Below are positions 1-64,000 of a DNA stretch of 64,000 bases, piece by piece. This stretch comes from a virus. The stretch spans positions 1 to 64,000 of IMG/VR virus record IMGVR_UViG_3300023184_000082; one strand, given 5' to 3'. Both the position numbers and the translations under genes were made by a program. How positions within the stretch are numbered: the first letter of the stretch is position 1; every line of letters begins with the position of its first letter. The notes below the pieces were generated by a model. It was not told the DNA's origin and ran no database searches. It saw only the letters and a list, made by a program, of their open reading frames with translations.

Positions 1-465
1 CATGAGTCGCGACAATGTCTCGACATTGGTGACATCGTACTGGGTGCCAACATACGGATTGATATCAGAGATGCCCTTGTTAATCAATGAAAGTTCCATA
101 GGTTTCTCTGTAGGCTTCTCTGTAGGCTTCTCTGTAGGATAACCGCGAAGTGCATCGAGCCTCTCTGGTGACAGATGTGTGGTTTTCTTACGCGGTGCGG
201 CCGGAGGCGGTGGTGCTTGCAAAGCTCTACGTTCTTCAACTAATCCTCTGAAATCCTTTTGACCAATAGGTCCCGTGTCCTTCATATTCGCCTGGATTTG
301 TCCAACCTTTTCTTCAAATGCCGAAGTATCGGCTTTCACCACTCTTGTCGTAAGCACCTTGTTCGCCCAGAGCTTATCAATAACTTGTTCCTTTGGCATG
401 CGAAGCATGGAGGCAAGATTCGTCACCAACGCATCGTCATAGTAGGACTTCTTAATTCTTTCCAT
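1..465 (-). CDS. Hypothetical protein, partial (runs off the window start): MERIKKSYYDDALV...PTEKPTEKPTEKPMELSLINKG...
   Basis: Not in the ORF track because there is no stop in the window. ATG at 465 is preceded by AGGAG on the minus strand, and manual translation shows the frame open to position 1. Confidence 0.8.
   Translation of the reverse strand, partial: MERIKKSYYDDALVTNLASMLRMPKEQVIDKLWANKVLTTRVVKADTSAFEEKVGQIQANMKDTGPIGQKDFRGLVEERRALQAPPPPAAPRKKTTHLSPERLDALRGYPTEKPTEKPTEKPMELSLINKGISDINPYVGTQYDVTNVETLSRLM
101..138 (-). repeat. In-frame 12-bp tandem repeat, about 3 copies, encoding PTEK x3
   Basis: TTCTCTGTAGG(C) repeated at 104-138 on the plus strand. Confidence 0.9.
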
Positions 466-496
466 TGCAATCTCCTATACTCAATAGTATATAGTA

Positions 497-1144
497 CTAC
501 CAGCGCTTGCGTAATGTTTGAGATTTTGCAAGGGCTTCTTCTTTTGACGAAACACCAAAGGTTTGCAATGCGCGAAGCAACCATGTAGGCTCACCACGTT
601 TGTTGCGCAATGCCCCAGGCATGACACCTAGGCGAGCCAATTCGTCGGCAAGATCCCGAGCATTTAGCGCAAGAGACGATTGCGACTCGATGGAGTAGGA
701 TTTTTCAAGATCCACAACAAGTTCTTTTGGCAACTTTTTCTTGTCAATCTTCGCGCCAGAGGAAGTGACCGCCTCAAGCTTGTCTTTCCCTGCCTGACGA
801 AGGACAACCTGATCGTCAGGGTCATCCTTCTTGATCACACGCACGACAACCTTGGTTCGAACGACAGGATGAGGCGTCTCCTCCAGCAAAGCTTCCGGAG
901 GAAGGATCGCCCCATTGGTCATGGAAGCAAACGATGCAATCTTCAAGGGTCGAAAATCGCGTCCTGCGACCGCACGACCATAAGGCTTTAATTTGTGAGA
1001 CCCTTGAGTGGCGCCTCTGGGCCCTTGATTCAATGGGCGATCAGAGCCATCGCCTATGTGAAATCCTCCAACAACAGCGTGACCAGTGCCGGATCTGGGA
1101 CGAAACATCCTCTTGGCAAAAACCAATCGTTTTTCCGTTGACAT
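497..1144 (-). CDS. Hypothetical basic protein (215 aa), possible virion-internal protein
   Basis: Long ORF with GGAGG upstream, collinear with neighbours; contains DLEKS and LAKS motifs. Confidence 0.75.
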   Translation of the reverse strand: MSTEKRLVFAKRMFRPRSGTGHAVVGGFHIGDGSDRPLNQGPRGATQGSHKLKPYGRAVAGRDFRPLKIASFASMTNGAILPPEALLEETPHPVVRTKVVVRVIKKDDPDDQVVLRQAGKDKLEAVTSSGAKIDKKKLPKELVVDLEKSYSIESQSSLALNARDLADELARLGVMPGALRNKRGEPTWLLRALQTFGVSSKEEALAKSQTLRKRW

Positions 1145-1178
1145 CGAAAACCTCCAGCAACATCATAGCAAAATGATG

Positions 1179-1361
1179 CTACTTCCTGCCTTTTACCACG
1201 AATTGCTTGTTGTTGTCACCGGACATACGGTTTCTCACAACATCAAGACATGGATCACAGACATCATGTCGTTTTCCAAGCTGAATATTTGCCTTGGGTT
1301 GAATCTCGGCAATGTTCATTGCCTTGTTGATACCACAGTTTGCACACATCTCATTGTCCAT
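1179..1361 (-). CDS. Small putative Zn-finger protein (60 aa; CxxC...HxxCxxC)
   Basis: CANC and HDVCDPC motifs; AGGAGG SD upstream. Confidence 0.7.
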   Translation of the reverse strand: MDNEMCANCGINKAMNIAEIQPKANIQLGKRHDVCDPCLDVVRNRMSGDNNKQFVVKGRK

Positions 1362-1474
1362 CCGGATCCTCCTGAAAAATTTATGAACACTCTCTAACCC
1401 CTTAGTAAGAATACTTTATTCTCCTCTTTATGATAAATCCGGGAATACCCGTGAGGGGTAAGTATATATATTCT

Positions 1475-1726
1475 TTAAGGGGTTACTGTATCAAGAAAGG
1501 AAAATTCAGATTCCGTAGGGTCAAACAGTTCAACAACAACACGATACTTCTTTGAGCTTCCCAATGTTGTTGTTTTGATATCCTGAAGAATTTTTTTTGC
1601 TTGGAACTTGCTGATTGATGCTGGTAGTTTTTCATTTTCCTGATATTCAAAACTGTCAGCATAAAATGATACGGACTTATCAAATAACGCATGTGAATGG
1701 TTATTTACTAACGATATTCTAATCAT
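1475..1726 (-). CDS. Hypothetical protein (83 aa), AT-rich
   Basis: GGAG SD, follows the upstream gene closely. Confidence 0.6.
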   Translation of the reverse strand: MIRISLVNNHSHALFDKSVSFYADSFEYQENEKLPASISKFQAKKILQDIKTTTLGSSKKYRVVVELFDPTESEFSFLDTVTP

Positions 1727-1737
1727 GGCGATCTCCG

Positions 1738-2106
1738 TTACACCTTTACGGCACTAGCTGAAAGCAACGTGGTGAGGAGACCGTCCGGAAGGTGTTCTCT
1801 CATCCAGTTTGCGTAGCTGGCATAATTTTTTTCTCTACTGGCAATTTTCTCCTGGGTTCGCTGTTCGACTTGTGCCCATTGCTCCAGTATAGCAGACAGC
1901 ATCTCGCGATTTTCCGCAAAATTTTCCGGCACTGGCGCGTATTGTTCCGTACCGTCAGCCTCCACGATGATGCGACGGTTCCTTCTTGGCACCAGTGCCA
2001 TGCCCAGTACCGACAAGCCGTAGGTATATTCTATCTCGTCCCGGATGATCATGCCATCCGGCATGACAATTTCCCACACATCAATGATTGGTTCAGACAG
2101 ATTCAT
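1738..2106 (-). CDS. Hypothetical protein (~122 aa; start MNLSEP preferred)
   Basis: Short overlap with the end of the upstream gene; protein-like composition. Confidence 0.65.
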   Translation of the reverse strand: MNLSEPIIDVWEIVMPDGMIIRDEIEYTYGLSVLGMALVPRRNRRIIVEADGTEQYAPVPENFAENREMLSAILEQWAQVEQRTQEKIASREKNYASYANWMREHLPDGLLTTLLSASAVKV

Positions 2107-3181
2107 CTTTCTCTCTCTCGTCGCCAAAATAGAATTTCAGCACTTTCAGGATGTCAGTTTTGGAAAACTTTGCCAATTTATCCAAGTCGATTGGTGCGCC
2201 ACGCTTTTGTGCCTCCTTGATCAGGTTTGCCACATGATCTGGCAACTTGGCTAACGATTGCTTTGTTGTCTTGGTAGCCTCCACGATGTCCACCGGCGCG
2301 TTCATTGCCATCAGGCTTTCGTAGGCATCATCGCGATCAGGATGATCATTGGTGATGAGATCTCGAATGAGTGGAGCTTTCATGTCGCGCAGCAAGTCTT
2401 CCGCCTCGATATGTTGCCGCGGATCGAGCATCGTGATGTCCATTGGCATGCCCATTTGTCCAAGCATGAGCAAGGCTTCTTTCTGGTCTCCACTTTCATG
2501 CTTGTCATGAACAGGTTTCTTGATGTCGTGTACATGCTCCCAGCGAATGTTCCGTGTTTTTTCATCGGAATCCTTTACGGAAATTCCATGTTTTCCCAAG
2601 GAAAGTATCTGGCACCATTGAGGACTGTCGTGATCAAATGGATGCTGGACAAAAGCGAATGATCCTTGTGCAAGGTCAGGATGAAACAACCAGTTCTCTT
2701 TTGAAACGGGAACATTCTTTTTTCCCGCCATTATGGCAAGCGAAATGGTGGGCGATGCAGAAGAACCAGCGCTTCCGGGAGACGGGATGTCTGCTTTGGG
2801 AGGACCATAATGCCGCGTGGTTTTTCCGGCAGGTCGCATTCCTGCGCCAACATGTCCGACAAACTTGTCCGAAGAAGGAAGCGCCACGGGTCTTGTTTGT
2901 GGAGCCCTCGTTGCGCCCAAGCCTTTTTCAAATCCTTCTTCCTGCTGGACATAGTTGACAAATTGAAACGCGTCCAGAAGAAAAGAAAAACTTTTTTTCA
3001 ATCCATCCAACGATCTTTGTTGCAAGGCTTGATGTTCCACAATTCCTTGCTGATCAAAAATGGTATATTCTTTATGGATACTGGAGTCATGACCGTTTTG
3101 CTGGATATCCGCAATGGATTTCCTGAGTGTATTTGCAGTTCTTGAGTATACCGAAGTCTTTTTTTCTAGGATAACACCCAT
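2093..3181 (-). CDS. Hypothetical protein (~362 aa; start MGVILEKK) with a possible SH3/KOW-like beta domain
   Basis: AAGGA SD 8 nt before ATG 3181; TGATATACT element upstream; QILSLGKHGISVKDSDEKTRNIRWEHV beta-rich segment; LRKS, LKKS and FEKG motifs in the N-terminal third. Confidence 0.75.
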   Translation of the reverse strand: MGVILEKKTSVYSRTANTLRKSIADIQQNGHDSSIHKEYTIFDQQGIVEHQALQQRSLDGLKKSFSFLLDAFQFVNYVQQEEGFEKGLGATRAPQTRPVALPSSDKFVGHVGAGMRPAGKTTRHYGPPKADIPSPGSAGSSASPTISLAIMAGKKNVPVSKENWLFHPDLAQGSFAFVQHPFDHDSPQWCQILSLGKHGISVKDSDEKTRNIRWEHVHDIKKPVHDKHESGDQKEALLMLGQMGMPMDITMLDPRQHIEAEDLLRDMKAPLIRDLITNDHPDRDDAYESLMAMNAPVDIVEATKTTKQSLAKLPDHVANLIKEAQKRGAPIDLDKLAKFSKTDILKVLKFYFGDEREKDESV

Positions 3182-3212
3182 TTGCATGATCCTTCTTGCA
3201 ATAATCAAAAAA

Positions 3213-3221
3213 AGTATATCA
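3213..3221 (-). promoter_or_regulatory. Extended -10 promoter element TGATATACT for the leftward operon
   Basis: TGnTAnnnT about 30 nt upstream of ATG 3181. Confidence 0.5.
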
Positions 3222-3236
3222 CAAGAAAGATGTCCA

Positions 3237-3629
3237 ATGAGAGTATCGTTGACAAGGCAAGACAATCCGGAAGATGATCCAGACATCGTTGTACATGGAG
3301 CAAGACCACAAAGAACAAAGGTTCCGTCTTGCGGAACATGCACTAAGCGGTTCAATTGCATAATACTCAATTATTCATTGGCATCAATGCAAGTGCTCAT
3401 GCCAATGCCCACCAAGTCAACCCAGATTATTCTGGACAAAAACGGAAGGCCCGTTGAATCACAGGAAAGTTTTTTCCCATTCCCCATGCCGTGCAGAGGT
3501 GAGGCGTACTCACCAAACACCAACGTTGATTTCGAAAACAATCCCCTTGTGCAACGTCTCGGTCTTGTAAACGTCTCCGATCCTGTCTCGTATTATGATC
3601 ACGAAAAAAAACTCAAGGAAAACGAATGA
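3237..3629 (+). CDS. Hypothetical Cys-containing protein (~130 aa; CxxC-x4-C...C)
   Basis: Part of the 3114..3629 ORF that does not overlap the divergent gene; ATGA overlap with the next gene; start uncertain. Confidence 0.55.
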   Translation: MRVSLTRQDNPEDDPDIVVHGARPQRTKVPSCGTCTKRFNCIILNYSLASMQVLMPMPTKSTQIILDKNGRPVESQESFFPFPMPCRGEAYSPNTNVDFENNPLVQRLGLVNVSDPVSYYDHEKKLKENE

Positions 3630-4093
3630 TGGATTACGAAGGGCTGATGACATTTGCAACAATTTCCTACGCGCCCATATTGGCGTCGGTAGCAACTTTT
3701 ACAGTAAATAAACTGTGGCAGGCACAGGCTGCAAAAAAAAACCGCAGCATATCATTGGATGTTGCGGAACAGCGTTCCCTGTACGAAAAACAGAAAAATC
3801 TTACCGAAGAAGTTAACGTGCTTCTTTCTGCAAACAAATCTTATCGGGAAGAAATCAAAAAAGATCTTGATTCATTGAAAAACGAATTGGAGGAGTCCAC
3901 ATCTTTTCATCGCAAAGAAATGGAAATGATGAAGAAAGAATATGAGGAAGAAATCCAGAGGTTGCGCACAAAAATATCAGAACTGGCTTCAGAACTGTTA
4001 ACATACAGGAGAGAAAACGGCGCGTTGCATCTTTTGCTGAGCGAACGAGGCATAGAAGTTCCATCATGGGTAAAGAAATCTACGGACAAGTGA
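3626..4093 (+). CDS. Membrane-anchored coiled-coil protein (155 aa), holin-like architecture
   Basis: N-terminal hydrophobic segment then a long heptad-rich charged region; AAGGA SD. Function is an inference. Confidence 0.6.
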   Translation: MMDYEGLMTFATISYAPILASVATFTVNKLWQAQAAKKNRSISLDVAEQRSLYEKQKNLTEEVNVLLSANKSYREEIKKDLDSLKNELEESTSFHRKEMEMMKKEYEEEIQRLRTKISELASELLTYRRENGALHLLLSERGIEVPSWVKKSTDK

Positions 4094-4100
4094 GGAATTA

Positions 4101-7100
4101 ATGGTTGTTGTTTTCAGAAAATCAGAAGAAGGCCCAAGCTCGCGTTCAGTTCCGCTTGGATTTTTTGGCTCAAGTACGCCAAGAAGACCAGCCGCGCCGA
4201 AAGTGGATGTGTCACCCGAGCCAGTTGCGGAACCTGCTGCGCCCCCGGAGGCGCGTCCTGAATCAAGGCACTTGCCGGTTGAATACATCGGCAATGCGCG
4301 AGGAAGGCGTCAGGCATCACGAGTGACGGGCCGAGGCATTGCACCTCCAACAAACTTGGCTATTGCGGAAGCGCTGACAAAGGTACGCGCAAAAGACGGG
4401 GGACCATTGGGTGTTTCAAGGTATACTGGATTGGCGCCTGATAGACTTCGTGTGGATGACGACGCTGATGCAATAACCGATTTGTACAAGCCAGGCGCAA
4501 ATCAACCCGTTGTTCTTGGTGCAACGCTTAATCGCGTGGCCACAGCGCCAGGCGTGTTCAATTTGAATCCCACTATGGATACCTCCATTGCTGGAATTCA
4601 ATCAGCCAATGGAGACGAGATTGCTCCAGAAATAAACGGAAATCTCGTGCGAGTGCTGCGTCATCATCTGCACGTCGAGAGCGATGGAACCACGGCGCGT
4701 CTGAAACATATTGACGCCCCTGGTGCCGCAAGAGTGGAAGCTCTTTTCCCGAGACTTGGACCGTTTGGAGTACATCAGGCAAGACAGGAAATTGAAGATT
4801 CTCGGACCGGTGCTGAAGGAGATCAATCCGGAACATCAAGAATGGTCTTGATGCCAAGTGAAAATGGTTTCAAGTTTGTGCGCGGATTACCACCTGTTGT
4901 TCCCGGAACAGACGATTTTCGGGATAATGGAATTTTGCATCCAGCGCATACGCTCGGTGTTCCATTGTTTGCTGGTGTGGCACAGGGAGCAAACAACATA
5001 TCAGGGACAAAGACCTCGGTCACTGGCAAACCACAAAGAGATGTTTATTCAACAAAGCCGTTTTTGGAAGAGGCGCAAGAAGTACTTAGCATAATCAAAG
5101 CCAAAACAATTGAATTAGAAAAACCAACAACAACAGCAAGCGAAAGAGAACGACTTCAAGCGGAAATTACCAAATTGCATTCGGCAAGACAATTGATGCT
5201 AAACCCTGACGTTGCGGCTGGTTTTCGAGATGCCTTGTTTGCTGGAAGCAATCAACTTGGAAGAAGGTACATCGGATTGGCTCCAGGAGTATTTGGTGGG
5301 CCATCGTCTCCTCAGGAATGGAACAGTGCGGAAGAGCGCAAGGCAGCATACGCAACTATCGAATCCTCGCGCTCCATGTTATCACGAGGCATGCACAATG
5401 GATTGTTCCCATTTCTTCATGAAGATGGAATGAAGAGGATATTTGCAAAGCAGTCGGTCGATATTGATGGAAAACCAGCAGTCAACAGCGAGTTCTTCGA
5501 TGTTGTTGGAACAAGGGCAACATTAGAGGTTCCTGTCTTGCCAAACACTTCACACGCTCCTGATGCAATGAAAACACACATTGTAAATGCCTCGCGTCTT
5601 TTTGCTCCTATCAGGGCGACCATGGATGATTCGGTATTATTTCTTAACCCAAATGACGAGCAGAAAGGCGAATACAAACCGGCTTATGTAGTCATGACAA
5701 TAAATTCAAGGTCTACATCCGGAAAAACAACGAGTCTTAGAATTCTGGACGATCCAAGATTGCGATATAGGGCATCAACATTGGCGTCAGGATTGCAAAG
5801 TTTTTCTCATTGGGGGGTTGCCCTTACGGATCAAGGCGCGGGACACAGTCGCGCAATAACCTATTGGAGTCAAAAATTAGCAGAAACAACGCGGAAACTT
5901 ATTCTTCAAAAAGGAACTTCTGCGCAATACGACGTTTTTGCTGATCCTGAAATCATAGAAATCAACAAGAAATTAAATGCTGCCAAAGCAGCGCAAATAA
6001 AAACGGATACCGAAGTTGCCAGACGCAAAGACGGAAAGAGACCAAGGGGATTCAAGGAATCAATTGGCACCAAGGAAAATCCAATACAATTGCCAATGGC
6101 AGGATATGGAGGATTATCCTCAACACCGGTTCCCATTTTGGATCCCAAAACGGAAATTTCCGGACAATTGTATGCGTTTAATCCCCTTGTTCCCGGTCAA
6201 TCAATCAGCGCTATTTCAATGCATCCATCTTCAGTTGACAACGTTACTGGATTGACTGAATCGCCATGGTACAGATTGCAAACAGACCGCAAATTAACCC
6301 CCTCAAAAGATTCGGAAAAATTGTCTCAAGAAGTTTTATCGCAAGAATCCTTGGCACAATCCGGACTTCGCGCTCTGGTGATCAGTCAAGGAGTGGATGG
6401 TTACGCAATGGTCTTGAAATCACCAGACGGACATGTGATACAAGCACATGGATTTCAATGGAGCCCTGCGGTTCTTGCAGTTCATCCACCAATATTCCGC
6501 GACAAGTCGGGCACAACACTTCCAAGTGGATCATTGTTTGGTGCTGCAATTTCAAACACGGTGGAAACATTCAACAGGTCAGTAGAAGAATATGGTCATA
6601 TTCGCAGAATTCAATCACAAATAATTTATGATGACGACGATAAGGAAACTGAACAGGCAGACATCTTGGGCAAGGCAATTGAAAAAAGAGAAGATCCATT
6701 TGCCTTATACAGGGAAACTCCCTTATGGAGCCCTGTGTTTGACAAAAATGGGGATCCAATCCCTGGTCAATTTGAGCAATCGCCCAACCACAATTCACTG
6801 ACAATGTCGGATCCGGGACATTACGCGCTTGACGATTTTGGCGTATGGAGATTTTTTTCGGGCATAAGCAGTGATACTGCAATGGAATATGGAATTCATA
6901 ATTTTCCTACAAAAATGATGAGGGGCGGAGTAAATCATGATGCATTCTATCCTCACGACGTTGGGGGCAAATCCCGATGGAACAGAAAAACAACAAGGAC
7001 GACCGGTGTCGATGAATCATGGCCAGACAGGGGTGGTGATTCTGGTTGGGCGGTGCCGGGACAACGGTTTTCTTACGACAGGTTCAATGGCACTCCTGAA

Positions 7101-10100
7101 CGATATGTGCTGACAGGAGATGCTGTTCGTCAGTATCAAATTGCCAATCCTGAAAGAAGGGCCCTGTCCGACAGGATTTCACGGGAAATATATGATTTGC
7201 AAATGCAGCGTCATTCAATGGCTTCCGGACGATATACAGTTATTGCACAAAGAGAACGCACAAAATCAACACGCAAGTTGGGCAAATACAGCGAAGACAC
7301 AAAAAAAGATTGGGAAACAGTTGCAACAAAATGGGCAACGACAACATTTATGGAAAACATTCCTACGATCAGCAGCGCGGAAAACGATCCAAACAGAAAT
7401 AGCATGCCGGTAGCGGAATTTCTCGCGGAGGGAATAAAAACATTTCTTTGCCAAGATCAGCAGTTTATTCATCATTTTTCCCAAAATATTGAAAAACCAG
7501 AAATACAAGAAGCAATAGCTTCGGTTCTCTGTCAAAAATTTGGTGTAGCCTCATTGGAAGATCTTGATGCTCAAACCAAGGAATTGATCAATACAACAAT
7601 GAAGGAAGCAACAAGTAACGCAACAACAATCAGGGAAAAAGAAGAAAAAGACAAGGATAATGAAATTGAAGATTTGGTTATTACTGACTTGCATGGTCAG
7701 GATATTGTTACTGGATCATATCGGTTATTTTCGAGACCCGCAAAAGGTGCGGTCCATATGCCGTGTGCACTCATGGATAACGACGACAAAGAAACAATAT
7801 TGTTTTTCCCAAGAGATCCAGAAGACAAGAATAATCTTTTCTTGGGAATGCGAGCAGGCAATCGCATTGAATGGGTAGATGGAAAAAAGGTAATTTCAAA
7901 CGCAATTCCAGAAAACAGGGGCGATCACAACTCGCCAATTTTCATAAAATCAGTTTCAGTTACTCCCAATGGATCATATTGCACACTTTCAAAATCCCAA
8001 GAAATGTTTTCGGACGAATTAAAAGCGCACATTGAACAGTATAATCCCACAAAAACAAAAACAGACGGCTCGCTTTTAGTTCGCATTTCACAAGATGAAC
8101 TTGTTCCAATTTTGCCTTCGCAAATCCGTCCGTACGACGGATTTATCGAGCAGCATGGAGAAGAGCTTCCATCGAGCTTATTCACAAACATGTTGCTTTC
8201 GAAAAAACAAAGAGAATCAGCAGAAAAAGAAAATAACAATGAAACTATAAGAGAAGAAATTATTCGCTATCTTAACAATGTGGCAACAAAAAGAGATCCG
8301 CTGCAAGCAAGTGGCGTTGACGCAAATGGAAATATCATTCCAAATGAGCGTTCCGGATTCTTGAGAAAAATAGGAATAGATATTGGCGTAGAAGATTCTC
8401 ACTATATGTTTGCAAGCATGAATCCGGATGATTACACATGGATAAAGGAATCAATTCCTGAAACCATTGATTTGCAGGATCCAATGTATTACTTGGCATC
8501 AAGAATAACGCCGAATACTACTGGAAGTTTCAATGCAATCAGGAAATCTCGACAAAGCGCGGATCAGCAGGATTACAACATACAGCTTTGGTCCTTGAAT
8601 AACATGCAAAAAGTTGCTCGCGCCCTTGTTGTGAAACGAGCAGATGCAATTAACGGAAAATATGATGTCAAATCACTTGTGGTTCCATCAAAATATACCG
8701 ATGATGAAGATCAAGAGATTACTCTGGAAGCTGATGATGATTACAAAAAAATCATGCAAGAAGATGATGATATTCCCATTGAACACTTGAAAGATCCCAA
8801 TCAGGCAATGCAAACGCTTATCTTGGCGTTGGAAATGGATGCATTCAGGTCAATAACTCCTCATGGAAAAGGCGGCTATGACGAAAAGGGAAATGCCGAT
8901 TCAGATGGCGAGTACGATGAGCATGGCAATCATATCCTTGAGTTCATTGAAATTCCAAAAGAAATTACTGACATTTCACAAAATTCAGCAATGAAACAAT
9001 TCAAAGATGCATACGGATATGCAATTAGTGATCAATACATAAAGTTGATAGGCATGAATGGATTGCTTTCCGAACTATTGAATTCAAGAAATGAAGAAAC
9101 CTTATCAGATTTGAAATCCGTGCATCCAGAAATCGGAGCAATGTTTGAGAAAGCTCTTAATATTTCAGACAGATATGCAAAAACAAATGACAAGGAAGAA
9201 AAATCCAGACTTAGGACAGAAGGTTTGGAAATTAGTCAAGATATTGTCTATGCGCAAATGTCCGATGTGTTCAAGCGAATAAAAGGATATAGCGCTCTTT
9301 CTCCATTGCAAAAACTGGCTTTTGTCGAGCTTGACAACGTCGGAATTGTGGGAAATTTCAACAAGCTTCGCATGGGTGTGCCAAAATCATCGTATCAACT
9401 TGACGGAACTGACGTTTCAGACGAGCAATGTCAAGAGGCAGCGCTGGTGATTCATGGATTGGCTTCAAGTTCTGTTGCGGGAAACCACATGGCTAACAAC
9501 AAGGGATTGTATCGATCAGACGGAACTCAAAAAATAGAAATTATGCAACATCAAATCAACCCCGACGCTTTTCAAGCGGTATTCATCAAAGGCAAACTGA
9601 CACATGTTCGCGCATTGGATTACCCAGAAATAGACCCAAAGATAAGAGATCTTGCAAAATTGTCTGAACAAGTGGCATTTAAGGGAAATCCTTCCGAGGC
9701 AAAACTTGATGAAATGATAAAAATCATTGCAGATTATCCAGAATGTCAAGCAGAATTGATCAAGGCAAAAAATACATTCATGGACAGAGGAGAATTATCA
9801 AGGACAGATAGATTAAAGATCATACAAACAGTAGGTGTCAGACTTGGTCTTTCTCCCGAAGACTTGCCATACGGAATGCTCAAGAACATAAAAGATAACA
9901 TCACAACTGCGATGGCGTTGACTGTTGCATCCCAAGCGCAAATGCATGCCATGTGGACACACCGCAAACAAGAAGATCAATTGACTGCAGGTCAAGAAAA
10001 ACCAATCAAAAGACCAGGCTTGGGAGTTACGTTGAATGCGTTGCCTCTTGGATTAAGCGGAGAACATCAAGCGCTTGCCGATCACGGTCATTCCGATGGT

Positions 10101-13100
10101 TCAAAGATATTTGATGGCACCGTTCCTTCAGTTCTTCCAAGACCTATTCATGATAACGAACAATTTTTGCCTGCTGATGAAGAAGAAAAAAATCTTGGGC
10201 GCAAGACAATAGCATTGCAGGACGGAAGAAATTTTACTAAAGAACTTCTCATGCCAGCGCGTTTGCCACAAAGAAGAATTGTAAATGGTCAAATTGTAAA
10301 TCAACTTGATGCTCAAAGCGTGTTTGAGAACTTGTCAGCAAGTGGCGTTACTGTCTCTCTGCCAACTATTGATTACGAAAATGATATTCGAACGTCTCCA
10401 GCGGCAATTCGCGCATCAATGGCCGGGTACGCATCTCCAAGATGGTCAATGCTCATGCTTTTGGGCGACGACGATGAAGAAAACAGCCTCATAAAGAAGT
10501 ATCTTCACGTACCACAAGGCGTTTCTGCCGCGCAGGGCGGAATTGGTCAAAAAATATGGGATCGATTGATAGGCGGCAAGGCGTTGAATGGCATTCTTGT
10601 AGCCGGAAACATTGGATTGGGAAAAGACGAGGATGTTGTTAATCCTGTAACAAAAGAAAAGCTCATGGGAAGCAAAAGACCTTTGAGAATAGATGGATTA
10701 GATAACGAGCTTGGAAGAGCAAGAACAACAAGCGGTGTGTACTTGTCATTTGATCCAAGCCCAGACAACATCACATATGACGAAGACAAAAAACAAGTTA
10801 CTATCAACCAGGCAGTGTTTACACAAGTCAACAAGTCGCGTCAAGGATCATTTTCCAGAGAAAGAAAAATGAATGCTCCGCTTGTCATATCATGGCAAGT
10901 TGACAATGGTCAAACAAAAATAAACATGTCTGACATAAGAAAAAAGCTGTATTTTTTCACACAAATTATCGATGACGATACACAGCAATTTGTATCTGAT
11001 TCGCAAGAAAGACTGGCTATCGACAAGACTGGTCTTGCAACGGATATTATTAGCATTATGCCATCTCATGTCGAACGACTAATGGGCATTGCAAAAACAG
11101 AATCCGATAGAAGAATCGGTGTCGGAATTGCAAGTTTTGAGGATTTGTTTGACGAACAGCATCATGCTTTAGCGAGTGCGTTCAGGGCAATGTGGGAAGC
11201 TCCCACATCATTCGATAGCATTCCCGGTGTTGCTGGCGCACAAAGACAAAAAGCCATCTATGATGCAACGGGTTGGACTGTCAGCGGACCTGATCAAATT
11301 AAAGATGCGTTTCTTTCACCGTCATTTGCTGCCGCTTCCTCATCTTCCACATGGGGGACGCGAGGAATTGTCGTAGGAAGGACAGGTCACAAGGACGAAG
11401 GATCAAACAACGATTTGGCAATAGTTTTTGTTCCAATGAAACCAAGTGAGGCGGTATGGTTTGACGCAACAGATCATGAGGACAGGGCAGCAAAAATACG
11501 CGAAGAAAGACTTGCCGATCAATCCGAGGCGATGGGACATTTTCGAAGCTTATTTCATTCAATCATGACTGGAAGCAGCCATGATCCGCAAAAAACGGTT
11601 CACGAAGAAAAGAAAAAATCGCCATTCTGGCTCTATGGCAAACGTTGGAACATATCATCGTCAACAGAGGATGGAGCAAGATTTGGCAGGCCATTTGCTG
11701 CTGGACCTGAAGCAGCTGCACTTAAAGCCGCAAGAACAATAAATGCGGCAACCAAGAATCCCATGACGCTCGGAAGATTTGTGCTGATGCGCATTGACAG
11801 GAATGAGTTGAATCAAATTCGCAATCAGGATGGAACTCCATCCGATGCATTGTGGGTATCCTTAGGTGATTCAACAGCAGCGGAACACAGAAATCTTTTG
11901 TCAGATGTAACAGAAAAACGAAATGAATACAATAGAGCGCTGACTGCTGCTGGAATTAGTGAAGTTCCAAGAATGTCTCAAATCAGAACATTTTCTTTGG
12001 AATCGCTTTCAGAACAACAACAAAAAATACTGAGAGCAAGAAAAGCATATGAAGAATGGAGGTCCGCAAAAGCAACTCTTGCAGCCAAGAGTATCCAAGC
12101 TCATGATGAAGAAAACTTGATCATTGCAAATCCAGAAAAAGACATTGTGGCATCATGGGATCCAAAGATGACATTGACTCACGAATCTGTCGCAAAAATG
12201 GCGCCATACATGGCGTATTGGTTAACGCAAGTTGCTCAATTGCAAGGCGACAGTGCCGATATCCATTATGGGAAAGCTTTGGATGAAATAGCGAAAAAAA
12301 GAGGATTGTCAGAAGAAAGCAAGTCTATCATAGATAAATTGAAATCAGGAATCCTGGAAAAAGCAGAAACCACACAAATTGCACAAGGAAAGCAGGATCT
12401 GTTACCCGAAAGACACATTCCTGAAACAATGCACAAAAAATCTTCTGAAGAATGGGGAATTGTTGAAATACCGGATTTCATGCTAGTGCCTGATCACAAA
12501 ATACTTGACAGGAAAGTTGGTTTTTCTACGGAAAAGATGATTCAAGTAATTGATCAGCTTCCTATCGGATTAAGAAATCTCATTAGTGAAAAAATACAAC
12601 TTGCAATTATCTCTCATAATGGAGCAAGTCATGAATTTCCCTCTATTATTGATCGAACTACTCCAGAGCCTGTCTATACATGGAGAGATGGAAATGTTAT
12701 TTATGCAAGCACAATAGGAATTGATCCGCAAAATGATTTTCTCAATAATCTTGCGGATATTTTTGCCGGTGAAATATGGTTTCCTGAAGAAGGAAAAGAT
12801 CGTCCCGAAGAAAAACAAACCAATATATTTGGGCAATCAAAAAATGAATCCTATGAAAAATCAAAAGAATACGCAGACGCGGTGGTGAAATATGCGCGTT
12901 CCATTCGTCAACAAGATAACTTTGATCAAATGCAACCAATAAGCAGGAAATGGATTGAGTCAATCATTCAGTGGCATGAAAATGCAATGGAGCAAGCAGA
13001 CGAAAAAGTCACACAACTATATCCCGGCATTAACGAAGAAGACAAAGAATCATACATGCGAAATTATGCGCTCAGTAAAGTTGCATTGAATCTTCATCGA

Positions 13101-16100
13101 GAATGGTTCAAGGCCGTTGTTACGCGTGGTGGCCCGGTTGAACGGTTCGTTCGGGATAACCGAACAAGAACAAGTCAGCCAAAAACGCAATACAATGGAA
13201 CACCTTCTTGGATTGATGCCCATGAAATTGACTCCGGCGCCATGCCAGTAAAATTCTTGCCTTATTATCTTTTGAGCCAAGCCAAGGCCTCATTGAACCA
13301 AGGCAAGCCTCCAGAGCAATGGGAGGGTTGGGATACCATTGCAAGACCACAAATGAAAAGTCTGCTTCGCGGAGAAGAAGAACTGCGTCCATTGATAGAA
13401 AAACGTGAACAACTGGATTCAGAACAAAAAGCCTCAGCACTATATGGTCTTGAAACAGCACTTACATTGGATAGTACTGATAATCGCTACACGGGAGCCT
13501 TGGCGATTACTGCATTTGCGGGAACAGGAAAAACAAGAACCATCGTTCATCGCGTATCAGAACTGGTAAATCTTGGGTTCAATCCAAAAGAATTCTTTAT
13601 TGCAAGTTTTACAAGAAAATCTTCCCAAGACCTTCGGGACAAAATCAATAAGAATTTAATCGAAACCGGTTTTGGCGAAACCAGTCAAGGGGTAACAAAA
13701 GTAGCAGAAGGATTTGAATTTAATGCCCAACAAGTTCATACTTGGCATGGACACGCACTGTTCATGCTCAGGAATGATATTCCCGTGCCATCTGAGCTTT
13801 TGTCTCCCGGACAACAAAAATCTGGTCAACAACTTATTGATCTTTATACAACAGAAGTGTATGACAAGGCATCAAAAACTATCATTCATTACAAAAATGA
13901 ATTTTACACTGCAGACAACATAAGAGTTATAGATGATCAAAGACCTGAGGACAAAAATCTTCTTATGAGATTAATGAGAAGATCTTTTCGAGACTTGAAG
14001 TTGCCAACGTCCACAGTGAAAAATGGCAAGAGAGTATCAAGGCTGGATGATTTTCGTTCGTTTATTGATCAAGTAAAAAGCTTGGGAATAACTCCCGCAC
14101 AATATGAGCAACAACTTGATATTGCTGGGGAAACTGATATCCAGACACGTCATTTTTCAAAAGTATACGCAAGATATCAGGCGCTCATGGCAGAACAAGG
14201 CCTCGTTGATCAAACAGATTTGCTCAACATGGTTGTATCCATATTGAAAAGAAACCCAACAGTTCTATCGATGTACCAGCAAAAATACCGACAGTTCATC
14301 GTTGATGAGTACCAAGATCAAAACGGCGCACAGGAACAATTGCTGCAATTGCTTTCAGATAAAAAGAAAGGAGGATCAGGAAACGTTACGGTAGTTGGTG
14401 ATCCTAGGCAAGCAATTTATGGATGGCGCGGATCCACGCCGCAATACCTGAAAGATTTTGCAGATAACTATAAATACACAAACTCCAAGGGCGAGACCAT
14501 TGTTCCCGGGATGATGACCATCAAAACAAACTATCGGTCAACCGAAGAAATCGTCGACGTTGGGAATACCATCAGGGGAACAGATGAGTCTGGTTTTTCT
14601 CACGCAAAAATGCAAGCAAATCCAGCAGCACTCAAGGGATCTCCAGTAGAGATTGTTGCTTGTGATGATGAGAATTCTCAAGCAAATTTCATTGCAGATG
14701 AAATCAAGAGACTTGTTGGCAAAAATCACAGCGACACAATGACTCCAAAGATGGCATCGTCAGTTGACGAATCATTATCGACCCCCGCATATGGCGACAT
14801 GATGGTCGTAACCCGGCTTCTGTACCAAGCGCGAACCCTTCAGCGAGAGCTGCAATCAAGAGGAATTCCTGCAACCATTGATCATGGCGAATCATCAGTA
14901 TCATCATCAAGAGAAAGGACGATGAGCGTTCCTCAAATAATACGGGGACTCCTAGAATCAAGCAATGAAAAAGATTCCGCACATCTCAATGAGCTTGCTG
15001 ATATATTTTCACTTGCAAAAGACGCATTATCCAACAACGCGTCGTATGGTTCGTTGCCCGAAACGTCTCAGAATGGAAAAATTTCTGTATTGACAACCAT
15101 TGCAAGACTTCTAAAAAGAAATAATTCCACATTAAGATATGATCAAATGAACAAACTGCTGGCAGCCTACGACGTGACGATGGAAAATGCACAGACACGA
15201 AATGAAAAAGTATCTCTTATGAGATTCATATTGGACAATCAGGAAGAAAAACGTTTTTTTACCGCCGCACAATGGAGATCACTGAGCCCCGTTGCTGAAT
15301 CCATAGAAGCCAACAATGATGGGGAAGGAAGATCATTATCAAAGATACTCATGCATGCCATAGGTGAAACTTCATTGTTTGGAAAAAAATTAAGAAACAT
15401 AGCAAGCAAATCAATCATAAACAAGACATTTGATTCGACAGAGGTAAGAAAATTTCTTGCTGATTTGAACTTTGAAAATCTTTCAGTCGGACAAATACAA
15501 AGAAAAATTGATAATTTGGAGAACAGGCTCAATCAAATTTCCGACAAGAGAGTTGACGATCAAGAATTGGCGCAGAAAAAAATTCGACAGACAGGAAATG
15601 CTGTCCGCATCCTCACAATTCACGTTGCAAAAGGAACGGAAGCCCGAGTAGTTTTCAATGCTTATTGGAATGAAGGATCAATACCCATAGCAAGAAGTGA
15701 AAACAGGGGACCTGAATCAAGGCAAGAAGAAAGAAATCTTGCGTATGTTTCCTCAACTCGCGCAAAAGAAAGGAATTATTTTGTTTATCCAAAAAAGACA
15801 ATAACCAAGGCAAAATCTGTTCGTTCAGTAAATCCATCACGATTCATCGGAGAAATTCCAGAAAAAAATTCAAATTATTCCGAATATGAAAATGGCATAA
15901 GAACATACAAGCGTCATCCAAGCACAGATTTGGGTCAACAAATTGAGCAAATTGTTCAAGATCCATCAATGTTGCTGGAAAGTTTTGGCATAGAGCCAAC
16001 AAAAGATCTTGAAAATCTTGTTGACAAATTGCGCAGGATGTGGGCAGAGCCACAAGAGTCAACAGCGCCTTCGGGCGGGTCATTCCGACAAGTGTTGTTC

Positions 16101-16709
16101 GATGGCGTCCCTTTCCAGTCTCAATTCACGATCAATCCGTGGGGATCCCTGCCACAGGCAAACAGTGGAAATGTGCTAAATGGTCAATACGCAGGAGAGA
16201 CAGGCGCTGGTTCAACAGGAAATGTCACAAGGGTCAGAAACGTCCGAGGAACAGGAACGCCAGAGCCGGAAGAGACCGCAACGAGCAGGGCAATGGACAT
16301 ACTCACGGGACGTGTAAAAGCTACGGCAACAAAAGCCCGGGTTGCTCCTGCTCCGGCGGTAAATATCATCAAGGCAATCAAGGGTTCAATCCTAGATGAT
16401 TGGCATGCAGTGATATCAAGCGGAGAAGAACCCGATGTTCCCGATGCAATAGATCTCATTATCAAATACCTAAGCAAAAAGCCGCGCGATCAAAAAACAA
16501 TCCGACAACTATTTGATCTCCCGTCATACACCATGCCAAGCGACGAAGAACTTGGTGTGGGGGAGTGGTCGACTGATAAGGAGTATTGGGACGCTGTCCT
16601 CCAAGACGCGGCCCCAAATAATAATGAGGAAATGCAAAAGAAAATCGATGAGATTATAGAACAACTCACCAAGGAGAAAGGTGAATCAGCAAGCCCTCGT
16701 CTTGTGTGA
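4101..16709 (+). CDS. Giant polyvalent protein (4202 aa) with C-terminal UvrD/PcrA-type SF1A helicase
   Basis: Uninterrupted 12.6-kb ORF, GAGGA SD; helicase motifs I-VI all present. Confidence 0.92.
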   Translation: MVVVFRKSEEGPSSRSVPLGFFGSSTPRRPAAPKVDVSPEPVAEPAAPPEARPESRHLPVEYIGNARGRRQASRVTGRGIAPPTNLAIAEALTKVRAKDGGPLGVSRYTGLAPDRLRVDDDADAITDLYKPGANQPVVLGATLNRVATAPGVFNLNPTMDTSIAGIQSANGDEIAPEINGNLVRVLRHHLHVESDGTTARLKHIDAPGAARVEALFPRLGPFGVHQARQEIEDSRTGAEGDQSGTSRMVLMPSENGFKFVRGLPPVVPGTDDFRDNGILHPAHTLGVPLFAGVAQGANNISGTKTSVTGKPQRDVYSTKPFLEEAQEVLSIIKAKTIELEKPTTTASERERLQAEITKLHSARQLMLNPDVAAGFRDALFAGSNQLGRRYIGLAPGVFGGPSSPQEWNSAEERKAAYATIESSRSMLSRGMHNGLFPFLHEDGMKRIFAKQSVDIDGKPAVNSEFFDVVGTRATLEVPVLPNTSHAPDAMKTHIVNASRLFAPIRATMDDSVLFLNPNDEQKGEYKPAYVVMTINSRSTSGKTTSLRILDDPRLRYRASTLASGLQSFSHWGVALTDQGAGHSRAITYWSQKLAETTRKLILQKGTSAQYDVFADPEIIEINKKLNAAKAAQIKTDTEVARRKDGKRPRGFKESIGTKENPIQLPMAGYGGLSSTPVPILDPKTEISGQLYAFNPLVPGQSISAISMHPSSVDNVTGLTESPWYRLQTDRKLTPSKDSEKLSQEVLSQESLAQSGLRALVISQGVDGYAMVLKSPDGHVIQAHGFQWSPAVLAVHPPIFRDKSGTTLPSGSLFGAAISNTVETFNRSVEEYGHIRRIQSQIIYDDDDKETEQADILGKAIEKREDPFALYRETPLWSPVFDKNGDPIPGQFEQSPNHNSLTMSDPGHYALDDFGVWRFFSGISSDTAMEYGIHNFPTKMMRGGVNHDAFYPHDVGGKSRWNRKTTRTTGVDESWPDRGGDSGWAVPGQRFSYDRFNGTPERYVLTGDAVRQYQIANPERRALSDRISREIYDLQMQRHSMASGRYTVIAQRERTKSTRKLGKYSEDTKKDWETVATKWATTTFMENIPTISSAENDPNRNSMPVAEFLAEGIKTFLCQDQQFIHHFSQNIEKPEIQEAIASVLCQKFGVASLEDLDAQTKELINTTMKEATSNATTIREKEEKDKDNEIEDLVITDLHGQDIVTGSYRLFSRPAKGAVHMPCALMDNDDKETILFFPRDPEDKNNLFLGMRAGNRIEWVDGKKVISNAIPENRGDHNSPIFIKSVSVTPNGSYCTLSKSQEMFSDELKAHIEQYNPTKTKTDGSLLVRISQDELVPILPSQIRPYDGFIEQHGEELPSSLFTNMLLSKKQRESAEKENNNETIREEIIRYLNNVATKRDPLQASGVDANGNIIPNERSGFLRKIGIDIGVEDSHYMFASMNPDDYTWIKESIPETIDLQDPMYYLASRITPNTTGSFNAIRKSRQSADQQDYNIQLWSLNNMQKVARALVVKRADAINGKYDVKSLVVPSKYTDDEDQEITLEADDDYKKIMQEDDDIPIEHLKDPNQAMQTLILALEMDAFRSITPHGKGGYDEKGNADSDGEYDEHGNHILEFIEIPKEITDISQNSAMKQFKDAYGYAISDQYIKLIGMNGLLSELLNSRNEETLSDLKSVHPEIGAMFEKALNISDRYAKTNDKEEKSRLRTEGLEISQDIVYAQMSDVFKRIKGYSALSPLQKLAFVELDNVGIVGNFNKLRMGVPKSSYQLDGTDVSDEQCQEAALVIHGLASSSVAGNHMANNKGLYRSDGTQKIEIMQHQINPDAFQAVFIKGKLTHVRALDYPEIDPKIRDLAKLSEQVAFKGNPSEAKLDEMIKIIADYPECQAELIKAKNTFMDRGELSRTDRLKIIQTVGVRLGLSPEDLPYGMLKNIKDNITTAMALTVASQAQMHAMWTHRKQEDQLTAGQEKPIKRPGLGVTLNALPLGLSGEHQALADHGHSDGSKIFDGTVPSVLPRPIHDNEQFLPADEEEKNLGRKTIALQDGRNFTKELLMPARLPQRRIVNGQIVNQLDAQSVFENLSASGVTVSLPTIDYENDIRTSPAAIRASMAGYASPRWSMLMLLGDDDEENSLIKKYLHVPQGVSAAQGGIGQKIWDRLIGGKALNGILVAGNIGLGKDEDVVNPVTKEKLMGSKRPLRIDGLDNELGRARTTSGVYLSFDPSPDNITYDEDKKQVTINQAVFTQVNKSRQGSFSRERKMNAPLVISWQVDNGQTKINMSDIRKKLYFFTQIIDDDTQQFVSDSQERLAIDKTGLATDIISIMPSHVERLMGIAKTESDRRIGVGIASFEDLFDEQHHALASAFRAMWEAPTSFDSIPGVAGAQRQKAIYDATGWTVSGPDQIKDAFLSPSFAAASSSSTWGTRGIVVGRTGHKDEGSNNDLAIVFVPMKPSEAVWFDATDHEDRAAKIREERLADQSEAMGHFRSLFHSIMTGSSHDPQKTVHEEKKKSPFWLYGKRWNISSSTEDGARFGRPFAAGPEAAALKAARTINAATKNPMTLGRFVLMRIDRNELNQIRNQDGTPSDALWVSLGDSTAAEHRNLLSDVTEKRNEYNRALTAAGISEVPRMSQIRTFSLESLSEQQQKILRARKAYEEWRSAKATLAAKSIQAHDEENLIIANPEKDIVASWDPKMTLTHESVAKMAPYMAYWLTQVAQLQGDSADIHYGKALDEIAKKRGLSEESKSIIDKLKSGILEKAETTQIAQGKQDLLPERHIPETMHKKSSEEWGIVEIPDFMLVPDHKILDRKVGFSTEKMIQVIDQLPIGLRNLISEKIQLAIISHNGASHEFPSIIDRTTPEPVYTWRDGNVIYASTIGIDPQNDFLNNLADIFAGEIWFPEEGKDRPEEKQTNIFGQSKNESYEKSKEYADAVVKYARSIRQQDNFDQMQPISRKWIESIIQWHENAMEQADEKVTQLYPGINEEDKESYMRNYALSKVALNLHREWFKAVVTRGGPVERFVRDNRTRTSQPKTQYNGTPSWIDAHEIDSGAMPVKFLPYYLLSQAKASLNQGKPPEQWEGWDTIARPQMKSLLRGEEELRPLIEKREQLDSEQKASALYGLETALTLDSTDNRYTGALAITAFAGTGKTRTIVHRVSELVNLGFNPKEFFIASFTRKSSQDLRDKINKNLIETGFGETSQGVTKVAEGFEFNAQQVHTWHGHALFMLRNDIPVPSELLSPGQQKSGQQLIDLYTTEVYDKASKTIIHYKNEFYTADNIRVIDDQRPEDKNLLMRLMRRSFRDLKLPTSTVKNGKRVSRLDDFRSFIDQVKSLGITPAQYEQQLDIAGETDIQTRHFSKVYARYQALMAEQGLVDQTDLLNMVVSILKRNPTVLSMYQQKYRQFIVDEYQDQNGAQEQLLQLLSDKKKGGSGNVTVVGDPRQAIYGWRGSTPQYLKDFADNYKYTNSKGETIVPGMMTIKTNYRSTEEIVDVGNTIRGTDESGFSHAKMQANPAALKGSPVEIVACDDENSQANFIADEIKRLVGKNHSDTMTPKMASSVDESLSTPAYGDMMVVTRLLYQARTLQRELQSRGIPATIDHGESSVSSSRERTMSVPQIIRGLLESSNEKDSAHLNELADIFSLAKDALSNNASYGSLPETSQNGKISVLTTIARLLKRNNSTLRYDQMNKLLAAYDVTMENAQTRNEKVSLMRFILDNQEEKRFFTAAQWRSLSPVAESIEANNDGEGRSLSKILMHAIGETSLFGKKLRNIASKSIINKTFDSTEVRKFLADLNFENLSVGQIQRKIDNLENRLNQISDKRVDDQELAQKKIRQTGNAVRILTIHVAKGTEARVVFNAYWNEGSIPIARSENRGPESRQEERNLAYVSSTRAKERNYFVYPKKTITKAKSVRSVNPSRFIGEIPEKNSNYSEYENGIRTYKRHPSTDLGQQIEQIVQDPSMLLESFGIEPTKDLENLVDKLRRMWAEPQESTAPSGGSFRQVLFDGVPFQSQFTINPWGSLPQANSGNVLNGQYAGETGAGSTGNVTRVRNVRGTGTPEPEETATSRAMDILTGRVKATATKARVAPAPAVNIIKAIKGSILDDWHAVISSGEEPDVPDAIDLIIKYLSKKPRDQKTIRQLFDLPSYTMPSDEELGVGEWSTDKEYWDAVLQDAAPNNNEEMQKKIDEIIEQLTKEKGESASPRLV
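13410..15860 (+). other. UvrD/PcrA/Rep helicase domain within the 4202-aa protein
   Basis: LDSEQ; AFAGTGKT (I); SFTRKSS (Ia); HTWHG; IVDEYQD (II); VVGDPRQAIYGWRG (III); NYRST (IV); LTIHVAKGTE (V); EERNLAYVSSTRAKE (VI); PSRFIGEI. Confidence 0.95.
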
Positions 16710-16736
16710 TGCAGCATGCGGCTCAATCAATCGGCA

Positions 16737-16745
16737 TGCTATACT
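16737..16745 (+). promoter_or_regulatory. Extended -10 element TGCTATACT
   Basis: Directly upstream of AAGGAG SD and ATG 16761. Confidence 0.5.
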
Positions 16746-16760
16746 TTCCACAAGGAGAAC

Positions 16761-17048
16761 ATGATGGCCATTACCAAGAAGAACGAAAACTTTTATTACG
16801 AGTATGACGAGGATAACGAAGACGGCACGACAAATACCGTTTGGATGCCTGTTGAAAAACTCAAGGGAAGGCAGAGAAAGCAAGCCATCAACGAGCTTCA
16901 GCGCGGTCGATCAGCAAATGTCAAGAATCGCGATCTGGAAGAAAGCGAAAATCTTCTTAAGTGGATGAAGAAAAAGAAATCATTTTCTGGCCGAGATATT
17001 GCGAAACTTGAACAACGCATCTCGGCAGAAAAAAAGCTTTTCGATTAA
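16761..17048 (+). CDS. Small charged hypothetical protein (~95 aa) between the two giant genes
   Basis: AAGGAG SD before MMAITKK; acidic N-half, basic C-half. Confidence 0.75.
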   Translation: MMAITKKNENFYYEYDEDNEDGTTNTVWMPVEKLKGRQRKQAINELQRGRSANVKNRDLEESENLLKWMKKKKSFSGRDIAKLEQRISAEKKLFD

Positions 17049-17066
17049 AAATCCAAGGATTATGCA

Positions 17067-20000
17067 ATGATTCCGGATAAAACAGGGGAGATTTTGTCGG
17101 CAGTCCATGCTCAAAAAACTGGCGGCATTCCAGATACCGCTGCACGTGGTGGGGGCTACATAGTTCAGCACAAACCTGACGTACCTCGTCCTGATGAACC
17201 AGGATCACTTGCATTGCCTCTTGTTGATCAGGCTCATGTGCGCAGTTCAGGAATGAGCGCTAGCGCAATAAGCAGTGATGTTGCAGATATTGGCACCATG
17301 CCGCCTTCTTCCCTGACGCATGGGTCGCCAATGATAACTGCAATGCAAACACCGCGGCAAACTGAACCAAAATGGACAGAAAATGGTCTTCAATATATCA
17401 TCAATGGGCAACCTGTAAATGTGCTGTCAAATGGTCAGGATTTGTCGGTGCAGCTTCCAACGGTTACCGGCGCTCCTACTGCACCTCTAGGCAAGCCTGA
17501 GGATGTATCGTCTCACTTGCTGTTTGATCCATCAAAAATTTCACGCAATTCAGGCGGATTGGATAATCTTACATCACAGCAGCTCGACCGTATAACTGCA
17601 TCGATAGGCGCACATGAGGCCAATCAAAAACTCTTGTTCGGGATACAGCGGATCTTCCGTGACGGAGGAAGGGATCCTGCTGCTGGGGAGCTGACACAGA
17701 AACAAAAAGATGATCAGCATAAAGACAAGAAATATGCCAGTCTTGAGCGAAAATACACAAAGGATGGACGCTTGCTTCTGGATGCATTGCCCCTTACAAC
17801 TCTCACATCGCTGGCAAGTACAGCCCGTGATCGCGCCAATGCTGCCTACAAGGCGTGGTACGAAAACTCAGGCCCACTTGAAGGAAAAGCAACAAAAGCC
17901 GATATCAATCAATTGCAACAAATGCGCATGTCTCGCAAAAAACAGTTTGAGTACGGTTTTGAGCCCGGCAATGGCATCATGCGGGTATTCACACTTGACG
18001 ACGGTCGAAAATTCTCCGAGCCAGTTATTCCCGGAAAAATATCCACCTCAAGGGAATTGCCTGATTCCGTGGATCATTTTTCCGGAGTATTATTTCCGGG
18101 AGATCTTGCTCAATCCGAAGACGAGTTGATAAAGTTTTTGGGCAATCCATCGTATCACCGCGATGCATCCGGAAAAACTGTTCTGGAAGCTCATAGCGAT
18201 GCGATGAGAGGCTTCATGGACAATCATCTTGAGCAAGGCATTTTCCCAATGTTGGGAGATAACCGACCAATTTCCAGAGAAACATCGCGTACACCTAGTC
18301 GTGCGGAAGGTATCGCCGGAGAAGAGTCTGCTGCGTCCAAGACTGCATTGGTCGAAGAGAGGGTTAAGGATGACTTTGCTCTTCTCATGGATGAAGTTGC
18401 CGAGAAAAGGGCTTCCATGGAGATTGCCCTGCAACAAATCCTTGAGACAATTGCATCGCCTACAGAAAAGTTGGATCTTCCTGAGATCTTTAAAAAAATA
18501 GAAGCCTTGGGCGACACTAAGCTTCCTGAAGCAAAAAAGTTGGAAGAAGAATCCATAGGCGTCCTTCAGCAACGTGAACTGCAGGAAAAAATACAGGCTA
18601 TCAAGTTTTCTGATGGAAAACCATTACGATTGGAAGATCTCATTTCCCCTGCTGTCGATTCCGACGGGAATTCACTTCCGGGTTCATTGCTTGTCAATAT
18701 GTCGACACATGGATTCATAGGAAAAACCGCGGCAACTCCTGGCGCGAGGCATCCACTAGCGTCTGTCGCAGCCATTGAGGCGCAAGCCTACAACACGGGA
18801 AGGATCAGCAAGGGACTTACGACACTTGATGCAGCCAAAGCACGTATTGATCCGGACAATCTCAAGAAAGAAAAAGATTTTGCCGAAAAAATCAAAGCCT
18901 ATTTACAGCAAGCAATGGAAGCATCTCTTCTCAAGTACCGAGCTGATACTCAGCAAACAATAAAAATCCCAACGTTACGTCAAAAAGTACCCCTCCCTGT
19001 TGACGCTGCAATGAAATTTCACAAAAAGCAATTATTTTCCGCACTGCAAATACCAGTGACGACAGGCGTGGATGTAAAAAAATACGCAATGAGACTGCCT
19101 CAGGACCAAGGATCCGAAAAATTAGTTCCAGTCATACGTCTTGTAGACCTCAGACCCGACGAATTTGTCGATCAAGTATCATCCTCAATTTTCAGCCGTG
19201 ATGAAGCAAATATTTTTGATACTAAATTAAGTGCTGCGTATGAAAATTTCTCAAGTGCCAAACAAAACATGCAGACGGTTTCAGGGCCCGAAAGCGAAGC
19301 GGCGGTTGCCAATGCACGACAAGGAATTGAGAATGTACTAAAAGAAAATCTTGTCTTGAATGAAACTGAAAGACAAAGCATAGAAAATATAATCGGAAAA
19401 GATGCCAGTCCATACATAAATCTTGTGAAAAAAGCTCTTCCTAAGGCATTGTTTGACTCATGGCTTGACAAAGTGAAAAATGGCAATTTTCTAGGCGCCC
19501 TGACAATCATGCGGGATCGACTTGACGCAAGTTCCACAAAAACCGCAGCACAACAAAAAATCAAGGCAGACCTTGCGGAGTACACAAGACAATTAAGAAA
19601 TGATGTTTCCTATTATATTCGATCAGAAGGCGAACAAAGCAAAACCCCTACGGGATTATTTTCGCCGAGAATCATTCGCGAAAAGTCACAGAAATTCACG
19701 CCGTATGAAGATTCTACGAATGCCGCATTGTTCAGAAAAGCATATCGGCAATCATTGATAAATTCAGATTCAACGTTATTGGATCCGCAATCATTCGATG
19801 ACGACAAAAGTCCGGAAATGGCAAAGTTTATTGATCAATACCCTCATGTGCTGGTTGATTCCGGACAAGCAGACATCAGGAGTTGGTTTTCCGAGTCAAT
19901 ACTCAATGCTGCAAAAGACAGGTTTCTTTCATATGAGATTCAACCCAAGAATCCATCAAATATTATACTCCAGTCAACGAGCGCTGCGCAGGAGGCGAGA

Positions 20001-23000
20001 AGCATCATTGACCACATGAGAAAAATGATCGATTACGAAGGTGAATTCCCGTTTGGCGTCCGTACAGATGATCCGAAATCCGATCACCCTTGGCATGATG
20101 CAGAGTGGCATCGAAGGTATACAGTTCCAGGAACCGAATACAAGGAAGACTTTTCAAAAACAGGAGAGTTTGCAACCGGACCTGATGGTTCTTTTGTGCG
20201 CAAAAAAATTAACGTAAAAAAAGACAAAATGCCGGATTACAAAACTGGAGAACTGAAACTTTGGGTACCTACCAAGCAACCTACCGCTGACGCACAAGGA
20301 AGAATGAAGTACGAAATCAGCAAGGAAGACGACATAAGTTTTCAACCTGAGAAGAGTCTTCTTACTGCGCGGGATTCTAATGGCCTCATGATACCGGTAG
20401 GATTGCCGAATGGCCTAGATGCAACACAGCTTCAAGGGTACTTCCCCAATCCAACATGGCAAGGTCTTGCAAGAACACCGAATGCTGTTTCAAAAACTTA
20501 TGCAGCGCCCATTCTTGCAGCCGTGTATGGCATCACTGGCGATTCTTCTTTTTCAAGGCACCCAGAGTCGCCAATAACCGACGCGGATCTTAAAAACAAA
20601 TTACAGGAAGGCATAAATACGTTAAAAAAAGATATCGATACGTACTATGCTAAAGCAACAAAATCTTCAACTGCCGATCCATGGAGACAAGCACGAGCTG
20701 ACATGATAGCCATGAGGACATCCAGAGCAGTAGGTTCAGGATCACAGGACATCCTCAAGAAAATTCTTTCTGTGCTGTCAGTAAATAATGAGGAAATCAT
20801 GAAGGCCATTGAAGAAAAATATCCCAGAGCTGAACAGTGGCTACCCGAACATGTCAAAGATTTCGAGCTTCTTGCTCAGCTTAACATGCGTTTGTCTGGA
20901 AGCAAAGATGGTAGTGCACCCTCCATGGAAAATATTTTCTCGGGCGATATTCCATCGTATTTTTATCCTGGAAATGACAAGGAAGAAAACGGAAAAGATG
21001 CAGACTGGGTAAAAATGGCACTGGATGTCAAGGCGGATTTGCTGAAAAAATATGCGATACCGGAATTGCCACCCAGTTCCGAAGTGTGGCATGAAATTTC
21101 TCTTGCTTCTGCTGGACAATTGGTGGCGGACGCCGAAAAAAGAATACAGTTTATTAATGAAATCCAAAACACACCGAGATTGCAAGGAGAAATTGCTACT
21201 GCAATCAATGAGGCCAAATCGGAAATTGATCAAGCAACATCAAGGTCCCAGCAACAGCAAGCGGTTATGCGTCAACCATTGGATATTGCAGCGCATTCAA
21301 GAGACGTTCTGGATAGATGCATCGCTGAAAAGGTCATGCCATTTGATATATCAAGTTCCCTGTATCCTGACCAAATGAGAGGGAGCGGAAGTCCGGTGGC
21401 ATTTTACGCTTTGGGCGACACTGATGCAATAGATTCCCACAACATGATCCATATCGCCTCAGACCCATTGGCGGTCAGATACAATCCTTCCGCGACATTG
21501 AATGAAGCGGGAGAAGCAATTGACTCCATATCAAGATTGCTTTTGTCAAGGAAATCAGGAAATTCACCCGCAAATGCAGGGTTGCCGCTTCGAACACGCA
21601 AGCAACATCAAAAAGATCATGTTCAATCCATGATTGCAGAAATGAAAAAAATATATGATATGACTTCAGGGGACAAGAATCCTTTGTATGACATCATAAA
21701 TGAGATAAATCCCCATGTTGCACCAATTCTCAAGTTGAGCAGCGATCATTTTGACACGCCAGATTGGGAAACCAAATTCCTGAATGCCCTTGATGCCTAT
21801 TGCAAAGCGCAGGACATATCGATGATAACTCCTGCTGATGAACATTATCCATCTCGATTGCTTGCCATGCCGGAATCATGGCAGTTCAAAACAGAACAAG
21901 GCTCCATGATTTCGCATGTTCCAAAAATGATATTTGTAAAGGGAAACATTGAAAAATTCAAACAAAAAAAATTCGATCTTGACAGGACTGTTGCATGCAT
22001 TGGCACGGCAAAGTTAAAAGAAGGCGACCCTCTCGATGCAGAAGTGGCGCAGATTGCAAAAAATACCATACAGCAACTGGCAAAGGACAACTGGATAATT
22101 GTATCTGGAATGGCGAAGGGAATTGATAGCATTTGTCACGGTCAGGCGCTGGAAAGCGGAACGGCAACCATAGGAATATTGCCTCATGGAATCACCTCGA
22201 CACCGGGCGCCTCACAAGCAGAACTCTACAAAAGGATGACGGACCCCAAAGGAATGGGGGTTGTGATGACCGAGTATCTTCCGGGGATGCAAAATTACGG
22301 ATCCACAGAAGGAAGTACCGTAAAACAGAACTTGCACAGGAACAGACTTCAGGCAGGACTATCAATTGCAACAGTCATGTTTTCCTCGACAGCCAGACAA
22401 AATTGGATCAAGGAAAACATGGGTGAATACCAGATACAAGCCAATGAAAATGGACTCCTCACAGAAAGAGACATTGAAGACGCCGGTTCAATGGCAACCC
22501 TTCGGCATTCGTTATATCAAGCAAGAAGAAATTTTGTCCTTGATCCATCCAGCATCGTTGATTCTAATAACAATCTCATTTACAAGGACATGGATCTATC
22601 AAAAGGCGTCATGACGGGAAACTTCGAGGCAATGGAGAATCTCAACGCAACGAGTTTTAATGCATTAGAGATATCAGGATTGATCGATAACCTGAATATC
22701 GCCTACGCAACTCGAAATGAACCCAAAAGAACATTTATTGGAGATGGAGCAAACGCTGAACGAGTCCTTACAAACCTTGGAATGACCCAATCCCCTGATG
22801 AAACCAACGAGTCGTTTTTAGACAGGGTAACACAAGAAATAATGAAGAAGATTGCAGCAAAGGATGCTGATACCAAGGCGGTATTGAAAAAAATTTCAGA
22901 CTCATACAATCCGGACGGATCCACCAAGAAATCAATTGTCATTTATGCTCCTGATGAAAATGATGCAAGCTTGAAGCAATTGATCATGGCTCGCGAAATG

Positions 23001-26000
23001 GGAATACCGACCGTTGTTGTTCCGGCAAAGGTAAACTACTCCAAGACAAAGATGGCCGACGAATATGATGAAAATGGAGAACTCACAAGAATAAATTCAC
23101 TCAAGGACTGGGCTCCATTAAAACCAGATACTGTTCACGCACAAAAGGATGAACTGACCGCCACATTGAAGGGAAGCACATACACATTTGGATCGGCGGA
23201 AGCGCTCTATTATGCCTTTTTGTATGAGAATCCGGAAGACATAAGCAGCATTTCAGATCTTTCAAAAAGACAGCAGGGAATGAACGAAATCAGGAGAAAA
23301 GCAAAACAGGATCAAGAGGCAGGAAGAATCCTTGAACTCACTCGTGACCAGAAAGTTTCAAGGATGTATGATGCTCTCAAGATAAAATTCAGCAATAAGA
23401 ATTATGCTAACGTCCTTGCAAAGACCGGAAATGCCACTATTGTGCACGAAAGTCCTGACGCATTCTGGGGCGTCATTGGGGATAGTTCACCCAAGAATCA
23501 AGCAAGCATCGGAACTGGGGCAAATGTCGTTGGTAAATTGCTCATGTTCATTCGCGATCAGCAAAGATCCAATAGCAACACATTGACTCCCAATGAAATC
23601 AGAAGCATGCACTCCACGCAGGAGAATTGTCAAATTCCTTGGAACAAGGCGCTGCCATTTTTTGGCATGTATGCCCAAGATGTGGATTCATCAAAAATAA
23701 CTTCATTGAGTAATGAGCCTCTTCGTGTGGGAATTACCGGATCAAGGGAAGGCTTGACCAGCAGCATGATAGAGGCTGCCTTGCGCGGATCACTCAAGAT
23801 GAATTCTGGCAGCCGCTTGATAACGGAAGATGCAACTGCTGCTCTAGGTCTTTCCGATTTTGAAAAACGAATGGGCATAAAAAGACAAGCGGTAAGCTCG
23901 AATTCGGCGACCAGAAAAATCACCCCTTTGTCTTTCGTGCATGGAGGCGCAAAAGGAGCGGATTCTCAGGCAATAAACTACATATTGTCAAACGTAAAAA
24001 GATTTGCCATTGATGGAATTGAAAATTCCATAACGGAAATACCATTTGATGCCATGTCTTCAGACGAAAAGGATTTTCAAGATGGCACGGCTGGCAACAG
24101 AAGAAACTCGAAAATCGTGGCGAATTCCGATGTTCTCATTGCAATCTGGGACGGGAAAAGCAGAGGCACCATGCATGCCGTCATGACGGCAATACAGCAA
24201 GGCAAGCCTGTTCATCTTTGGTCACCTGACGGGAGAGGAGGCATGAAACTTCAGGAGATATACCCATCCAGCAAAGGAAACATGTCCGTTATTTCCCCTT
24301 CGGATCCATCTCCCAGGGAAAACTCCACACTAAGCATCGCCCAAGATGAACATCCATCACATATTCGCACCTCCACATTGAATCTTGCGGAAAAATTGCG
24401 CACACAGACCTTGACATTGGGAGTAAGTCATGATTCTCCATACATGAGAGGAATTCGAGGAAGCCTGGTCAACTCCGTGAGGCCAAAATCAGTAAGCATC
24501 ATGTATTCTCCTGCTCCGTATTCTGCCCAAGAACCAAGTGACGATTTTGCTGTGCCTCGCGGTCATTATCGTGGAGATCATGAATTATTTCACGGAAGAA
24601 TTCACAAGGGTGCGACAAGATACGGTGATCGCGCTTTGCCGGTGGATAGTCCTGACAGTTGGGAATCATTTTCTGGTTTTGAACAGAAAACACCGCTTCA
24701 AAAAAGAATTGAAAAAATGGCGAAAGAACGAGCAAGACAAGAAGAAGTAGATTCGTTGTCACTCGGAGGCGCAAAAGAAAAGGTTTCGTCAACACCGGGG
24801 ATGGAAGCTATTGCCATGGCAGTAAGGGGGAACAACAGGGCTTCAAGATACGCATCGGTTGCATCGCAAAATCCCTCGGCTGAAACGTCAGCGTGGCTCG
24901 ATGAGTACAACAATGAAAATCCAAAGTTCTTTTCTCCCGAATCAGACAGCGGAAAAAGAATGGCAAAATCAACCTCGCGATCAATGGTTATAAAAAATGA
25001 TCTTTTCCCGAATTTGTTCGCAAAAGTGTCGATTTCCTTTGCTGACAATGAAGCTTTGGGAAGGAGCAGGGATCAGCGCGAATTCAATCAAGCGACGGCA
25101 AAGTTCCACGTGATGTTGTTTCACAGACAACAGCAAACTGATGCATCTGGAAAACCAGCAGATCCATTGATAGTTCCTGTTGGAAGCCTCGTGTATGAAG
25201 TGCCAAGATCTCCTGCGCTTACAAGTCTTTCCGCATCAAGAACTGATTCAGGAAGAGGTGTGTTCGGCGAAGGATACATGAACTATCAACGAGTCATAAG
25301 CATGCTAGCCACAGATGTGGCTAGCAATCTCCTTGCATCCCATCAGGCAACGTCAATTCATCAGGAATTGACCAGACATGCAAGTGGGCTTTCAACCTTG
25401 CTGCAGAACAATGCAAGATATCAGGAATTGAAGAAAAAGAGGGATCGGACAGCAGAAGAAACGTCCGAAATGAAATTGCTGGACGCAAGTCGTAAAAAAC
25501 TTGGCACTATTGGCATACCCTTGACTACAGCACCGCAATCTCACGGTCTTGCCACATTGAGGACAAGACAGGAAGACAATCTTGGCGACTTCATTCATAC
25601 ACATCTTTCATCCACAACATTGCAGCCGAGCTTGCTGCCCACAGCCAGAGGAACAGTAAGTGATCGTCTATCTAGTGCACGAGATCTTTCCCAGTACGAT
25701 CCCATTAAAATACCGATAGAGCAGATCAATGAGTACATCGAGAGCCTTCGTGCACACACACAAACCATTGGCTCCCGAGAAGCGTGGCCTCCTGCGCCTG
25801 CGTTGGAAAGCATAGGGCAAACTACCAGAAGAAACAAGCAATTATCTGCAAATCCCAACATCAGATATCAAGCATCACATCAGCAGAGAGGAAGTTCCCC
25901 TCAGTCCGGAATGCTGATGTTATTCAAGGCTCTTGGTGGGGAGGTAAAAGCCGCTGCAGACCATACTCCTCTCGACAAGGATCGCGGAATATATGGAGAC

Positions 26001-29000
26001 GCAACCAGATTGACGGGATTGGCCGGTATTAATCAATTATCATCTCGAAAAATGAATGTAAACGCTGTAGCCTTGCTTTTTGGTTCGCTTCTTTGGGACA
26101 AAACACAAAGAGGACCCTTTGCCACTTTGCAAAATCCAGAAACAAGCACACTTTATCACCTTATTGCTACTCCTTCGAATTCCAGCACAATCAAGTATGA
26201 TGGCAATTTTATGAAACTCTTGCAACAGGGAAGAATTTTCAATTCGCTGAAAAATGTACAGGCCGGGACAATGTCTGCTGACAATTTTCAAGAAAATGTT
26301 GTTTTCAAGAATAACATGTCAGATGTTCAACTTTGGCATGATATTCAAATTGCTGATCTTTTATCAAGCCAAACCAACATGTCTGATGGACTCAGAAATG
26401 TGGCAAACGACATATTGACAGAGATAGGTGGTAAAAAAACACTGCTGGATGGCAAATACACTCGTGATGGAGTAGCAACAAATCCTGTGGTGGTCTCGTT
26501 GGCCACAAGATGGGCGATGTTTCGTGACAATCTTTTCTGGATGGGAAGAGATGCAAATTTTTCTCAGGATTCATACGCATTAAAAGATGATGTACGGAGA
26601 AGAATGGCAGAAGCGACAAAGGTCTTGGGTGGCTCGGCTCCTGCGCTTCTGCTTGCGGGACATGTTGCCGAGAATTCAGATGCGTTTTCGCACATGAATA
26701 ATTCCTTGGCGGGAAAAATGCAGGAGACTATCAAGAGAATGATGTCCCAAGGCAGCAAGGGACCAAGAAGCTTGTACGAAACGCTATCTGATTTGAAGGA
26801 TTCCATTTCCCGCGCAAAAAGCAATTTTGTTTTCTTGGAAAATATCAGACATGATGGCCAGGAAAACATGATAAAGATGCGTCCATTGGCTTCATCAAAT
26901 GGAGTACAGACAGATCCGCTTGCAGTATCCATCAAGAAATCCTTGGGAATCTCAGCAGGAACTACGTTACTTACGTTACCGGCATATCTGTCGTCAGCAT
27001 TTGACCTGATTGCGTCGTTGGATATTTCGTTTGGGGCGGTAAAAAGGAAAATCGGCTTTGAGTCAACGATTGCAAATATCTCAAAATCAAATATTGTAGA
27101 TCAATCAGGCATAACGGAATCCAAAGATACAAAGTTTGTCTTTGTCCCAGGATCCGTATGGCAAGCGACCAAGATGCCCTTTGATGGAATGAAAGATACA
27201 CAAGGAAACCTTGTCGTTCCCAATAAACTAAATCCGACTGCCTATGCTCTGGTTGCATCTCGACATCAAGAAATAAACAGGATATTTTTTGGGCTGACAG
27301 GAGGAAAATCATCCGATCAGGAGTTGATTGACGAAAGCGCTCTTTTTTCTAGTGATCAAAAAAACGAACCTCAAGACAGAAGCGCTTCCCATTATGTATA
27401 TATCGGAACGCCGATGGGCAAACAAATTGACGAAGGTCTTGGGGTATTGAATGCCAATGAAAAAGAAAGAATGGCTGAATACCAAAAAGCGGTCGCAATT
27501 GCTATCGGGCATGCAGCAAACATAAAGGGAGCGACCAGACTGCCATCCAATGCCCAATGGTTTCTTCCAAGTGATTCATCAACATTCAAGATTATGCAGT
27601 CGCAAAATAAGGATATCTTTGAAAAGATCGCTCTCGATGCAATATCCGGAGGAGCTCAAGGATCACTGTCCAGCGAGAAGGATTTGCGAGATAGGCAAAT
27701 ACGGGCACTCGTCTGGGCAAGAATGTATATCAATGCAATCCATGAAGCCAAGAGGGACGAAGAAATCAAGACTGCGGAAAAAAATTCGCCATCACCATAT
27801 ACAGTGCATGCTCCAGAGGAAGCATCGTTATTCAAGGATTTTGGCGATGAGGATAAAAAGCTTGCGCAAGATTGTTCTTTCATCAAAATACGCGCCCTTC
27901 AAGATGCATCAATCGATTCGACATCTGAAGCATTGACGTACAGAGACGTTGTTCCAACTTCACTTTCAACACCTTCCCCAACCATTTCCGATTCCAATAG
28001 TGTCCGCAGCATGACAACGAGGATTTTTACGCTTGAATCAGAGATTCAAAAGGTAAAGCGTGACTTGGAGATGCCCCTGCTGAGCGCAGCAACCAAAAGA
28101 GATCTTGAAGCAAAGAAGAAGGAACTAACCGATACTCTGTCCAAGCAAGTCGATGTTCGCGCCGCAACAATACGCGCGTCAATGACCACTGAAGAACTGG
28201 CAATCGTTGCAGACAAGAAAAAAATGCTTGATTCCATGGATGAGATAATGAATGACGAAAATGAATGGGAAGCTTTTGATGATGCAGTCGATAGCGCAGA
28301 AAAACTCAGAAACGTTGATCCTGAGAACCCTGATTTCTTTACCGAAATCACGCACAGTCCTGAGGTTCTTGACATAGATTTTGAAAATCAGGATTCCATA
28401 GATGAGGCGGCATCTGCGCTTGAACAAGGGCAATTGTATTTGCAAAAAGCACTTCCTGTTCTAGCGGCGTACAAGGACACATTAGCGCAACTTCAATCAG
28501 ATGAGGATTATCCTATTCCATCGTATTCTCTTGACAACTCACTTGCTGGAAGCGGGAAAAAGAACATTTCCTATTTCCAATGGTATGAAAATCTTGACGA
28601 CCATCAGAAATCAAGTTCTCAAAAAAATCTCATGAGAAGATATGTGGCTCTCTTGGAATCTTCATTGCTACGACAATTTTTTATCAATGAGCAACTCAAG
28701 AAGGCAACCGGAGATGGACAAAAGTTTACAGTTGCCAGAATGACCAATTATTTCGATGAGTCTTCCGCGTTGCGCAAACGAGAAAAAGATCGCAATGCAT
28801 TCATTGAACAATTGACACCAAATGAGTCAATGCTATTGGGAAGTCCGCGAGTGAGCAAAGTTTTTGGTGAAAATCCTCTCAGCGAACCGACCGTTGATAC
28901 ATTGTCAATAAAACAACTGAAGGGAATAAGCAGGGGTGGGACATCCATTGAAGATGCCATTTCAAAAGAGCAGGTCATTCCTGTAACTAATGCGATAATA

Positions 29001-29885
29001 GATTTCATGACATATCATTGGAAGCCAGTCAATGTCGGACTGGATACGAATATATTGGGCGAACTGTTTTCTTGGGGATCGCCATTATTTACGTATTTGA
29101 AGAAAAACGGCGACCAGTCGTTATTCTGCATAGACGCAACGTCAGGTTCATCTATTTCATTTTCTTCTTCACTGCTCAAGAAGAGAGATGAAATAGTTGC
29201 GGACATTGCGCTTACCAAAGAAAACGTCAGGAGTGGGAATCTGACGCCAGATGAGGAGATTGAGTCAACACTGAAGCTGGAAAGACTTGAACAAGACAAG
29301 AAACGAATCATTGAAGCGATCAATGACGAAACCACCAAGACAAACCTCATTGAAAAAGCATTCAATGCGTTTCGCTTGGAGGCAAGGGAGGCATACCAAT
29401 GCATCTCTTCCGGATCAGAAGCGTTCAACGGAAAACTTTCCTTGGACTTCTGGAGAGATCAGTTCATCGATCTCAAGGCACCAAGGGCCATTCAAATACA
29501 GTCAGCAACGGGAGAACCAACAAAGCAATTCACAAAACACGCGTGGCCACAATCGGAACGCAGGAAAATGGCGCGATCTGCCCAGCAGAAATCATCAACA
29601 ATGACGGAGTCCATACAAATAAGAGCCGCAACGGATTTCCCGCCGCTGAAGCCAGAATCCTTCAGCGCTTGGGCGACGGAGCTGAGCGCGGGGCAGCAAG
29701 ATCCCGACAGCGTTGACACGCAGATGGAGGTTTTCAAGACAAGGCTGCGAAAATCATTCGGAATCGTGTACCATGTTCCGAAGACACGGGCTCCAAAACC
29801 GCCCCCTCGGCAGGCGCAGTTGCATAAGAGCCGCAAGGTTACATTCTTTGTCCGCAAGGCAGCATTTGACAGCAAAGGCAGGTAA
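17067..29885 (+). CDS. Giant polyvalent protein (4272 aa) with central DprA, NADAR and YspA-like SLOG domains
   Basis: Uninterrupted 12.8-kb ORF, AAGGA SD; three recognisable domains. Confidence 0.92.
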   Translation: MIPDKTGEILSAVHAQKTGGIPDTAARGGGYIVQHKPDVPRPDEPGSLALPLVDQAHVRSSGMSASAISSDVADIGTMPPSSLTHGSPMITAMQTPRQTEPKWTENGLQYIINGQPVNVLSNGQDLSVQLPTVTGAPTAPLGKPEDVSSHLLFDPSKISRNSGGLDNLTSQQLDRITASIGAHEANQKLLFGIQRIFRDGGRDPAAGELTQKQKDDQHKDKKYASLERKYTKDGRLLLDALPLTTLTSLASTARDRANAAYKAWYENSGPLEGKATKADINQLQQMRMSRKKQFEYGFEPGNGIMRVFTLDDGRKFSEPVIPGKISTSRELPDSVDHFSGVLFPGDLAQSEDELIKFLGNPSYHRDASGKTVLEAHSDAMRGFMDNHLEQGIFPMLGDNRPISRETSRTPSRAEGIAGEESAASKTALVEERVKDDFALLMDEVAEKRASMEIALQQILETIASPTEKLDLPEIFKKIEALGDTKLPEAKKLEEESIGVLQQRELQEKIQAIKFSDGKPLRLEDLISPAVDSDGNSLPGSLLVNMSTHGFIGKTAATPGARHPLASVAAIEAQAYNTGRISKGLTTLDAAKARIDPDNLKKEKDFAEKIKAYLQQAMEASLLKYRADTQQTIKIPTLRQKVPLPVDAAMKFHKKQLFSALQIPVTTGVDVKKYAMRLPQDQGSEKLVPVIRLVDLRPDEFVDQVSSSIFSRDEANIFDTKLSAAYENFSSAKQNMQTVSGPESEAAVANARQGIENVLKENLVLNETERQSIENIIGKDASPYINLVKKALPKALFDSWLDKVKNGNFLGALTIMRDRLDASSTKTAAQQKIKADLAEYTRQLRNDVSYYIRSEGEQSKTPTGLFSPRIIREKSQKFTPYEDSTNAALFRKAYRQSLINSDSTLLDPQSFDDDKSPEMAKFIDQYPHVLVDSGQADIRSWFSESILNAAKDRFLSYEIQPKNPSNIILQSTSAAQEARSIIDHMRKMIDYEGEFPFGVRTDDPKSDHPWHDAEWHRRYTVPGTEYKEDFSKTGEFATGPDGSFVRKKINVKKDKMPDYKTGELKLWVPTKQPTADAQGRMKYEISKEDDISFQPEKSLLTARDSNGLMIPVGLPNGLDATQLQGYFPNPTWQGLARTPNAVSKTYAAPILAAVYGITGDSSFSRHPESPITDADLKNKLQEGINTLKKDIDTYYAKATKSSTADPWRQARADMIAMRTSRAVGSGSQDILKKILSVLSVNNEEIMKAIEEKYPRAEQWLPEHVKDFELLAQLNMRLSGSKDGSAPSMENIFSGDIPSYFYPGNDKEENGKDADWVKMALDVKADLLKKYAIPELPPSSEVWHEISLASAGQLVADAEKRIQFINEIQNTPRLQGEIATAINEAKSEIDQATSRSQQQQAVMRQPLDIAAHSRDVLDRCIAEKVMPFDISSSLYPDQMRGSGSPVAFYALGDTDAIDSHNMIHIASDPLAVRYNPSATLNEAGEAIDSISRLLLSRKSGNSPANAGLPLRTRKQHQKDHVQSMIAEMKKIYDMTSGDKNPLYDIINEINPHVAPILKLSSDHFDTPDWETKFLNALDAYCKAQDISMITPADEHYPSRLLAMPESWQFKTEQGSMISHVPKMIFVKGNIEKFKQKKFDLDRTVACIGTAKLKEGDPLDAEVAQIAKNTIQQLAKDNWIIVSGMAKGIDSICHGQALESGTATIGILPHGITSTPGASQAELYKRMTDPKGMGVVMTEYLPGMQNYGSTEGSTVKQNLHRNRLQAGLSIATVMFSSTARQNWIKENMGEYQIQANENGLLTERDIEDAGSMATLRHSLYQARRNFVLDPSSIVDSNNNLIYKDMDLSKGVMTGNFEAMENLNATSFNALEISGLIDNLNIAYATRNEPKRTFIGDGANAERVLTNLGMTQSPDETNESFLDRVTQEIMKKIAAKDADTKAVLKKISDSYNPDGSTKKSIVIYAPDENDASLKQLIMAREMGIPTVVVPAKVNYSKTKMADEYDENGELTRINSLKDWAPLKPDTVHAQKDELTATLKGSTYTFGSAEALYYAFLYENPEDISSISDLSKRQQGMNEIRRKAKQDQEAGRILELTRDQKVSRMYDALKIKFSNKNYANVLAKTGNATIVHESPDAFWGVIGDSSPKNQASIGTGANVVGKLLMFIRDQQRSNSNTLTPNEIRSMHSTQENCQIPWNKALPFFGMYAQDVDSSKITSLSNEPLRVGITGSREGLTSSMIEAALRGSLKMNSGSRLITEDATAALGLSDFEKRMGIKRQAVSSNSATRKITPLSFVHGGAKGADSQAINYILSNVKRFAIDGIENSITEIPFDAMSSDEKDFQDGTAGNRRNSKIVANSDVLIAIWDGKSRGTMHAVMTAIQQGKPVHLWSPDGRGGMKLQEIYPSSKGNMSVISPSDPSPRENSTLSIAQDEHPSHIRTSTLNLAEKLRTQTLTLGVSHDSPYMRGIRGSLVNSVRPKSVSIMYSPAPYSAQEPSDDFAVPRGHYRGDHELFHGRIHKGATRYGDRALPVDSPDSWESFSGFEQKTPLQKRIEKMAKERARQEEVDSLSLGGAKEKVSSTPGMEAIAMAVRGNNRASRYASVASQNPSAETSAWLDEYNNENPKFFSPESDSGKRMAKSTSRSMVIKNDLFPNLFAKVSISFADNEALGRSRDQREFNQATAKFHVMLFHRQQQTDASGKPADPLIVPVGSLVYEVPRSPALTSLSASRTDSGRGVFGEGYMNYQRVISMLATDVASNLLASHQATSIHQELTRHASGLSTLLQNNARYQELKKKRDRTAEETSEMKLLDASRKKLGTIGIPLTTAPQSHGLATLRTRQEDNLGDFIHTHLSSTTLQPSLLPTARGTVSDRLSSARDLSQYDPIKIPIEQINEYIESLRAHTQTIGSREAWPPAPALESIGQTTRRNKQLSANPNIRYQASHQQRGSSPQSGMLMLFKALGGEVKAAADHTPLDKDRGIYGDATRLTGLAGINQLSSRKMNVNAVALLFGSLLWDKTQRGPFATLQNPETSTLYHLIATPSNSSTIKYDGNFMKLLQQGRIFNSLKNVQAGTMSADNFQENVVFKNNMSDVQLWHDIQIADLLSSQTNMSDGLRNVANDILTEIGGKKTLLDGKYTRDGVATNPVVVSLATRWAMFRDNLFWMGRDANFSQDSYALKDDVRRRMAEATKVLGGSAPALLLAGHVAENSDAFSHMNNSLAGKMQETIKRMMSQGSKGPRSLYETLSDLKDSISRAKSNFVFLENIRHDGQENMIKMRPLASSNGVQTDPLAVSIKKSLGISAGTTLLTLPAYLSSAFDLIASLDISFGAVKRKIGFESTIANISKSNIVDQSGITESKDTKFVFVPGSVWQATKMPFDGMKDTQGNLVVPNKLNPTAYALVASRHQEINRIFFGLTGGKSSDQELIDESALFSSDQKNEPQDRSASHYVYIGTPMGKQIDEGLGVLNANEKERMAEYQKAVAIAIGHAANIKGATRLPSNAQWFLPSDSSTFKIMQSQNKDIFEKIALDAISGGAQGSLSSEKDLRDRQIRALVWARMYINAIHEAKRDEEIKTAEKNSPSPYTVHAPEEASLFKDFGDEDKKLAQDCSFIKIRALQDASIDSTSEALTYRDVVPTSLSTPSPTISDSNSVRSMTTRIFTLESEIQKVKRDLEMPLLSAATKRDLEAKKKELTDTLSKQVDVRAATIRASMTTEELAIVADKKKMLDSMDEIMNDENEWEAFDDAVDSAEKLRNVDPENPDFFTEITHSPEVLDIDFENQDSIDEAASALEQGQLYLQKALPVLAAYKDTLAQLQSDEDYPIPSYSLDNSLAGSGKKNISYFQWYENLDDHQKSSSQKNLMRRYVALLESSLLRQFFINEQLKKATGDGQKFTVARMTNYFDESSALRKREKDRNAFIEQLTPNESMLLGSPRVSKVFGENPLSEPTVDTLSIKQLKGISRGGTSIEDAISKEQVIPVTNAIIDFMTYHWKPVNVGLDTNILGELFSWGSPLFTYLKKNGDQSLFCIDATSGSSISFSSSLLKKRDEIVADIALTKENVRSGNLTPDEEIESTLKLERLEQDKKRIIEAINDETTKTNLIEKAFNAFRLEAREAYQCISSGSEAFNGKLSLDFWRDQFIDLKAPRAIQIQSATGEPTKQFTKHAWPQSERRKMARSAQQKSSTMTESIQIRAATDFPPLKPESFSAWATELSAGQQDPDSVDTQMEVFKTRLRKSFGIVYHVPKTRAPKPPPRQAQLHKSRKVTFFVRKAAFDSKGR
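21816..22545 (+). other. DprA/Smf (SLOG superfamily, ssDNA-binding) domain
   Basis: ITPADEHYPSRL, PKMIFVKGN, VACIGT, IIVSGMAKGIDSICH, TIGILPHGI, VMTEYLPG, RNRLQAGLS, GSMATL. Confidence 0.9.
23175..23562 (+). other. NADAR (YbiA-like) domain
   Basis: FGSAEALYYA, MYDALKIKF, LAKTGNATIVHESPDAFWG, GANVVGKLLMFIRD. Confidence 0.88.
23720..24222 (+). other. YspA/DUF2493-like SLOG domain
   Basis: VGITGSRE, VHGGAKGADS, AGNRRNSKIV, VLIAIWDGKSRGTMH, GKPVHLW. Confidence 0.85.
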
Positions 29886-30533
29886 ATGGTGGAAACCAGC
29901 AAAAACAGCGCCAACGGATATGGGCATTGGGCCATTCAAGTCAACGGAATGCCGCTTTATGTTTCGGGAGATTTCTCTTCCCTGCATCCTCATCATGCCC
30001 TTTCGCGTCAGAAAACAAACATCAAGGGCGCCAAGGCGACCAAAATGCACGGATTAGCCGCGCAACACGACATCAAGGATGTTATCATTATCAACGGAGA
30101 AGATGTTCCACACAACAATGTCGGGAAGCTTTCTCAGTTGATACGAAAGATACTGAAGAAAGAATCCCGAACCGTCAGGACATCATCAAGGAAACCCAAG
30201 GAATATGACATGTCATTCCCGAACACCACATTGACGGGAACGACGCATGAGTCATCCGGCGGAATCCTGTTTGTAGTTTCTGATGCAAATAATCATCCCG
30301 TAATGATCACAAAGAGACCTTCAAGCATCAAGGATATTGAGGGAGCATTGCTTACCGATGTGTCTGAGTATCTTGCCCATGAACAACATCGGGCTGCGTG
30401 GTTTGTGCATCATGACATGAGCAATGACATTCGACATGCTCCTGATCATATTCTCCCCGATCACTCTCCATTGGCTTGCTGGCCATGTCACAAAGGAAAA
30501 ATGATATGGCGTTATCCTTCTGCCATACGGTAG
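29886..30533 (+). CDS. Hypothetical His-rich protein (215 aa)
   Basis: ATG immediately after the giant gene's TAA (translational coupling). Confidence 0.7.
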   Translation: MVETSKNSANGYGHWAIQVNGMPLYVSGDFSSLHPHHALSRQKTNIKGAKATKMHGLAAQHDIKDVIIINGEDVPHNNVGKLSQLIRKILKKESRTVRTSSRKPKEYDMSFPNTTLTGTTHESSGGILFVVSDANNHPVMITKRPSSIKDIEGALLTDVSEYLAHEQHRAAWFVHHDMSNDIRHAPDHILPDHSPLACWPCHKGKMIWRYPSAIR

Positions 30534-30547
30534 AGAGTTTGGAGTGA

Positions 30548-33500
30548 ATGATGCAGCAAGCACTGATGAAATCCGCAATAGAAATTCCGGATCAGTTCGA
30601 ACCACAGGAAGATCATGTTCCTGAGAGAGATCATGAAGGGTTGGCAAGAAGAGCGTGGATTCTGCAATCTGCCTTGTTCATGGGTATCCCTGTTGATGAC
30701 ATCCTTCCTCAACCACTAATTGATAGCATGGAACTCAATCGCATATCGCAAGAATTCCAGGTTGTCATGCGAGAACTGCTTGCAAGGGGACACCATCATG
30801 AAAGGGCAGTGGGAAATTTCATAAAAAAATTGAATGGCTACGCAAAACTTTATTGTTATTCGGGAAAGAAAGTGATCCGATCCGATGATATCCATACGAT
30901 GCTTCAAGTGTTCTCTCCATCGATGACCAGGGAACTCATGGCATCCATTGCCAATGCCACACGAAACATGTACCGACATACAAAACTTGAAATGGATCGA
31001 TTGAGCAGAGAAAAGAAGATATCCTTGCCGTATCGACATCCTTCGTTGCTCAAGGGACTTGACAATACCTATCCGCATGGACAAGGCTCATACGGACAAT
31101 CAAATGAATGGAGATACGGAAAACAATCCTCCGTTGAATTCACGAATGCGTCGGCAACGAGATCCGGAACGTCCGTGCATCCATTTCTTCTTGTCCCAAT
31201 GCATATCGATGCGCTTCCTTCGGGGTCAAAAATCCTGAGCTGTGAACTCGTGCATGAATCCATGCTTTTTTCAAGTGATGGTTCAATCAGGAAAAACGAT
31301 CACGTCAGCATGACTGATGCGTGGGCAAGGTACCTGAAGCCGTTCACGGGCAATGCCGAATTGTGGCAGCAATCATCATCAAAGAATGGCGAGCTAAACA
31401 AGCGACTGTTCATTCAGCATCCACGAAAGAAAATCACATGGTTTTTCGCATCAGTCACCGCTGGCAACTCTCCTCTTGACCAGGAGCAATCCACAAAGAT
31501 TGAGATATTCCTCGGGAAGACAAAGAAGATCGGAGAGATCACTTATGATTCTCGTCCCTCTGCCATCTTGAGGACGGCACAAGCACATCTCAACATTTTT
31601 CTGGCGCGATATATTGCTTCCGAGCTGGCTGCATATGGATTTGCGGCTGCCATGGGTCTTTCGGTGCCGCAATCATGTGAGGTTCCTCCAAATGGAAATC
31701 CGTGGCTCTCCTTCAGGATATCAGGACGGTTGTCATCAACACCGTCAATGGCAATGGGACAAGCGGCATTTCCCGAAAATTACATCATTTTTTCGCGCGA
31801 CAAGGAAGATGCATACACAACTGACATCTCAAGGTTTCTTCTTTGGGCAGAGTTTGACAAGGAAGTCCGGGTAATCCATGCCAATGACGGCGTATTGAGG
31901 ATCATGCATGATTCATTCAATTATCATGTGGATATCATGACGCTCCCCAAGGGGCGAGGCATGAAAGTCACGCTCTTCTCCGATTCCTTCAATTATATCG
32001 ATGAATTGCGCATACAGCCACAAAACAAGGACAGCATGGAATTCATCGGCAAGGTTGCACTTGCCCAAGCAATGGGAGTGCCGGATGGGCCTGATTACAG
32101 CGAAATAGAATGCCTTGTCAGTCATGTTCCCATGAATTTCTCATCAAGTGATGGAGTTCGATTGCGGCCTGCGTTTGAAATGGGAGACATTCTCCCCTCT
32201 GATGACTACGCGCCATTGGATAGCCTTCCGCAAAGTTCCATATCCTATCACATGAACGCAGCATCAACCGTCATATACAAAAACTCGAACATGAGCCGGA
32301 TACGTGGAGATCTCACTGGATCGCTGAAGCTCTTTGAATCCCAAACCATTGATCAAAGTCATTTCTCCGAATACGCATCATGGCGGGATGTGATTGCTTC
32401 TTGCCAGAAGCAATTCAATTCAAATTTCTTCCGTGCCAAGAAGAAGAAGGATCGTGAGGAGTTGTTCAGTCAATCGCATATCCAGTCCCTCCTCGCAAAC
32501 ATACACACCCAGTTGAGCGCACACGAGACAAATGAACTGCAAGTATCCATCATTACCGAAGTCAAGGAAAAGAGCGATAACACATTCTGCGCGGGTGATT
32601 TTTTCCCCTTGCTTCGTACCTCGCTGTTGAAATACGGACTCTCGTATGATGTCTATCTAATTGGAAGAATATCTCATAAATCATATTATGAATCCATGAT
32701 TGCCCAAGAAAAGACATTTTTCAATTCCCTGTTCTCATTCATGATTACATGCAAGAATGCATACGGGCAGGAAATATGCATTTACCAACCATCATATAGC
32801 GTACAACCGGGAAACTATCCAAGATACTCCTCAATCGGTGACATCCTCTGCGGATACTTGCCAGATTTCATGCTATGGATGTGCAGGGAAGGATTACGCA
32901 ACCACAAGAACGATCAGCTTTCTTCGGCGTATTTTGCACAAAGATCAGATGGATATTCTTCCCTCACCAAGGACAAGCGGGAAGATGAGACCTTGCCATT
33001 TTCTCCGGATGCCTCCATGATCGTGTTCCAGAAAGAGATGGTCAGGCGTTGGATTTCGTATCACTTCCCCTCAATCTCTCGCACGTCCTCGGGTTATCAC
33101 GGAAGCGATCTGTCCATTCTTGATCATTTGATTCTTTCCGTGCAAATGGTTGACGAGCCGCGAGGAACCGATGACTATTGCCCTTCTTCGGAGCTGGATG
33201 ACGAAGACATGGCAAGATTGCTTCGCATAACAATGCTCTTGCACGACATAGGAAAAAGCAGCGTCCTTGATGGAGGAATCGGGCCACATGCGATCAATCA
33301 CGAGCGCTATTCTTCAGCGCTTGCCGCCAAGTTGCTGCCTCAATTCTTCCTGAAACGCAGTGAGTGCGAGTCCATCGAGAAATGGATCTATCATCATTCG
33401 GCATTCGAATACGCCGTCGCTGGCAAGTATGGAAATCTGGAAGACGCTTCCGCTCATATAGCCAAGCTCTGCGGATCGGTGACTGATGCCGCGATGCTCT

Positions 33501-34498
33501 ATCACATCTATCGATGCGACCTTGACTCATCATCCCGCGAACCATACGACAAAACAAGCAAGGAAGAATCATTTTCTCCAGAAGAACTCCTGGAAAAGAT
33601 CGAATCGTATCTTGAGTCAAGTTCGTTCAGTCCAGTTACCCCGGAAAGGATACACTGCCAGAGATCATTCGATACTGTTTCAAAATTCTGGAACAACATG
33701 TCTGGTCTTTCCGCAAATGGCGAAAAGGCAATCAGGAACGATGACCTTGAGAATTACTTGGGAGTTTCCAAGTATTCCATTTCGCGACAAAAATTCTCGA
33801 TAGAATATCTTCTCAAGGCAGAATCGATGCTGCCCGAAATCATGAAGAATCCTGAACTTTCGTTTGCGCGTTCACTTGGCATGTCGTATGAAGGACCTAC
33901 GGGAAGTATTGTCCGTTGCTTTCAGTGGGTCAATGTTGATTCAATACAGAACATATTCCTTGAGGGACTCATGCCCTACGCATCAATTGACGGAAGAAGC
34001 ATCTATGCATCAGTCAATGAGGCAGCGCCGTTGCCTGTTCCTCTCTATAACGAAAATTTTGTGGCACTTCTGGTTTTTGACTATCACTGCGGCAAGATGA
34101 TCAAACGTCACAAGCTTGATGAGTTGGCCAAGGAATTCTCCCAGGCGAAGAAAGCGACCATGGGTAGCCCATTGTTCTCCTTGTCACTATGCGAAAATGA
34201 TCTTGTGGACAATGCCCGTATAGGATTGAAATTAGGATATTCGGCATCGCTTGATGTGCACAACGACAAGAAAATTCTTTGCTGCTTTGATCCGAGCAGG
34301 ACCGCATTGATCACTGCACTGATGGTTCCCATGTCAATTGCGCGGAAAGAGCTTTCTGCGGACTTCAAGGGAGCTCCCATGGAGTTTCTTGATCGTCAGC
34401 ACACAGGGAAATTCAAGAAAGTGTCCCTTCCTGATCTTGCGTATGAGGATTTGCGAGTCAGGAACAACAATCTCCAATGGATCAGTGATGTGCAATGA
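30548..34498 (+). CDS. Large protein (1316 aa) with an HD phosphohydrolase domain and a degenerate ART-like C-terminal domain
   Basis: GGAG SD; SILDH...LLHDIGKS...NHERYS...IYHH...RCD; C-terminus VRCFQW...IFLEGL...GRSIYAS...LGYSA...CCFDP. Confidence 0.8.
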   Translation: MMQQALMKSAIEIPDQFEPQEDHVPERDHEGLARRAWILQSALFMGIPVDDILPQPLIDSMELNRISQEFQVVMRELLARGHHHERAVGNFIKKLNGYAKLYCYSGKKVIRSDDIHTMLQVFSPSMTRELMASIANATRNMYRHTKLEMDRLSREKKISLPYRHPSLLKGLDNTYPHGQGSYGQSNEWRYGKQSSVEFTNASATRSGTSVHPFLLVPMHIDALPSGSKILSCELVHESMLFSSDGSIRKNDHVSMTDAWARYLKPFTGNAELWQQSSSKNGELNKRLFIQHPRKKITWFFASVTAGNSPLDQEQSTKIEIFLGKTKKIGEITYDSRPSAILRTAQAHLNIFLARYIASELAAYGFAAAMGLSVPQSCEVPPNGNPWLSFRISGRLSSTPSMAMGQAAFPENYIIFSRDKEDAYTTDISRFLLWAEFDKEVRVIHANDGVLRIMHDSFNYHVDIMTLPKGRGMKVTLFSDSFNYIDELRIQPQNKDSMEFIGKVALAQAMGVPDGPDYSEIECLVSHVPMNFSSSDGVRLRPAFEMGDILPSDDYAPLDSLPQSSISYHMNAASTVIYKNSNMSRIRGDLTGSLKLFESQTIDQSHFSEYASWRDVIASCQKQFNSNFFRAKKKKDREELFSQSHIQSLLANIHTQLSAHETNELQVSIITEVKEKSDNTFCAGDFFPLLRTSLLKYGLSYDVYLIGRISHKSYYESMIAQEKTFFNSLFSFMITCKNAYGQEICIYQPSYSVQPGNYPRYSSIGDILCGYLPDFMLWMCREGLRNHKNDQLSSAYFAQRSDGYSSLTKDKREDETLPFSPDASMIVFQKEMVRRWISYHFPSISRTSSGYHGSDLSILDHLILSVQMVDEPRGTDDYCPSSELDDEDMARLLRITMLLHDIGKSSVLDGGIGPHAINHERYSSALAAKLLPQFFLKRSECESIEKWIYHHSAFEYAVAGKYGNLEDASAHIAKLCGSVTDAAMLYHIYRCDLDSSSREPYDKTSKEESFSPEELLEKIESYLESSSFSPVTPERIHCQRSFDTVSKFWNNMSGLSANGEKAIRNDDLENYLGVSKYSISRQKFSIEYLLKAESMLPEIMKNPELSFARSLGMSYEGPTGSIVRCFQWVNVDSIQNIFLEGLMPYASIDGRSIYASVNEAAPLPVPLYNENFVALLVFDYHCGKMIKRHKLDELAKEFSQAKKATMGSPLFSLSLCENDLVDNARIGLKLGYSASLDVHNDKKILCCFDPSRTALITALMVPMSIARKELSADFKGAPMEFLDRQHTGKFKKVSLPDLAYEDLRVRNNNLQWISDVQ

Positions 34499-35157
34499 AC
34501 AGGCAAGTGCAGCGGTATGAGGAAAATCACAAAAGCGGAGAAATGGAGCAATACATATCCATGATTCCCGCAAACATGATGTCAAGAAGTGCGGAGGTGC
34601 TTGAATACGCTGCAATCCTTGGCGTCGAACGTGTTGACATACCAAAGATGCCATCAGGAGAAGTGACAAAATGGTGGTATTTGATACAGATGAAAACGTG
34701 CAAGACCTGTGTATTTCTTTCACAGAAAATACCACAATTCCCGTATCGCGATTGCAGCAACCCAAAGGTATCGCCATTGTATTTTGATATTGTTTCTCGC
34801 AGCTTGTCCCTTTGTGATCTTTGGCAGGCAGGATTTGACGAAGAGCGGATCGATGATGAGATTGAATCCGGATACGCGGAGAACAAGTATGTCCTTGCGG
34901 CAATGATCAAGATGGGATTGACAGATACTCCCAAGGATATTGCTGTTCCAACCGTAGGCAGCGTGGAAATGCTGAAATTCAATCTGGAGCTTGCAAGTGC
35001 AGCGGATATTCATAATTCAATTGTCTTTTCGTATGTACAAGCAGCAACAATGATTCGATCCGGACATCCCGTTGACGAAGACTACTTGTCCCAGATATCC
35101 AAAAAGTCACTTCCCGTGGTTCAGGGAGATAAATTCAATACAAATTTGTTACTATGA
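34495..35157 (+). CDS. Hypothetical Cys-cluster protein (220 aa; CxxC...C...C)
   Basis: ATGA overlap with the upstream gene; CKTC, RDC and LCDLW. Confidence 0.75.
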   Translation: MNRQVQRYEENHKSGEMEQYISMIPANMMSRSAEVLEYAAILGVERVDIPKMPSGEVTKWWYLIQMKTCKTCVFLSQKIPQFPYRDCSNPKVSPLYFDIVSRSLSLCDLWQAGFDEERIDDEIESGYAENKYVLAAMIKMGLTDTPKDIAVPTVGSVEMLKFNLELASAADIHNSIVFSYVQAATMIRSGHPVDEDYLSQISKKSLPVVQGDKFNTNLLL

Positions 35158-35173
35158 AAGCATGGAGCGTAAC

Positions 35174-38100
35174 ATGAAATCGACCACAAGAAAAAGTTTG
35201 CCTGCCGATCTTTGGAAATTTCAGGAATTGGCAAGTGATTCGCAATTGAATCAAGCGCCAAGAAACTCCGTTGGATTTGTTGTGAAAAAAATGGGCAAAA
35301 TGGTCACCAGTGCAGATCTGGAGACCCTTGCTGGTCCACGCGCAACTGCCGAGGGACTCAGGGCGGCTCTTGGATACACATCAGCGCGAGAACAAGTCGG
35401 AATGAGTGACAGCGCCCAATTGGCTGTGCTCCTGAATCGCATGAACAAGGCGCTCCGCAAAAGTCTTCCCTTTGAGGATCATCCGAATAATTCATTTCCC
35501 GTGCGCGATGAACGGTATCGCTCTCCCGATGGAACGATTAACGATCACCAAAGTGAGCATACTGCGCGAGCCGTCAGTGACTTGAGGGTCAAGGAAGGAG
35601 ATGAGGCCGCAGATGAATATCTGAATGACATCGCAGGGCAAAAAACAAATGACGCGCAGAAGAAGTATGAGAATGATGAGGTGCAGCCAGGAACAAAAGC
35701 TGCATCCGCCGAAGATGCTGATGATTGCGATCATCCCGGTGGAGATCTTGACAGTTATGTAAAGCCGTCGGCTCGTGCACGAGGATACAATCCGCGCACA
35801 AAGCAGATTGATCCTGATTTGGTTGGCATGGACGAAAGGGAATACACCGAAAGGTTTTTTGGCGACAAGATTGCCGACGCGATCCACGGACCCAAGGAAG
35901 GGGCAAAAGATCGTGGCGAGTATCGTGTAACACAGCGCGGAAAAATGAAGATTGGTGATTTTGAGAATTCGGCCGATGAAAATGGGGAGAAAACCGGAGG
36001 AGATGGAGAACTTTCCGATGAAGTGAAGCAAAATGGTATTTGGCCAGGTGGAGCAAGTTCAAGTCCGCCGCCACCCGAGGAATCCGGAAGGCCTCCCAGC
36101 AGGGCCGAGGAGCAGGAAGGCGGTCCTCCCGGGGGCATTGTTCCTTCCGAAAAAGACCCCACTCCCGACAAGCCGCTTTCTCCAGAATCTGCAGAACGTG
36201 ATCCGCTCGCCGAAGCCAGACACAGTCCGGACGGAACAAAGGTCAGTGATCCCGCAAAGTTCAAGGCATTTATCACAAACGCGAGGAAGTATCTGAGAAG
36301 CCAAGGGATTGGGACGAAAGTCATCAACAAGGCTGCAAGCATGGAAATTGCCCGAGGATTGCTTGCGGGAAAAAAGGGCGGTGGATTTGGTTCCAAAAGC
36401 ATGGGAATGATTCATGAGCAAGCACAAAAGGAAGCAGCAAACGCCGGTGTGCGGAACAGCAAGCATCAAAGTGGCGACCCATTGCAAGGCCTTTCTCCCA
36501 AAAAACTGACAAAGTACTACGCCATGGCCATCCGATCCATCTTTGGTGCGCATAAGGAAGGCATGAAATCATCCCGTTCTCGTGCAACAGTCATGAGTGC
36601 GCCATCCGAAACTGCTCCCTCGGAGCCACCGAAGGATGCCGGGACTGTTGCCAAGGAGGCGCAGCAGCTGCTTGACCCGTCCGGATCCGCTCCGGAAACA
36701 AAGGTGTCAGACGATAGGTTGGCAAATTCGGTCAAGCTGCTTGAAGACCTCCAGCCAGACATCGAGGACGGTATGTGGAGCGACGGAAGCAACACGGTGG
36801 ATCTCAATCCATTCCTGACTGCGGACGGCCAGTTGAAGCCGGGGTATTTTCTGAGGATGGGGTCAGATAATACCCCGACGATATACAAATCATTCAGGAA
36901 ATCAACTGCGGATGGACTGCCTATTGACAGGATAACCGCAGACCCGGAGAATGCTCCGGGGGGACATCGAAATTATTATCAAGGATCACATGAAGAAGGC
37001 AGGGGGCCGGGATTCCTCAGCCTGGATCAACCAGCATTCAAGCGAGACCAGAATCTCTCCAATGGCAGTTCTGTCATTGGAGATGCCGGATTGCAACGCG
37101 AACAACTAAACATCTTCAATGATCGCCCCGACGGCAAACTGATGCCAGGGATTCCCAATGATCTGTCAGCTCCCAAGGATGAGCCGTGGTTGACCGTCAA
37201 TCCCGAAACGGGAGACTGGGAAGGAAAGCTTACCCGATTCAAGTTGGGGGCGTTAAGTCTTCCTGTTCGCGGTGCGTATCATATTGCATCACAGGCCTTG
37301 CGAGGATTGACTGGAATCAATTCGGATAACGTCCTGAGTAATTTGGGAGACGCAGCAAAGCTTGCCTTTCATGGAGCCAGACAGATCAACTTGGATCCAG
37401 AAGCATGGGAACATGCCCAGCATAATGGAAGACTCGTGCAATTGAACGAGCAAAATCCGTTACCAAATCCTCATGGAGGCCCCATGCGCGGAATGTTTAA
37501 AAACAACATGTCTTTTGATGATTGGGAAAAGATTGCACAAGATAATTTCCAAAACCCCGATCATGAGTACGCAAAAGCAATGCACAGGCTCTTGGCAGGG
37601 CATCCTATCACCCAAGACGCCTACAAGGCATATATGGCAAACCAAAACGATGAAAGCGCACGAGACACTCTGAAAGAGGCGTACGAAACACTTCGCAAAG
37701 AATACTTGGCGAAAGAAGCAACTGAGCAGGTAACGGGAGTGCAGCAGGCAACAGCAGCTACATTGAATCAGTCTGTTCCGCCAACAGATCAAGCCCCGTC
37801 ATTGGGTAACGGAGTAGGAAGTGTTGCCAGACAATCCACTTCGCCTGTGGCAGCAGCATTGAGAGGTGCTCAGTTGAATCCGCAGGCGGGGCAAGAATTC
37901 GAGGACGCAATTCAGAGGGCTAAGGCAAGGGCCGCCGCTCCCAGGTCCACGCCGGAGGAGCGGCGGGAACAAAGAGATGCCAGGAAACTCGCACAGGCAG
38001 CGGATGTAGCGGTTGCTCCACAAAACGAGCCACCTCCTGATTCGATAGGAGGAGAACGGTTTGGACTCGTCATGGGCATACTTAACGCTCCCGGAAGCAA

Positions 38101-39016
38101 GGAGAGTTTCTGGAATCATCTTCCTGACGAGTTCAAGCAGCTTGATTTCAAAGATCAAGTGAAACAATTCCAGTATGTTCTTGAGAATGTTCACAGCATT
38201 GACAGGGTATTTCAAGACCGCGAGGCGGCGATTTATAATGCCTCAACACAAGGGGACAGCCACGAAGTCGGCCCTCGCCTCGTAGCAGCTCAGGAAGACT
38301 TTGCTAGAAACTTACAACGCGTACTACTTCGTGTACTTGGCCAAATACAGCTTGCGCCTAAACCAGCTGCAGCACCTTTGGAAGAACCTGTATCCCGTGA
38401 ACGTCGGATCGCTCCGTTGCCTCAGCGCGAACGACCTCGTGCTTCAAGGCCAGAGCAAACCTTTTCGCCTGTGGCAGCAGCATTGAGGGGTGCTCAGTTG
38501 AATCCGCAGGCGGGGCAAGAATTCGAGGACGCCATTCAGGCCGCTAAGGCAAGGGACGCCGCCGCTCCTGCGGGAGGCCAGCGAGTCGGGCAGACCGCTG
38601 CCCGTAACGCAGAGCTTCAACGTCTGGCGCAGGATCGGGAAGCACGAGGACGATCACGTTCGCAGACAGCAGTGCAAACGGAGGAACAGCCTGAAACCAG
38701 CATGGCTGCCCAAACGATTGAACGACCCGTCAGAGTTCGTGCGCAGCCTATCCAGCGCACGGAAGAGGAAATTGACGAAACACTGCGACAGATAGAGAGC
38801 ATGCTTCGAAGAAAGGATTCCGTCCAGCGTATTTCAAGGACACTCGGAATAAAATCAGATCTTCTGAATCGTGTCATCGCAGAAGCCGGTTGGTCCGGAT
38901 TGTTGCCAAAGCCTGCAAAACCCCGTCTTCGGGGAATTGACCGGTACAGAAGGTCTTACAATCAGGATGAAAGCCATTATGGCAGTCTTCTGAAATCAGT
39001 CTATAATTCATTATAA
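35174..39016 (+). CDS. Large low-complexity protein (~1280 aa), probable virion-internal protein
   Basis: GGAG SD before ATG 35174; TGTTACTAT upstream; Pro/Gly/Ala/charged-rich; TRKS, LRKS, FRKS and terminal LLKS motifs. Confidence 0.8.
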   Translation: MKSTTRKSLPADLWKFQELASDSQLNQAPRNSVGFVVKKMGKMVTSADLETLAGPRATAEGLRAALGYTSAREQVGMSDSAQLAVLLNRMNKALRKSLPFEDHPNNSFPVRDERYRSPDGTINDHQSEHTARAVSDLRVKEGDEAADEYLNDIAGQKTNDAQKKYENDEVQPGTKAASAEDADDCDHPGGDLDSYVKPSARARGYNPRTKQIDPDLVGMDEREYTERFFGDKIADAIHGPKEGAKDRGEYRVTQRGKMKIGDFENSADENGEKTGGDGELSDEVKQNGIWPGGASSSPPPPEESGRPPSRAEEQEGGPPGGIVPSEKDPTPDKPLSPESAERDPLAEARHSPDGTKVSDPAKFKAFITNARKYLRSQGIGTKVINKAASMEIARGLLAGKKGGGFGSKSMGMIHEQAQKEAANAGVRNSKHQSGDPLQGLSPKKLTKYYAMAIRSIFGAHKEGMKSSRSRATVMSAPSETAPSEPPKDAGTVAKEAQQLLDPSGSAPETKVSDDRLANSVKLLEDLQPDIEDGMWSDGSNTVDLNPFLTADGQLKPGYFLRMGSDNTPTIYKSFRKSTADGLPIDRITADPENAPGGHRNYYQGSHEEGRGPGFLSLDQPAFKRDQNLSNGSSVIGDAGLQREQLNIFNDRPDGKLMPGIPNDLSAPKDEPWLTVNPETGDWEGKLTRFKLGALSLPVRGAYHIASQALRGLTGINSDNVLSNLGDAAKLAFHGARQINLDPEAWEHAQHNGRLVQLNEQNPLPNPHGGPMRGMFKNNMSFDDWEKIAQDNFQNPDHEYAKAMHRLLAGHPITQDAYKAYMANQNDESARDTLKEAYETLRKEYLAKEATEQVTGVQQATAATLNQSVPPTDQAPSLGNGVGSVARQSTSPVAAALRGAQLNPQAGQEFEDAIQRAKARAAAPRSTPEERREQRDARKLAQAADVAVAPQNEPPPDSIGGERFGLVMGILNAPGSKESFWNHLPDEFKQLDFKDQVKQFQYVLENVHSIDRVFQDREAAIYNASTQGDSHEVGPRLVAAQEDFARNLQRVLLRVLGQIQLAPKPAAAPLEEPVSRERRIAPLPQRERPRASRPEQTFSPVAAALRGAQLNPQAGQEFEDAIQAAKARDAAAPAGGQRVGQTAARNAELQRLAQDREARGRSRSQTAVQTEEQPETSMAAQTIERPVRVRAQPIQRTEEEIDETLRQIESMLRRKDSVQRISRTLGIKSDLLNRVIAEAGWSGLLPKPAKPRLRGIDRYRRSYNQDESHYGSLLKSVYNSL
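37840..38568 (+). repeat. ~100-bp near-identical in-frame direct repeat (37840-37941 and 38464-38568)
   Basis: Both copies encode SPVAAALRGAQLNPQAGQEFEDAIQxAKAR. Confidence 0.95.
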
Positions 39017-39035
39017 TTCTGCAAGGAGAAAAAAC

Positions 39036-39656
39036 ATGTCAGTGCTTGAAGGACACATAAAGAGGTTGCGAATCAAGACAGGAGGTCCTGATAAACTAGC
39101 AGTGGATCGGGCAGCAACATCTGGAGGGCATCGATCAAAGAAATCCTATCAGGCCGTCATGGCGCCAAAGACTTCATCGCCAAGAACAAGCATTGAAGAA
39201 AGACAGCGAAGGCTTGAGAAGTCCGTACAGAAGCAGGACGCCAAGGGCATCGGGCGGATCATGGAGCATATTGCCGATGTGATTGGGTCATCCTTTGAGT
39301 CTCCCTTGATGATGCCAATGACTGGAGAGGGCAATCCTGATTGGGATGCTCCCGACAAGGACAGCTTTGTCATGATGCCGATCAACAACAAGAAGTCCAG
39401 TCTTCATGGACGATTTGTCATCTTGCAGAAGCTTCCAAATGGCATGTACAAGATTGCCGAGAAACCCACCAAGGAAAAGAAAAAGAAGAGCGATGATGAT
39501 GATGACGGTGACGTGAACAAGGCTGGCATCACAGGCGCACGAAAAGTCAGGAGCGACACGGGCGCCACGCATCATTGGTCACCAAAGGGTGCTTCCATCC
39601 GCGGAGCAAGATCTGCCGGTCGGTCACCAAAGGGATCCAAGAGTGGTGCGCTCTGA
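39036..39656 (+). CDS. Basic hypothetical protein (206 aa) with an RKVRSDTG motif in a basic tail
   Basis: AAGGAG SD; TATAAT boxes upstream; LEKS and VNKA motifs. Confidence 0.8.
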   Translation: MSVLEGHIKRLRIKTGGPDKLAVDRAATSGGHRSKKSYQAVMAPKTSSPRTSIEERQRRLEKSVQKQDAKGIGRIMEHIADVIGSSFESPLMMPMTGEGNPDWDAPDKDSFVMMPINNKKSSLHGRFVILQKLPNGMYKIAEKPTKEKKKKSDDDDDGDVNKAGITGARKVRSDTGATHHWSPKGASIRGARSAGRSPKGSKSGAL

Positions 39657-40249
39657 TGCGTACATCGCGAAAGGTGGGGGTACGGAACGCTCCCGCGTTA
39701 ACGCCATCGGGGTTGCGGAGCAGCAAGCAGTCCGATCAGGGACGCAATGCAGGAAAATCGTACGGACAACCTACTGCATTGCAATCTGAAAAATCTCCCG
39801 CGTTGCAAAAAGCGACAAACATCGAGAATCAATTTCGATATGCATTGCTGAGAAAGGGTTTGAACTTCATCGAACAAGCCAACATTGGTCCTTGGTCATG
39901 CGATTTTTTTCTCCCTGAACACAAGCTGGTGATTGAAGCGGACGGGGAATACTGGCACTCGATTCCAAAAACGATGATGAAGGACAGGCGCAAGGATCTT
40001 TGGTTGCGATCACATGGCTATTCGGTCTTGCATTTTGAAGGCAAGAAGATATCTTCTGATCCAGATGGCTGTATCACCAAAGTGATACAATTGATAGAAA
40101 ATAATAAACTTTCCCTTTCTCTTGAGGTAGAAGAGGAGGAATTTTCAGAAGAGCCGGAAATAGCCATAGCAAAGGAACACGACGACGATGCAGAATACGA
40201 AGCTTGGCTCTCTTCCGGATCCATCGGACCAGGAGGAAGCGCTGGTTAA
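39656..40249 (+). CDS. DUF559/Vsr-like PD-(D/E)xK-fold endonuclease (~197 aa)
   Basis: TGATG overlap start; TNIE...FIEQ...CDFFLPEHKLVIEADGEYWH...DRRKDLWLRSHGYSVLHF. Confidence 0.88.
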   Translation: MRTSRKVGVRNAPALTPSGLRSSKQSDQGRNAGKSYGQPTALQSEKSPALQKATNIENQFRYALLRKGLNFIEQANIGPWSCDFFLPEHKLVIEADGEYWHSIPKTMMKDRRKDLWLRSHGYSVLHFEGKKISSDPDGCITKVIQLIENNKLSLSLEVEEEEFSEEPEIAIAKEHDDDAEYEAWLSSGSIGPGGSAG

Positions 40250-40490
40250 GAGGCTGAAGAAAAGTCTGCGTATTCCCCACATTTCCCACTCAGGCAATGC
40301 CGTTTGCACAAACCCAGCTTGCAGGGCAAGAATGATCAAATCAAATGCAGTCCTTGAGGCAAATTCAATCTCACATCGCGCAGTCATGATTACTGGAAAA
40401 ACAAAGATTTTCTTGATCGGCAAATCCATCATTGCCGAGTGTGTATGCGGAACAAGATACGACCTTGACGGTGCGTTAAGCGAGGAATGA
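40242..40490 (+). CDS. Small Zn-ribbon-like protein (~82 aa; CxxxxC...CxC), start uncertain (CTG 40242 or 40188)
   Basis: Fills the gap between the nuclease and the neck gene; AGGAGG 5 nt before an in-frame CTG; LKKS, MIKS and IGKS motifs. Confidence 0.6.
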   Translation: MVKRLKKSLRIPHISHSGNAVCTNPACRARMIKSNAVLEANSISHRAVMITGKTKIFLIGKSIIAECVCGTRYDLDGALSEE

Positions 40491-40491
40491 T

Positions 40492-41952
40492 ATGCCAGTC
40501 ACTGAAATGACCGTTGCAACAGACAAGACAGAATATTCAAGATACAATTTCAATACCCGGACCATTACGATTACCGGAATGGTGATTGCTGGACAGATTG
40601 CCGTAGGGGATTCCTTCGTCTTTTCCGTCAGGAGAACGCTTTCGGAAAACTGGCCGGAGGAACACTCCGCGCTGATGACCAAGACGGTTGTGGCCAATCA
40701 GGGTCATGTGACGGCACAGATGATCACGTGCCAGCTTGTTGTCGGATCAGACGACCTTGATGCGGATTTCATCGGACGGGCACTGCATTCCCAGTATCGG
40801 GTGAGGATTGCCCATGGGGCATCATACTGGCAATGCACATCGCTGATTTCCATTGCCATCATTACCACGAAGGAGATGCGGGATGAGTGGTGCTATGGAG
40901 CGCCATTGAAAGCCATGGAAGTGCTTGGCGTAAAATTCCAGCCGAGAAACATCACCGGATTCTCCATTGACGAAGTTTCAAACGGCGTGGTTCCTGGAGT
41001 GAAGGTTTTTACGCTGAACTACATCGCGCCCGTTGCTCCAGCCACCACCCATCAGTGGACGTTGCAATGGGATGGGGGAACCCCGATTTCGATCAGTTCT
41101 CCCATCAGGCAGCAGTACCTGCTCCTTGATGAGACCAATATCAACTACATGCTTGTGGATATCAATCCTGCATACCTTCCTCGCGCAAAAGTGGTGGAAT
41201 CCCTGCTTGTCTCGGAATTGGCCATGACAGACGAGATGATCCAGAGGAGGATCTCCTTTGCCATAGGATCAGCGGAGTCGCTGCTTGGCTTCCCGATGGA
41301 GCCGTACCTGATAACCACATTGCCTCGTCATCCCGGACAGCAACAGGAGTTGCAGCACCAAGTGGATCATTGGGATCGGATCGGCAGACCGGCAGACTTC
41401 ATCGCTCCGGTTGACCTCATGATGTGGCCGACATTCAGGCTCCCCCAGCAATGGTGTCTCAAGCTGCATGAAATTTATGGGTACCATTCCACCAACAAGA
41501 TCGTGAAGGTGACGGAAGACTGGTTTGCCACCACGGTTGACCGGATGAGCGGACTGGTCTCCCTTGTTCCTTCATTGGGAAGTTTCGCGCAGTGGCAGGT
41601 TTACACGTATCCGCTGATATCTCCTTTTTACATGCGCCATAATATTCCTTCCTTCTGGCAGTACACAGGAATCTTCGGATTGCCTGACCTTGCCAATGAT
41701 GGACGCGCCCCAGTGCGTGAGCTCATTGGCCGCATGGGTGCGACTTCCATCCTGATGGAAGCAGGGCGCGGGTACCAGGGTGGACTTTCAGGCGAATCGA
41801 CTTCGCGTGACGGCATATCCAGCAGCCGGTCGTTCAATCCCGGCGGCCCCTATGCATCAACGATCCAAGCGCACCAGCAATGGATACAGGCTGAGGCACC
41901 GCGCCTGAAGAGCAAGCTCGGAGGCGTCCTCATCCAGATGATCGGGGCCTAG
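40492..41952 (+). CDS. Putative neck/head-tail adaptor protein with N-terminal extension (486 aa)
   Basis: GAGGA SD; C-half (MTDEMIQRRI...AESLLG...S-x-S-x-DGISSSRS) resembles SPO1/Twort-type adaptors; adjacent to the Cys-motif neck gene. Confidence 0.6.
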   Translation: MPVTEMTVATDKTEYSRYNFNTRTITITGMVIAGQIAVGDSFVFSVRRTLSENWPEEHSALMTKTVVANQGHVTAQMITCQLVVGSDDLDADFIGRALHSQYRVRIAHGASYWQCTSLISIAIITTKEMRDEWCYGAPLKAMEVLGVKFQPRNITGFSIDEVSNGVVPGVKVFTLNYIAPVAPATTHQWTLQWDGGTPISISSPIRQQYLLLDETNINYMLVDINPAYLPRAKVVESLLVSELAMTDEMIQRRISFAIGSAESLLGFPMEPYLITTLPRHPGQQQELQHQVDHWDRIGRPADFIAPVDLMMWPTFRLPQQWCLKLHEIYGYHSTNKIVKVTEDWFATTVDRMSGLVSLVPSLGSFAQWQVYTYPLISPFYMRHNIPSFWQYTGIFGLPDLANDGRAPVRELIGRMGATSILMEAGRGYQGGLSGESTSRDGISSSRSFNPGGPYASTIQAHQQWIQAEAPRLKSKLGGVLIQMIGA

Positions 41953-41953
41953 C

Positions 41954-42631
41954 ATGCCAATTGATATCCAGCAACATGTTCGCTTTATCCTTCGGCATGG
42001 TGATCGTGTCGTGCATTACAAGGGTGTGCTTTGTTCATGTTCTTCAACGGGAAGGCCGGAAGAAGCAGACCTGACGTGCCGGAAATGCAGCGGCCTTGGC
42101 GTATTCTGGATTGATCCCATCACCATTGTCGCGCTCATTCACGGACTTGATTCGGATCGGTCAGGCAGGATGTGGCTGCAAACCGGCATTGCGCTTCCCG
42201 AAGACATGTCCTGTTCCCCATTGCCAAATGCGCCGAGAAGATTCAAGGATTATGACAAGGTCATTCCAACATGGCAGAGAGGGTTTCCGTACCCTGGGGA
42301 ATTGCTTATTCGCGGCCAAAAGGATACGCTCATCTACAGGCCTGTCGGAAAGATCCTGCGTGTCTCGCAAGTCAATCCTGTCAGTGGCAAGGAAACGCTA
42401 TGGGAAGAAGGTGAAGACTTCGAATTGCTTGGTGATGACAAAAAGAAGGTCGGATGGAAGGAAAACAAGGGTCCAGCGGCAAGCACGACCTACGCGGTTC
42501 AGTATGAGCCTCGATTCGAATTTGTCGCGTGGAACCCCCCGGCTCCCAGATGGGAGCGTGGGCGCGATCTTGGGTTGCGGGTGTTGCTGCGAAAGATCCA
42601 TCTCCCGTGGCCGGTGACCAACTGGGGGTAA
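41954..42631 (+). CDS. Putative neck/head-closure protein (225 aa) with CxC...CxxCxGxG
   Basis: HGDRVVHYKGVLCSC...CRKCSGLG, the pattern of SPO1/Twort-type neck proteins. Confidence 0.65.
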   Translation: MPIDIQQHVRFILRHGDRVVHYKGVLCSCSSTGRPEEADLTCRKCSGLGVFWIDPITIVALIHGLDSDRSGRMWLQTGIALPEDMSCSPLPNAPRRFKDYDKVIPTWQRGFPYPGELLIRGQKDTLIYRPVGKILRVSQVNPVSGKETLWEEGEDFELLGDDKKKVGWKENKGPAASTTYAVQYEPRFEFVAWNPPAPRWERGRDLGLRVLLRKIHLPWPVTNWG

Positions 42632-42632
42632 C

Positions 42633-42661
42633 TTGTATCCCGGCTGCATTCATGGTATATT
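42633..42661 (+). promoter_or_regulatory. Sigma70-type promoter TTGTAT-N17-TATATT with extended TG
   Basis: Exact 17-nt spacer; followed by AGGAGG and ATG 42680. Confidence 0.7.
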
Positions 42662-42679
42662 CGCGTCAGGAGGACCGCA

Positions 42680-43279
42680 ATGGTCGCAAACAGAGGCGCA
42701 TCGCAACCGTATCGCTCACAATCAGGCGGGAGGGACTCTGGCCCTTCCTACGATCAAGTCCTGCAGGAAGTCCGCAATGCAGGGATGATCTCCACAACCA
42801 CCTCCGTTGACGTGGCACCAAATGCAGGGAATGAATATCTCTGCATTGTCCGCGCCGAATGCACGATGCCCCCACTCCGCGAAGGCGATCAACCCCGTGT
42901 TTACTCCGGCCTTGGTGCGGCATATCCGCGCAAGAATGGACAGAATGTTGTCCATGGGGTTAGCAATCCTGCGTTCTACATGCACATTGCAGAAAGCCGC
43001 GCGAAGAAACGGGCGTGGATGGATGCAGTAGGACGTGGCGATGGCCTTGAGGAGAACATCCGTGAGGATGTCATGATGGAACGCGCTCACACTTCTGCTG
43101 CCCGAGACGCAGCCGCACTGCCTCCGCCCCCATGGCAGATGTCTGACGAAGCGGCGCATCGCCTCGTTTCGCTTAGCACCTACACATTTGAAGAGGCGAA
43201 AGCCATGACCAAGGAAGAGGCAAAAGCAGCCGTGCAAGCCATCAATGCACAAATGGCTTCAGCCGAAAATCAAAATTGA
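42680..43279 (+). CDS. Putative Rad52/Sak-like single-strand annealing protein (199 aa)
   Basis: IVRAEC...VYSGLGAA...HIAESRAKKRAWMDAVG matches the beta-beta-alpha AExRAxxRA core of Rad52-like phage SSAPs. Confidence 0.6.
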   Translation: MVANRGASQPYRSQSGGRDSGPSYDQVLQEVRNAGMISTTTSVDVAPNAGNEYLCIVRAECTMPPLREGDQPRVYSGLGAAYPRKNGQNVVHGVSNPAFYMHIAESRAKKRAWMDAVGRGDGLEENIREDVMMERAHTSAARDAAALPPPPWQMSDEAAHRLVSLSTYTFEEAKAMTKEEAKAAVQAINAQMASAENQN

Positions 43280-43350
43280 TAAGCCCCGGTCACTACATGA
43301 ATAGGGTATGATTAGTAGTGTAAAGAATTAGGGTCAACGCATTTACGCGA

Positions 43351-43414
43351 AGGGGCCGCCATTTACGCATTCTGGCTTGATATATGCAAGCCATTCTGCG
43401 CAATGGCGGCCCCT
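43351..43414 (+). terminator. Long interrupted hairpin (terminator or processing/stabilising structure)
   Basis: AGGGGCCGCCATT/AATGGCGGCCCCT 13 bp + CGCA/TGCG + TGGCTTG/CAAGCCA; followed by ATTAATTTT. Confidence 0.65.
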
Positions 43415-43439
43415 ATTAATTTTGGGATAGAATTGATAT

Positions 43440-44423
43440 ATGAATCAAACAGATACCATTAGACAACATCGCAAAAGCCTAGCGGAAATGGACGGAGTAA
43501 GTGCAACCTTTGAGGTTCCTCTCACGTATATCAAATCGTTTGTCGGAAACTACACGACATCGATGGGTGATATCAAGAAGGGAAGAATCATCGAAGGCAT
43601 TGCGTCTACCGAAGACATGGATCAGCAAGGCGAAATCGTTGTGCAAGACAAGATGGATTGTTCATACCTGCTTGAAAAAGGATATCTGAACTGGAATCAT
43701 TCCCACTCCCCTGAAGACCAGATCGGCAAGCCGCTTGAAGTGATCAAGCTTGCCGGAGGACCATCGACACCAAAGGGACTGCCGTGTACATTCTTCCGCG
43801 CCTTGTTATTTGAAAGCATGCCTCGCGCAGAAGCCGTCTGGACATTGAGCAAGGCGCTTGAGGAATCCGCAGGGGTTGGGGAGGATCGACATCTGGGGTT
43901 TTCGGTAGAAGGTGGCGTTCGAGTCCGGCACAACAATATCCTGATGGAGACCATGGTCAGGCACATGGCCGCTACGCATGAACCGGTAAATGCACAAGCT
44001 GTGGCACGATGCGTCCTTGCGAAAAGCCAGGGATTCAAGGTAGATGATTCAGTACTCATCGATACCCTTGATGACAATGTTCCGCATTTTATCTTCAAGA
44101 GTTTTTCGCAGCTTTCAAAATCACTGCTGTTCTCGAAGAACATGATGGTTGATGCAGCACCTGAGGCATCAATGAATCTTGGAGGCGCCAAGCCGCTCTT
44201 GACAGAAAACCTTTCTGGGGGGCGGCGCAAAAACAAGTCCCGGAAATCCTTTGCAGATACGCTGTATAGCGAATGCATCCACGGAAATACGTGTAAATCC
44301 GGAGATACATTCAAGAAGGGATATCAAGGAGCACTTGATCATCTGGTGTATTGCGGAGGGATGAATCCTGTGGATGCGGCAAATGCACTCTTGTCGCATA
44401 TCCGTATGTTAAAATCCAATTAG
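43440..44423 (+). CDS. Prohead (maturation) protease
   Basis: IEGIASTEDMDQQGEIV, GYLNWNH, IGKP, LGFSVEG, HEPVN (HK97/herpes-like fold His/Ser motifs); upstream of the scaffold and capsid genes. Confidence 0.9.
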   Translation: MNQTDTIRQHRKSLAEMDGVSATFEVPLTYIKSFVGNYTTSMGDIKKGRIIEGIASTEDMDQQGEIVVQDKMDCSYLLEKGYLNWNHSHSPEDQIGKPLEVIKLAGGPSTPKGLPCTFFRALLFESMPRAEAVWTLSKALEESAGVGEDRHLGFSVEGGVRVRHNNILMETMVRHMAATHEPVNAQAVARCVLAKSQGFKVDDSVLIDTLDDNVPHFIFKSFSQLSKSLLFSKNMMVDAAPEASMNLGGAKPLLTENLSGGRRKNKSRKSFADTLYSECIHGNTCKSGDTFKKGYQGALDHLVYCGGMNPVDAANALLSHIRMLKSN

Positions 44424-44442
44424 AATCTTTAAGGAGGAAATA

Positions 44443-45954
44443 ATGGTTAGTGAAATGCAGTTAGCCAGAAGACAGCTCGACAAGGAGCTTAATCGGCATA
44501 ACATCCCAGATGCGCTGCAAGTCCTTGACCGTGCTGTTGGCGGGTTGATCGACCTTGCCAAGAGCCGTGTCGGCGATGGTGTGACAAATGCCAAGGAAGT
44601 CAAGAACCCCTTTGGTGATCCGCCCGGTATTCCGGGAGCGGGGAAGGCTGATGGGAACTACCGCTTGCCGAAGTTCGCTGGCGTCTACACCAATACCCAG
44701 AGTGTGCCGAAGAAGAAGGTGAAGGCCAAGTCCGAGTCTTCGACTGCGCTGCCGACCGCAGCCGGAAGCATGCGCCTTGGCAAGGCGCAGTTCGGCGGCC
44801 AGGAAGAAGACGGATACGGCGACGGCGATGATCAGGACGATGGTCAGGGCAATGGTCCGGACGATGGTCCGGACGATGATCAGGACATGAGGCGCCAGCG
44901 CTACAAGGCCATGCGAAGGAACGAAGAGCCTGAAGAAGAAGAAGAATACGAAGACGATGATAATGATCAGGATGACGATGAGGAAGAAGGCAATCCCGAC
45001 GATCCTGATGACGATGGGGACGAATACGGCGATGATGACGATGACGGGGACGGAGGAAATCCCGACGACCCTGATGACGACAACGACCCTGATGCTGATC
45101 AGGATCCGAACGATCCCGAAAACGGCGAGTCGGACAGAAGAGCAGCCTTGGAAGCCTTGCTTTCCCGCAACAGCAAGTACGACAAGGGACCGGGCATGCG
45201 GCCTCGTCAGCCAGTAGCCCCGCCAGCCCCACCGCAGGGTGGAGCTCCGGGCATGCCTCCGGGAGCAGGACCAATGGCAGGAGGAGGTGCGCCTATGGCT
45301 CAGAGTTTCCAGCGTAGCCGCAAGGCCAAGCTTGGCGATATTCACAAGGCTCTGGTTTCTGGCCCTGATGGGGCACAGGTTGCAGAAGTTGTGGAAGCCA
45401 GCAAGGAACTTGCACAGATGGTGAATGTTTTCGGACGATTCCTCGCGGACATCTCGACACAGGTCGAGTCGGTTCGTCAGGAGCAGTATGAGAGCACCGC
45501 CATGCTGGCCAATGCGGTCAGCACAGTCGTGAAGAGTCAGGCGGCCATGGCCCTTGGTCTTGAGCGAATTGCCAAGTCGGCAACGGCATTGGCGCAGAAC
45601 AGTGCCCCGATGCAGAAGTCTTTCCGTGAGGAACCTGCTTCTCGCCCGAATCCGGGAGTGCTGATGAATGGGAAGGTTCTGTCCGAAGGAGCGCAGCTCC
45701 GTCGTTCGAACACCACCGTTCTTGATGACTCGGGATACGCGATGGTGTCCGGTGCCCAGATCGAAGGGCGTCTGACAAAGTCCTTGGTTGGAACGGTTAT
45801 CCAACAGTCGGTACTGGACGGGGAATACTCCCCGAAGGAAGCGCTCCGTTGGCTGACTGAAACCGATAGCCCGACAACGGGTCCGGTTGGAGTGTTCCAG
45901 CAGCTTCCCCCGAAGCTGCGTGATCGCATCATCGCGAAGACACAAGAAGTCTAA
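44443..45954 (+). CDS. Probable scaffolding protein (503 aa) with a long Asp/Glu-rich tract
   Basis: Between protease and capsid; AAGGAGG SD; acidic tract ~44800-45130; many hydrophobic-x-K-[SA] motifs. Confidence 0.7.
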   Translation: MVSEMQLARRQLDKELNRHNIPDALQVLDRAVGGLIDLAKSRVGDGVTNAKEVKNPFGDPPGIPGAGKADGNYRLPKFAGVYTNTQSVPKKKVKAKSESSTALPTAAGSMRLGKAQFGGQEEDGYGDGDDQDDGQGNGPDDGPDDDQDMRRQRYKAMRRNEEPEEEEEYEDDDNDQDDDEEEGNPDDPDDDGDEYGDDDDDGDGGNPDDPDDDNDPDADQDPNDPENGESDRRAALEALLSRNSKYDKGPGMRPRQPVAPPAPPQGGAPGMPPGAGPMAGGGAPMAQSFQRSRKAKLGDIHKALVSGPDGAQVAEVVEASKELAQMVNVFGRFLADISTQVESVRQEQYESTAMLANAVSTVVKSQAAMALGLERIAKSATALAQNSAPMQKSFREEPASRPNPGVLMNGKVLSEGAQLRRSNTTVLDDSGYAMVSGAQIEGRLTKSLVGTVIQQSVLDGEYSPKEALRWLTETDSPTTGPVGVFQQLPPKLRDRIIAKTQEV

Positions 45955-45977
45955 GAAAGAAAGAAGGAGGATCGAAA

Positions 45978-47873
45978 ATGGCACTTTTAACGGAATTCCC
46001 TTCGGGGTATCACAAGTCAGAGCCACTTAACAAGTCGTTTGACATGATTGTTCGCGACTGGAGTCGGCAGCAGTTCGGAGGCGACGACATCGTCGACGAG
46101 ATTCGCAAGGCACTCAGCACAGGCGTTGCCTCGCAGATCGCCGCTGGTGGCGCGGTCACCGCTGGCAACAACAATCCGGGTGAGACCACTGCGTTGCGTC
46201 TTGAGAACCTCGACAACACCATGACGAGCGTTCTTGCGACTGCGGAGCATCTCAAGATTTTCCGCTGGCTTCACAAGGAGCCTAGCAAGCAGCCGTTCTA
46301 TCAGTGGAACCGTCGCGAGTCGTATGGCTCGACAAGAGGGTTCTTCGGATTTCAGGAAGGCGGGTCACCCACCGGCGGCAAGGGCAATTGGTCGAGAAAC
46401 GGCGCGTACGTCAAGTTCCTCGGAACGAAGGGCGGGGTAACCCATCCTGCGGTGCTGACGAATATCCTCGGTGGCATGTCGGTTGACCCGGTTGCCGAAG
46501 ATCAGCTTGGCCGTACCATGGACTTCATGCAGCGCATCGAAAGAGCCGTCATGTATGGTGACGAGGATATCTGGGACAACACTAACCAAGATGCCAACTA
46601 CGACGGAATCCTGAAGCAGCTCACAATGGCCCGTGCGAAGAACATCATTGACCTTGAAGGCAAGCCGCTCACGCTCGACGTGATCGCGAATGTCGCGTCG
46701 CGACTGGTCAGTGAGGGCAAGCTTCTTTCCTTCAATGACATCTCGCTCTTCATGAGTCCCCAGAACATCGAGGACTTCGGCAAGCTGCGGTACTCGACCA
46801 TTCTCGGCGCTGGCAACGATGTGGGTGGCGTAGGGTCGCGCGTGGACCGTGCTGACCTGACCACCTCGGCTCGTAACAACCTCATCGCCGGTCTGTCCAT
46901 CGTTGGGCAGGCGACATCGTTCGGGGTCATTCCTTTCGAGTGGTCGATTTTCACTGAGCCAGTCGAAGGTGGCGAGCCACTGTCGGTCGCCGACCCCGGA
47001 GCACCCGAAGCTCCATCAAACACCGCGTATATATACGCAACCCATTCGGCGTCTGACACGCCGCTTGCTACCGCGAACGTGACAACATCAACTAACTCCG
47101 CGACCTCTGGTGCTATTGTGTCCGTGTCCAAGCGATACAAGGGCGTAACAACTGCGGGGTCTTCCTCCTACTATTACAGGAGATCCGGGCCACCTGGATT
47201 GGCACTTGCAATCGCGGCTCGGGATGGCTCGGGTACTACAATTCCGTCCGGACCAGGGATTACGGCGCCCTCTACTCAAAACGTAGGGAGTACGCTTATA
47301 GATGAGTCCGTCGTTGTTCATAACATCACGCTGGCTGTAAGTGCGAGCAAGCACGATGCTGTTTCCAGTACTTCGCTTGGAACGCAGTTCTACTGGTATC
47401 GGGTAGCTTCAGTCAATGATATCGGCGAATCCGCTGCTAGCTACGTATCGACGGGTGCGGTCAGCCCTGACAACACCGTGGTCGTGAAGTTGCTCATCCC
47501 TCATGCCGCCAATGCTCGTGCATACCGAATCTATCGGTGCACAACATATCAGGACACGTCTGTACCCGCCCTCAATGCTGCCACATGGCAGTTTGTCGGA
47601 TATGTTGCTGATACCGGTGCTGACTGGCACGAGTTCACGGACTCGAACGGAGCTGCTGCTGACTACACCAACTTCCGACCGGGCACCAACATTGCCCCAT
47701 TGCTTTGCCGCAACAGTGCTGACCTGTGCATCGCGCAGATGTCGCCGCTGCTCAAGATGCCGCTTGCTCCGACAAGCACAACCTTTGAGTATCTGCTGCT
47801 TCTGTACCATACGCTGGTTCTCAAGGCACCGGAGCGTCAGTTCATCTTCAAGAATGTCGGCAAGCTGAACTAA
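45978..47873 (+). CDS. Major capsid protein precursor (631 aa), SPO1/Twort-like
   Basis: AAGGAGG SD; EIRKALSTG, TALRLENLD, IERAVMYGD, YDGILK, NIIDLEGKPL, C-terminal QMSPLLKMPLA...LVLKAP; strongly biased codon usage. Confidence 0.92.
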   Translation: MALLTEFPSGYHKSEPLNKSFDMIVRDWSRQQFGGDDIVDEIRKALSTGVASQIAAGGAVTAGNNNPGETTALRLENLDNTMTSVLATAEHLKIFRWLHKEPSKQPFYQWNRRESYGSTRGFFGFQEGGSPTGGKGNWSRNGAYVKFLGTKGGVTHPAVLTNILGGMSVDPVAEDQLGRTMDFMQRIERAVMYGDEDIWDNTNQDANYDGILKQLTMARAKNIIDLEGKPLTLDVIANVASRLVSEGKLLSFNDISLFMSPQNIEDFGKLRYSTILGAGNDVGGVGSRVDRADLTTSARNNLIAGLSIVGQATSFGVIPFEWSIFTEPVEGGEPLSVADPGAPEAPSNTAYIYATHSASDTPLATANVTTSTNSATSGAIVSVSKRYKGVTTAGSSSYYYRRSGPPGLALAIAARDGSGTTIPSGPGITAPSTQNVGSTLIDESVVVHNITLAVSASKHDAVSSTSLGTQFYWYRVASVNDIGESAASYVSTGAVSPDNTVVVKLLIPHAANARAYRIYRCTTYQDTSVPALNAATWQFVGYVADTGADWHEFTDSNGAAADYTNFRPGTNIAPLLCRNSADLCIAQMSPLLKMPLAPTSTTFEYLLLLYHTLVLKAPERQFIFKNVGKLN

Positions 47874-47897
47874 TACCTGTTATACTTACACTAATGA

Positions 47898-47954
47898 AAT
47901 ATTGCCGGGAACGGGGAACCATTCTGGGTTGCCAGGTTCCCGGCAATATTCTTT
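47898..47954 (+). terminator. Long hairpin after the capsid gene
   Basis: AATATTGCCGGGAAC (47898-47912) / GTTCCCGGCAATATT (47936-47950), perfect 15 bp, then CTTT. Confidence 0.7.
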
Positions 47955-47978
47955 ATATCTATTAAAAGAGGTGCGAAT

Positions 47979-48413
47979 ATGCCACGAATGAATGCCCAAG
48001 AAAAAGCAGAAGAGATGAAAGCGCGATTGGAAACTGTGCAGCGTGAGCAGCAAGCGATTGCACTGGCCGCTATCGAGGCGGTTGAAAAAGGTGCTGATCC
48101 CGAATTGGCCGTAAAACTTGCCGAAGCAGCCGCGAATGAGATCCCTAGCGTATCCCATTATCGAAATATTGATACCAATCGCCTCGGGTCACAAGCTCCA
48201 CAAGCGCCTCAACCTGTCGAAACAGTCGCCCCATTCACTGAAGGAATCCGCATTGTCCGACGCGATAGGCAAGGCGGAGTCTATCGTCTCACGTACGAGG
48301 ATGCACGAGTAGCGGTTGCATTTGACGAGAACGGGTTTGGTGTTGCCCCTGAAGGAGTGGCCATTCTTCTCTGTCGCTCAGGACAGTGCAGAATTGCACC
48401 GGATCAAGCATAA
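47979..48413 (+). CDS. Hypothetical protein downstream of the capsid gene (144 aa)
   Basis: GAGGTG SD; TAATG coupling to the next gene. Confidence 0.8.
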   Translation: MPRMNAQEKAEEMKARLETVQREQQAIALAAIEAVEKGADPELAVKLAEAAANEIPSVSHYRNIDTNRLGSQAPQAPQPVETVAPFTEGIRIVRRDRQGGVYRLTYEDARVAVAFDENGFGVAPEGVAILLCRSGQCRIAPDQA

Positions 48414-49078
48414 TGCCATACCCGACATTCTCTCCCAATGCATCTACCGTAAACATCCTGAATGATGTCAGCAGCAACAGTCTCGTTGTTCATGATATCA
48501 ATGAGGCGCAGAGACAGTATTTGATTTCTCGCGCCCCGTTTATCGTTCGTGATATTCTCCTTGCTAAAGACTATCCCCTGCGATTTGAGCTGCCCGGACG
48601 AACCTCGTTTGTTGTTGAGAAGCCTTATCGAAATCCTGCGTTGACAACAACCCTGACTGCGTCGATCTCCAACTATGGTGGCATTACCTTGTCTCCCACA
48701 ACACTGGAGGCCGGATCAGCCACAGCTCCTACCGTGAATGGGTATTCGACAACGTATCCGTATCGGTTTTTTTCAGCAGCACTGTCCGCGGGATTCGGCA
48801 GTGGTTTTACGATAAACTTGACTGCAATACCCGGCAATAGCGGCTCTTCGCTCAATGACTTCACTCTTGCGATTGGAGCAGCAGGAACTGGATGGGCTGT
48901 TGGAGATTTGATTGTTATCGGAGACCCATATTTCAACGGTGGGGTGTTGCGAGTTGCCGCTATTGCAACGGGTGTTGATACATTCATTGTCGTGAAGCCG
49001 GGAAAGGGCTATGCAGCAGGAGCGGCGCAAATTGGCGTACATGCCACGTATATCAGCCTGTCTGCGATGAGGGTATAA
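48413..49078 (+). CDS. Putative virion structural/decoration protein (~221 aa), Gly/Thr beta-rich
   Basis: TAATG overlap; GTGWAVGDLI and GKGY motifs. Confidence 0.65.
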   Translation: MPYPTFSPNASTVNILNDVSSNSLVVHDINEAQRQYLISRAPFIVRDILLAKDYPLRFELPGRTSFVVEKPYRNPALTTTLTASISNYGGITLSPTTLEAGSATAPTVNGYSTTYPYRFFSAALSAGFGSGFTINLTAIPGNSGSSLNDFTLAIGAAGTGWAVGDLIVIGDPYFNGGVLRVAAIATGVDTFIVVKPGKGYAAGAAQIGVHATYISLSAMRV

Positions 49079-49079
49079 G

Positions 49080-49742
49080 ATGTCCCTGCCCGAATTTGTA
49101 TTCCACTCCCGCGTAGTGGATTTCTACGAAAGGATACGGGCAGGCAAGAACCTGCAAAAGCTCGATGAGATATTTTTTTATCTCGATGAGAAGAGCCTGT
49201 CCATGACCAAGAAGTGGATCATGGACGAGCGGTTCCCGTGGACCATCGGCAAGGGGTGGTCTCTCCTCTCCCAAACCCCTCCGTTGGTTGCCATGACCAT
49301 GGACACGGATAATGATCGTCCCGGCGGACAGTTCCTCGGAGACGTGGCTGGGGAGCCATCCATTTCGTACGAGCCTGATGGCGTGACTCCGCAGTTCTAC
49401 TTTGAGACCAGTGGACGATTGAAGACGGCGACGTACAGGTTTTTCCTTGTCGCGCCAAATCCCGACATGATCTCTGTCATGTATGCCATGGTCCTTCGCG
49501 CATTGATGGAAGGTGAGCAGCCTCCCATTGACGAAACGCATATCATTCCCTATGAGCAGTATGGCATCGGGGAGTTGCACTATAGTGGATCGGACATCAG
49601 CCCGAATCAGAGTTTCCTGCCAAATGTGATGTTTGCGCGAAATTTGACCGTGAATTGCACCTATCTCTCCACATGGAGAGGGAGGTCTTTTGGGAAAAAC
49701 GGCTTTGTATCAAGCATAGATATAGAACAAAAAATACCGTAG
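49080..49742 (+). CDS. Putative tail terminator/completion protein (220 aa)
   Basis: Position before the sheath; C-terminal SGSDISP...FARNLTVNCTY pattern. Confidence 0.55.
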   Translation: MSLPEFVFHSRVVDFYERIRAGKNLQKLDEIFFYLDEKSLSMTKKWIMDERFPWTIGKGWSLLSQTPPLVAMTMDTDNDRPGGQFLGDVAGEPSISYEPDGVTPQFYFETSGRLKTATYRFFLVAPNPDMISVMYAMVLRALMEGEQPPIDETHIIPYEQYGIGELHYSGSDISPNQSFLPNVMFARNLTVNCTYLSTWRGRSFGKNGFVSSIDIEQKIP

Positions 49743-49762
49743 GATACATATGAGGTTGAAAA

Positions 49763-50083
49763 ATGGCCAGAACAAATAGATCTTCACCCAACGTTTCCGA
49801 AATTCCGGAAACTACCCCAAGCGATGCTCCTCTTCCTGAAGAAGTGATTGAGGATGCTTCACCCCCACCAGCACCGTTGCCGGAACAACCACACATGGAG
49901 TGGGAAGTTCCGGGCGAAATGGAGGATCTCACCAGCCTTGAGACATGGGGCAAGGATTGCAAGGCAATCAGCCCGGAACTCATTGGTGGATTCACCCATC
50001 ATGCCCGAGCGATTAACCTGCGGTATGACACCCCTTCCGGGTGGAAAGCCAAGGCAATTGCATGGTCAAGAAAGCCCGTATAA
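49763..50083 (+). CDS. Small hypothetical protein preceding the sheath (106 aa)
   Basis: GAGG SD; Pro/Glu-rich N-half. Confidence 0.7.
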   Translation: MARTNRSSPNVSEIPETTPSDAPLPEEVIEDASPPPAPLPEQPHMEWEVPGEMEDLTSLETWGKDCKAISPELIGGFTHHARAINLRYDTPSGWKAKAIAWSRKPV

Positions 50084-50122
50084 TAAAAAATATTGAGTAC
50101 TGAGTGATGATAGGAGGAAACA

Positions 50123-53100
50123 ATGTCTGTTGCTTTTAATGGTGTGGTGCTCGTTGCTCCAGGAGTCGCTTCGTATATTGACGATTCAGCCTCCAGTAGT
50201 TCCCCAACGACGACTGCAAATGCTATTGCGATCTTGGGAGAGTCCGAGCGTGGAGAGACTGGGCAGCCAGTAGTCTTCACGGACTCGTCTGCCGTTCGCG
50301 CGTATTATGGCACAAGCAGTGTCGATTTGCCGCTAATCTATGGCATCACAAGAGCCATGAATGCCGGTGCTTCCCGTGTGTATGGGCTGCGCGTTGGCAA
50401 TGCGACGAAGGCTTCGGTGTCCATCAAGTCCGGAAACCAGAATCTCATCAACATCCTGACGAAGGAGTGGGGGAACACTGGGAACGCATGGAATCTTGAA
50501 ATTACCACCAATGCGTCCGATCCCCTTGCAAAGGATATCAAGCTGACTTTGCACGATGGAAGAGTGTACAGGCAGACGAAGATCGGCAAGAATGTCGCGC
50601 AGATTGAATATTTCTCTCCAGTGTATTCCTTGGGCACAGGAACCATCTCGCCCAATGGTAGTATTAGTAACTCTTACGTATTGAGTGTGGCGGCGACACA
50701 GGGTGTTGAGGTGGGTTCAGTATTGTCTGCAACGGGAGCCGGTAGCGACAATGGGAGTTTCGGCTCGGGGAAATGTGTCGTTACGGCTGTGAACCCGCCC
50801 ACATGGCTCAGCGGTGCCTTTGTTCCAGGAACAATCACTTTCACAAGCACAGTAACAACGAATCCTGGCGCACCGCGCGGGGCTGTGTCAGGGATCATGG
50901 CGCAGAAGACCACAGCGAAGGATGCATCGGGCGGATACACGTTCCAGCCAGCTGTCGAGATTGCCGTGTTGAATGGGGTTGCCAACCTGAGGCTTTACAC
51001 ACCTGGAGAACCTACACCAGTAGCCATTCCGCTGCAACCCTACGACACATTGGCGAAGTTGACCGCTCGCGTCAATCAGTATTTCGTGGTCTCAAAGGCC
51101 GGTCAGGCAGCAATTCCACAGGTTGTCGGTTCCGCGTATGGATCTCCATTGAGTGCCAACCTTCAACGATTAGGAGTGACAGAGGATTCCGGATCAGTGG
51201 TATTTGGAATTACTGACAGTGGGGGTGGGAATCGCTCTTCCGTCAGCGTTCCCTATACAAAGACGATGCTGCTTTCAGAATTCCGCAATGCAATGCAGGA
51301 CAGCTTGAGAGCAGTGAATAACAATGGGCTCGTTGGTCCAGATAGTCTTGTTAGCGCAACGGTCGACTATCTGCAGAGGGCAGGCACTGCCAGCGGGAAG
51401 TCTGGCCCGTCAAACGTCACCACTCCGGGCACGGCAATTATCACCACGGCTTCTGACGGTGCAATCACTGGCGCATCTGTGAGTAGTACAGGATGGGAGA
51501 CAGATGACCTTGCAACGCTTACTCAGGGCACAAGTACTGCAACCATCAAGTACAGCGGAACAGCTTGGTCGGTCATTTCGGGCGGTACCGGGTTCAAGAG
51601 GGGAACGCCGGTTAATTTTACCGGAAGTGTTTCGGGCGGCACATTGTCCTCTCCCGTTGTTACAGTCGGAGGAGGAGGATCGAATCATAGAGTCGGCGAT
51701 GTCCTGTCAACAACAACAGGAACAAATCCTGCTACCGTAACCGTTGCTTCAGTGAAGGTTCTCGAAAAGACAAGTCTTACCGGCACTACAATTGACAAAG
51801 AATCTAATGGCGCCACGCCACCAACATACACGTATACGTTCACGGGCGGCACCTTGGCTCCAGCCGATCTTGCCAACGTGGCGACGGGCGATTCTGTTAG
51901 CGTTAGTATTGGCGGAACTTCCCTCGTGAACGCAGTGGTATTCAGCGTAACAGGGCCCACCGCGGATCCTCCTGCTACGTTCTCACTCAGGTCGTCGACC
52001 AGCGCCACCACTCTTACAGCATCAACCATCACAATCACATCAACCAGAACGAGCGTTCTCGGTGCAGCTGCCACATTGAATATGACCGCTCAAGGCACCG
52101 GACTGACGGGAACCTCTTTCGCGACGGTTGATTATTCCTCTATCCCATTGGTACCGGTCAAGCCAGTCCTGAAGATTTCTACCGGTTCTGCAGCCAAGTT
52201 TTATAGTCTGGCAGCCGATGCAAACAGCACCATTCTTAACGCAATTGGACTCGCCGGTCAATCAAGTCTTAGTTTGTCCTCGATTACCGGAGTATCCTTT
52301 GATACGCCGCTGATTACCTTCCGGGCCATGATTCCTGCGGTAAGTTCGTATGGGTGGAAGTTCGGCATCGCTCCGGGCATGGCTGACGGCACACTTTCGA
52401 GTTCCAAGCTTGACATGTGTCCGAAGACTAATGTCTACACGACGGCTGCCATGCAAGAAGATCCCAATCTCGGCAAGACCTACTTCTCGGCAAATACCAA
52501 CGCGCTCGTCGATGCCCTCAATGGGAGCATCTTTGGCGCCTTGATTGAGGCAACCAAGGTCTATAGCTCGTCGCGAATTGACAATGGAGTCTATGCTTTT
52601 GGCGGCGCAATTGAAACTCCTGTTGAGCCTTCCCATTGGGACGAGGCGTTGGCAAAGTTGCAGCAGCTTGAGGATCTGGAAATCATTGTCCCCATGACAC
52701 CAAATGCCTCCATCCAGAGTGCAACACTTGCCCATTGCCTGAGCATGTCGGGTCCACTTGGGAAGCGTGAAAGATTTGCAGTGTTTGGTGGGGGATTGGG
52801 GCAGAGTACTGCTGATGTCAGCACCCTCGCTTCCCAGTTCAATGACAAGCGAGCAGTGCTGGTGTGGCCGGGAGTCAAGGATTATGACGAATCCGGAAAC
52901 GTCATCACATGGGCTCCGTATTTTGCGGCAGCCACCATTGCAGGACAGCTTGCTGCACAGGCAGACATCGCCGAGCCACTCACCAACAAGAGCGTGAGTG
53001 TCCGTGGATTGGAGACCATTCCGAGACTCAATGACATCGACGCGCTGATCAACGCTGGAGTACTGGTTATCCGGTACGATTCCAATCGCGGATACAGTGT

Positions 53101-53437
53101 TGCGCAGTCCTTGACGACATGGAGTGGAGATACCCGCTATGTTCGACGTGAAATCTCGACCATGCGCAGTGCGGATACGGTGATGCGAAGGGTTCGCGCT
53201 TCAATTGCAAACATCGTTGGATCGAAGCTTACTCCAGATCTTCTCAACACGATCAGGGCCAGAATCACTACCCAGCTCCAGCTTGCCGAGAACGGCCAGA
53301 TCATCGTTGGTAGTGGACAGTTCCCTGCATTCAAGGACATTCTCGTCCGTGCCGTTGGGGATGCGATCTATGCGGAATTCTCAATCAGTCCTGCAATTCC
53401 AGCCAATTATCTCCTGATCACTGCGCATATCATGTAA
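50123..53437 (+). CDS. Contractile tail sheath protein (1104 aa) with large internal insertion
   Basis: AGGAGG SD; PGVASYID, AILGESERG, KRERFAVFGG, AATIAG, EPLTNK, REIS, C-terminal PAIPANYLLIT. Confidence 0.92.
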   Translation: MSVAFNGVVLVAPGVASYIDDSASSSSPTTTANAIAILGESERGETGQPVVFTDSSAVRAYYGTSSVDLPLIYGITRAMNAGASRVYGLRVGNATKASVSIKSGNQNLINILTKEWGNTGNAWNLEITTNASDPLAKDIKLTLHDGRVYRQTKIGKNVAQIEYFSPVYSLGTGTISPNGSISNSYVLSVAATQGVEVGSVLSATGAGSDNGSFGSGKCVVTAVNPPTWLSGAFVPGTITFTSTVTTNPGAPRGAVSGIMAQKTTAKDASGGYTFQPAVEIAVLNGVANLRLYTPGEPTPVAIPLQPYDTLAKLTARVNQYFVVSKAGQAAIPQVVGSAYGSPLSANLQRLGVTEDSGSVVFGITDSGGGNRSSVSVPYTKTMLLSEFRNAMQDSLRAVNNNGLVGPDSLVSATVDYLQRAGTASGKSGPSNVTTPGTAIITTASDGAITGASVSSTGWETDDLATLTQGTSTATIKYSGTAWSVISGGTGFKRGTPVNFTGSVSGGTLSSPVVTVGGGGSNHRVGDVLSTTTGTNPATVTVASVKVLEKTSLTGTTIDKESNGATPPTYTYTFTGGTLAPADLANVATGDSVSVSIGGTSLVNAVVFSVTGPTADPPATFSLRSSTSATTLTASTITITSTRTSVLGAAATLNMTAQGTGLTGTSFATVDYSSIPLVPVKPVLKISTGSAAKFYSLAADANSTILNAIGLAGQSSLSLSSITGVSFDTPLITFRAMIPAVSSYGWKFGIAPGMADGTLSSSKLDMCPKTNVYTTAAMQEDPNLGKTYFSANTNALVDALNGSIFGALIEATKVYSSSRIDNGVYAFGGAIETPVEPSHWDEALAKLQQLEDLEIIVPMTPNASIQSATLAHCLSMSGPLGKRERFAVFGGGLGQSTADVSTLASQFNDKRAVLVWPGVKDYDESGNVITWAPYFAAATIAGQLAAQADIAEPLTNKSVSVRGLETIPRLNDIDALINAGVLVIRYDSNRGYSVAQSLTTWSGDTRYVRREISTMRSADTVMRRVRASIANIVGSKLTPDLLNTIRARITTQLQLAENGQIIVGSGQFPAFKDILVRAVGDAIYAEFSISPAIPANYLLITAHIM

Positions 53438-53447
53438 AGGATCTGTA

Positions 53448-54119
53448 ATGAGTGCAAAGCTCTGGAAAACTGGTGTACGGACAGGGGGAAAAGTCCTGCT
53501 TCGTCTAGATAACAAGGTGATTGCCTTTGCGCAGTCAGCAAGATTTCGAGATGACTATGGCCTTGAACCTGTCCAGATCATCGGTCAACTGCAAGCAATT
53601 GAATATGTCCCCACACACGCAAGACATGAGATCACGATTACCATGCTGGTGGTTCGCAACACCAGCTTGGTAGCGATGGGGCTGGAGCCCGGATCGGCAG
53701 GCAGCTTCGGGTTGCTGGAATCAGCGACGGATCAAGTCGGATCCGGAGTGGTGCCAGCCTCGCCAGCACGTCAAGGCACTGATGGCGTTGCCGGTTCCGG
53801 TCAGGGAACGTGGGATCAGAGCATCAATAATCCAGATATCCCTGCATATGGATCGATGACTTGGTATCGCGTTCTTCACCAGAAGGTGTTTGACATTGAA
53901 GTGGTAGATATGGAATTTCTTGAGCCAGAAGATGCCGCTCCTGTAGATCCAAACAAAATATTCACAGGAAATGTGCTGCTGAAATATCTCAATTGTTTCT
54001 TCGCTGGTGGAGAAGTATCGGTGGAATCCAACCGCGTCCTGATGCATAGCGCAACATTCTACGCGCAGGATAAGGATGGTAACTACGGGTTGCATTCACG
54101 GCCATCACCGCGTACGTAA
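53448..54119 (+). CDS. Tail tube protein, copy 1 (223 aa)
   Basis: Follows the sheath; TGGKVLLRLDNKVIAFAQS...DDYGLEPV...IG...EYVP. Confidence 0.85.
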   Translation: MSAKLWKTGVRTGGKVLLRLDNKVIAFAQSARFRDDYGLEPVQIIGQLQAIEYVPTHARHEITITMLVVRNTSLVAMGLEPGSAGSFGLLESATDQVGSGVVPASPARQGTDGVAGSGQGTWDQSINNPDIPAYGSMTWYRVLHQKVFDIEVVDMEFLEPEDAAPVDPNKIFTGNVLLKYLNCFFAGGEVSVESNRVLMHSATFYAQDKDGNYGLHSRPSPRT

Positions 54120-54153
54120 TAATACGTGTCAATTTAGGAAAAGGAGAACTATC

Positions 54154-54825
54154 ATGGCAAAGATTTGGGACACAGGGGTACGGACAGGAGGTAAAGTCCT
54201 CCTCAAGATGGACAACAAGGTGATTGGTTTTGCACAGTCCGCAAGATTCCGTGATGATTACGGACTTGAGCCGGTGCATATCGTCGGACAGCTGCAGACC
54301 ATTGAGTATGTACCAATGCATGCTCGACACGAAATCCAGATGTCAGTCCTCGTTGTTCGCAATACCAGCTTGGCGGCGATGGGACTGGAGCCGGGTTCGG
54401 CTGGAAGTTTTGGATTGATCCCAACGACTGATGCCGCGCAATTGGGCGGCGGAGGATCCATCGTTGGGGCAAATCCTTCCAAAAAAGGAACTGACAACTC
54501 TTGGAATAAGATACTCGCAAATGCGGATATCACTTCTACTTCAGATGGTGCTGCTCCATACCGTGTGCTGGCGCAAAAGGTTTTCAACATTGAAGTAGTT
54601 GATGCCCAGTACACTGCGGAACAAGCCGCATTGGACAACTTTGATGGGAGTATCATTTGCCGGTATCTGAATTGCTTCTTCGCTGGTGGAGACCTTTCGG
54701 TTGATGCCAACCGTGTCCTTATGCACAATGTCACATTCTATGCACAAGACAAGGACGGAAGATTCGGACTCAATGGGAACAATAAGATTGCCGCCACTGG
54801 AGGAAATATTCCAAGCAATCAATAA
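54154..54825 (+). CDS. Tail tube protein, copy 2 (223 aa)
   Basis: AAGGAG SD before ATG 54154; clear paralogue of copy 1. Confidence 0.85.
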   Translation: MAKIWDTGVRTGGKVLLKMDNKVIGFAQSARFRDDYGLEPVHIVGQLQTIEYVPMHARHEIQMSVLVVRNTSLAAMGLEPGSAGSFGLIPTTDAAQLGGGGSIVGANPSKKGTDNSWNKILANADITSTSDGAAPYRVLAQKVFNIEVVDAQYTAEQAALDNFDGSIICRYLNCFFAGGDLSVDANRVLMHNVTFYAQDKDGRFGLNGNNKIAATGGNIPSNQ

Positions 54826-54844
54826 TCTCTTTCATGCGCATTTT

Positions 54845-54892
54845 GTATACCACGGTTTTCGACTGACAAAGAAAACTGTGGTATACTTTTTT
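54845..54892 (+). terminator. Rho-independent terminator-like hairpin overlapping a TGGTATACT extended -10
   Basis: GTATACCACGGTTTTC/GAAAACTGTGGTATAC 16-bp stem (one G-U), 10-nt loop, then T6. Confidence 0.7.
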
Positions 54893-54914
54893 CAAACACC
54901 TAAAGGGAGATCCC

Positions 54915-55352
54915 ATGAATAACGAAGAATCACCGCTCACACCAGACCCGGTGGCGACAATCGCCCAGATTGCAGCGAAGGCAACCGAACCGGCGCGACC
55001 CCTCTTTGGCGTGGATACCAAGACGTATGACCCCAACAAGCCGCATGAAATCAACGGGTCCGCTGGAACAATCGGCGTGGTGCGCGGACACATGAACTTG
55101 CAGCGATTGGCCGGGAAAGCCGTAGCCGTTGCCCTGCAGGGTCTCACGGTAGACAATCGCACGTATGAGATGACGTACATGAGCATCATGCTGCAGTTTG
55201 TCACGCAATCGCCAGGGTATTTGCCTTCCTATGCCAATGGGAACATTGACAAGTTCATTGAGAATATCTATGAGTTTGAAGATCTTGCGTATTACTTCAA
55301 CGAATGGGAGTCCTGGCGAAACTCGTTTCGTGTATCCGGACCCTCAAACTGA
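54915..55352 (+). CDS. Tail assembly chaperone (145 aa)
   Basis: Between tube and tape measure; GGGAG SD; ends ...WRNSFR. Confidence 0.75.
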   Translation: MNNEESPLTPDPVATIAQIAAKATEPARPLFGVDTKTYDPNKPHEINGSAGTIGVVRGHMNLQRLAGKAVAVALQGLTVDNRTYEMTYMSIMLQFVTQSPGYLPSYANGNIDKFIENIYEFEDLAYYFNEWESWRNSFRVSGPSN

Positions 55353-56022
55353 CAGGAAAATTCGGCGTGACGCTCTCAGTGGCGTCTATGAGTCCGACAT
55401 GCTGGAGTGGTACAGGCAGCAATATAATCTCCCATTGGATGATGAAAAGTTCCTGCGCGTAACGCCAGAGGCTGCATCACTCGATTATTATCGGCGCCAA
55501 TTTTATTGGGAAGTACAATACGGTGTGCGCAAATGGGGATCGTTCGATCCGAAGTTGCAGATGCCTCCGTTGCCCATGCTCAAACCCTTTGGCGGGATCC
55601 TTCCGGTTCCCAATGGGTATGGCTATACGGATGATGACACGATTGATAATTCCCAGCTTCAAAAACAAGCTGCCGAGCGTGAGCGATCTCGTCCTCCGTC
55701 CTATCGTTCGGAGCGCCCTTCCCCCGCGCCTTCGTCTTCACGTCCGGAGAGGGAGGAGCCTGAGAGGACGCGTCCGACTGGTCCTTCGGAATATCTGGAG
55801 GAATCACCAAATTTGCCACCGCATCTGAAACATGAGATTGTAAAAACCGGATCCAACATGGTGAAAACCGAGGATGCGGAATATGGAATGTCAGATGAAG
55901 AGTTCTGGAAATTCGTGGAGATTGTTGAAAAGATGGATGCAGCCATTGCCTTGGCTGCCAACAAGGGAGAGGAATGGGAAGTGGTTGAATCCCTTCGTCC
56001 TTCATCCAATAAAGATGAATAA
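55330..56022 (+). CDS. Tail assembly chaperone C-terminal part (+1 frame; probable frameshift extension)
   Basis: Overlapping +1 ORF with no good SD/start; WYRQQYNLPLDDEKFL motif; TCG TTT CGT at 55323-55331. Confidence 0.65.
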   Translation: MYPDPQTDRKIRRDALSGVYESDMLEWYRQQYNLPLDDEKFLRVTPEAASLDYYRRQFYWEVQYGVRKWGSFDPKLQMPPLPMLKPFGGILPVPNGYGYTDDDTIDNSQLQKQAAERERSRPPSYRSERPSPAPSSSRPEREEPERTRPTGPSEYLEESPNLPPHLKHEIVKTGSNMVKTEDAEYGMSDEEFWKFVEIVEKMDAAIALAANKGEEWEVVESLRPSSNKDE

Positions 56023-56115
56023 TCTTCTTTCTTTGCATACCCTTTCTTGAGCATTTATCAAAACAACAAAGATGTTATCATAAGAATAGAGAGTAATGCT
56101 GAGGAATAACGAACA

Positions 56116-59100
56116 ATGAGTTGGCAGAGTCTACTTGCTACACAGGCTTTTAGAGGAGCAGGCAAGGTTACCGGTGGGGTTATGGAGCAACTTGCTGCGT
56201 CCCAAGGCGTTGCTCCAAGCCAGTTGGCTGCACAAGCACGTGAAGGCGCAACCGGAGCTCGGCAGCAAGACTACGATATTGGCCAATTTTCACGACAGAT
56301 CAAGGATATCGGCGGATCTCTGGAACAGCTGAACCGCTCATTCATCAATGCGGCAAAGGGTCTGGCTACAACTACTCAAGAAAACCTTACCATGATGAAG
56401 ATTGCCATGCGGAATGCTGGCAGTGATCCCAATTCGACCTTCAATGCAGCACGTGCGACACAAAGCACAATGGCCACCGCGTTTTATGGGGGCATGAACC
56501 GCGGACAATACATGCAGAATATCGATGCGCTGTCAACGTCCGGTGCGCTGGGAATTGGAAACAGGGGAACGTCAGGCGCGGGGATGTCCATTCAGGGCTA
56601 TAACCAGTCATTCACGTCAGCTGGTGGTGCGTCCGGAGGGTTCGGGACACGGGTTGATCAGTACGGAATGGCGTCAGCAGCCATGATGAATTCAATGGCC
56701 CAGCGTGGGGCGATGGGTATCAATGGCCGGGAAATCAATACGACGCTAGGGGCAGTCAACATGGCCGCCCAACGAACTGGCAATGCCATGCTGCATTCAG
56801 TTGCTCCCGGGGCATATGCCCAGCTGGAACAATCAGCCATGTCGGGAATGGCGCAATCGAATCCCGCAATGATGGCTGCGTATTCACTTGCCCGTCCGGG
56901 ACTGGTGAACCAGAACGCTACCGATCTTGCGCGAGCCCAAGAAGAGGTAAAGAGCCTCAAAGACCGATTAAGCAAGACAACGGATCAGGGTCAAAAGGAC
57001 AAGCTGACTGATTCTCTCTCCGTCCAGCAGGATCAGGTCTTGAAATTGACAGAACGGGGCAATATCCTTAATTCCAAGAGTGCGGGACCAATGGGTGCTC
57101 AGGCGGTCATGGAGAGTGGCAATCAATCGGCACAAGGCCAGATGGTTGTGGCAGCCTTGCAAAGCCGGATGAAAGGTCAGGATATCTACGCAGATACCAA
57201 TCGTTCCCTTATTGCGCGACAGCAAGTAGGGGCAATGTTTGGCATGTCGCAGATGCAGGTAAGCGCCATCGCATTGACGGAACGTGAGCGTCCAAAGGTG
57301 GAGGAGGCGCAAAGACAGGCAGACGAGTACAAGAAAACTGCATTTGACCGGACAGGAACCAGGAGAACCAGAGAAGATGTCGAGGCTGCAACCTATAGGG
57401 AAATGGAATCGGCTCAAGTCGATGGATCTAGAGTGCAGGGATATGCAAGGCAAGCGGGTGGAAATCAACAGAAACTTCATGAATTGATTCGGGGCGACGC
57501 AGATTTTGACGAGAAATCGTATTTTGACGCACAAAATTTGGCCACACGGGGAGGGTCCGAAGCCCAAGTTGCTGCAGCCCTTGGGACAAAAAACATGGCT
57601 ATGTTTGGCGGTGACGCATCTGCCGCATACAAACAGGTCAACTTGCGGGAGAACACAGCGAACCAAGTTCGGGCAGAAGGTGGTGGAAAAATCCTGGGTC
57701 TGGAATGGGGCAAGCAAGGCCCAGCGCGTTCGGATCGTGCGCAGGAAAACCTTGAAGCCATGTGGAGTCCTGTCATCGACAAGTCGTTTGCCCCCGGCGC
57801 TACCGTCGGTAGTGTTCGCAAGGAAGCTCTTGCGGCCGCGACACAAAGCGGCCAGTCACAAACATGGAAAAACGCATTGGACGATCAGCTTCGGGCAATA
57901 GAAAAGGACAGCTCGCTTACTACTGACACGCAAAGGTTGGACAGAGCGAGAGAGGTCATCAAGACGGGAACCGGGAAAGGTTTCACCAACGCGATAGTCG
58001 CTTCCGGTGAGCGGGACTATGGTGGCTACGGGGCTACAATGCGTCATGAACAATACAAGGCATCAGAAGACGCGACAAATCCCTTGCAAAAATCACAGGA
58101 ATCCGCTGTGGAGCTGGACAACAGTTTCAAGATCTTGGGAAGAAGTGCAAACGAAGCTGCCTTGTATTTGGGAAATCTTCGAGGAATGGTCGCCGGAGCA
58201 AACAATCGGCTTGGGCCACAAGGAGGATCACCAAGAGCGTTTGGTGGAAGCGTTTTCGGCGGTCTCACCAACATCGTTGGTGAGCGAGGATCCGAGGTAT
58301 TCGTTCCAAAGACCGATGGGACTATCATCAGCAACAAGGACATGCATGAAGGCATCGCGTCAAAATTCACATCCTCGCTTGCATCCATCAATCAAGCATT
58401 CACCAATGCCGTGCGCACGACAAGGACTGGCGGTTCATCGGGTGGTGGAGCAGGCGGGGCAACTGGCGGAGGTGGTGATTCGGTAAATGTCGGTGGGGAC
58501 GGGGATTATTTCGGGAAAGTAGCGGCGACATTCGAGTCGGGCGGCGATCCGGGGGCGGTATCTTCCGGCAAGGGGGATGCCGGTGGCAAAAGTTTCGGGG
58601 CTTTCCAGCTCTCCAGCAAGACCGGGTCGCTTCAGGCATTCCTGAACAAGACTGGATACGGAAAACAGTTCGAGGGAATGGACCTCAAGAATCCCGGCAA
58701 GGAAGTCGAGGCCAAGTGGAAGCAGCTCGCTTCTGATCCCGAGTTCATCAAGGCGCAATCCCAATATGCCAAGGAGAAATATTTTGATCCCCACATGGCA
58801 ATGCTCAAGAAGAACGGCATTGACCTTTCGGGCAAGGGTCGGGCGGTGGACGAGCTGGTTCTCAGTACGGCCAACCAGTATGGTGCCAACTCTTCAGTCC
58901 TGATGAATGCCTTCAAGGGCAAGAACGTCTCTCAAATGGAGCCCGAAGAGATCATCCGCCTAGCACAGGAATACAAGGCCGGATCAACGGGATCATACTT
59001 CGCCAGCAGCAGCGAAGCAGTACGCGCTGGGGTAAGAAACCGCATTGCCAAGGAACAGCAGATGTTGCTTGGCATGACAAAACGCGCGGAAGGAGGGGCC

Positions 59101-59358
59101 TTGGATGTCAACCAGCCATCACTGGTTGGTGAGAAGGGCCCCGAGATGTTTGTGCCAAACACTGGCGGTTCCGTTGTCCCTGCGTCCAAGACCAAGGAAT
59201 TGCTTGAGGGAAAAGATGGAGACGGATCAGCAAGCAAGGAAGTGTCAGGAAAGATTATTGTAGAATTTGTTGCTGATGGACAAAAAGTTGGCGAAACAGA
59301 ATTGAAATTCAACGGGCCAGATCAACGCATTTCCATCAATCCACGACGCAAGCATTAA
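56116..59358 (+). CDS. Tape measure protein (1080 aa) with C-terminal lysozyme-like domain
   Basis: Ala/Gly/Gln/Met-rich helical; follows the chaperones; FESGG...SSGKGDAGGKSFGAFQL. Confidence 0.85.
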   Translation: MSWQSLLATQAFRGAGKVTGGVMEQLAASQGVAPSQLAAQAREGATGARQQDYDIGQFSRQIKDIGGSLEQLNRSFINAAKGLATTTQENLTMMKIAMRNAGSDPNSTFNAARATQSTMATAFYGGMNRGQYMQNIDALSTSGALGIGNRGTSGAGMSIQGYNQSFTSAGGASGGFGTRVDQYGMASAAMMNSMAQRGAMGINGREINTTLGAVNMAAQRTGNAMLHSVAPGAYAQLEQSAMSGMAQSNPAMMAAYSLARPGLVNQNATDLARAQEEVKSLKDRLSKTTDQGQKDKLTDSLSVQQDQVLKLTERGNILNSKSAGPMGAQAVMESGNQSAQGQMVVAALQSRMKGQDIYADTNRSLIARQQVGAMFGMSQMQVSAIALTERERPKVEEAQRQADEYKKTAFDRTGTRRTREDVEAATYREMESAQVDGSRVQGYARQAGGNQQKLHELIRGDADFDEKSYFDAQNLATRGGSEAQVAAALGTKNMAMFGGDASAAYKQVNLRENTANQVRAEGGGKILGLEWGKQGPARSDRAQENLEAMWSPVIDKSFAPGATVGSVRKEALAAATQSGQSQTWKNALDDQLRAIEKDSSLTTDTQRLDRAREVIKTGTGKGFTNAIVASGERDYGGYGATMRHEQYKASEDATNPLQKSQESAVELDNSFKILGRSANEAALYLGNLRGMVAGANNRLGPQGGSPRAFGGSVFGGLTNIVGERGSEVFVPKTDGTIISNKDMHEGIASKFTSSLASINQAFTNAVRTTRTGGSSGGGAGGATGGGGDSVNVGGDGDYFGKVAATFESGGDPGAVSSGKGDAGGKSFGAFQLSSKTGSLQAFLNKTGYGKQFEGMDLKNPGKEVEAKWKQLASDPEFIKAQSQYAKEKYFDPHMAMLKKNGIDLSGKGRAVDELVLSTANQYGANSSVLMNAFKGKNVSQMEPEEIIRLAQEYKAGSTGSYFASSSEAVRAGVRNRIAKEQQMLLGMTKRAEGGALDVNQPSLVGEKGPEMFVPNTGGSVVPASKTKELLEGKDGDGSASKEVSGKIIVEFVADGQKVGETELKFNGPDQRISINPRRKH

Positions 59359-59369
59359 AAGGAGAATCG

Positions 59370-62300
59370 ATGAGCAGTCAAAATGCCAGCATATCTCCAC
59401 TTCTTCAGCGAATACAAGTGGGAAAATATGACATTACCGAATACGTACTCAGTTGCCAAGTGATGAAAGCCTTGGCAGAACCTGCTGGATTCTTTTCCAT
59501 TTCATTGCGGCCGGAAATTGTCAACGCCGCAATCGTGGATTTTTCAAATATCCAGATTAACGACTTTGTTGAAATCCGCGTGGGAAGAGTACTTGTGGAT
59601 ACACCGGGCGGCAAGGATGCCCCGATTGTCATGCGCGGATTGGTTGATGCCATAGAGATCAGTGAGGACTATGCCCAGGATATGGATGGCACACCGCAAC
59701 GAACCGTCTCCATCAGTGGCCGGGATCTCACCAAGCTGATCATTGACAAGAGCCTGTGGGTGCCACAGGAACAGTGGTCCGACTATTCCTTGGAACGAAC
59801 AAACATGATCCTTGGCCTTGATTCAGCGCTTGATGAAAAAAACTCCGAAACAAATCTGGATCAAAGCGTCTTTCAGGAAATCAAGCCGTGGATTGAAGGA
59901 ATCATGCAGAAGGTATTCAATGATCCGTTGGTCGGAATGGATTTTGGAAACAATGTGCGATTTTCCATTGATGTCAATCTGCCCAAGAATAACAATGCCG
60001 CAGAGCGCGTGAAGGCACAGGCTGGATTCACCCTGAATGGGTTCAAGGGAACCTTGTTCAATTACATTGAAACCTACATTGCCAGACCATTCATGGAAAT
60101 GTTCATTGAGGACTACGAACAGGAAACAAAACTCAAGATCCGTTGGGCACCTTTCCGAGATCGATGGGGCGATTTTCCTCGTCAGGCAACCGAGCACTTA
60201 GGCGGAAAAACAGACGACAAGAAGTGGGCATATGATGGAAATGCGCGATTCTGGTGGGACACCAAACGGGATCCCTACATGTCTGTCATCAACTCGAACG
60301 AAATTCTCAGCAAGAACATACGTCGTCACTCAGGTGATGTCTACACCTATTTCTTCACGACATGGGGTGGATTCACTCCGATGGATCCGAGAGCAGCAGA
60401 CAGGGGAATCTGGGATAGTGCGGAAAAGGAAGTGGCGGAGGAAACGGATACCTTTGTTGCTGGCCCAAGAAAATACCTGAATACCAATCCCCGGTTCAAC
60501 CCGCAATATGATTTCCTTGGAATGAAGAGGTTTGGGCTGAAGCCACTTGTCGTAGCTATTCCTTTCTGGACACAAGACGATGGGAAGGCGGAAGTCAGCG
60601 AAGAACGGGTTGTCGGGGAAGTCGGCGCCCCTGACCTCAGTGGTAGCACCGCATCGGCTTCGACCACGACAACCACCGTATCCTCGCTCTATGCATATAC
60701 CATCAAGAAAGAGAAGAAAGAGATATCTGAGCTTACACTTTACCAGTCACGCACCAAGGATGAAAATAAGAAACTTAACATACACAATCAAGTGAAGACT
60801 GCAGACTCTCCTGTCATCGATGTAAAGATATGGCCCAGAACACCGAAAATAATTTTGCCGGGTCTTAACTTAACATACACAAGACAAAGTTCCAGCCGAG
60901 ACAATGATGTGACCATGACCACTGATACGCCAAAACCTCACGCACGTCTTTCACATCAAACGGCATACTCAACGGATTTTCCTTTGCCAGCTGGGATAAC
61001 AGGAGATCTGAAGGTGTTTGTGGGAATGTATGCGGGTTCCCAACAATATGCTACTGTTATTTTTAGTACGGTAGATAAATCTGGAAATGCAATTCAGGAT
61101 GTTTCCATACCTGTGCATTGGGAGGGATTGAGCCCTCAATCTCTCGATGGAACGACGATCACCATACCCGTTAACGCTGTTGCGGGGAGATTTTCAATAC
61201 CCGGTGTCACTACACTGGATCCACTGCACGTTGCGGCAGACAGCTTCATCGGAGATTTCTATGTCACACATACGGAGAAAAAAACCAGTACGACTACGGC
61301 TGCGTCTGGAACCACGACCTCGACAACAGGTTCTTCCGGCATAAGAGGAAGGGACGCGGCGGTTAAGTGGGCACGAGAAGAGCTTGCAAGGAATCCGTCT
61401 GGATACCTGAGGGCTGGAATGACATATTGCGAAGAGTTCACAAGAAAAGCATTTAATAATACCACAACTTTCTACGCCGATGCCTGGGCCAATGCATCAG
61501 CAAACACGCTGGGCAATCACCTTCAAGACGCTGTGCTTGGAGATCTTGTCTTCTTCGTCAAACACGCTGACAATAAGCAGCATGGACATGTCGCGATCAT
61601 TAGCAAGATAGATGTTGGGAAAGACGGCAAAAAAAATTATTTCATGATCGGCGCATTAAATAGTGGATTAGAAGAAACATCCATTAACCAGAATGACTAT
61701 TGGCGTGGCAAGTTTCATGGTTATGGCACGGGAGAGAAATCCTACGGAGATGGCGTTCGAACCAAAACGGTTTCAACGACAGTTACCGTCCCTGCATCTG
61801 GACTTTCAGTCCCCGCAGGTGGTGGCACAAAGACCGTCATCGTGGATCGCGTCATGAAGGAAGCTGTTTCCGATGAAATCAGCACCCTCCTTGATGATTG
61901 CAATCAATGGATGTACGACACATTGCGACAAATGGACAAGTGTTATGCCGGAAAAATTCGCATCATCGGAAATCCTTTCATAAAGGTCGGCATGGAGCTG
62001 GTCATTGATGATGATGAAACGAATAATTATTCCGCGCAAAAATCATTCAAGAACAGGAATTCGGTGAACTATTCACAAAACATGGAGAAAAGCACAGACA
62101 CCCTTTCCGACAAGAAAGACACTAGGGAGCGGTACTATGTCGAATCCGTTCATCATTCATGGTCTGTATTTCCTCGTCCAAATTTTGTTACCGAGCTGGG
62201 TCTGACAAGAGGAATATTTGTCAGTGGCAAGGATGTTCCATTCGAAATCGGGGACAAGGGCGGATTTGCCGCAGCGAATACCGCATATGGTAACCAAGCA

Positions 62301-62372
62301 GTGAAAAAATTAAGCCAAGCAGAAAAAGACGCCATTAATCCGCCTCTCGTTGCCCCGATTGCCGAACCGTGA
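59370..62372 (+). CDS. Baseplate hub-like protein (1000 aa) with inserted CHAP/NlpC-type peptidoglycan hydrolase
   Basis: AAGGAG SD; N-terminal VMRGLVD...ISGRDLTK and C-terminal GKIRIIGNPFIKVG...YYVESVHH...TELGLTRG; insert with YCEEF...GDLVFF...GHVAI. Confidence 0.8.
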   Translation: MSSQNASISPLLQRIQVGKYDITEYVLSCQVMKALAEPAGFFSISLRPEIVNAAIVDFSNIQINDFVEIRVGRVLVDTPGGKDAPIVMRGLVDAIEISEDYAQDMDGTPQRTVSISGRDLTKLIIDKSLWVPQEQWSDYSLERTNMILGLDSALDEKNSETNLDQSVFQEIKPWIEGIMQKVFNDPLVGMDFGNNVRFSIDVNLPKNNNAAERVKAQAGFTLNGFKGTLFNYIETYIARPFMEMFIEDYEQETKLKIRWAPFRDRWGDFPRQATEHLGGKTDDKKWAYDGNARFWWDTKRDPYMSVINSNEILSKNIRRHSGDVYTYFFTTWGGFTPMDPRAADRGIWDSAEKEVAEETDTFVAGPRKYLNTNPRFNPQYDFLGMKRFGLKPLVVAIPFWTQDDGKAEVSEERVVGEVGAPDLSGSTASASTTTTTVSSLYAYTIKKEKKEISELTLYQSRTKDENKKLNIHNQVKTADSPVIDVKIWPRTPKIILPGLNLTYTRQSSSRDNDVTMTTDTPKPHARLSHQTAYSTDFPLPAGITGDLKVFVGMYAGSQQYATVIFSTVDKSGNAIQDVSIPVHWEGLSPQSLDGTTITIPVNAVAGRFSIPGVTTLDPLHVAADSFIGDFYVTHTEKKTSTTTAASGTTTSTTGSSGIRGRDAAVKWAREELARNPSGYLRAGMTYCEEFTRKAFNNTTTFYADAWANASANTLGNHLQDAVLGDLVFFVKHADNKQHGHVAIISKIDVGKDGKKNYFMIGALNSGLEETSINQNDYWRGKFHGYGTGEKSYGDGVRTKTVSTTVTVPASGLSVPAGGGTKTVIVDRVMKEAVSDEISTLLDDCNQWMYDTLRQMDKCYAGKIRIIGNPFIKVGMELVIDDDETNNYSAQKSFKNRNSVNYSQNMEKSTDTLSDKKDTRERYYVESVHHSWSVFPRPNFVTELGLTRGIFVSGKDVPFEIGDKGGFAAANTAYGNQAVKKLSQAEKDAINPPLVAPIAEP

Positions 62373-62395
62373 TCAAAGACTGACAGTAGGAAAAC

Positions 62396-64000
62396 ATGCC
62401 ACCAAAGACGATGTCTGGAGACTCATTTGCCGATCAGGCGCTCGGTGGACAATCGGCGTTATCGGGAATTGGTCAGCGAAGTGTTCATCATGATGCCACG
62501 CCATCCATGGTGTACGCGAGTGTCGTTGCGGTAAATTACGCAACACATTCCATTGATTGTGTCGGGATGGGATCGGTTCTCAATAACCGCTTCAACAATG
62601 TTGCCGTACTGTCCTCTTCGTTTACCAGCAAGGACGGAACGACAAATCTCCCGGTGATCAAGCGCCCAAGCGGATCGAGGGATCTCGACGCGACAAATCC
62701 TAGCAACGAGATTGACGCAATTGCCGTTCTGGTTTTTGCGCAAAATGATCCAACAAAACCTGTCTGCATAGGATTCCTGTACCCCAAGGAGCAAGGAGAA
62801 GTTCTTTTTGCGGAAGAAGGACTTTCCATAAACAGGCACAACAGCAACGTCTATGAGCGACTGGATAGCAAGGGGAACTGGGAATTCGTTTTCCCTGATT
62901 CAACCTACATGAAAATTGCCCGTACGGATGAGCTTCCCGACATTACCAATCTGACCGCCAAGAATGCAAACAATCCAAGAAGAAAATGGCAGATTGATTA
63001 TGATCACGACCGCATGATCATCCTCTCCCATGCGTTCGGATCGCAGTTGCGACTAGGCAAGGACGGGCTTGGAATCATCGGGGCGCGTCGCGATGGAGTA
63101 ATTGATCCCGCATCGGGTCTGCCAATCAGCACCCAGAACCTTTCATGGTCATTCAATAGCGACGGATCCATCGTTTCAAACTTCACATCACTCTCTTGGA
63201 CAACTCCGAACGGATCAACGTACAACATCGACAAGGATGGGAACATCGTTACCAACATGTCGTTGACGGTAAACAATTCCTTTACCGTCACTGGAACAAC
63301 GAATCTTCCATTTGAAACCTATGTCGATGGAAAGCGGATTGATCTGCTGATCTCCGAGATTGCAAAATGGTACACGGAAAATCATCATCATCAATATTAT
63401 GACAAGTATGGAGAAGGATCGACAGATACCCGATGGACAGATGGCGTGGAGATCACCGACACGCTGACCATTTCTCCTGCCAGCGGAGCCACCACTGGAG
63501 GAACCACTGCCGGAGGAACCACTGCGGATACAGGAACTGGCACTGCAGGAACTGGCACTGCATCCTTGCAGCTTTCAGTTGGCATTGAACCGTCAAAGAT
63601 CCTGTTTGATCTGGTAAGCAGCGAAGGAACATCGGAGTTTGCAGCGCATGCGGATCACGTGCATGGACTTGATGCCCCAGCCACTCCCACGCCTCTCACC
63701 GTCCTTGTTCCCGGTCTTGCTGGCGAAAGCTCAACTCCTGCACGAAGTGATCACAAGCACGAACTGATTGATGTCGCAGGATTGAAGGTTCCCAACATCT
63801 TCACCGCTTTCAACACATTTCAGGCGGGGATACAAGTCACATCGGCAAGCCTGTCCGTAGCATCACGCTGGATGGGAGCCACGGAGAATGGTGCTCCGGC
63901 GACGGGAACGTACAGCAAGGGTGATTTCGTCGTCGATGTAGCAGGATCGTTTTGGATCTGTACTGCCCCAGGCACACCAGGGACGTGGGTGCAGGCAGGA
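62396..64000 (+). CDS. Baseplate spike/gpV-like protein with fibre-like C-terminal extension, partial (>535 aa)
   Basis: Not in the ORF track (no stop). AGGA SD, MPPKTMS...YASVVAVNYATHSIDC OB-fold-like start; HHH, ADHVH and SDHKH motifs; ends WICTAPGTPGTWVQAG in the same frame. Confidence 0.75.
   Translation, partial: MPPKTMSGDSFADQALGGQSALSGIGQRSVHHDATPSMVYASVVAVNYATHSIDCVGMGSVLNNRFNNVAVLSSSFTSKDGTTNLPVIKRPSGSRDLDATNPSNEIDAIAVLVFAQNDPTKPVCIGFLYPKEQGEVLFAEEGLSINRHNSNVYERLDSKGNWEFVFPDSTYMKIARTDELPDITNLTAKNANNPRRKWQIDYDHDRMIILSHAFGSQLRLGKDGLGIIGARRDGVIDPASGLPISTQNLSWSFNSDGSIVSNFTSLSWTTPNGSTYNIDKDGNIVTNMSLTVNNSFTVTGTTNLPFETYVDGKRIDLLISEIAKWYTENHHHQYYDKYGEGSTDTRWTDGVEITDTLTISPASGATTGGTTAGGTTADTGTGTAGTGTASLQLSVGIEPSKILFDLVSSEGTSEFAAHADHVHGLDAPATPTPLTVLVPGLAGESSTPARSDHKHELIDVAGLKVPNIFTAFNTFQAGIQVTSASLSVASRWMGATENGAPATGTYSKGDFVVDVAGSFWICTAPGTPGTWVQAG

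Follow-up and report, generated by a model that had tools for sequence, protein, structure and literature searches.

Why do several giant proteins encoded beside a phage head module carry, near their termini, the same short hydrophobic-x-K-[SA] motif that recurs in the head proteins themselves? The window, the whole stretch of 64,000 nucleotides analysed here, represents positions 1–64,000 of an 80-kb fragment from an uncultured myovirus with a full genome of roughly 180 kb, whose clade has no cultured relative. From position 3114 to 42631 the genes lie on one strand and lead into the head genes, neighbours being at most 19 nt apart or slightly overlapping; a scan for sigma-70 promoters and terminators stayed at or below shuffle level. 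The original prediction took the motif, with Gly also allowed at its last position, for a prohead protease site linking the giants to the head, and all peptides that it quoted were found in place. The features are as follows (an arrow marks the putative cut; h, hydrophobic).

1–465, minus strand: gene truncated at the contig end, first residues MERIKK↓S
2093–3361, minus strand: 422-aa protein, LRK↓S and LKK↓S in a variable N-terminal half, then a conserved C-terminal domain
4101–16709, plus strand: 4202-aa protein, UvrD/PcrA-type helicase at aa 3130–3900 (PF00580, PF13361)
17067–29885, plus strand: 4272-aa protein with DprA/SLOG (aa 1579–1775), NADAR (2036–2165) and a GTPase-like stretch (2269–2395), by Pfam and PHROG matches
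30548–34498, plus strand: 1316-aa protein, weak HD phosphohydrolase match (PF01966, 22.2 bits)
35174–39016, plus strand: 1280-aa protein with tandem motif sites and no family match
39036–39656, plus strand: 206-aa protein, a variable N-terminal part, then LEK↓S, then a conserved PMPM..DWDAP core
39656–40249, plus strand: 197-aa Vsr/DUF559-type endonuclease (PF04480, E 3e-12)
40242–40490, plus strand: small zinc-ribbon-like protein (82–100 aa) with LKK↓S, MIK↓S and IGK↓S
43440–44423, plus strand: prohead (head maturation) protease, 327 aa (phrog_1028, E 4e-32)
44443–45954, plus strand: scaffold-like protein, 503 aa, between protease and capsid genes, with seven h-x-K↓[SA] sites
45978–47873, plus strand: major capsid protein (MCP), 631 aa (phrog_752, E 4e-40)

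Pfam bore out the proposed helicase (UvrD), DprA, SLOG, NADAR and nuclease (Vsr/DUF559) domains, and also the HD domain by a weak match. About 3100 aa of the 4202-aa protein beside the helicase have no match, the 1280-aa protein matched nothing in Pfam, PHROG or the ESM Atlas, and the last 227 aa of the 1316-aa protein, earlier called ART/PARP-like, gave an AF2 model with a pLDDT of 40.

By sequence comparison, the head genes are distant relatives of Herelleviridae head genes, and megablast of them against phages gave no match. The protease, which matched no Pfam model, aligns over aa 8–211 with annotated Herelleviridae prohead proteases at ~30% identity in tblastn (758 phage records, mostly Staphylococcus, Bacillus, Listeria and Enterococcus myoviruses), and on this alignment it is homologous to the SPO1/Twort/A511-type prohead proteases. 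The MCP is likewise homologous (~28%), and the gene order protease-scaffold-MCP is that of A511. By E-value the best cultured MCP match is Bacteroides phage DAC19, which was rejected as a model because no giant genes lie near its MCP. The gene at 40492–41952 (g486) was rejected as a portal gene, as its product resembles neither the A511 portal nor PDB chains; its AF2 model has a pLDDT of 49, and its family holds one motif site in seven orthologues. In G002, a related genome of 184 kb, portal and large terminase lie ~75 kb away from the capsid gene.

The motif is strongly enriched in the head proteins, as judged against within-protein shuffles, with ten other motifs as controls in orthologue comparisons. 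The head core contains 15 [LIVM].K[SA] sites versus 2.4 expected (z 8). In the protease, five [LIVM]xK[SA] and three xK↓G sites (8 versus 1.5 expected, z 5.6) include LAK↓S where the catalytic domain ends (aa 193–196) and MLK↓S two residues short of the C-terminus, and the sites are kept in 11 relatives. The scaffold (7 versus 1.4, z 4.8) has 7–11 sites in relatives against about 1 expected, even in N-terminal halves that cannot be aligned, with a family sum of 85 sites versus 0–23 for control motifs. Enrichment in protease, scaffold and capsid N-terminus is seen in all 11–13 relatives, and the density first noticed in scaffold and protease is real. Tail proteins are depleted (15 versus 26.7), and head-module neighbours without any sign of being substrates are nearly motif-free. 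A blind per-protein scan of G002 flagged only seven proteins, nearly all from the head module: besides scaffold, protease and MCP, these are the product of the gene following the portal, the homologue of the zinc-ribbon-like protein (g82), a 154-aa leftward gene product and a 1529-aa protein that bears the leader described below.

The capsid protein connects the motif to a known cleavage. It carries LNK↓S (nt 46026–46037) and IRK↓A (nt 46101–46112) within an N-terminal 45 aa that is nearly invariant in 12 relatives, IRK↓A itself being invariant in 11 of the 12. DEIRK↓ALSTG aligns with NISK↓AFVAGTG of the phage Iacchus MCP and with ALK↓SFTTGYG of A511 Cps, whose RefSeq mat_peptide begins at residue 24, after EDALK, that is, at a K23↓S24 cut. 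On this alignment IRK↓A occupies the position homologous to the A511 cut, and aa 1–44 are likely a propeptide, 44 residues here against 23 in A511. The A511 precedent therefore holds, and together with the enrichment it supports the earlier view that the motif acts like the cleavage site of a SPO1/Twort-type prohead protease. In A511, by contrast, neither the scaffold gp85 nor the protease shows significant enrichment, and heavy multi-site use of the motif therefore characterises the window clade rather than the protease family at large. Very probably, and with good support, [LIVM]-x-K↓[SA] is the site of the protease, cleaved on the C-terminal side of Lys: the enzyme would remove ~44 MCP residues at IRK↓A (K44↓A45), chop the scaffold at ~7 sites and trim itself.

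In the giants, the motif was said to be both dense and placed at the extreme termini, and these two claims fared differently. The four giants as wholes are not enriched (47 versus 42.7 expected, z 0.8), which refutes density. Their terminal 60-aa windows, the count proposed with the original prediction, hold 6 sites versus 1.65 expected (p = 0.009), a density of 1.25 per 100 aa compared with 0.39 for the interiors, whereas tail protein termini, as had been noted by eye, show no such concentration (3 versus 4.4 expected). Thus, of the original observation, the terminal motifs and the head-protein enrichment stand and density inside the giants does not; of its interpretation, the protease-site motif, the A511 precedent, the conserved termini and the domains stand, and enrichment inside the giants does not.

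The terminal sites are also conserved. The 4202-aa protein opens with MVVVFRK↓S (nt 4101–4124), and this leader is kept in orthologues at 69%, 36% and 25% identity (family forms MVVVFRKS, MVIVFRKS, MIIVFKKS and MLIFKKS); the ~60 aa that follow are only 13–20% identical in the two distant orthologues and 39% in the closest. Separately, a 110-kb contig carries an identical 4202-aa protein, and other orthologues measure 4192 and 4016 aa. The 1316-aa protein begins MMQQALMK↓S (nt 30548–30574), and five of six orthologues have h-x-K-S at residues 4–9 (LMKS, MMKS, LFKS, IVKS). Most of the "counter-defence" domains belong to the 4272-aa protein, which lacks an N-terminal tag; its basic C-terminal tail (nt 29745–29885) contains LRK↓S, LHK↓S and VRK↓A, and LRK↓S (aa 4227, ~45 residues from the C-terminus) is kept in 5/5 orthologues, as IAK↓S in the one at 32% identity. 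Across orthologues of 25–47% identity, terminal sites of the giants are kept, unlike interior sites or the ten control motifs. In the 1280-aa protein, LLK↓S six residues from the C-terminus is not conserved; the tandem sites MNK↓A-LRK↓S (nt 35441–35464) and IYK↓S-FRK↓S (nt 36881–36904) are both kept in a 31%-identical orthologue, with which 4/6 sites are common versus 0–1 for the ten control motifs. Related-locus searches with the single 1316-aa sequence returned only the closest relative already known, and those with the single 1280-aa sequence returned nothing.

The leader recurs on unrelated proteins. The form M-h-h-(h)-F-[RK]-K-S opens the 4202-aa protein as well as six G002 proteins that show no BLAST-detectable similarity among themselves and include ones of 2566 aa (UvrD), 844 aa (NADAR), 705 aa, 226 aa and 1529 aa; the 1316-aa family has the looser h-x-K-S form. 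Within G002 it occurs on 6/30 proteins of 600 aa or more versus 3/129 smaller ones. Unrelated proteins thus share a short peptide ending at the prohead-protease site, the 4272-aa protein excepted. Selection here acts on the peptide, since upstream sequences are unrelated and Ser is encoded by both TCN and AGY codons; a DNA-level origin in a common promoter or RBS element was rejected on the same grounds.

Several smaller genes show a similar pattern. In the 206-aa family, h-x-K↓S stands at or beside the LEK↓S position (nt 39213–39224 here), before the core, in six genomes whose N-termini are otherwise unalignable, and the family sum is 22 sites versus at most 10 for controls. The zinc-ribbon-like protein has 3 sites versus 0.5 expected, all kept at 60% identity, and its homologue was flagged in the blind scan of G002. 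The leftward 422-aa protein has two motif columns common to at least three of four genomes (controls, 0) and, by eye, a third column that reads FEK↓G here, fitting only the wider S/A/G pattern, and LEKS, MEKA or LKKA in other genomes. The truncated gene at 1–465 has 3 sites versus 0.6 expected, and no orthologue of it was found. Overall, the small upstream and leftward genes hold 11 [LIVFM].KS sites versus 4.0 expected (z 3.7). The endonuclease makes a weak case as a substrate: its LQK↓A (nt 39803–39814) lies just ahead of the nuclease core, and seven orthologues have Q/A-K-A there, only two with a hydrophobic P3. The same protease probably processes the 206-aa, 82-aa, leftward 422-aa and 1280-aa proteins, which would place them inside the prohead.

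Taken together, capsid site homology, head-protein enrichment, conserved giant termini, the portable leader, gene context and precedents make the best explanation one in which the protease cuts h-x-K↓[SA] in the head proteins and the giants are trimmed in the prohead and injected; we put its probability as a whole at about 0.5. The 4202-aa and 1316-aa proteins would carry a 7–8-residue N-terminal propeptide ending in an M-h-h-h-F-[RK]-K↓S cut site (predicted targets: the MCP bond given above and the leader peptide MVVVFRKSEEGP), and the C-terminal propeptide of the 4272-aa protein would be the basic ~45-residue tail after L-R-K↓S. Removal inside the prohead would imply loading before DNA packaging and exit with the DNA, as in T4 (CTS plus gp21 cleavage of internal proteins, Alt) and as predicted for polyvalent proteins. 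That these three giants carry terminal propeptides removed in the prohead stands at close to even odds, and somewhat more tentatively the tag may be a portable capsid-loading and cleavage signal for cargo of up to ~4,200 residues, with a C-terminal variant on the 4272-aa protein. By analogy only, ~40 kb of the window could be read, as in the original prediction, as head-internal cargo delivered with the DNA. In trypsin-based mass spectrometry, a K↓S cut looks like a tryptic cut.

Alternatively, the motif may be a protease site in the head core only, the conserved ends of the giants serving another purpose (partner binding, membrane or nucleoid targeting, stability control) in ordinary enzymes of the cytoplasm, late or early, that are never packaged. 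Several observations speak for this or against packaging: the interiors of the giants are at background and the giants overall neither enriched nor depleted, the 4272-aa protein has no leader, and the sister clade (G003–G005) lacks terminal enrichment although it keeps the motif-rich scaffold and protease. Lysine-rich N-termini are common, the [RK]-K-S refinement was post hoc, and the 7–8-aa leader is, to our knowledge, shorter than any documented capsid-targeting sequence. Moreover, one G002 leader sits on a homologue of a tail-lysin-like protein, and a tail protein should not meet the prohead protease. Against it, the leader ends in precisely the four-residue motif for which scaffold and protease are enriched, and the 1529-aa G002 protein with this leader is motif-enriched too. 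The giants are also same-strand and tightly packed with the head genes, and a late-made helicase, DprA or NADAR protein serves the phage best by travelling into the next host cell (argument of PMC5512222). On balance, we regard a purely head-core role as less likely than packaging.

Chance matches in lysine-rich sequence, given how short and loose the motif is, are a far less probable source of the terminal sites. The motif is expected about once per 250–300 residues and the cases were picked by eye. With 14-aa terminal windows, locally shuffled, over 238 proteins of three related genomes, N-terminal windows hold 14 sites versus 7.4 (p = 0.008) and C-terminal ones 15 versus 6.6 (p = 0.002). 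Some N-terminal enrichment is also seen for the control motif h-x-K-[TN] (p = 0.019), so lysine-rich N-termini supply part of the signal. What speaks against chance is positional conservation in 4, 5/6 and 5/5 orthologues despite diverging flanks, F-[RK]-K-S at 5 N-termini versus 0.07 expected (a pattern chosen post hoc), and terminal-window tests at p = 0.002–0.009. Least probable of all is that the giants are polyproteins from which prohead-protease cuts at many internal h-x-K↓S/A joints release separate enzymes: each has 14 internal [LIVFM]xK[SA] sites (17–19 with Gly at P1') and the 1280-aa protein its two conserved internal tandem sites, but the counts equal shuffle expectation (17 versus 14.7; 19 versus 18.3), interior sites common to orthologues within ±6 alignment columns number none in the 4202-aa and one in the 4272-aa protein, as for ten control motifs, and internal junctions show neither enrichment nor conservation, so that the giants stay uncut between their domains and the motif in their interiors is neither used nor avoided.

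The general idea of packaged giant proteins is not new and is already published (T4 CTS; phiKZ/SPN3US; P1 Dar; polyvalent proteins of phages and conjugative elements, Iyer et al. 2017). Beyond the shared protease, MCP, gene order and MCP cut after Lys and before Ser/Ala at an aligned N-terminal position, we know of no terminal tags on giant enzymes in the Herelleviridae. In T4, a ~10-aa capsid-targeting sequence marks injected internal proteins (PMC9958956). T4 and the packaging reading have in common a short N-terminal leader, borne by non-structural and mutually unrelated proteins, whose end coincides with the site of the phage's prohead protease, and cargo in the form of enzymes that would act on the next host. 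T4 differs in that its protease cuts after Glu rather than Lys, there is no sequence similarity, the window leader is shorter, and its predicted cargo would be 5 to 50 times larger. As for the ejection proteins of phiKZ/SPN3US and the P1 Dar system, SPN3US gp245 (A-X-E motif) removes N-terminal propeptides of 20–254 aa (PMC10052503), and in P1 the ~2000-aa DarB goes into the virion and is co-ejected (PMC12810830). The likeness lies in large non-structural proteins packaged with DNA, predicted here, and in N-terminal propeptides, a C-terminal protease propeptide and long propeptides cut repeatedly; protease specificity and protein families differ, and those systems were proven by mass spectrometry and genetics.

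A further parallel is offered by the phage polyvalent proteins, which are predicted to be packaged and for which release by built-in peptidases or MuF/portal fusions was proposed (PMC5512222). Shared traits are huge multi-domain proteins beside late/packaging genes, DNA-processing and NAD/ADP-ribose-related domains, and fast evolution (giants at 25–33% identity where head proteins are at 60–90%); the 4272-aa protein combines at least two conflict-related domains in a late/packaging context. The main text of that paper mentions DprA once and NADAR nowhere. Neither Pfam nor PHROG, even at E ≤ 1, gave a MuF/portal fusion or built-in peptidase in the giants, much of whose sequence is unassigned, and Pfam at that threshold added no further domain; the window giants differ in being tied to the head by a terminal tag matching the prohead protease.

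Injection of phage polyvalent giants as counter-defence is widely predicted and almost never shown. If the packaging reading is true, this clade gives a testable handle, an 8-residue tag matching the phage's own maturation protease, and the K↓S specificity of Herelleviridae-type proteases would extend beyond the capsid protein. One environmental myovirus clade of ~180 kb would then load cargo of up to ~4,200 residues (the UvrD giant, HD and NADAR proteins), and since these giants are larger than N4 vRNAP or P1 DarB, they would be the largest injected phage proteins known. The tag would also predict cargo proteins from sequence in related metagenomic phages.

The four giant genes lie in a plus-strand run that is continuous from 3114 to 42631, with intergenic gaps of at most 19 nt or short overlaps, and that leads into the head and tail genes. 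The source virus contig is a single piece of 79,891 bp, the window being its first 64 kb. IMG/VR holds 13 relatives; the relative G002 is 184 kb long and rated 97% complete, so the present contig would represent about 45% of a genome of about 180 kb. The prohead protease and the major capsid protein (MCP) are distant homologues of their Herelleviridae counterparts, with about 30% and 28% identity, respectively.

Gene order (window coordinates)
From 3114, plus: two small genes, first in the run
4101-16709, plus: 4202-aa protein, UvrD helicase at aa 3130-3900
16716-17048, plus: 110-aa gene between the 4202-aa and 4272-aa genes
17067-29885, plus: 4272-aa protein, DprA/SLOG at 1579-1775, NADAR at 2036-2165, GTPase-like stretch
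Between the 4272-aa and 1316-aa genes, plus: 215-aa gene
30548-34498, plus: 1316-aa protein, weak HD match
Between the 1316-aa and 1280-aa genes, plus: 220-aa gene
35174-39016, plus: 1280-aa protein without any match
3' of the 1280-aa gene, plus: 206-aa gene
After the 206-aa gene, plus: Vsr/DUF559 nuclease
After the nuclease, plus: zinc-ribbon-like gene of 82-100 aa
After the zinc-ribbon-like gene, before the protease: three conserved head-module genes
3' of the head-module genes, in order: prohead protease (43440-44423), scaffold-like protein, MCP, sheath, two tube paralogues, tape measure, tail genes

The G+C content of the giant genes (4101-34498) lies 7-13 points below that of the adjacent head genes (40492-47873); the values are 0.43-0.46 vs 0.54-0.55 in the window, 0.34-0.38 vs 0.49 in G002 and 0.46-0.49 vs 0.56 in the related genome G001. 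The giants also diverge much faster (25-33% identity) than the head proteins (60-90%). A minus-strand open frame of 521 aa (44461-46026), antisense to the scaffold gene and present in the closest relative too, misled a longest-ORF gene caller and is most likely a by-product of scaffold gene composition. In G002, ORFs at the two contig ends (127-348 and 183420-183806; L021, L030) share 86% identity, a hint of a long terminal repeat like those of SPO1-like phages. Some 75 kb separate the capsid gene of G002 from a stretch (L021 13798-19831) that carries the large terminase, the portal and an 870-aa gene enriched in the motif. The leftward 215-aa gene of the window (497-1144) has, close to its C-terminus, a 46-aa stretch similar to residues 595-640 of the 870-aa product.

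The motif is strongly enriched in the head proteins: measured by within-protein shuffles, there are 8 sites in the protease (1.5 expected) and 7 in the scaffold (1.4 expected), and the head core reaches z = 8 for [LIVM]-x-K-[SA]. This bears out the original prediction for the head proteins, and the enrichment recurs in every relative, with 7-11 sites in scaffolds (about 1 expected), where it extends to regions no longer alignable, and 3-6 in proteases (about 0.8 expected). When the G002 proteins of 80 aa or more, about 160 in all, were scanned blind one by one, only seven stood out: the scaffold, the protease and the MCP, the product of the gene that follows the portal, the 82-aa gene's homologue, a leftward gene of 154 aa and a 1529-aa protein. 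Residues 1-45 of the MCP, with LNKS (17-20) and IRKA (42-45), are almost invariant. The K-S precedent invoked from Listeria phage A511 also holds: its RefSeq record annotates mature capsid protein Cps from residue 24, after ...EDALK, and this bond aligns, via the MCP of Lactobacillus phage Iacchus (NISK/AFVAGTG; slash, cut), to DEIRK/ALSTG of the window MCP. Very probably, [LIVM]-x-K-[SA] is the cleavage motif of the prohead protease, cut after the lysine. Predicted substrates are MVVVFRKSEEGPSS, MMQQALMKSAIEIP and MCP residues 36-52, which would be cut after K7, K8 and K44.

In the A511 protease (L050 3443-4237), the sequence after FMK/S (aa 168-171) reads WTTGHGTTPDTQVNAGALRRE, nearly copying the mature N-terminus of the A511 capsid protein, SFTTGYGITPDTQTDAGALRRE. 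In the tail proteins (contig 50123-79886), K-[SA] dipeptides fall below expectation (42 vs 71, z -3.7), as does the full motif (15 vs 26.7).

Conserved sites point to the 206-aa, leftward 422-aa and 82-aa proteins as likely further substrates. Across six genomes, the 206-aa family carries a hydrophobic-x-K/S site at or adjoining the position before its PMPM..DWDAP core, with otherwise unalignable N-termini; the variable half of the 422-aa family has two motif columns common to at least three of four genomes and a third visible by eye; and the 82-aa protein keeps three sites. Neighbouring head-module proteins without substrate signs are nearly motif-free (one site in seven orthologues of the gene at 40492-41952). 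Of the LQKA noted before the nuclease core, K-A is kept but not the hydrophobic P3 residue; the nuclease is a weak candidate.

For the giants as wholes the original picture fails: the four together hold 47 sites vs 42.7 expected. Among orthologues of 25-33% identity, even within ±6 columns, the 4202-aa protein has no common interior site and the 4272-aa protein just one, and ten control tetrapeptides show the same non-conservation. Since sites occur at the expected number and interior ones are not conserved, the giants are very unlikely to be polyproteins cut at domain joints.

The termini of the giants behave otherwise, and orthologues strengthen the original observation. The 4202-aa family begins MVVVFRKS, MVIVFRKS (69% identical), MIIVFKKS (36%) or MLIFKKS (25%, the 2566-aa UvrD protein of G002), whereas the roughly 60 residues after this leader retain 13-20% identity with the two distant orthologues and 39% with the 69% one. 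In the 1316-aa family, five of six orthologues have LMKS, MMKS, LFKS or IVKS at residues 4-9. The 4272-aa family lacks an N-terminal tag; in 5/5 orthologues L-[RQ]-K-S sits some 45 residues before the C-terminal end, ahead of a basic tail, the site being I-A-K-S in the 32% orthologue. For the 1280-aa protein, tandem MNKA-LRKS at aa 90-97 and IYKS-FRKS at aa 570-577 persist at 31% identity (controls 0-1), but the C-terminal LLKS is not shared by that orthologue. The terminal-window comparison proposed with the prediction, run on 60-aa windows, found enrichment in giants (6 vs 1.65, p = 0.009) and none in tail proteins (3 vs 4.4).

The leader is portable: G002 proteins without BLAST-detectable mutual similarity start with the same peptide.

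Leader-bearing proteins of G002
MLIFKKS: 2566 aa, UvrD
MLFFKKS: 226 aa
MVYLLFKKS: 844 aa, NADAR domain
MTFFKMLVLKKS: 705 aa
MPWFDKS..FRKS: 1529 aa
MISFRKS: 649 aa

In G002 the leader occurs in 6 of the 30 proteins that reach 600 aa vs 3 of 129 smaller ones. Over three genomes, N-terminal 14-aa windows hold the plain motif 14 times vs 7.4 (p = 0.008) and hydrophobic-[RK]-K-[SA], a pattern picked post hoc, 10 times vs 1.0 under local shuffling. The control hydrophobic-x-K-[TN] is mildly enriched too, so lysine-rich N-termini account for part of the signal. Upstream DNA is unrelated and serine codons are both TCN and AGY, arguing for selection on the peptide itself.

From an internal Met, the 110-aa gene reads MMAITKKN, then an acidic run, resembling the same-position 226-aa protein of G002 (MLFFKKS + DDDYDDDED) with Asn replacing Ser. 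Another N-terminal peptide, M(K/R)..(T/N)PFPF, is common to three G002 proteins (149224, 163777, 165043; L028/L029), two of which have a hydrophobic-x-K-A site some residues on (FRKA, LQKA). The G002 homologue (L025/L024, 79500-81449, minus) of the tail-lysin-like protein (59370-62372; weak CHAP match) has a 13-aa N-terminal extension, MISFRKSPTEEVS, which is the giants' leader and is surprising in a tail protein.

By analogy, a protein whose terminal peptide ends in a site of the prohead protease itself would be within the prohead as that enzyme becomes active, and may later exit with the DNA. In T4, a capsid-targeting sequence of about 10 aa is used, and gp21 cleaves internal proteins and Alt (PMC9958956); SPN3US has N-terminal propeptides, plus a C-terminal one on the protease (PMC10052503); and P1 DarB, of about 2000 aa, is co-ejected (PMC12810830). 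Against packaging stand the neutral interior motif frequency, the 4272-aa protein without an N-terminal tag, the G002 leader on a tail-lysin-like homologue, and the sister clade (G003-G005), which has an equally motif-rich scaffold and protease but lacks enrichment at the termini. We put the probability that the tagged giants are packaged and processed at 0.45-0.5. The original prediction is partly confirmed as an observation, and its reading of the giants as protease-matured cargo delivered with the DNA is partly supported. Packaging was already predicted by Iyer et al. for polyvalent proteins of phages whose genes adjoin late genes (PMC5512222); the new element here is a specific tag ending in K/S on very large proteins, together with the conservation of that tag.

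Follow-up and report, generated by a model that had tools for sequence, protein, structure and literature searches.

Cellular UvrD, PcrA and Rep enzymes are stand-alone proteins of ~650-770 aa, and SF1A helicases such as PcrA and UvrD move along single-stranded DNA and separate the strands of a duplex. Several classes of large or capsid-delivered proteins have been described in phages and other mobile elements. Polyvalent proteins, whose genes lie next to late genes, are predicted to be packaged and to reach the new host along with the DNA; the survey that described them reported UvrD-like SF1 helicases from no phage and only from a few giant actinomycete plasmid proteins, together with SWI2/SNF2 helicases (Iyer et al., 2017; PMC5512222). 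P1 DarB consists of an adenine methylase joined to an SF2 helicase; it forms part of the head and shields DNA from restriction in cis (PMC5512222). For the T4 internal proteins (IP) and Alt and the SPN3US ejection proteins, an N-terminal peptide is cut by the prohead protease at a motif that riddles the scaffold, and these proteins are otherwise highly diverse (PMC3012670, PMC7411985). The targeting peptides of T4 IP and Alt comprise 10-20 N-terminal residues and are removed by gp21, and the SPN3US prohead protease carries a C-terminal propeptide (PMC7411985); the diverse T4 internal proteins share only the conserved targeting sequence (PMC3012670). Finally, N4 gp50 is a single RNA polymerase of ~3,500 aa that is packaged and ejected, and its large non-catalytic regions are needed for ejection and encapsidation (PMC5512222).

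Genomic context of the helicase giant

In this study, we analyzed a 64,000-nt stretch of DNA (the window) from an uncultured freshwater-lake phage that possesses a contractile sheath gene; the available contig (79.9 kb) represents about half of the genome. The gene of interest encodes a giant protein with a C-terminal helicase and is the third gene of a rightward array that begins at 3114, has gaps of 0-18 nt and continues into the protease, scaffold-position, capsid, sheath and spike genes. The gene order of this array was the same in the sister phage G001. The main features are as follows:

4101..16709, + strand: whole open reading frame of the helicase giant (4,202 aa, 468 kDa, pI 5.9)
16716..17048, + strand: small open reading frame separating the giants, with 58% identity to its counterpart in the sister phage
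17067..29885, + strand: second giant open reading frame (4,272 aa) with DprA (1579-1775), NADAR (2036-2165) and a further SLOG-type domain
39575-40249: Vsr/DUF559 endonuclease, a DNA-metabolism gene interleaved in the region
43440..44423, + strand: prohead protease (PHROG 1028)
44443..45954, + strand: scaffold-position protein, assigned by position only
45978..47873, + strand: major capsid protein (PHROG 752); its residues 17-20 are a conserved LNK-S

The second giant is a conserved tandem partner of the helicase giant, and together the two genes account for 25 kb of the contig, roughly one third. The small gene between them likely starts at an ATG near 16761 that is preceded by AAGGAG. The capsid protein was distantly related to those of SPO1-like Bacillus phages, and the portal-position gene (40492-41952; labeled by position only) had no sequence match in the PDB. 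The GC3 of the helicase giant was 0.35, compared with 0.5-0.65 in the head and tail genes, which would fit a low-abundance product but equally a different temporal class or a foreign origin. A promoter and terminator scan of positions 1-20000 gave counts that were not above the shuffled expectation.

Integrity of the fusion gene

The region 4101..16709 on the + strand is a single open frame of 4,202 codons with an ATG start and no internal stop. Its start is accompanied by the following element:

4092..4096, + strand: Shine-Dalgarno sequence GAGGA, read directly, 4 nt 5' of the ATG and overlapping the TGA (4091-4093) of the upstream 155-aa gene

This overlap of the Shine-Dalgarno sequence with the upstream stop codon implies translational coupling to the 155-aa gene.

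A fusion of this size might be an assembly chimera of an orphan gene and a helicase gene, or a decaying pseudogene. We found no point in support of such an artifact, and several results refuted it. Contig L002, from an independent lake-metagenome assembly, carries a full-length frame that is 98% identical, and in run X6, which belongs to another study, one contig of 12,957 nt covers 4246-17183, including the fusion junction. The stretch recurs in lake metagenomes of at least 10 studies from 2013 to 2025. Four relatives (76, 79, 38 and 30% identity) are collinear with the giant from end to end; five lineages share the architecture of orphan region plus helicase. Divergence runs in parallel in the two parts (77/77, 41/47 and 29/36% identity), GC3 is uniform across the junction (0.33-0.38), and aa 1401-3950 are under purifying selection. 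The fusion is therefore genuine, and we give the artifact explanation practically no credence. These results bear out the earlier note, which had described a 4202-aa fusion of an orphan region and a UvrD/PcrA helicase and had named an assembly chimera or a full-length match to a described family as findings that would speak against it; neither was found. Contigs over much of the gene were also present in metatranscriptome run X5, although contigs from an RNA library are no proof of transcription.

Helicase domain

The C-terminal quarter is predicted to be an intact SF1A helicase of the UvrD/PcrA/Rep type, with the following features:

13413..15773, + strand: SF1A UvrD/PcrA/Rep-type helicase core from Q motif to motif VI (aa 3105-3891), assigned by Pfam, PHROG and PDB profiles and by motif location
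13512..13541, + strand: motif I (Walker A), AFAGTGKTRT (AGTGKT is aa 3140-3145), located directly
14301..14324, + strand: motif II (Walker B), VDEYQDQN (DEYQD is aa 3402-3406), located directly
14391..14435, + strand: motif III, VVGDPRQAIYGWRGS, located directly
15612..15773, + strand: motifs V (LTIHVAKGTEARVVF) and VI (QEERNLAYVSSTRAKER), located directly

Both Pfam domains of this family scored well above their cut-offs: UvrD-helicase (PF00580) at aa 3130-3457 (E 4.7e-47, 161.4 bits vs a cut-off of 23) and UvrD_C (PF13361) at aa 3474-3896 (E 2.8e-19, 70.2 bits vs 25.6). AAA_19 was also matched, and PHROG 1967 ('DNA helicase') aligned with aa 3129-3935 (E 3.7e-64). Among solved structures, the best matches were UvrD and PcrA (E 1e-32 to 1e-34). 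Alignment to Deinococcus radiodurans UvrD revealed the complete motif set (Q, I, Ia, II, III, IV, V and VI) and showed that the catalytic Lys, Asp-Glu, Gln and Arg are retained. Motif Q reads LDSEQ (3105-3109), motif Ia SFTRKSS, motif III GDPRQAIYGWRGS, motif IV NYRS, motif V TIHVAKGTEARVVF and motif VI QEERNLAYVSSTRA. No motif residue differs among the five relatives, and both Pfam domains matched in all five family members, so that the claim of a complete motif set in the earlier note holds. The scores against the NCBIfam equivalogs were far below their cut-offs (202 bits vs 911 for PcrA, 181 vs 951 for Rep and 158 vs 1,144 for UvrD), so that the protein is not an orthologue of any of the three. 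Compared with the cellular enzymes, whose full motif set is found here in the C-terminal 830 residues, the core has 3,100 unrelated residues in front of it and a variable tail of 270 aa behind it, and it has a longer stretch from motif Ia to domain 1B and a longer 2B region.

The core also showed weak matches to GajB of the Gabija system (E 1.5e-8 to 1.7e-8). On this basis the protein could be a UvrD-like effector akin to GajB, used as a weapon against competing mobile elements or for superinfection exclusion and acting in the infected cell rather than on host defenses; the fast evolution described below would suit any conflict role. However, the matches to UvrD, PcrA and Rep were far stronger than those to GajB, a Gabija-type partner nuclease is absent, and no described defense system resembles this protein in size or in having a tandem giant partner. 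We thus consider such a weapon very improbable.

Orphan N-terminal region

The first 3,100 residues, which the earlier note had called unrecognized, had no match in Pfam (to E 5), PHROGs, NCBIfam or PDB sequence profiles, and a search of 1.84 billion protein representatives, exhaustive for aa 1201-2400 and by weaker methods for the remainder, gave no known relative. The same was true for aa 1-3000 in a tblastn search of 50,697 phage records, and for aa 1-3100 in 185,579 species genomes and in viral contigs searched with alignment A1 or with P0005. A search for shorter or split homologues found none. One candidate from the exhaustive search, P0009 (2,374 aa, E 6e-6), was rejected, as its score came from a single 60-aa match of 32 bits counted ten times in a tandem-repeat protein. 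The region can be divided as follows:

4158..4280, + strand: Pro/Ala-rich linker, poorly conserved (aa ~20-60)
4101..8300, + strand: orphan region aa 1-1400, dN/dS ~1-2 between near-identical strains
8301..13400, + strand: orphan region aa 1401-3100, under purifying selection (dN/dS 0.2-0.45)

Its conserved blocks lie around aa 1251-1450, 2101-2500 and 2801-2900. The suggestion that divergent enzymes might be hidden here gained no support: the giant contains no HExxH, CxxC or NPPY motif and no second P-loop. It also has no transmembrane-like or strongly hydrophobic segment, no internal repeats and no paralogy with the second giant or other large proteins. The structural comparison that had been proposed, AlphaFold followed by Foldseek, neither assigned nor excluded a fold: AlphaFold2 models based on a four-sequence family alignment were unusable (mean pLDDT 34.5 for aa 700-1899 and 37.8 for aa 1900-3099), and Foldseek found no match to them in the PDB at E <= 1e-3. 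The wide search with VIA-align gave only a generic helical hairpin at aa ~2588-2669, whose Z of 7.5 is within the stated noise range of the tool. In the ESM Atlas, aa 1-699 had no usable match, and matches of aa 2101-3099 to M26 peptidase and LPD23 clusters were rejected, their scores (0.78-0.82) being at the level of shuffled sequences.

N-terminal tag and terminal motif

The N-terminus reads MVVVFRKS, as the earlier note had stated, and is a candidate targeting signal:

4101..4124, + strand: conserved N-terminal tag MVVVFRKS (MVIVFRKS in P0003, MIIVFKKS in P0005)

The consensus M-(V/I)-(V/I)-V-F-(R/K)-K-S is retained in P0003 and P0005; over the 100 residues that follow, conservation is only ~27%. 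We infer that the tag is a candidate capsid-targeting propeptide, which would be cut after K7. It fits a hydrophobic-x-K-(S/A) motif, [VILMF]-x-K-[SA], which occurs seven times in the scaffold-position protein vs 0.8 expected (about ninefold, p < 2e-4) and five times in the prohead protease vs 1.0 expected (fivefold, p = 0.002), in the latter once at the extreme C-terminus. The motif is also present near the N-terminus of the major capsid protein. Six of 25 proteins have it within 14 residues of a terminus vs 1.4 expected (P ~0.001), a post hoc value as the motif was defined on the same genome; these six are the prohead protease and five proteins of the giant-gene block, and the pattern is partly conserved in G001. 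Inside the helicase giant itself there was no enrichment (14 vs 10.2 expected).

Evolutionary rate of the two giants

The helicase giant diverges far faster than the capsid and head genes. Between the window and the syntenic sister phage G001, the head genes are 75-92% identical and the tail genes 58-66%, vs 28% for the helicase giant and 27% for the second (DprA/NADAR) giant. Among near-identical strains, dN/dS was 2.2 for aa 1-700 and 1.1 for aa 701-1400, compared with 0.15 in the helicase (Fisher p = 2e-4), and aa 1-1400 contained 47 non-synonymous vs 9 synonymous changes.

This rate bears on the possibility that the protein acts inside the cell without entering the virion, as a giant of recombination, replication or repair. 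The helicase and the neighboring DprA would then drive recombination-dependent replication or circularization, the N-terminal region would serve as a scaffold, and the location next to the head genes would be a coincidence. Phage genes for core replication proteins usually belong to the better-conserved ones, whereas this gene diverges fastest (28% vs 75-92% for head genes), with dN/dS of ~1 or more in its first third. Such a role would also leave unexplained the conserved tag and the terminal motifs common to the protease and the scaffold-position protein, and to our knowledge no replication helicase carries an orphan extension of 3,100 aa. On the other hand, the nearest phage helicases found by tblastn were stand-alone, replication-type enzymes of SPO1-like Bacillus phages, to which the capsid protein is distantly related too; DNA-metabolism genes such as the Vsr/DUF559 endonuclease are interleaved nearby; the GC3 is unlike that of structural genes; and both UvrD-type SF1 helicases and DprA have been listed as components of jumbo-phage recombination (PMC7824862). 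On balance, an intracellular role is the main alternative to the role proposed below, although rather unlikely.

Proposed role as packaged cargo

We tentatively favor a different role, in which the helicase giant is a capsid-targeted, protease-trimmed cargo that is delivered with the DNA and whose helicase acts on the entering genome; we would put this at somewhat below an even chance. Several observations favor it: the tightly stacked co-directional array running into the head genes, the extreme divergence relative to the capsid genes, which recalls the diverse internal proteins of T4, the conserved tag, which resembles the motif overrepresented in the protease and the scaffold-position protein, the adjoining second giant with DprA and NADAR domains, and the precedents of polyvalent proteins and P1 DarB. 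The earlier note had proposed an injected protein, and the array, the tag, the fast divergence and the second giant agree with this part of its claim; all of them are indirect, and it is from them that we infer late expression, packaging, cleavage, ejection and the helicase substrate.

According to this model, the giant would be a low-copy protein made together with the head proteins, would enter the prohead core via its short N-terminal tag and would be trimmed after K7 by the prohead protease. At infection it would exit the capsid together with the DNA. In the new host, the SF1A helicase could engage the entering genome at nicks or single-stranded tails and translocate 3'-5', and might thereby strip host proteins such as restriction or other DNA-bound defense complexes, RecA and RNA polymerase; alternatively, it might open DNA ends for recombination. 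It might work jointly with the neighboring DprA/NADAR giant, and the fast-evolving N-terminal region of 3,100 residues could serve packaging, passage and contact with variable host targets.

Other observations count against packaged cargo. Homology to known virion or ejection proteins and the hallmark domains of polyvalent proteins appear to be absent, judging from sequence comparison, and the tag motif was defined on the same genome and is not enriched inside the giant. A 468-kDa protein would have to unfold to traverse the tail tube. Moreover, UvrD-type helicases and DprA are also ordinary recombination parts of large phages (PMC7824862).

The same positional and tag evidence would also suit a motor of the ejection apparatus that reels the genome into the cell or clears its entry path, and giant ejection proteins acting at entry are known, for example the N4 vRNAP (PMC5512222). 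However, reeling of double-stranded DNA by an SF1A helicase would denature the genome, the protein has no transmembrane or strongly hydrophobic segment with which to anchor at the envelope, and it has no similarity to known ejectosome proteins. We therefore regard such a motor as improbable, and the earlier proposal that the helicase pulls in the genome is supported by none of our results.

Packaged cargo is further illuminated by comparison with the systems introduced above. Like polyvalent proteins, the giant is very large, phage-encoded and helicase-bearing, lies beside a multi-domain giant (DprA, NADAR, SLOG) and adjoins late/virion genes; it shares one co-directional array with the protease, capsid, sheath and spike genes in an order kept in G001, the kind of location described for polyvalent proteins. 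Its helicase is the sole recognizable domain, and, unlike in polyvalent proteins, MuF, zincin metallopeptidase, LPD and the DarB-type methylase-SF2 pair were found in none of the five family members (Pfam to E = 5). P1 DarB, as a large helicase-containing head protein delivered with the DNA, is the best functional analogy; at ~2,255 aa it is roughly half the size of the helicase giant, which differs in having an SF1A helicase and no methylase domain or NPPY motif, and the two share no sequence similarity. The tag and motif pattern is analogous to that of the T4 IP/Alt and SPN3US cargo, as far as sequence alone can tell, but the candidate cut is after Lys (hydrophobic-x-K|S/A) rather than Glu, and the putative cargo is 10-50 times larger. 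In comparison with N4 gp50, there is a helicase instead of an RNA polymerase and no sequence similarity, and N4 is a podovirus whereas the phage studied here has a contractile sheath.

If the giant is delivered with the DNA, the range of injected phage enzymes (RNA polymerases, ADP-ribosyltransferases and methylase-SF2 helicases) would extend to an SF1A UvrD-type motor. A protein-stripping, strand-opening machine would then be present at the first moment of infection, when restriction, Gabija-like and ssDNA-targeting defenses act. A broader proposal, which we consider rather unlikely, is that both giants represent an undescribed class of capsid-delivered cargo, an ssDNA toolkit of SF1A helicase and DprA/NADAR with new folds and protease-motif tags that is engaged in an arms race with host defenses; if true, this would be the first phage-injected UvrD-type motor. 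The terminal tag would give a simple predictive rule for capsid cargo in this phage group, and the 3,100-residue orphan region is a large reservoir of possibly new folds. The commitment of 25 kb to two genes that evolve several times faster than the capsid points to strong, host-specific selection.

Variation in the C-terminal tail

The tail that follows the helicase core is a further site of variation among the relatives:

15906..16706, + strand: C-terminal tail (aa 3936-4202), variable and mostly absent in P0005 and P0006

Within it, the sequence NPWG (16134-16145) is invariant, and an in-frame insertion of 18 nt is polymorphic behind 16260.

Gene structure and helicase core

We found that positions 4101-16709 (+) form one open frame of 4,202 codons, encoding a protein with a computed mass of 468 kDa and pI of 5.9 (the helicase giant). 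Its start is well supported because a GAGGA Shine-Dalgarno sequence at 4092-4096 shares bases with the stop codon (TGA) of the 155-aa gene upstream, an overlap that also makes translational coupling to this gene probable. Pfam analysis identified UvrD-helicase at aa 3130-3457 (E = 4.7e-47) and UvrD_C at aa 3474-3896 (E = 2.8e-19), PHROG 1967 ('DNA helicase') spanned aa 3129-3935, and the best solved-structure matches were UvrD, PcrA and Rep. The SF1A motif set was complete, with its key residues, and invariant among the relatives:

Motif Q: LDSEQ
Motif I: AGTGKT
Motif Ia: SFTRKSS
Motif II: DEYQD
Motif III: GDPRQAIYGWRGS
Motif IV: NYRS
Motif V: TIHVAKGTEARVVF
Motif VI: QEERNLAYVSSTRA

These features bear out the earlier note, which had described a UvrD/PcrA helicase fused into a 4,202-aa protein. 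Orthology to PcrA, UvrD or Rep was rejected, as NCBIfam scores reached only ~160-200 bits against cut-offs of 900-1,150. The C-terminal tail is variable and, at 16260, has an in-frame insertion polymorphism of 18 nt (6 codons).

Age of the fusion and the orphan region

First, the same gene was recovered independently: a metagenome contig of a near-identical strain (L002) carried the full-length frame at 98% identity (+6 residues at the polymorphic site), and a single 12,957-nt contig from a sequencing run of another study (X6) covered 4246-17183 with 137 substitutions and one insertion, the in-frame 18-nt one. The stretch was present in freshwater-lake metagenomes from at least ten studies (2013-2025). 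Second, four relatives were collinear along the whole protein (P0003, 76% identity; P0004, 5'-truncated, 79%; P0005, 38%; P0006, 30%), and the orphan and helicase parts diverged in parallel (77/77, 41/47 and 29/36% identity). Finally, GC3 was uniform across the junction (0.33-0.38). Therefore, the fusion is old and maintained. The two independent contigs, the collinear relatives and the uniform GC3 rule out an assembly chimera, which the earlier note had raised as a possible objection, and leave next to no chance that the protein is an artefact. It is real and rare: across billions of proteins, it occurs in five lineages.

The N-terminal ~3,100 residues, previously described as unrecognised, kept that status: aa 1-3100 matched no Pfam family up to E = 5 (all five family members scanned), no PHROGs or NCBIfam entry and no PDB sequence by profiles built from the family, and aa 1-3000 gave no tblastn hit in 50,697 phage records. 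When 5.8 billion protein clusters were searched by word index, only three relatives emerged; all were similar in length, and none was a shorter form of the region. Exhaustive HMMER analysis of aa 1201-2400 against 1.84 billion representatives recovered the family only (P0003, P0006 and two fragments); a further match was a spurious repeat protein. AlphaFold2 models had low pLDDT (34.5 for aa 700-1899 and 37.8 for aa 1900-3099), because the alignment held only four sequences, and fold searches with them gave no meaningful match. ESM Atlas leads were discarded as noise-level scores. Internal repeats and similarity to other large proteins of the window were absent from aa 1-3100, and a sequence scan revealed no transmembrane-like segment, HExxH, NPPY, CxxC or second P-loop. 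The earlier note's suggestion that the motor pulls in the genome conflicts with this absence of a membrane anchor as well as with the mode of action of SF1A enzymes; thus, a genome-reeling motor appears improbable.

Genome context

The window comprises the initial 64 kb of a 79.9-kb IMG/VR virus contig (~49% complete, CheckV estimate), 32% of which is taken up by the two giant genes. The strand switches near 3100, and a rightward array with intergenic gaps of 0-18 nt begins at 3114.

Gene array, in order
Gene 1, +, 171 aa
Gene 2, +, 155 aa
Gene 3, 4101-16709, +, helicase giant, 4,202 aa
Gene 4, 16716-17048, +, 110 aa, between the giants
Gene 5, 17067-29885, +, second giant (DprA giant), 4,272 aa, 472 kDa; DprA aa 1579-1775, NADAR aa 2036-2165, further SLOG-type domain
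Gene 6, +, 215 aa
Gene 7, +, 1,316 aa, HD domain
Gene 8, +, 220 aa
Gene 9, +, about 1,283-1,314 aa
Gene 10, +, 206 aa
Gene 11, +, Vsr/DUF559 endonuclease, then a 242-nt gap
40492-41952, +, 486-aa gene, portal by position
Next, +, virion structural protein
43440-44423, +, prohead protease
44443-45954, +, scaffold by position
Next, +, major capsid protein
Next, +, tail sheath, then VgrG3-like lysozyme spike, then CHAP tail protein

Given this array, the phage is a myovirus. It is distant from known ones, as the best matches of the capsid protein (SPO1-like and Bacteroides phages) were ~23-31% identical. The 486-aa gene had no Pfam, PHROG or PDB sequence match, and no terminase was recognised within the 64-kb window. 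GC3 was 0.35-0.51 in the giant-gene block (4101-35157) versus 0.48-0.65 in the head/tail genes (40492-59358), and the block may differ from these genes in expression level, timing or origin.

At the strand switch, a 425-aa ORF (2093-3370, -) overlaps the first plus-strand gene (3114-3629, +) by ~250 nt; since neither has a family match, one of these ORFs has probably been miscalled or given a wrong start. An identical 11-mer, ATGGTATATTC, with an extended -10-like TGnTATATT, lies at 3060-3070 and 42652-42662. The first copy precedes the opening gene of the giant block by ~45 nt and the second precedes the gene at 42680 by 18 nt, although two copies make for weak statistics.

Evolutionary rate

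P0006 is encoded on a 77-kb IMG/VR contig of a sister phage (G001) that is fully syntenic with the window. Identity between the two fell in steep steps, from head genes (75-92%; 486-aa gene 87%, protease 85%, capsid 75-80%, maximum 92%) to tail genes (58-66%) and the giant-gene block (27-59%). Within this block, the 1,316-aa protein was 46% identical, the ~1,283-aa protein was 35% identical to a 1,848-aa homologue across about a third (37%) of its length, and the helicase and DprA giants shared 28% and 27%, respectively, with tandem order kept and the sister copy of the latter having 4,486 aa and a DprA match. Thus, the giants evolve faster than any other gene of the genome.

Between the near-identical strains of the window and L002, dN/dS along the helicase giant was 2.2 in aa 1-700 (27 non-synonymous and 4 synonymous changes), 1.1 in aa 701-1400, 0.2-0.45 in aa 1401-3100 and 0.15 in the helicase. 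The first third differed significantly from the remainder (Fisher p = 2e-4), whereas its excess over neutrality was not significant (p about 0.1). This third is not junk, as it is ~36-40% conserved to P0005. The pattern fits a conflict interface.

Terminal motifs and a possible capsid cargo

The first eight residues of the helicase giant, M-(V/I)-(V/I)-V-F-(R/K)-K-S, were kept in all three members with a known N-terminus, and the following 100 residues were poorly conserved and gapped. The motif hydrophobic-x-K-(S/A) occurred seven times in the scaffold-position protein (0.8 expected, ~ninefold, p < 2e-4) and five times in the protease (1.0 expected, fivefold, p = 0.002; one site at the extreme C-terminus), which suggests that the prohead protease cuts after Lys. 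The capsid protein has the motif at residues 17-20. Of 25 proteins, 6 had it no more than 14 residues from one of their ends, versus 1.4 expected (P about 0.001; protease, 155-aa protein, both giants and both ~1,300-aa proteins), all these counts coming from the genome on which the motif was defined. Within the helicase giant, it was not enriched (14 versus 10.2 expected). The sister phage keeps it at the N-terminus of a 1,312-aa protein (MNRIVKS), at the protease C-terminus, in the capsid protein and at seven scaffold sites, and its giants have it among the last 30 residues at their C-termini. In T4, internal proteins and Alt are directed to the capsid by an N-terminal sequence of 10-20 residues that gp21 removes (PMC7411985); apart from this sequence, these proteins, which counter host defences, are highly diverse (PMC3012670). 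The conserved tag and terminal motifs, as putative cleavage sites, would mirror such sequences.

On evidence that is indirect but coherent, we tentatively favor, as a serious possibility, that the helicase giant is a capsid-targeted, protease-trimmed cargo delivered with the DNA, whose helicase acts on the entering genome. The gene, helicase motifs, conservation, synteny, divergence rates and tag statistics were observed here; expression time, packaging, cleavage, ejection and helicase substrate are inferred. The protein would be made in low amounts, given its GC3 of 0.35 versus 0.5-0.65 in structural genes, enter the prohead via its tag, be trimmed after K7, stay in the capsid and be released along with the DNA. 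Once inside the cell, the SF1A helicase would attach to the incoming genome at nicks or single-stranded tails. It would then either clear host proteins off the DNA or open up DNA ends so that they can recombine, with the DprA/NADAR giant working beside it.

The main rival, an intracellular recombination or replication giant, draws on the fact that UvrD-type helicases and DprA are standard in the recombination apparatus of large phages (PMC7824862) and that the nearest phage helicases, from SPO1-like phages, stand alone; however, the terminal tags and the extreme divergence relative to head genes speak against it, and we consider it rather unlikely. A role of the protein against competing elements seems very unlikely. 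For a DNA-delivered cargo, the closest concept is that of polyvalent proteins and P1 DarB, a survey of which found UvrD-like SF1 helicases solely in a small number of giant proteins from actinomycete plasmids and not in phages (PMC5512222). The helicase giant would add a UvrD-type motor to this theme.

The gene between the giants (16716-17048) is 58% identical in the sister phage, much better conserved than both of them. Near 16761, AAGGAG precedes ATGATG, which suggests that the true product is shorter, at ~95 aa; it could be a chaperone or adaptor.
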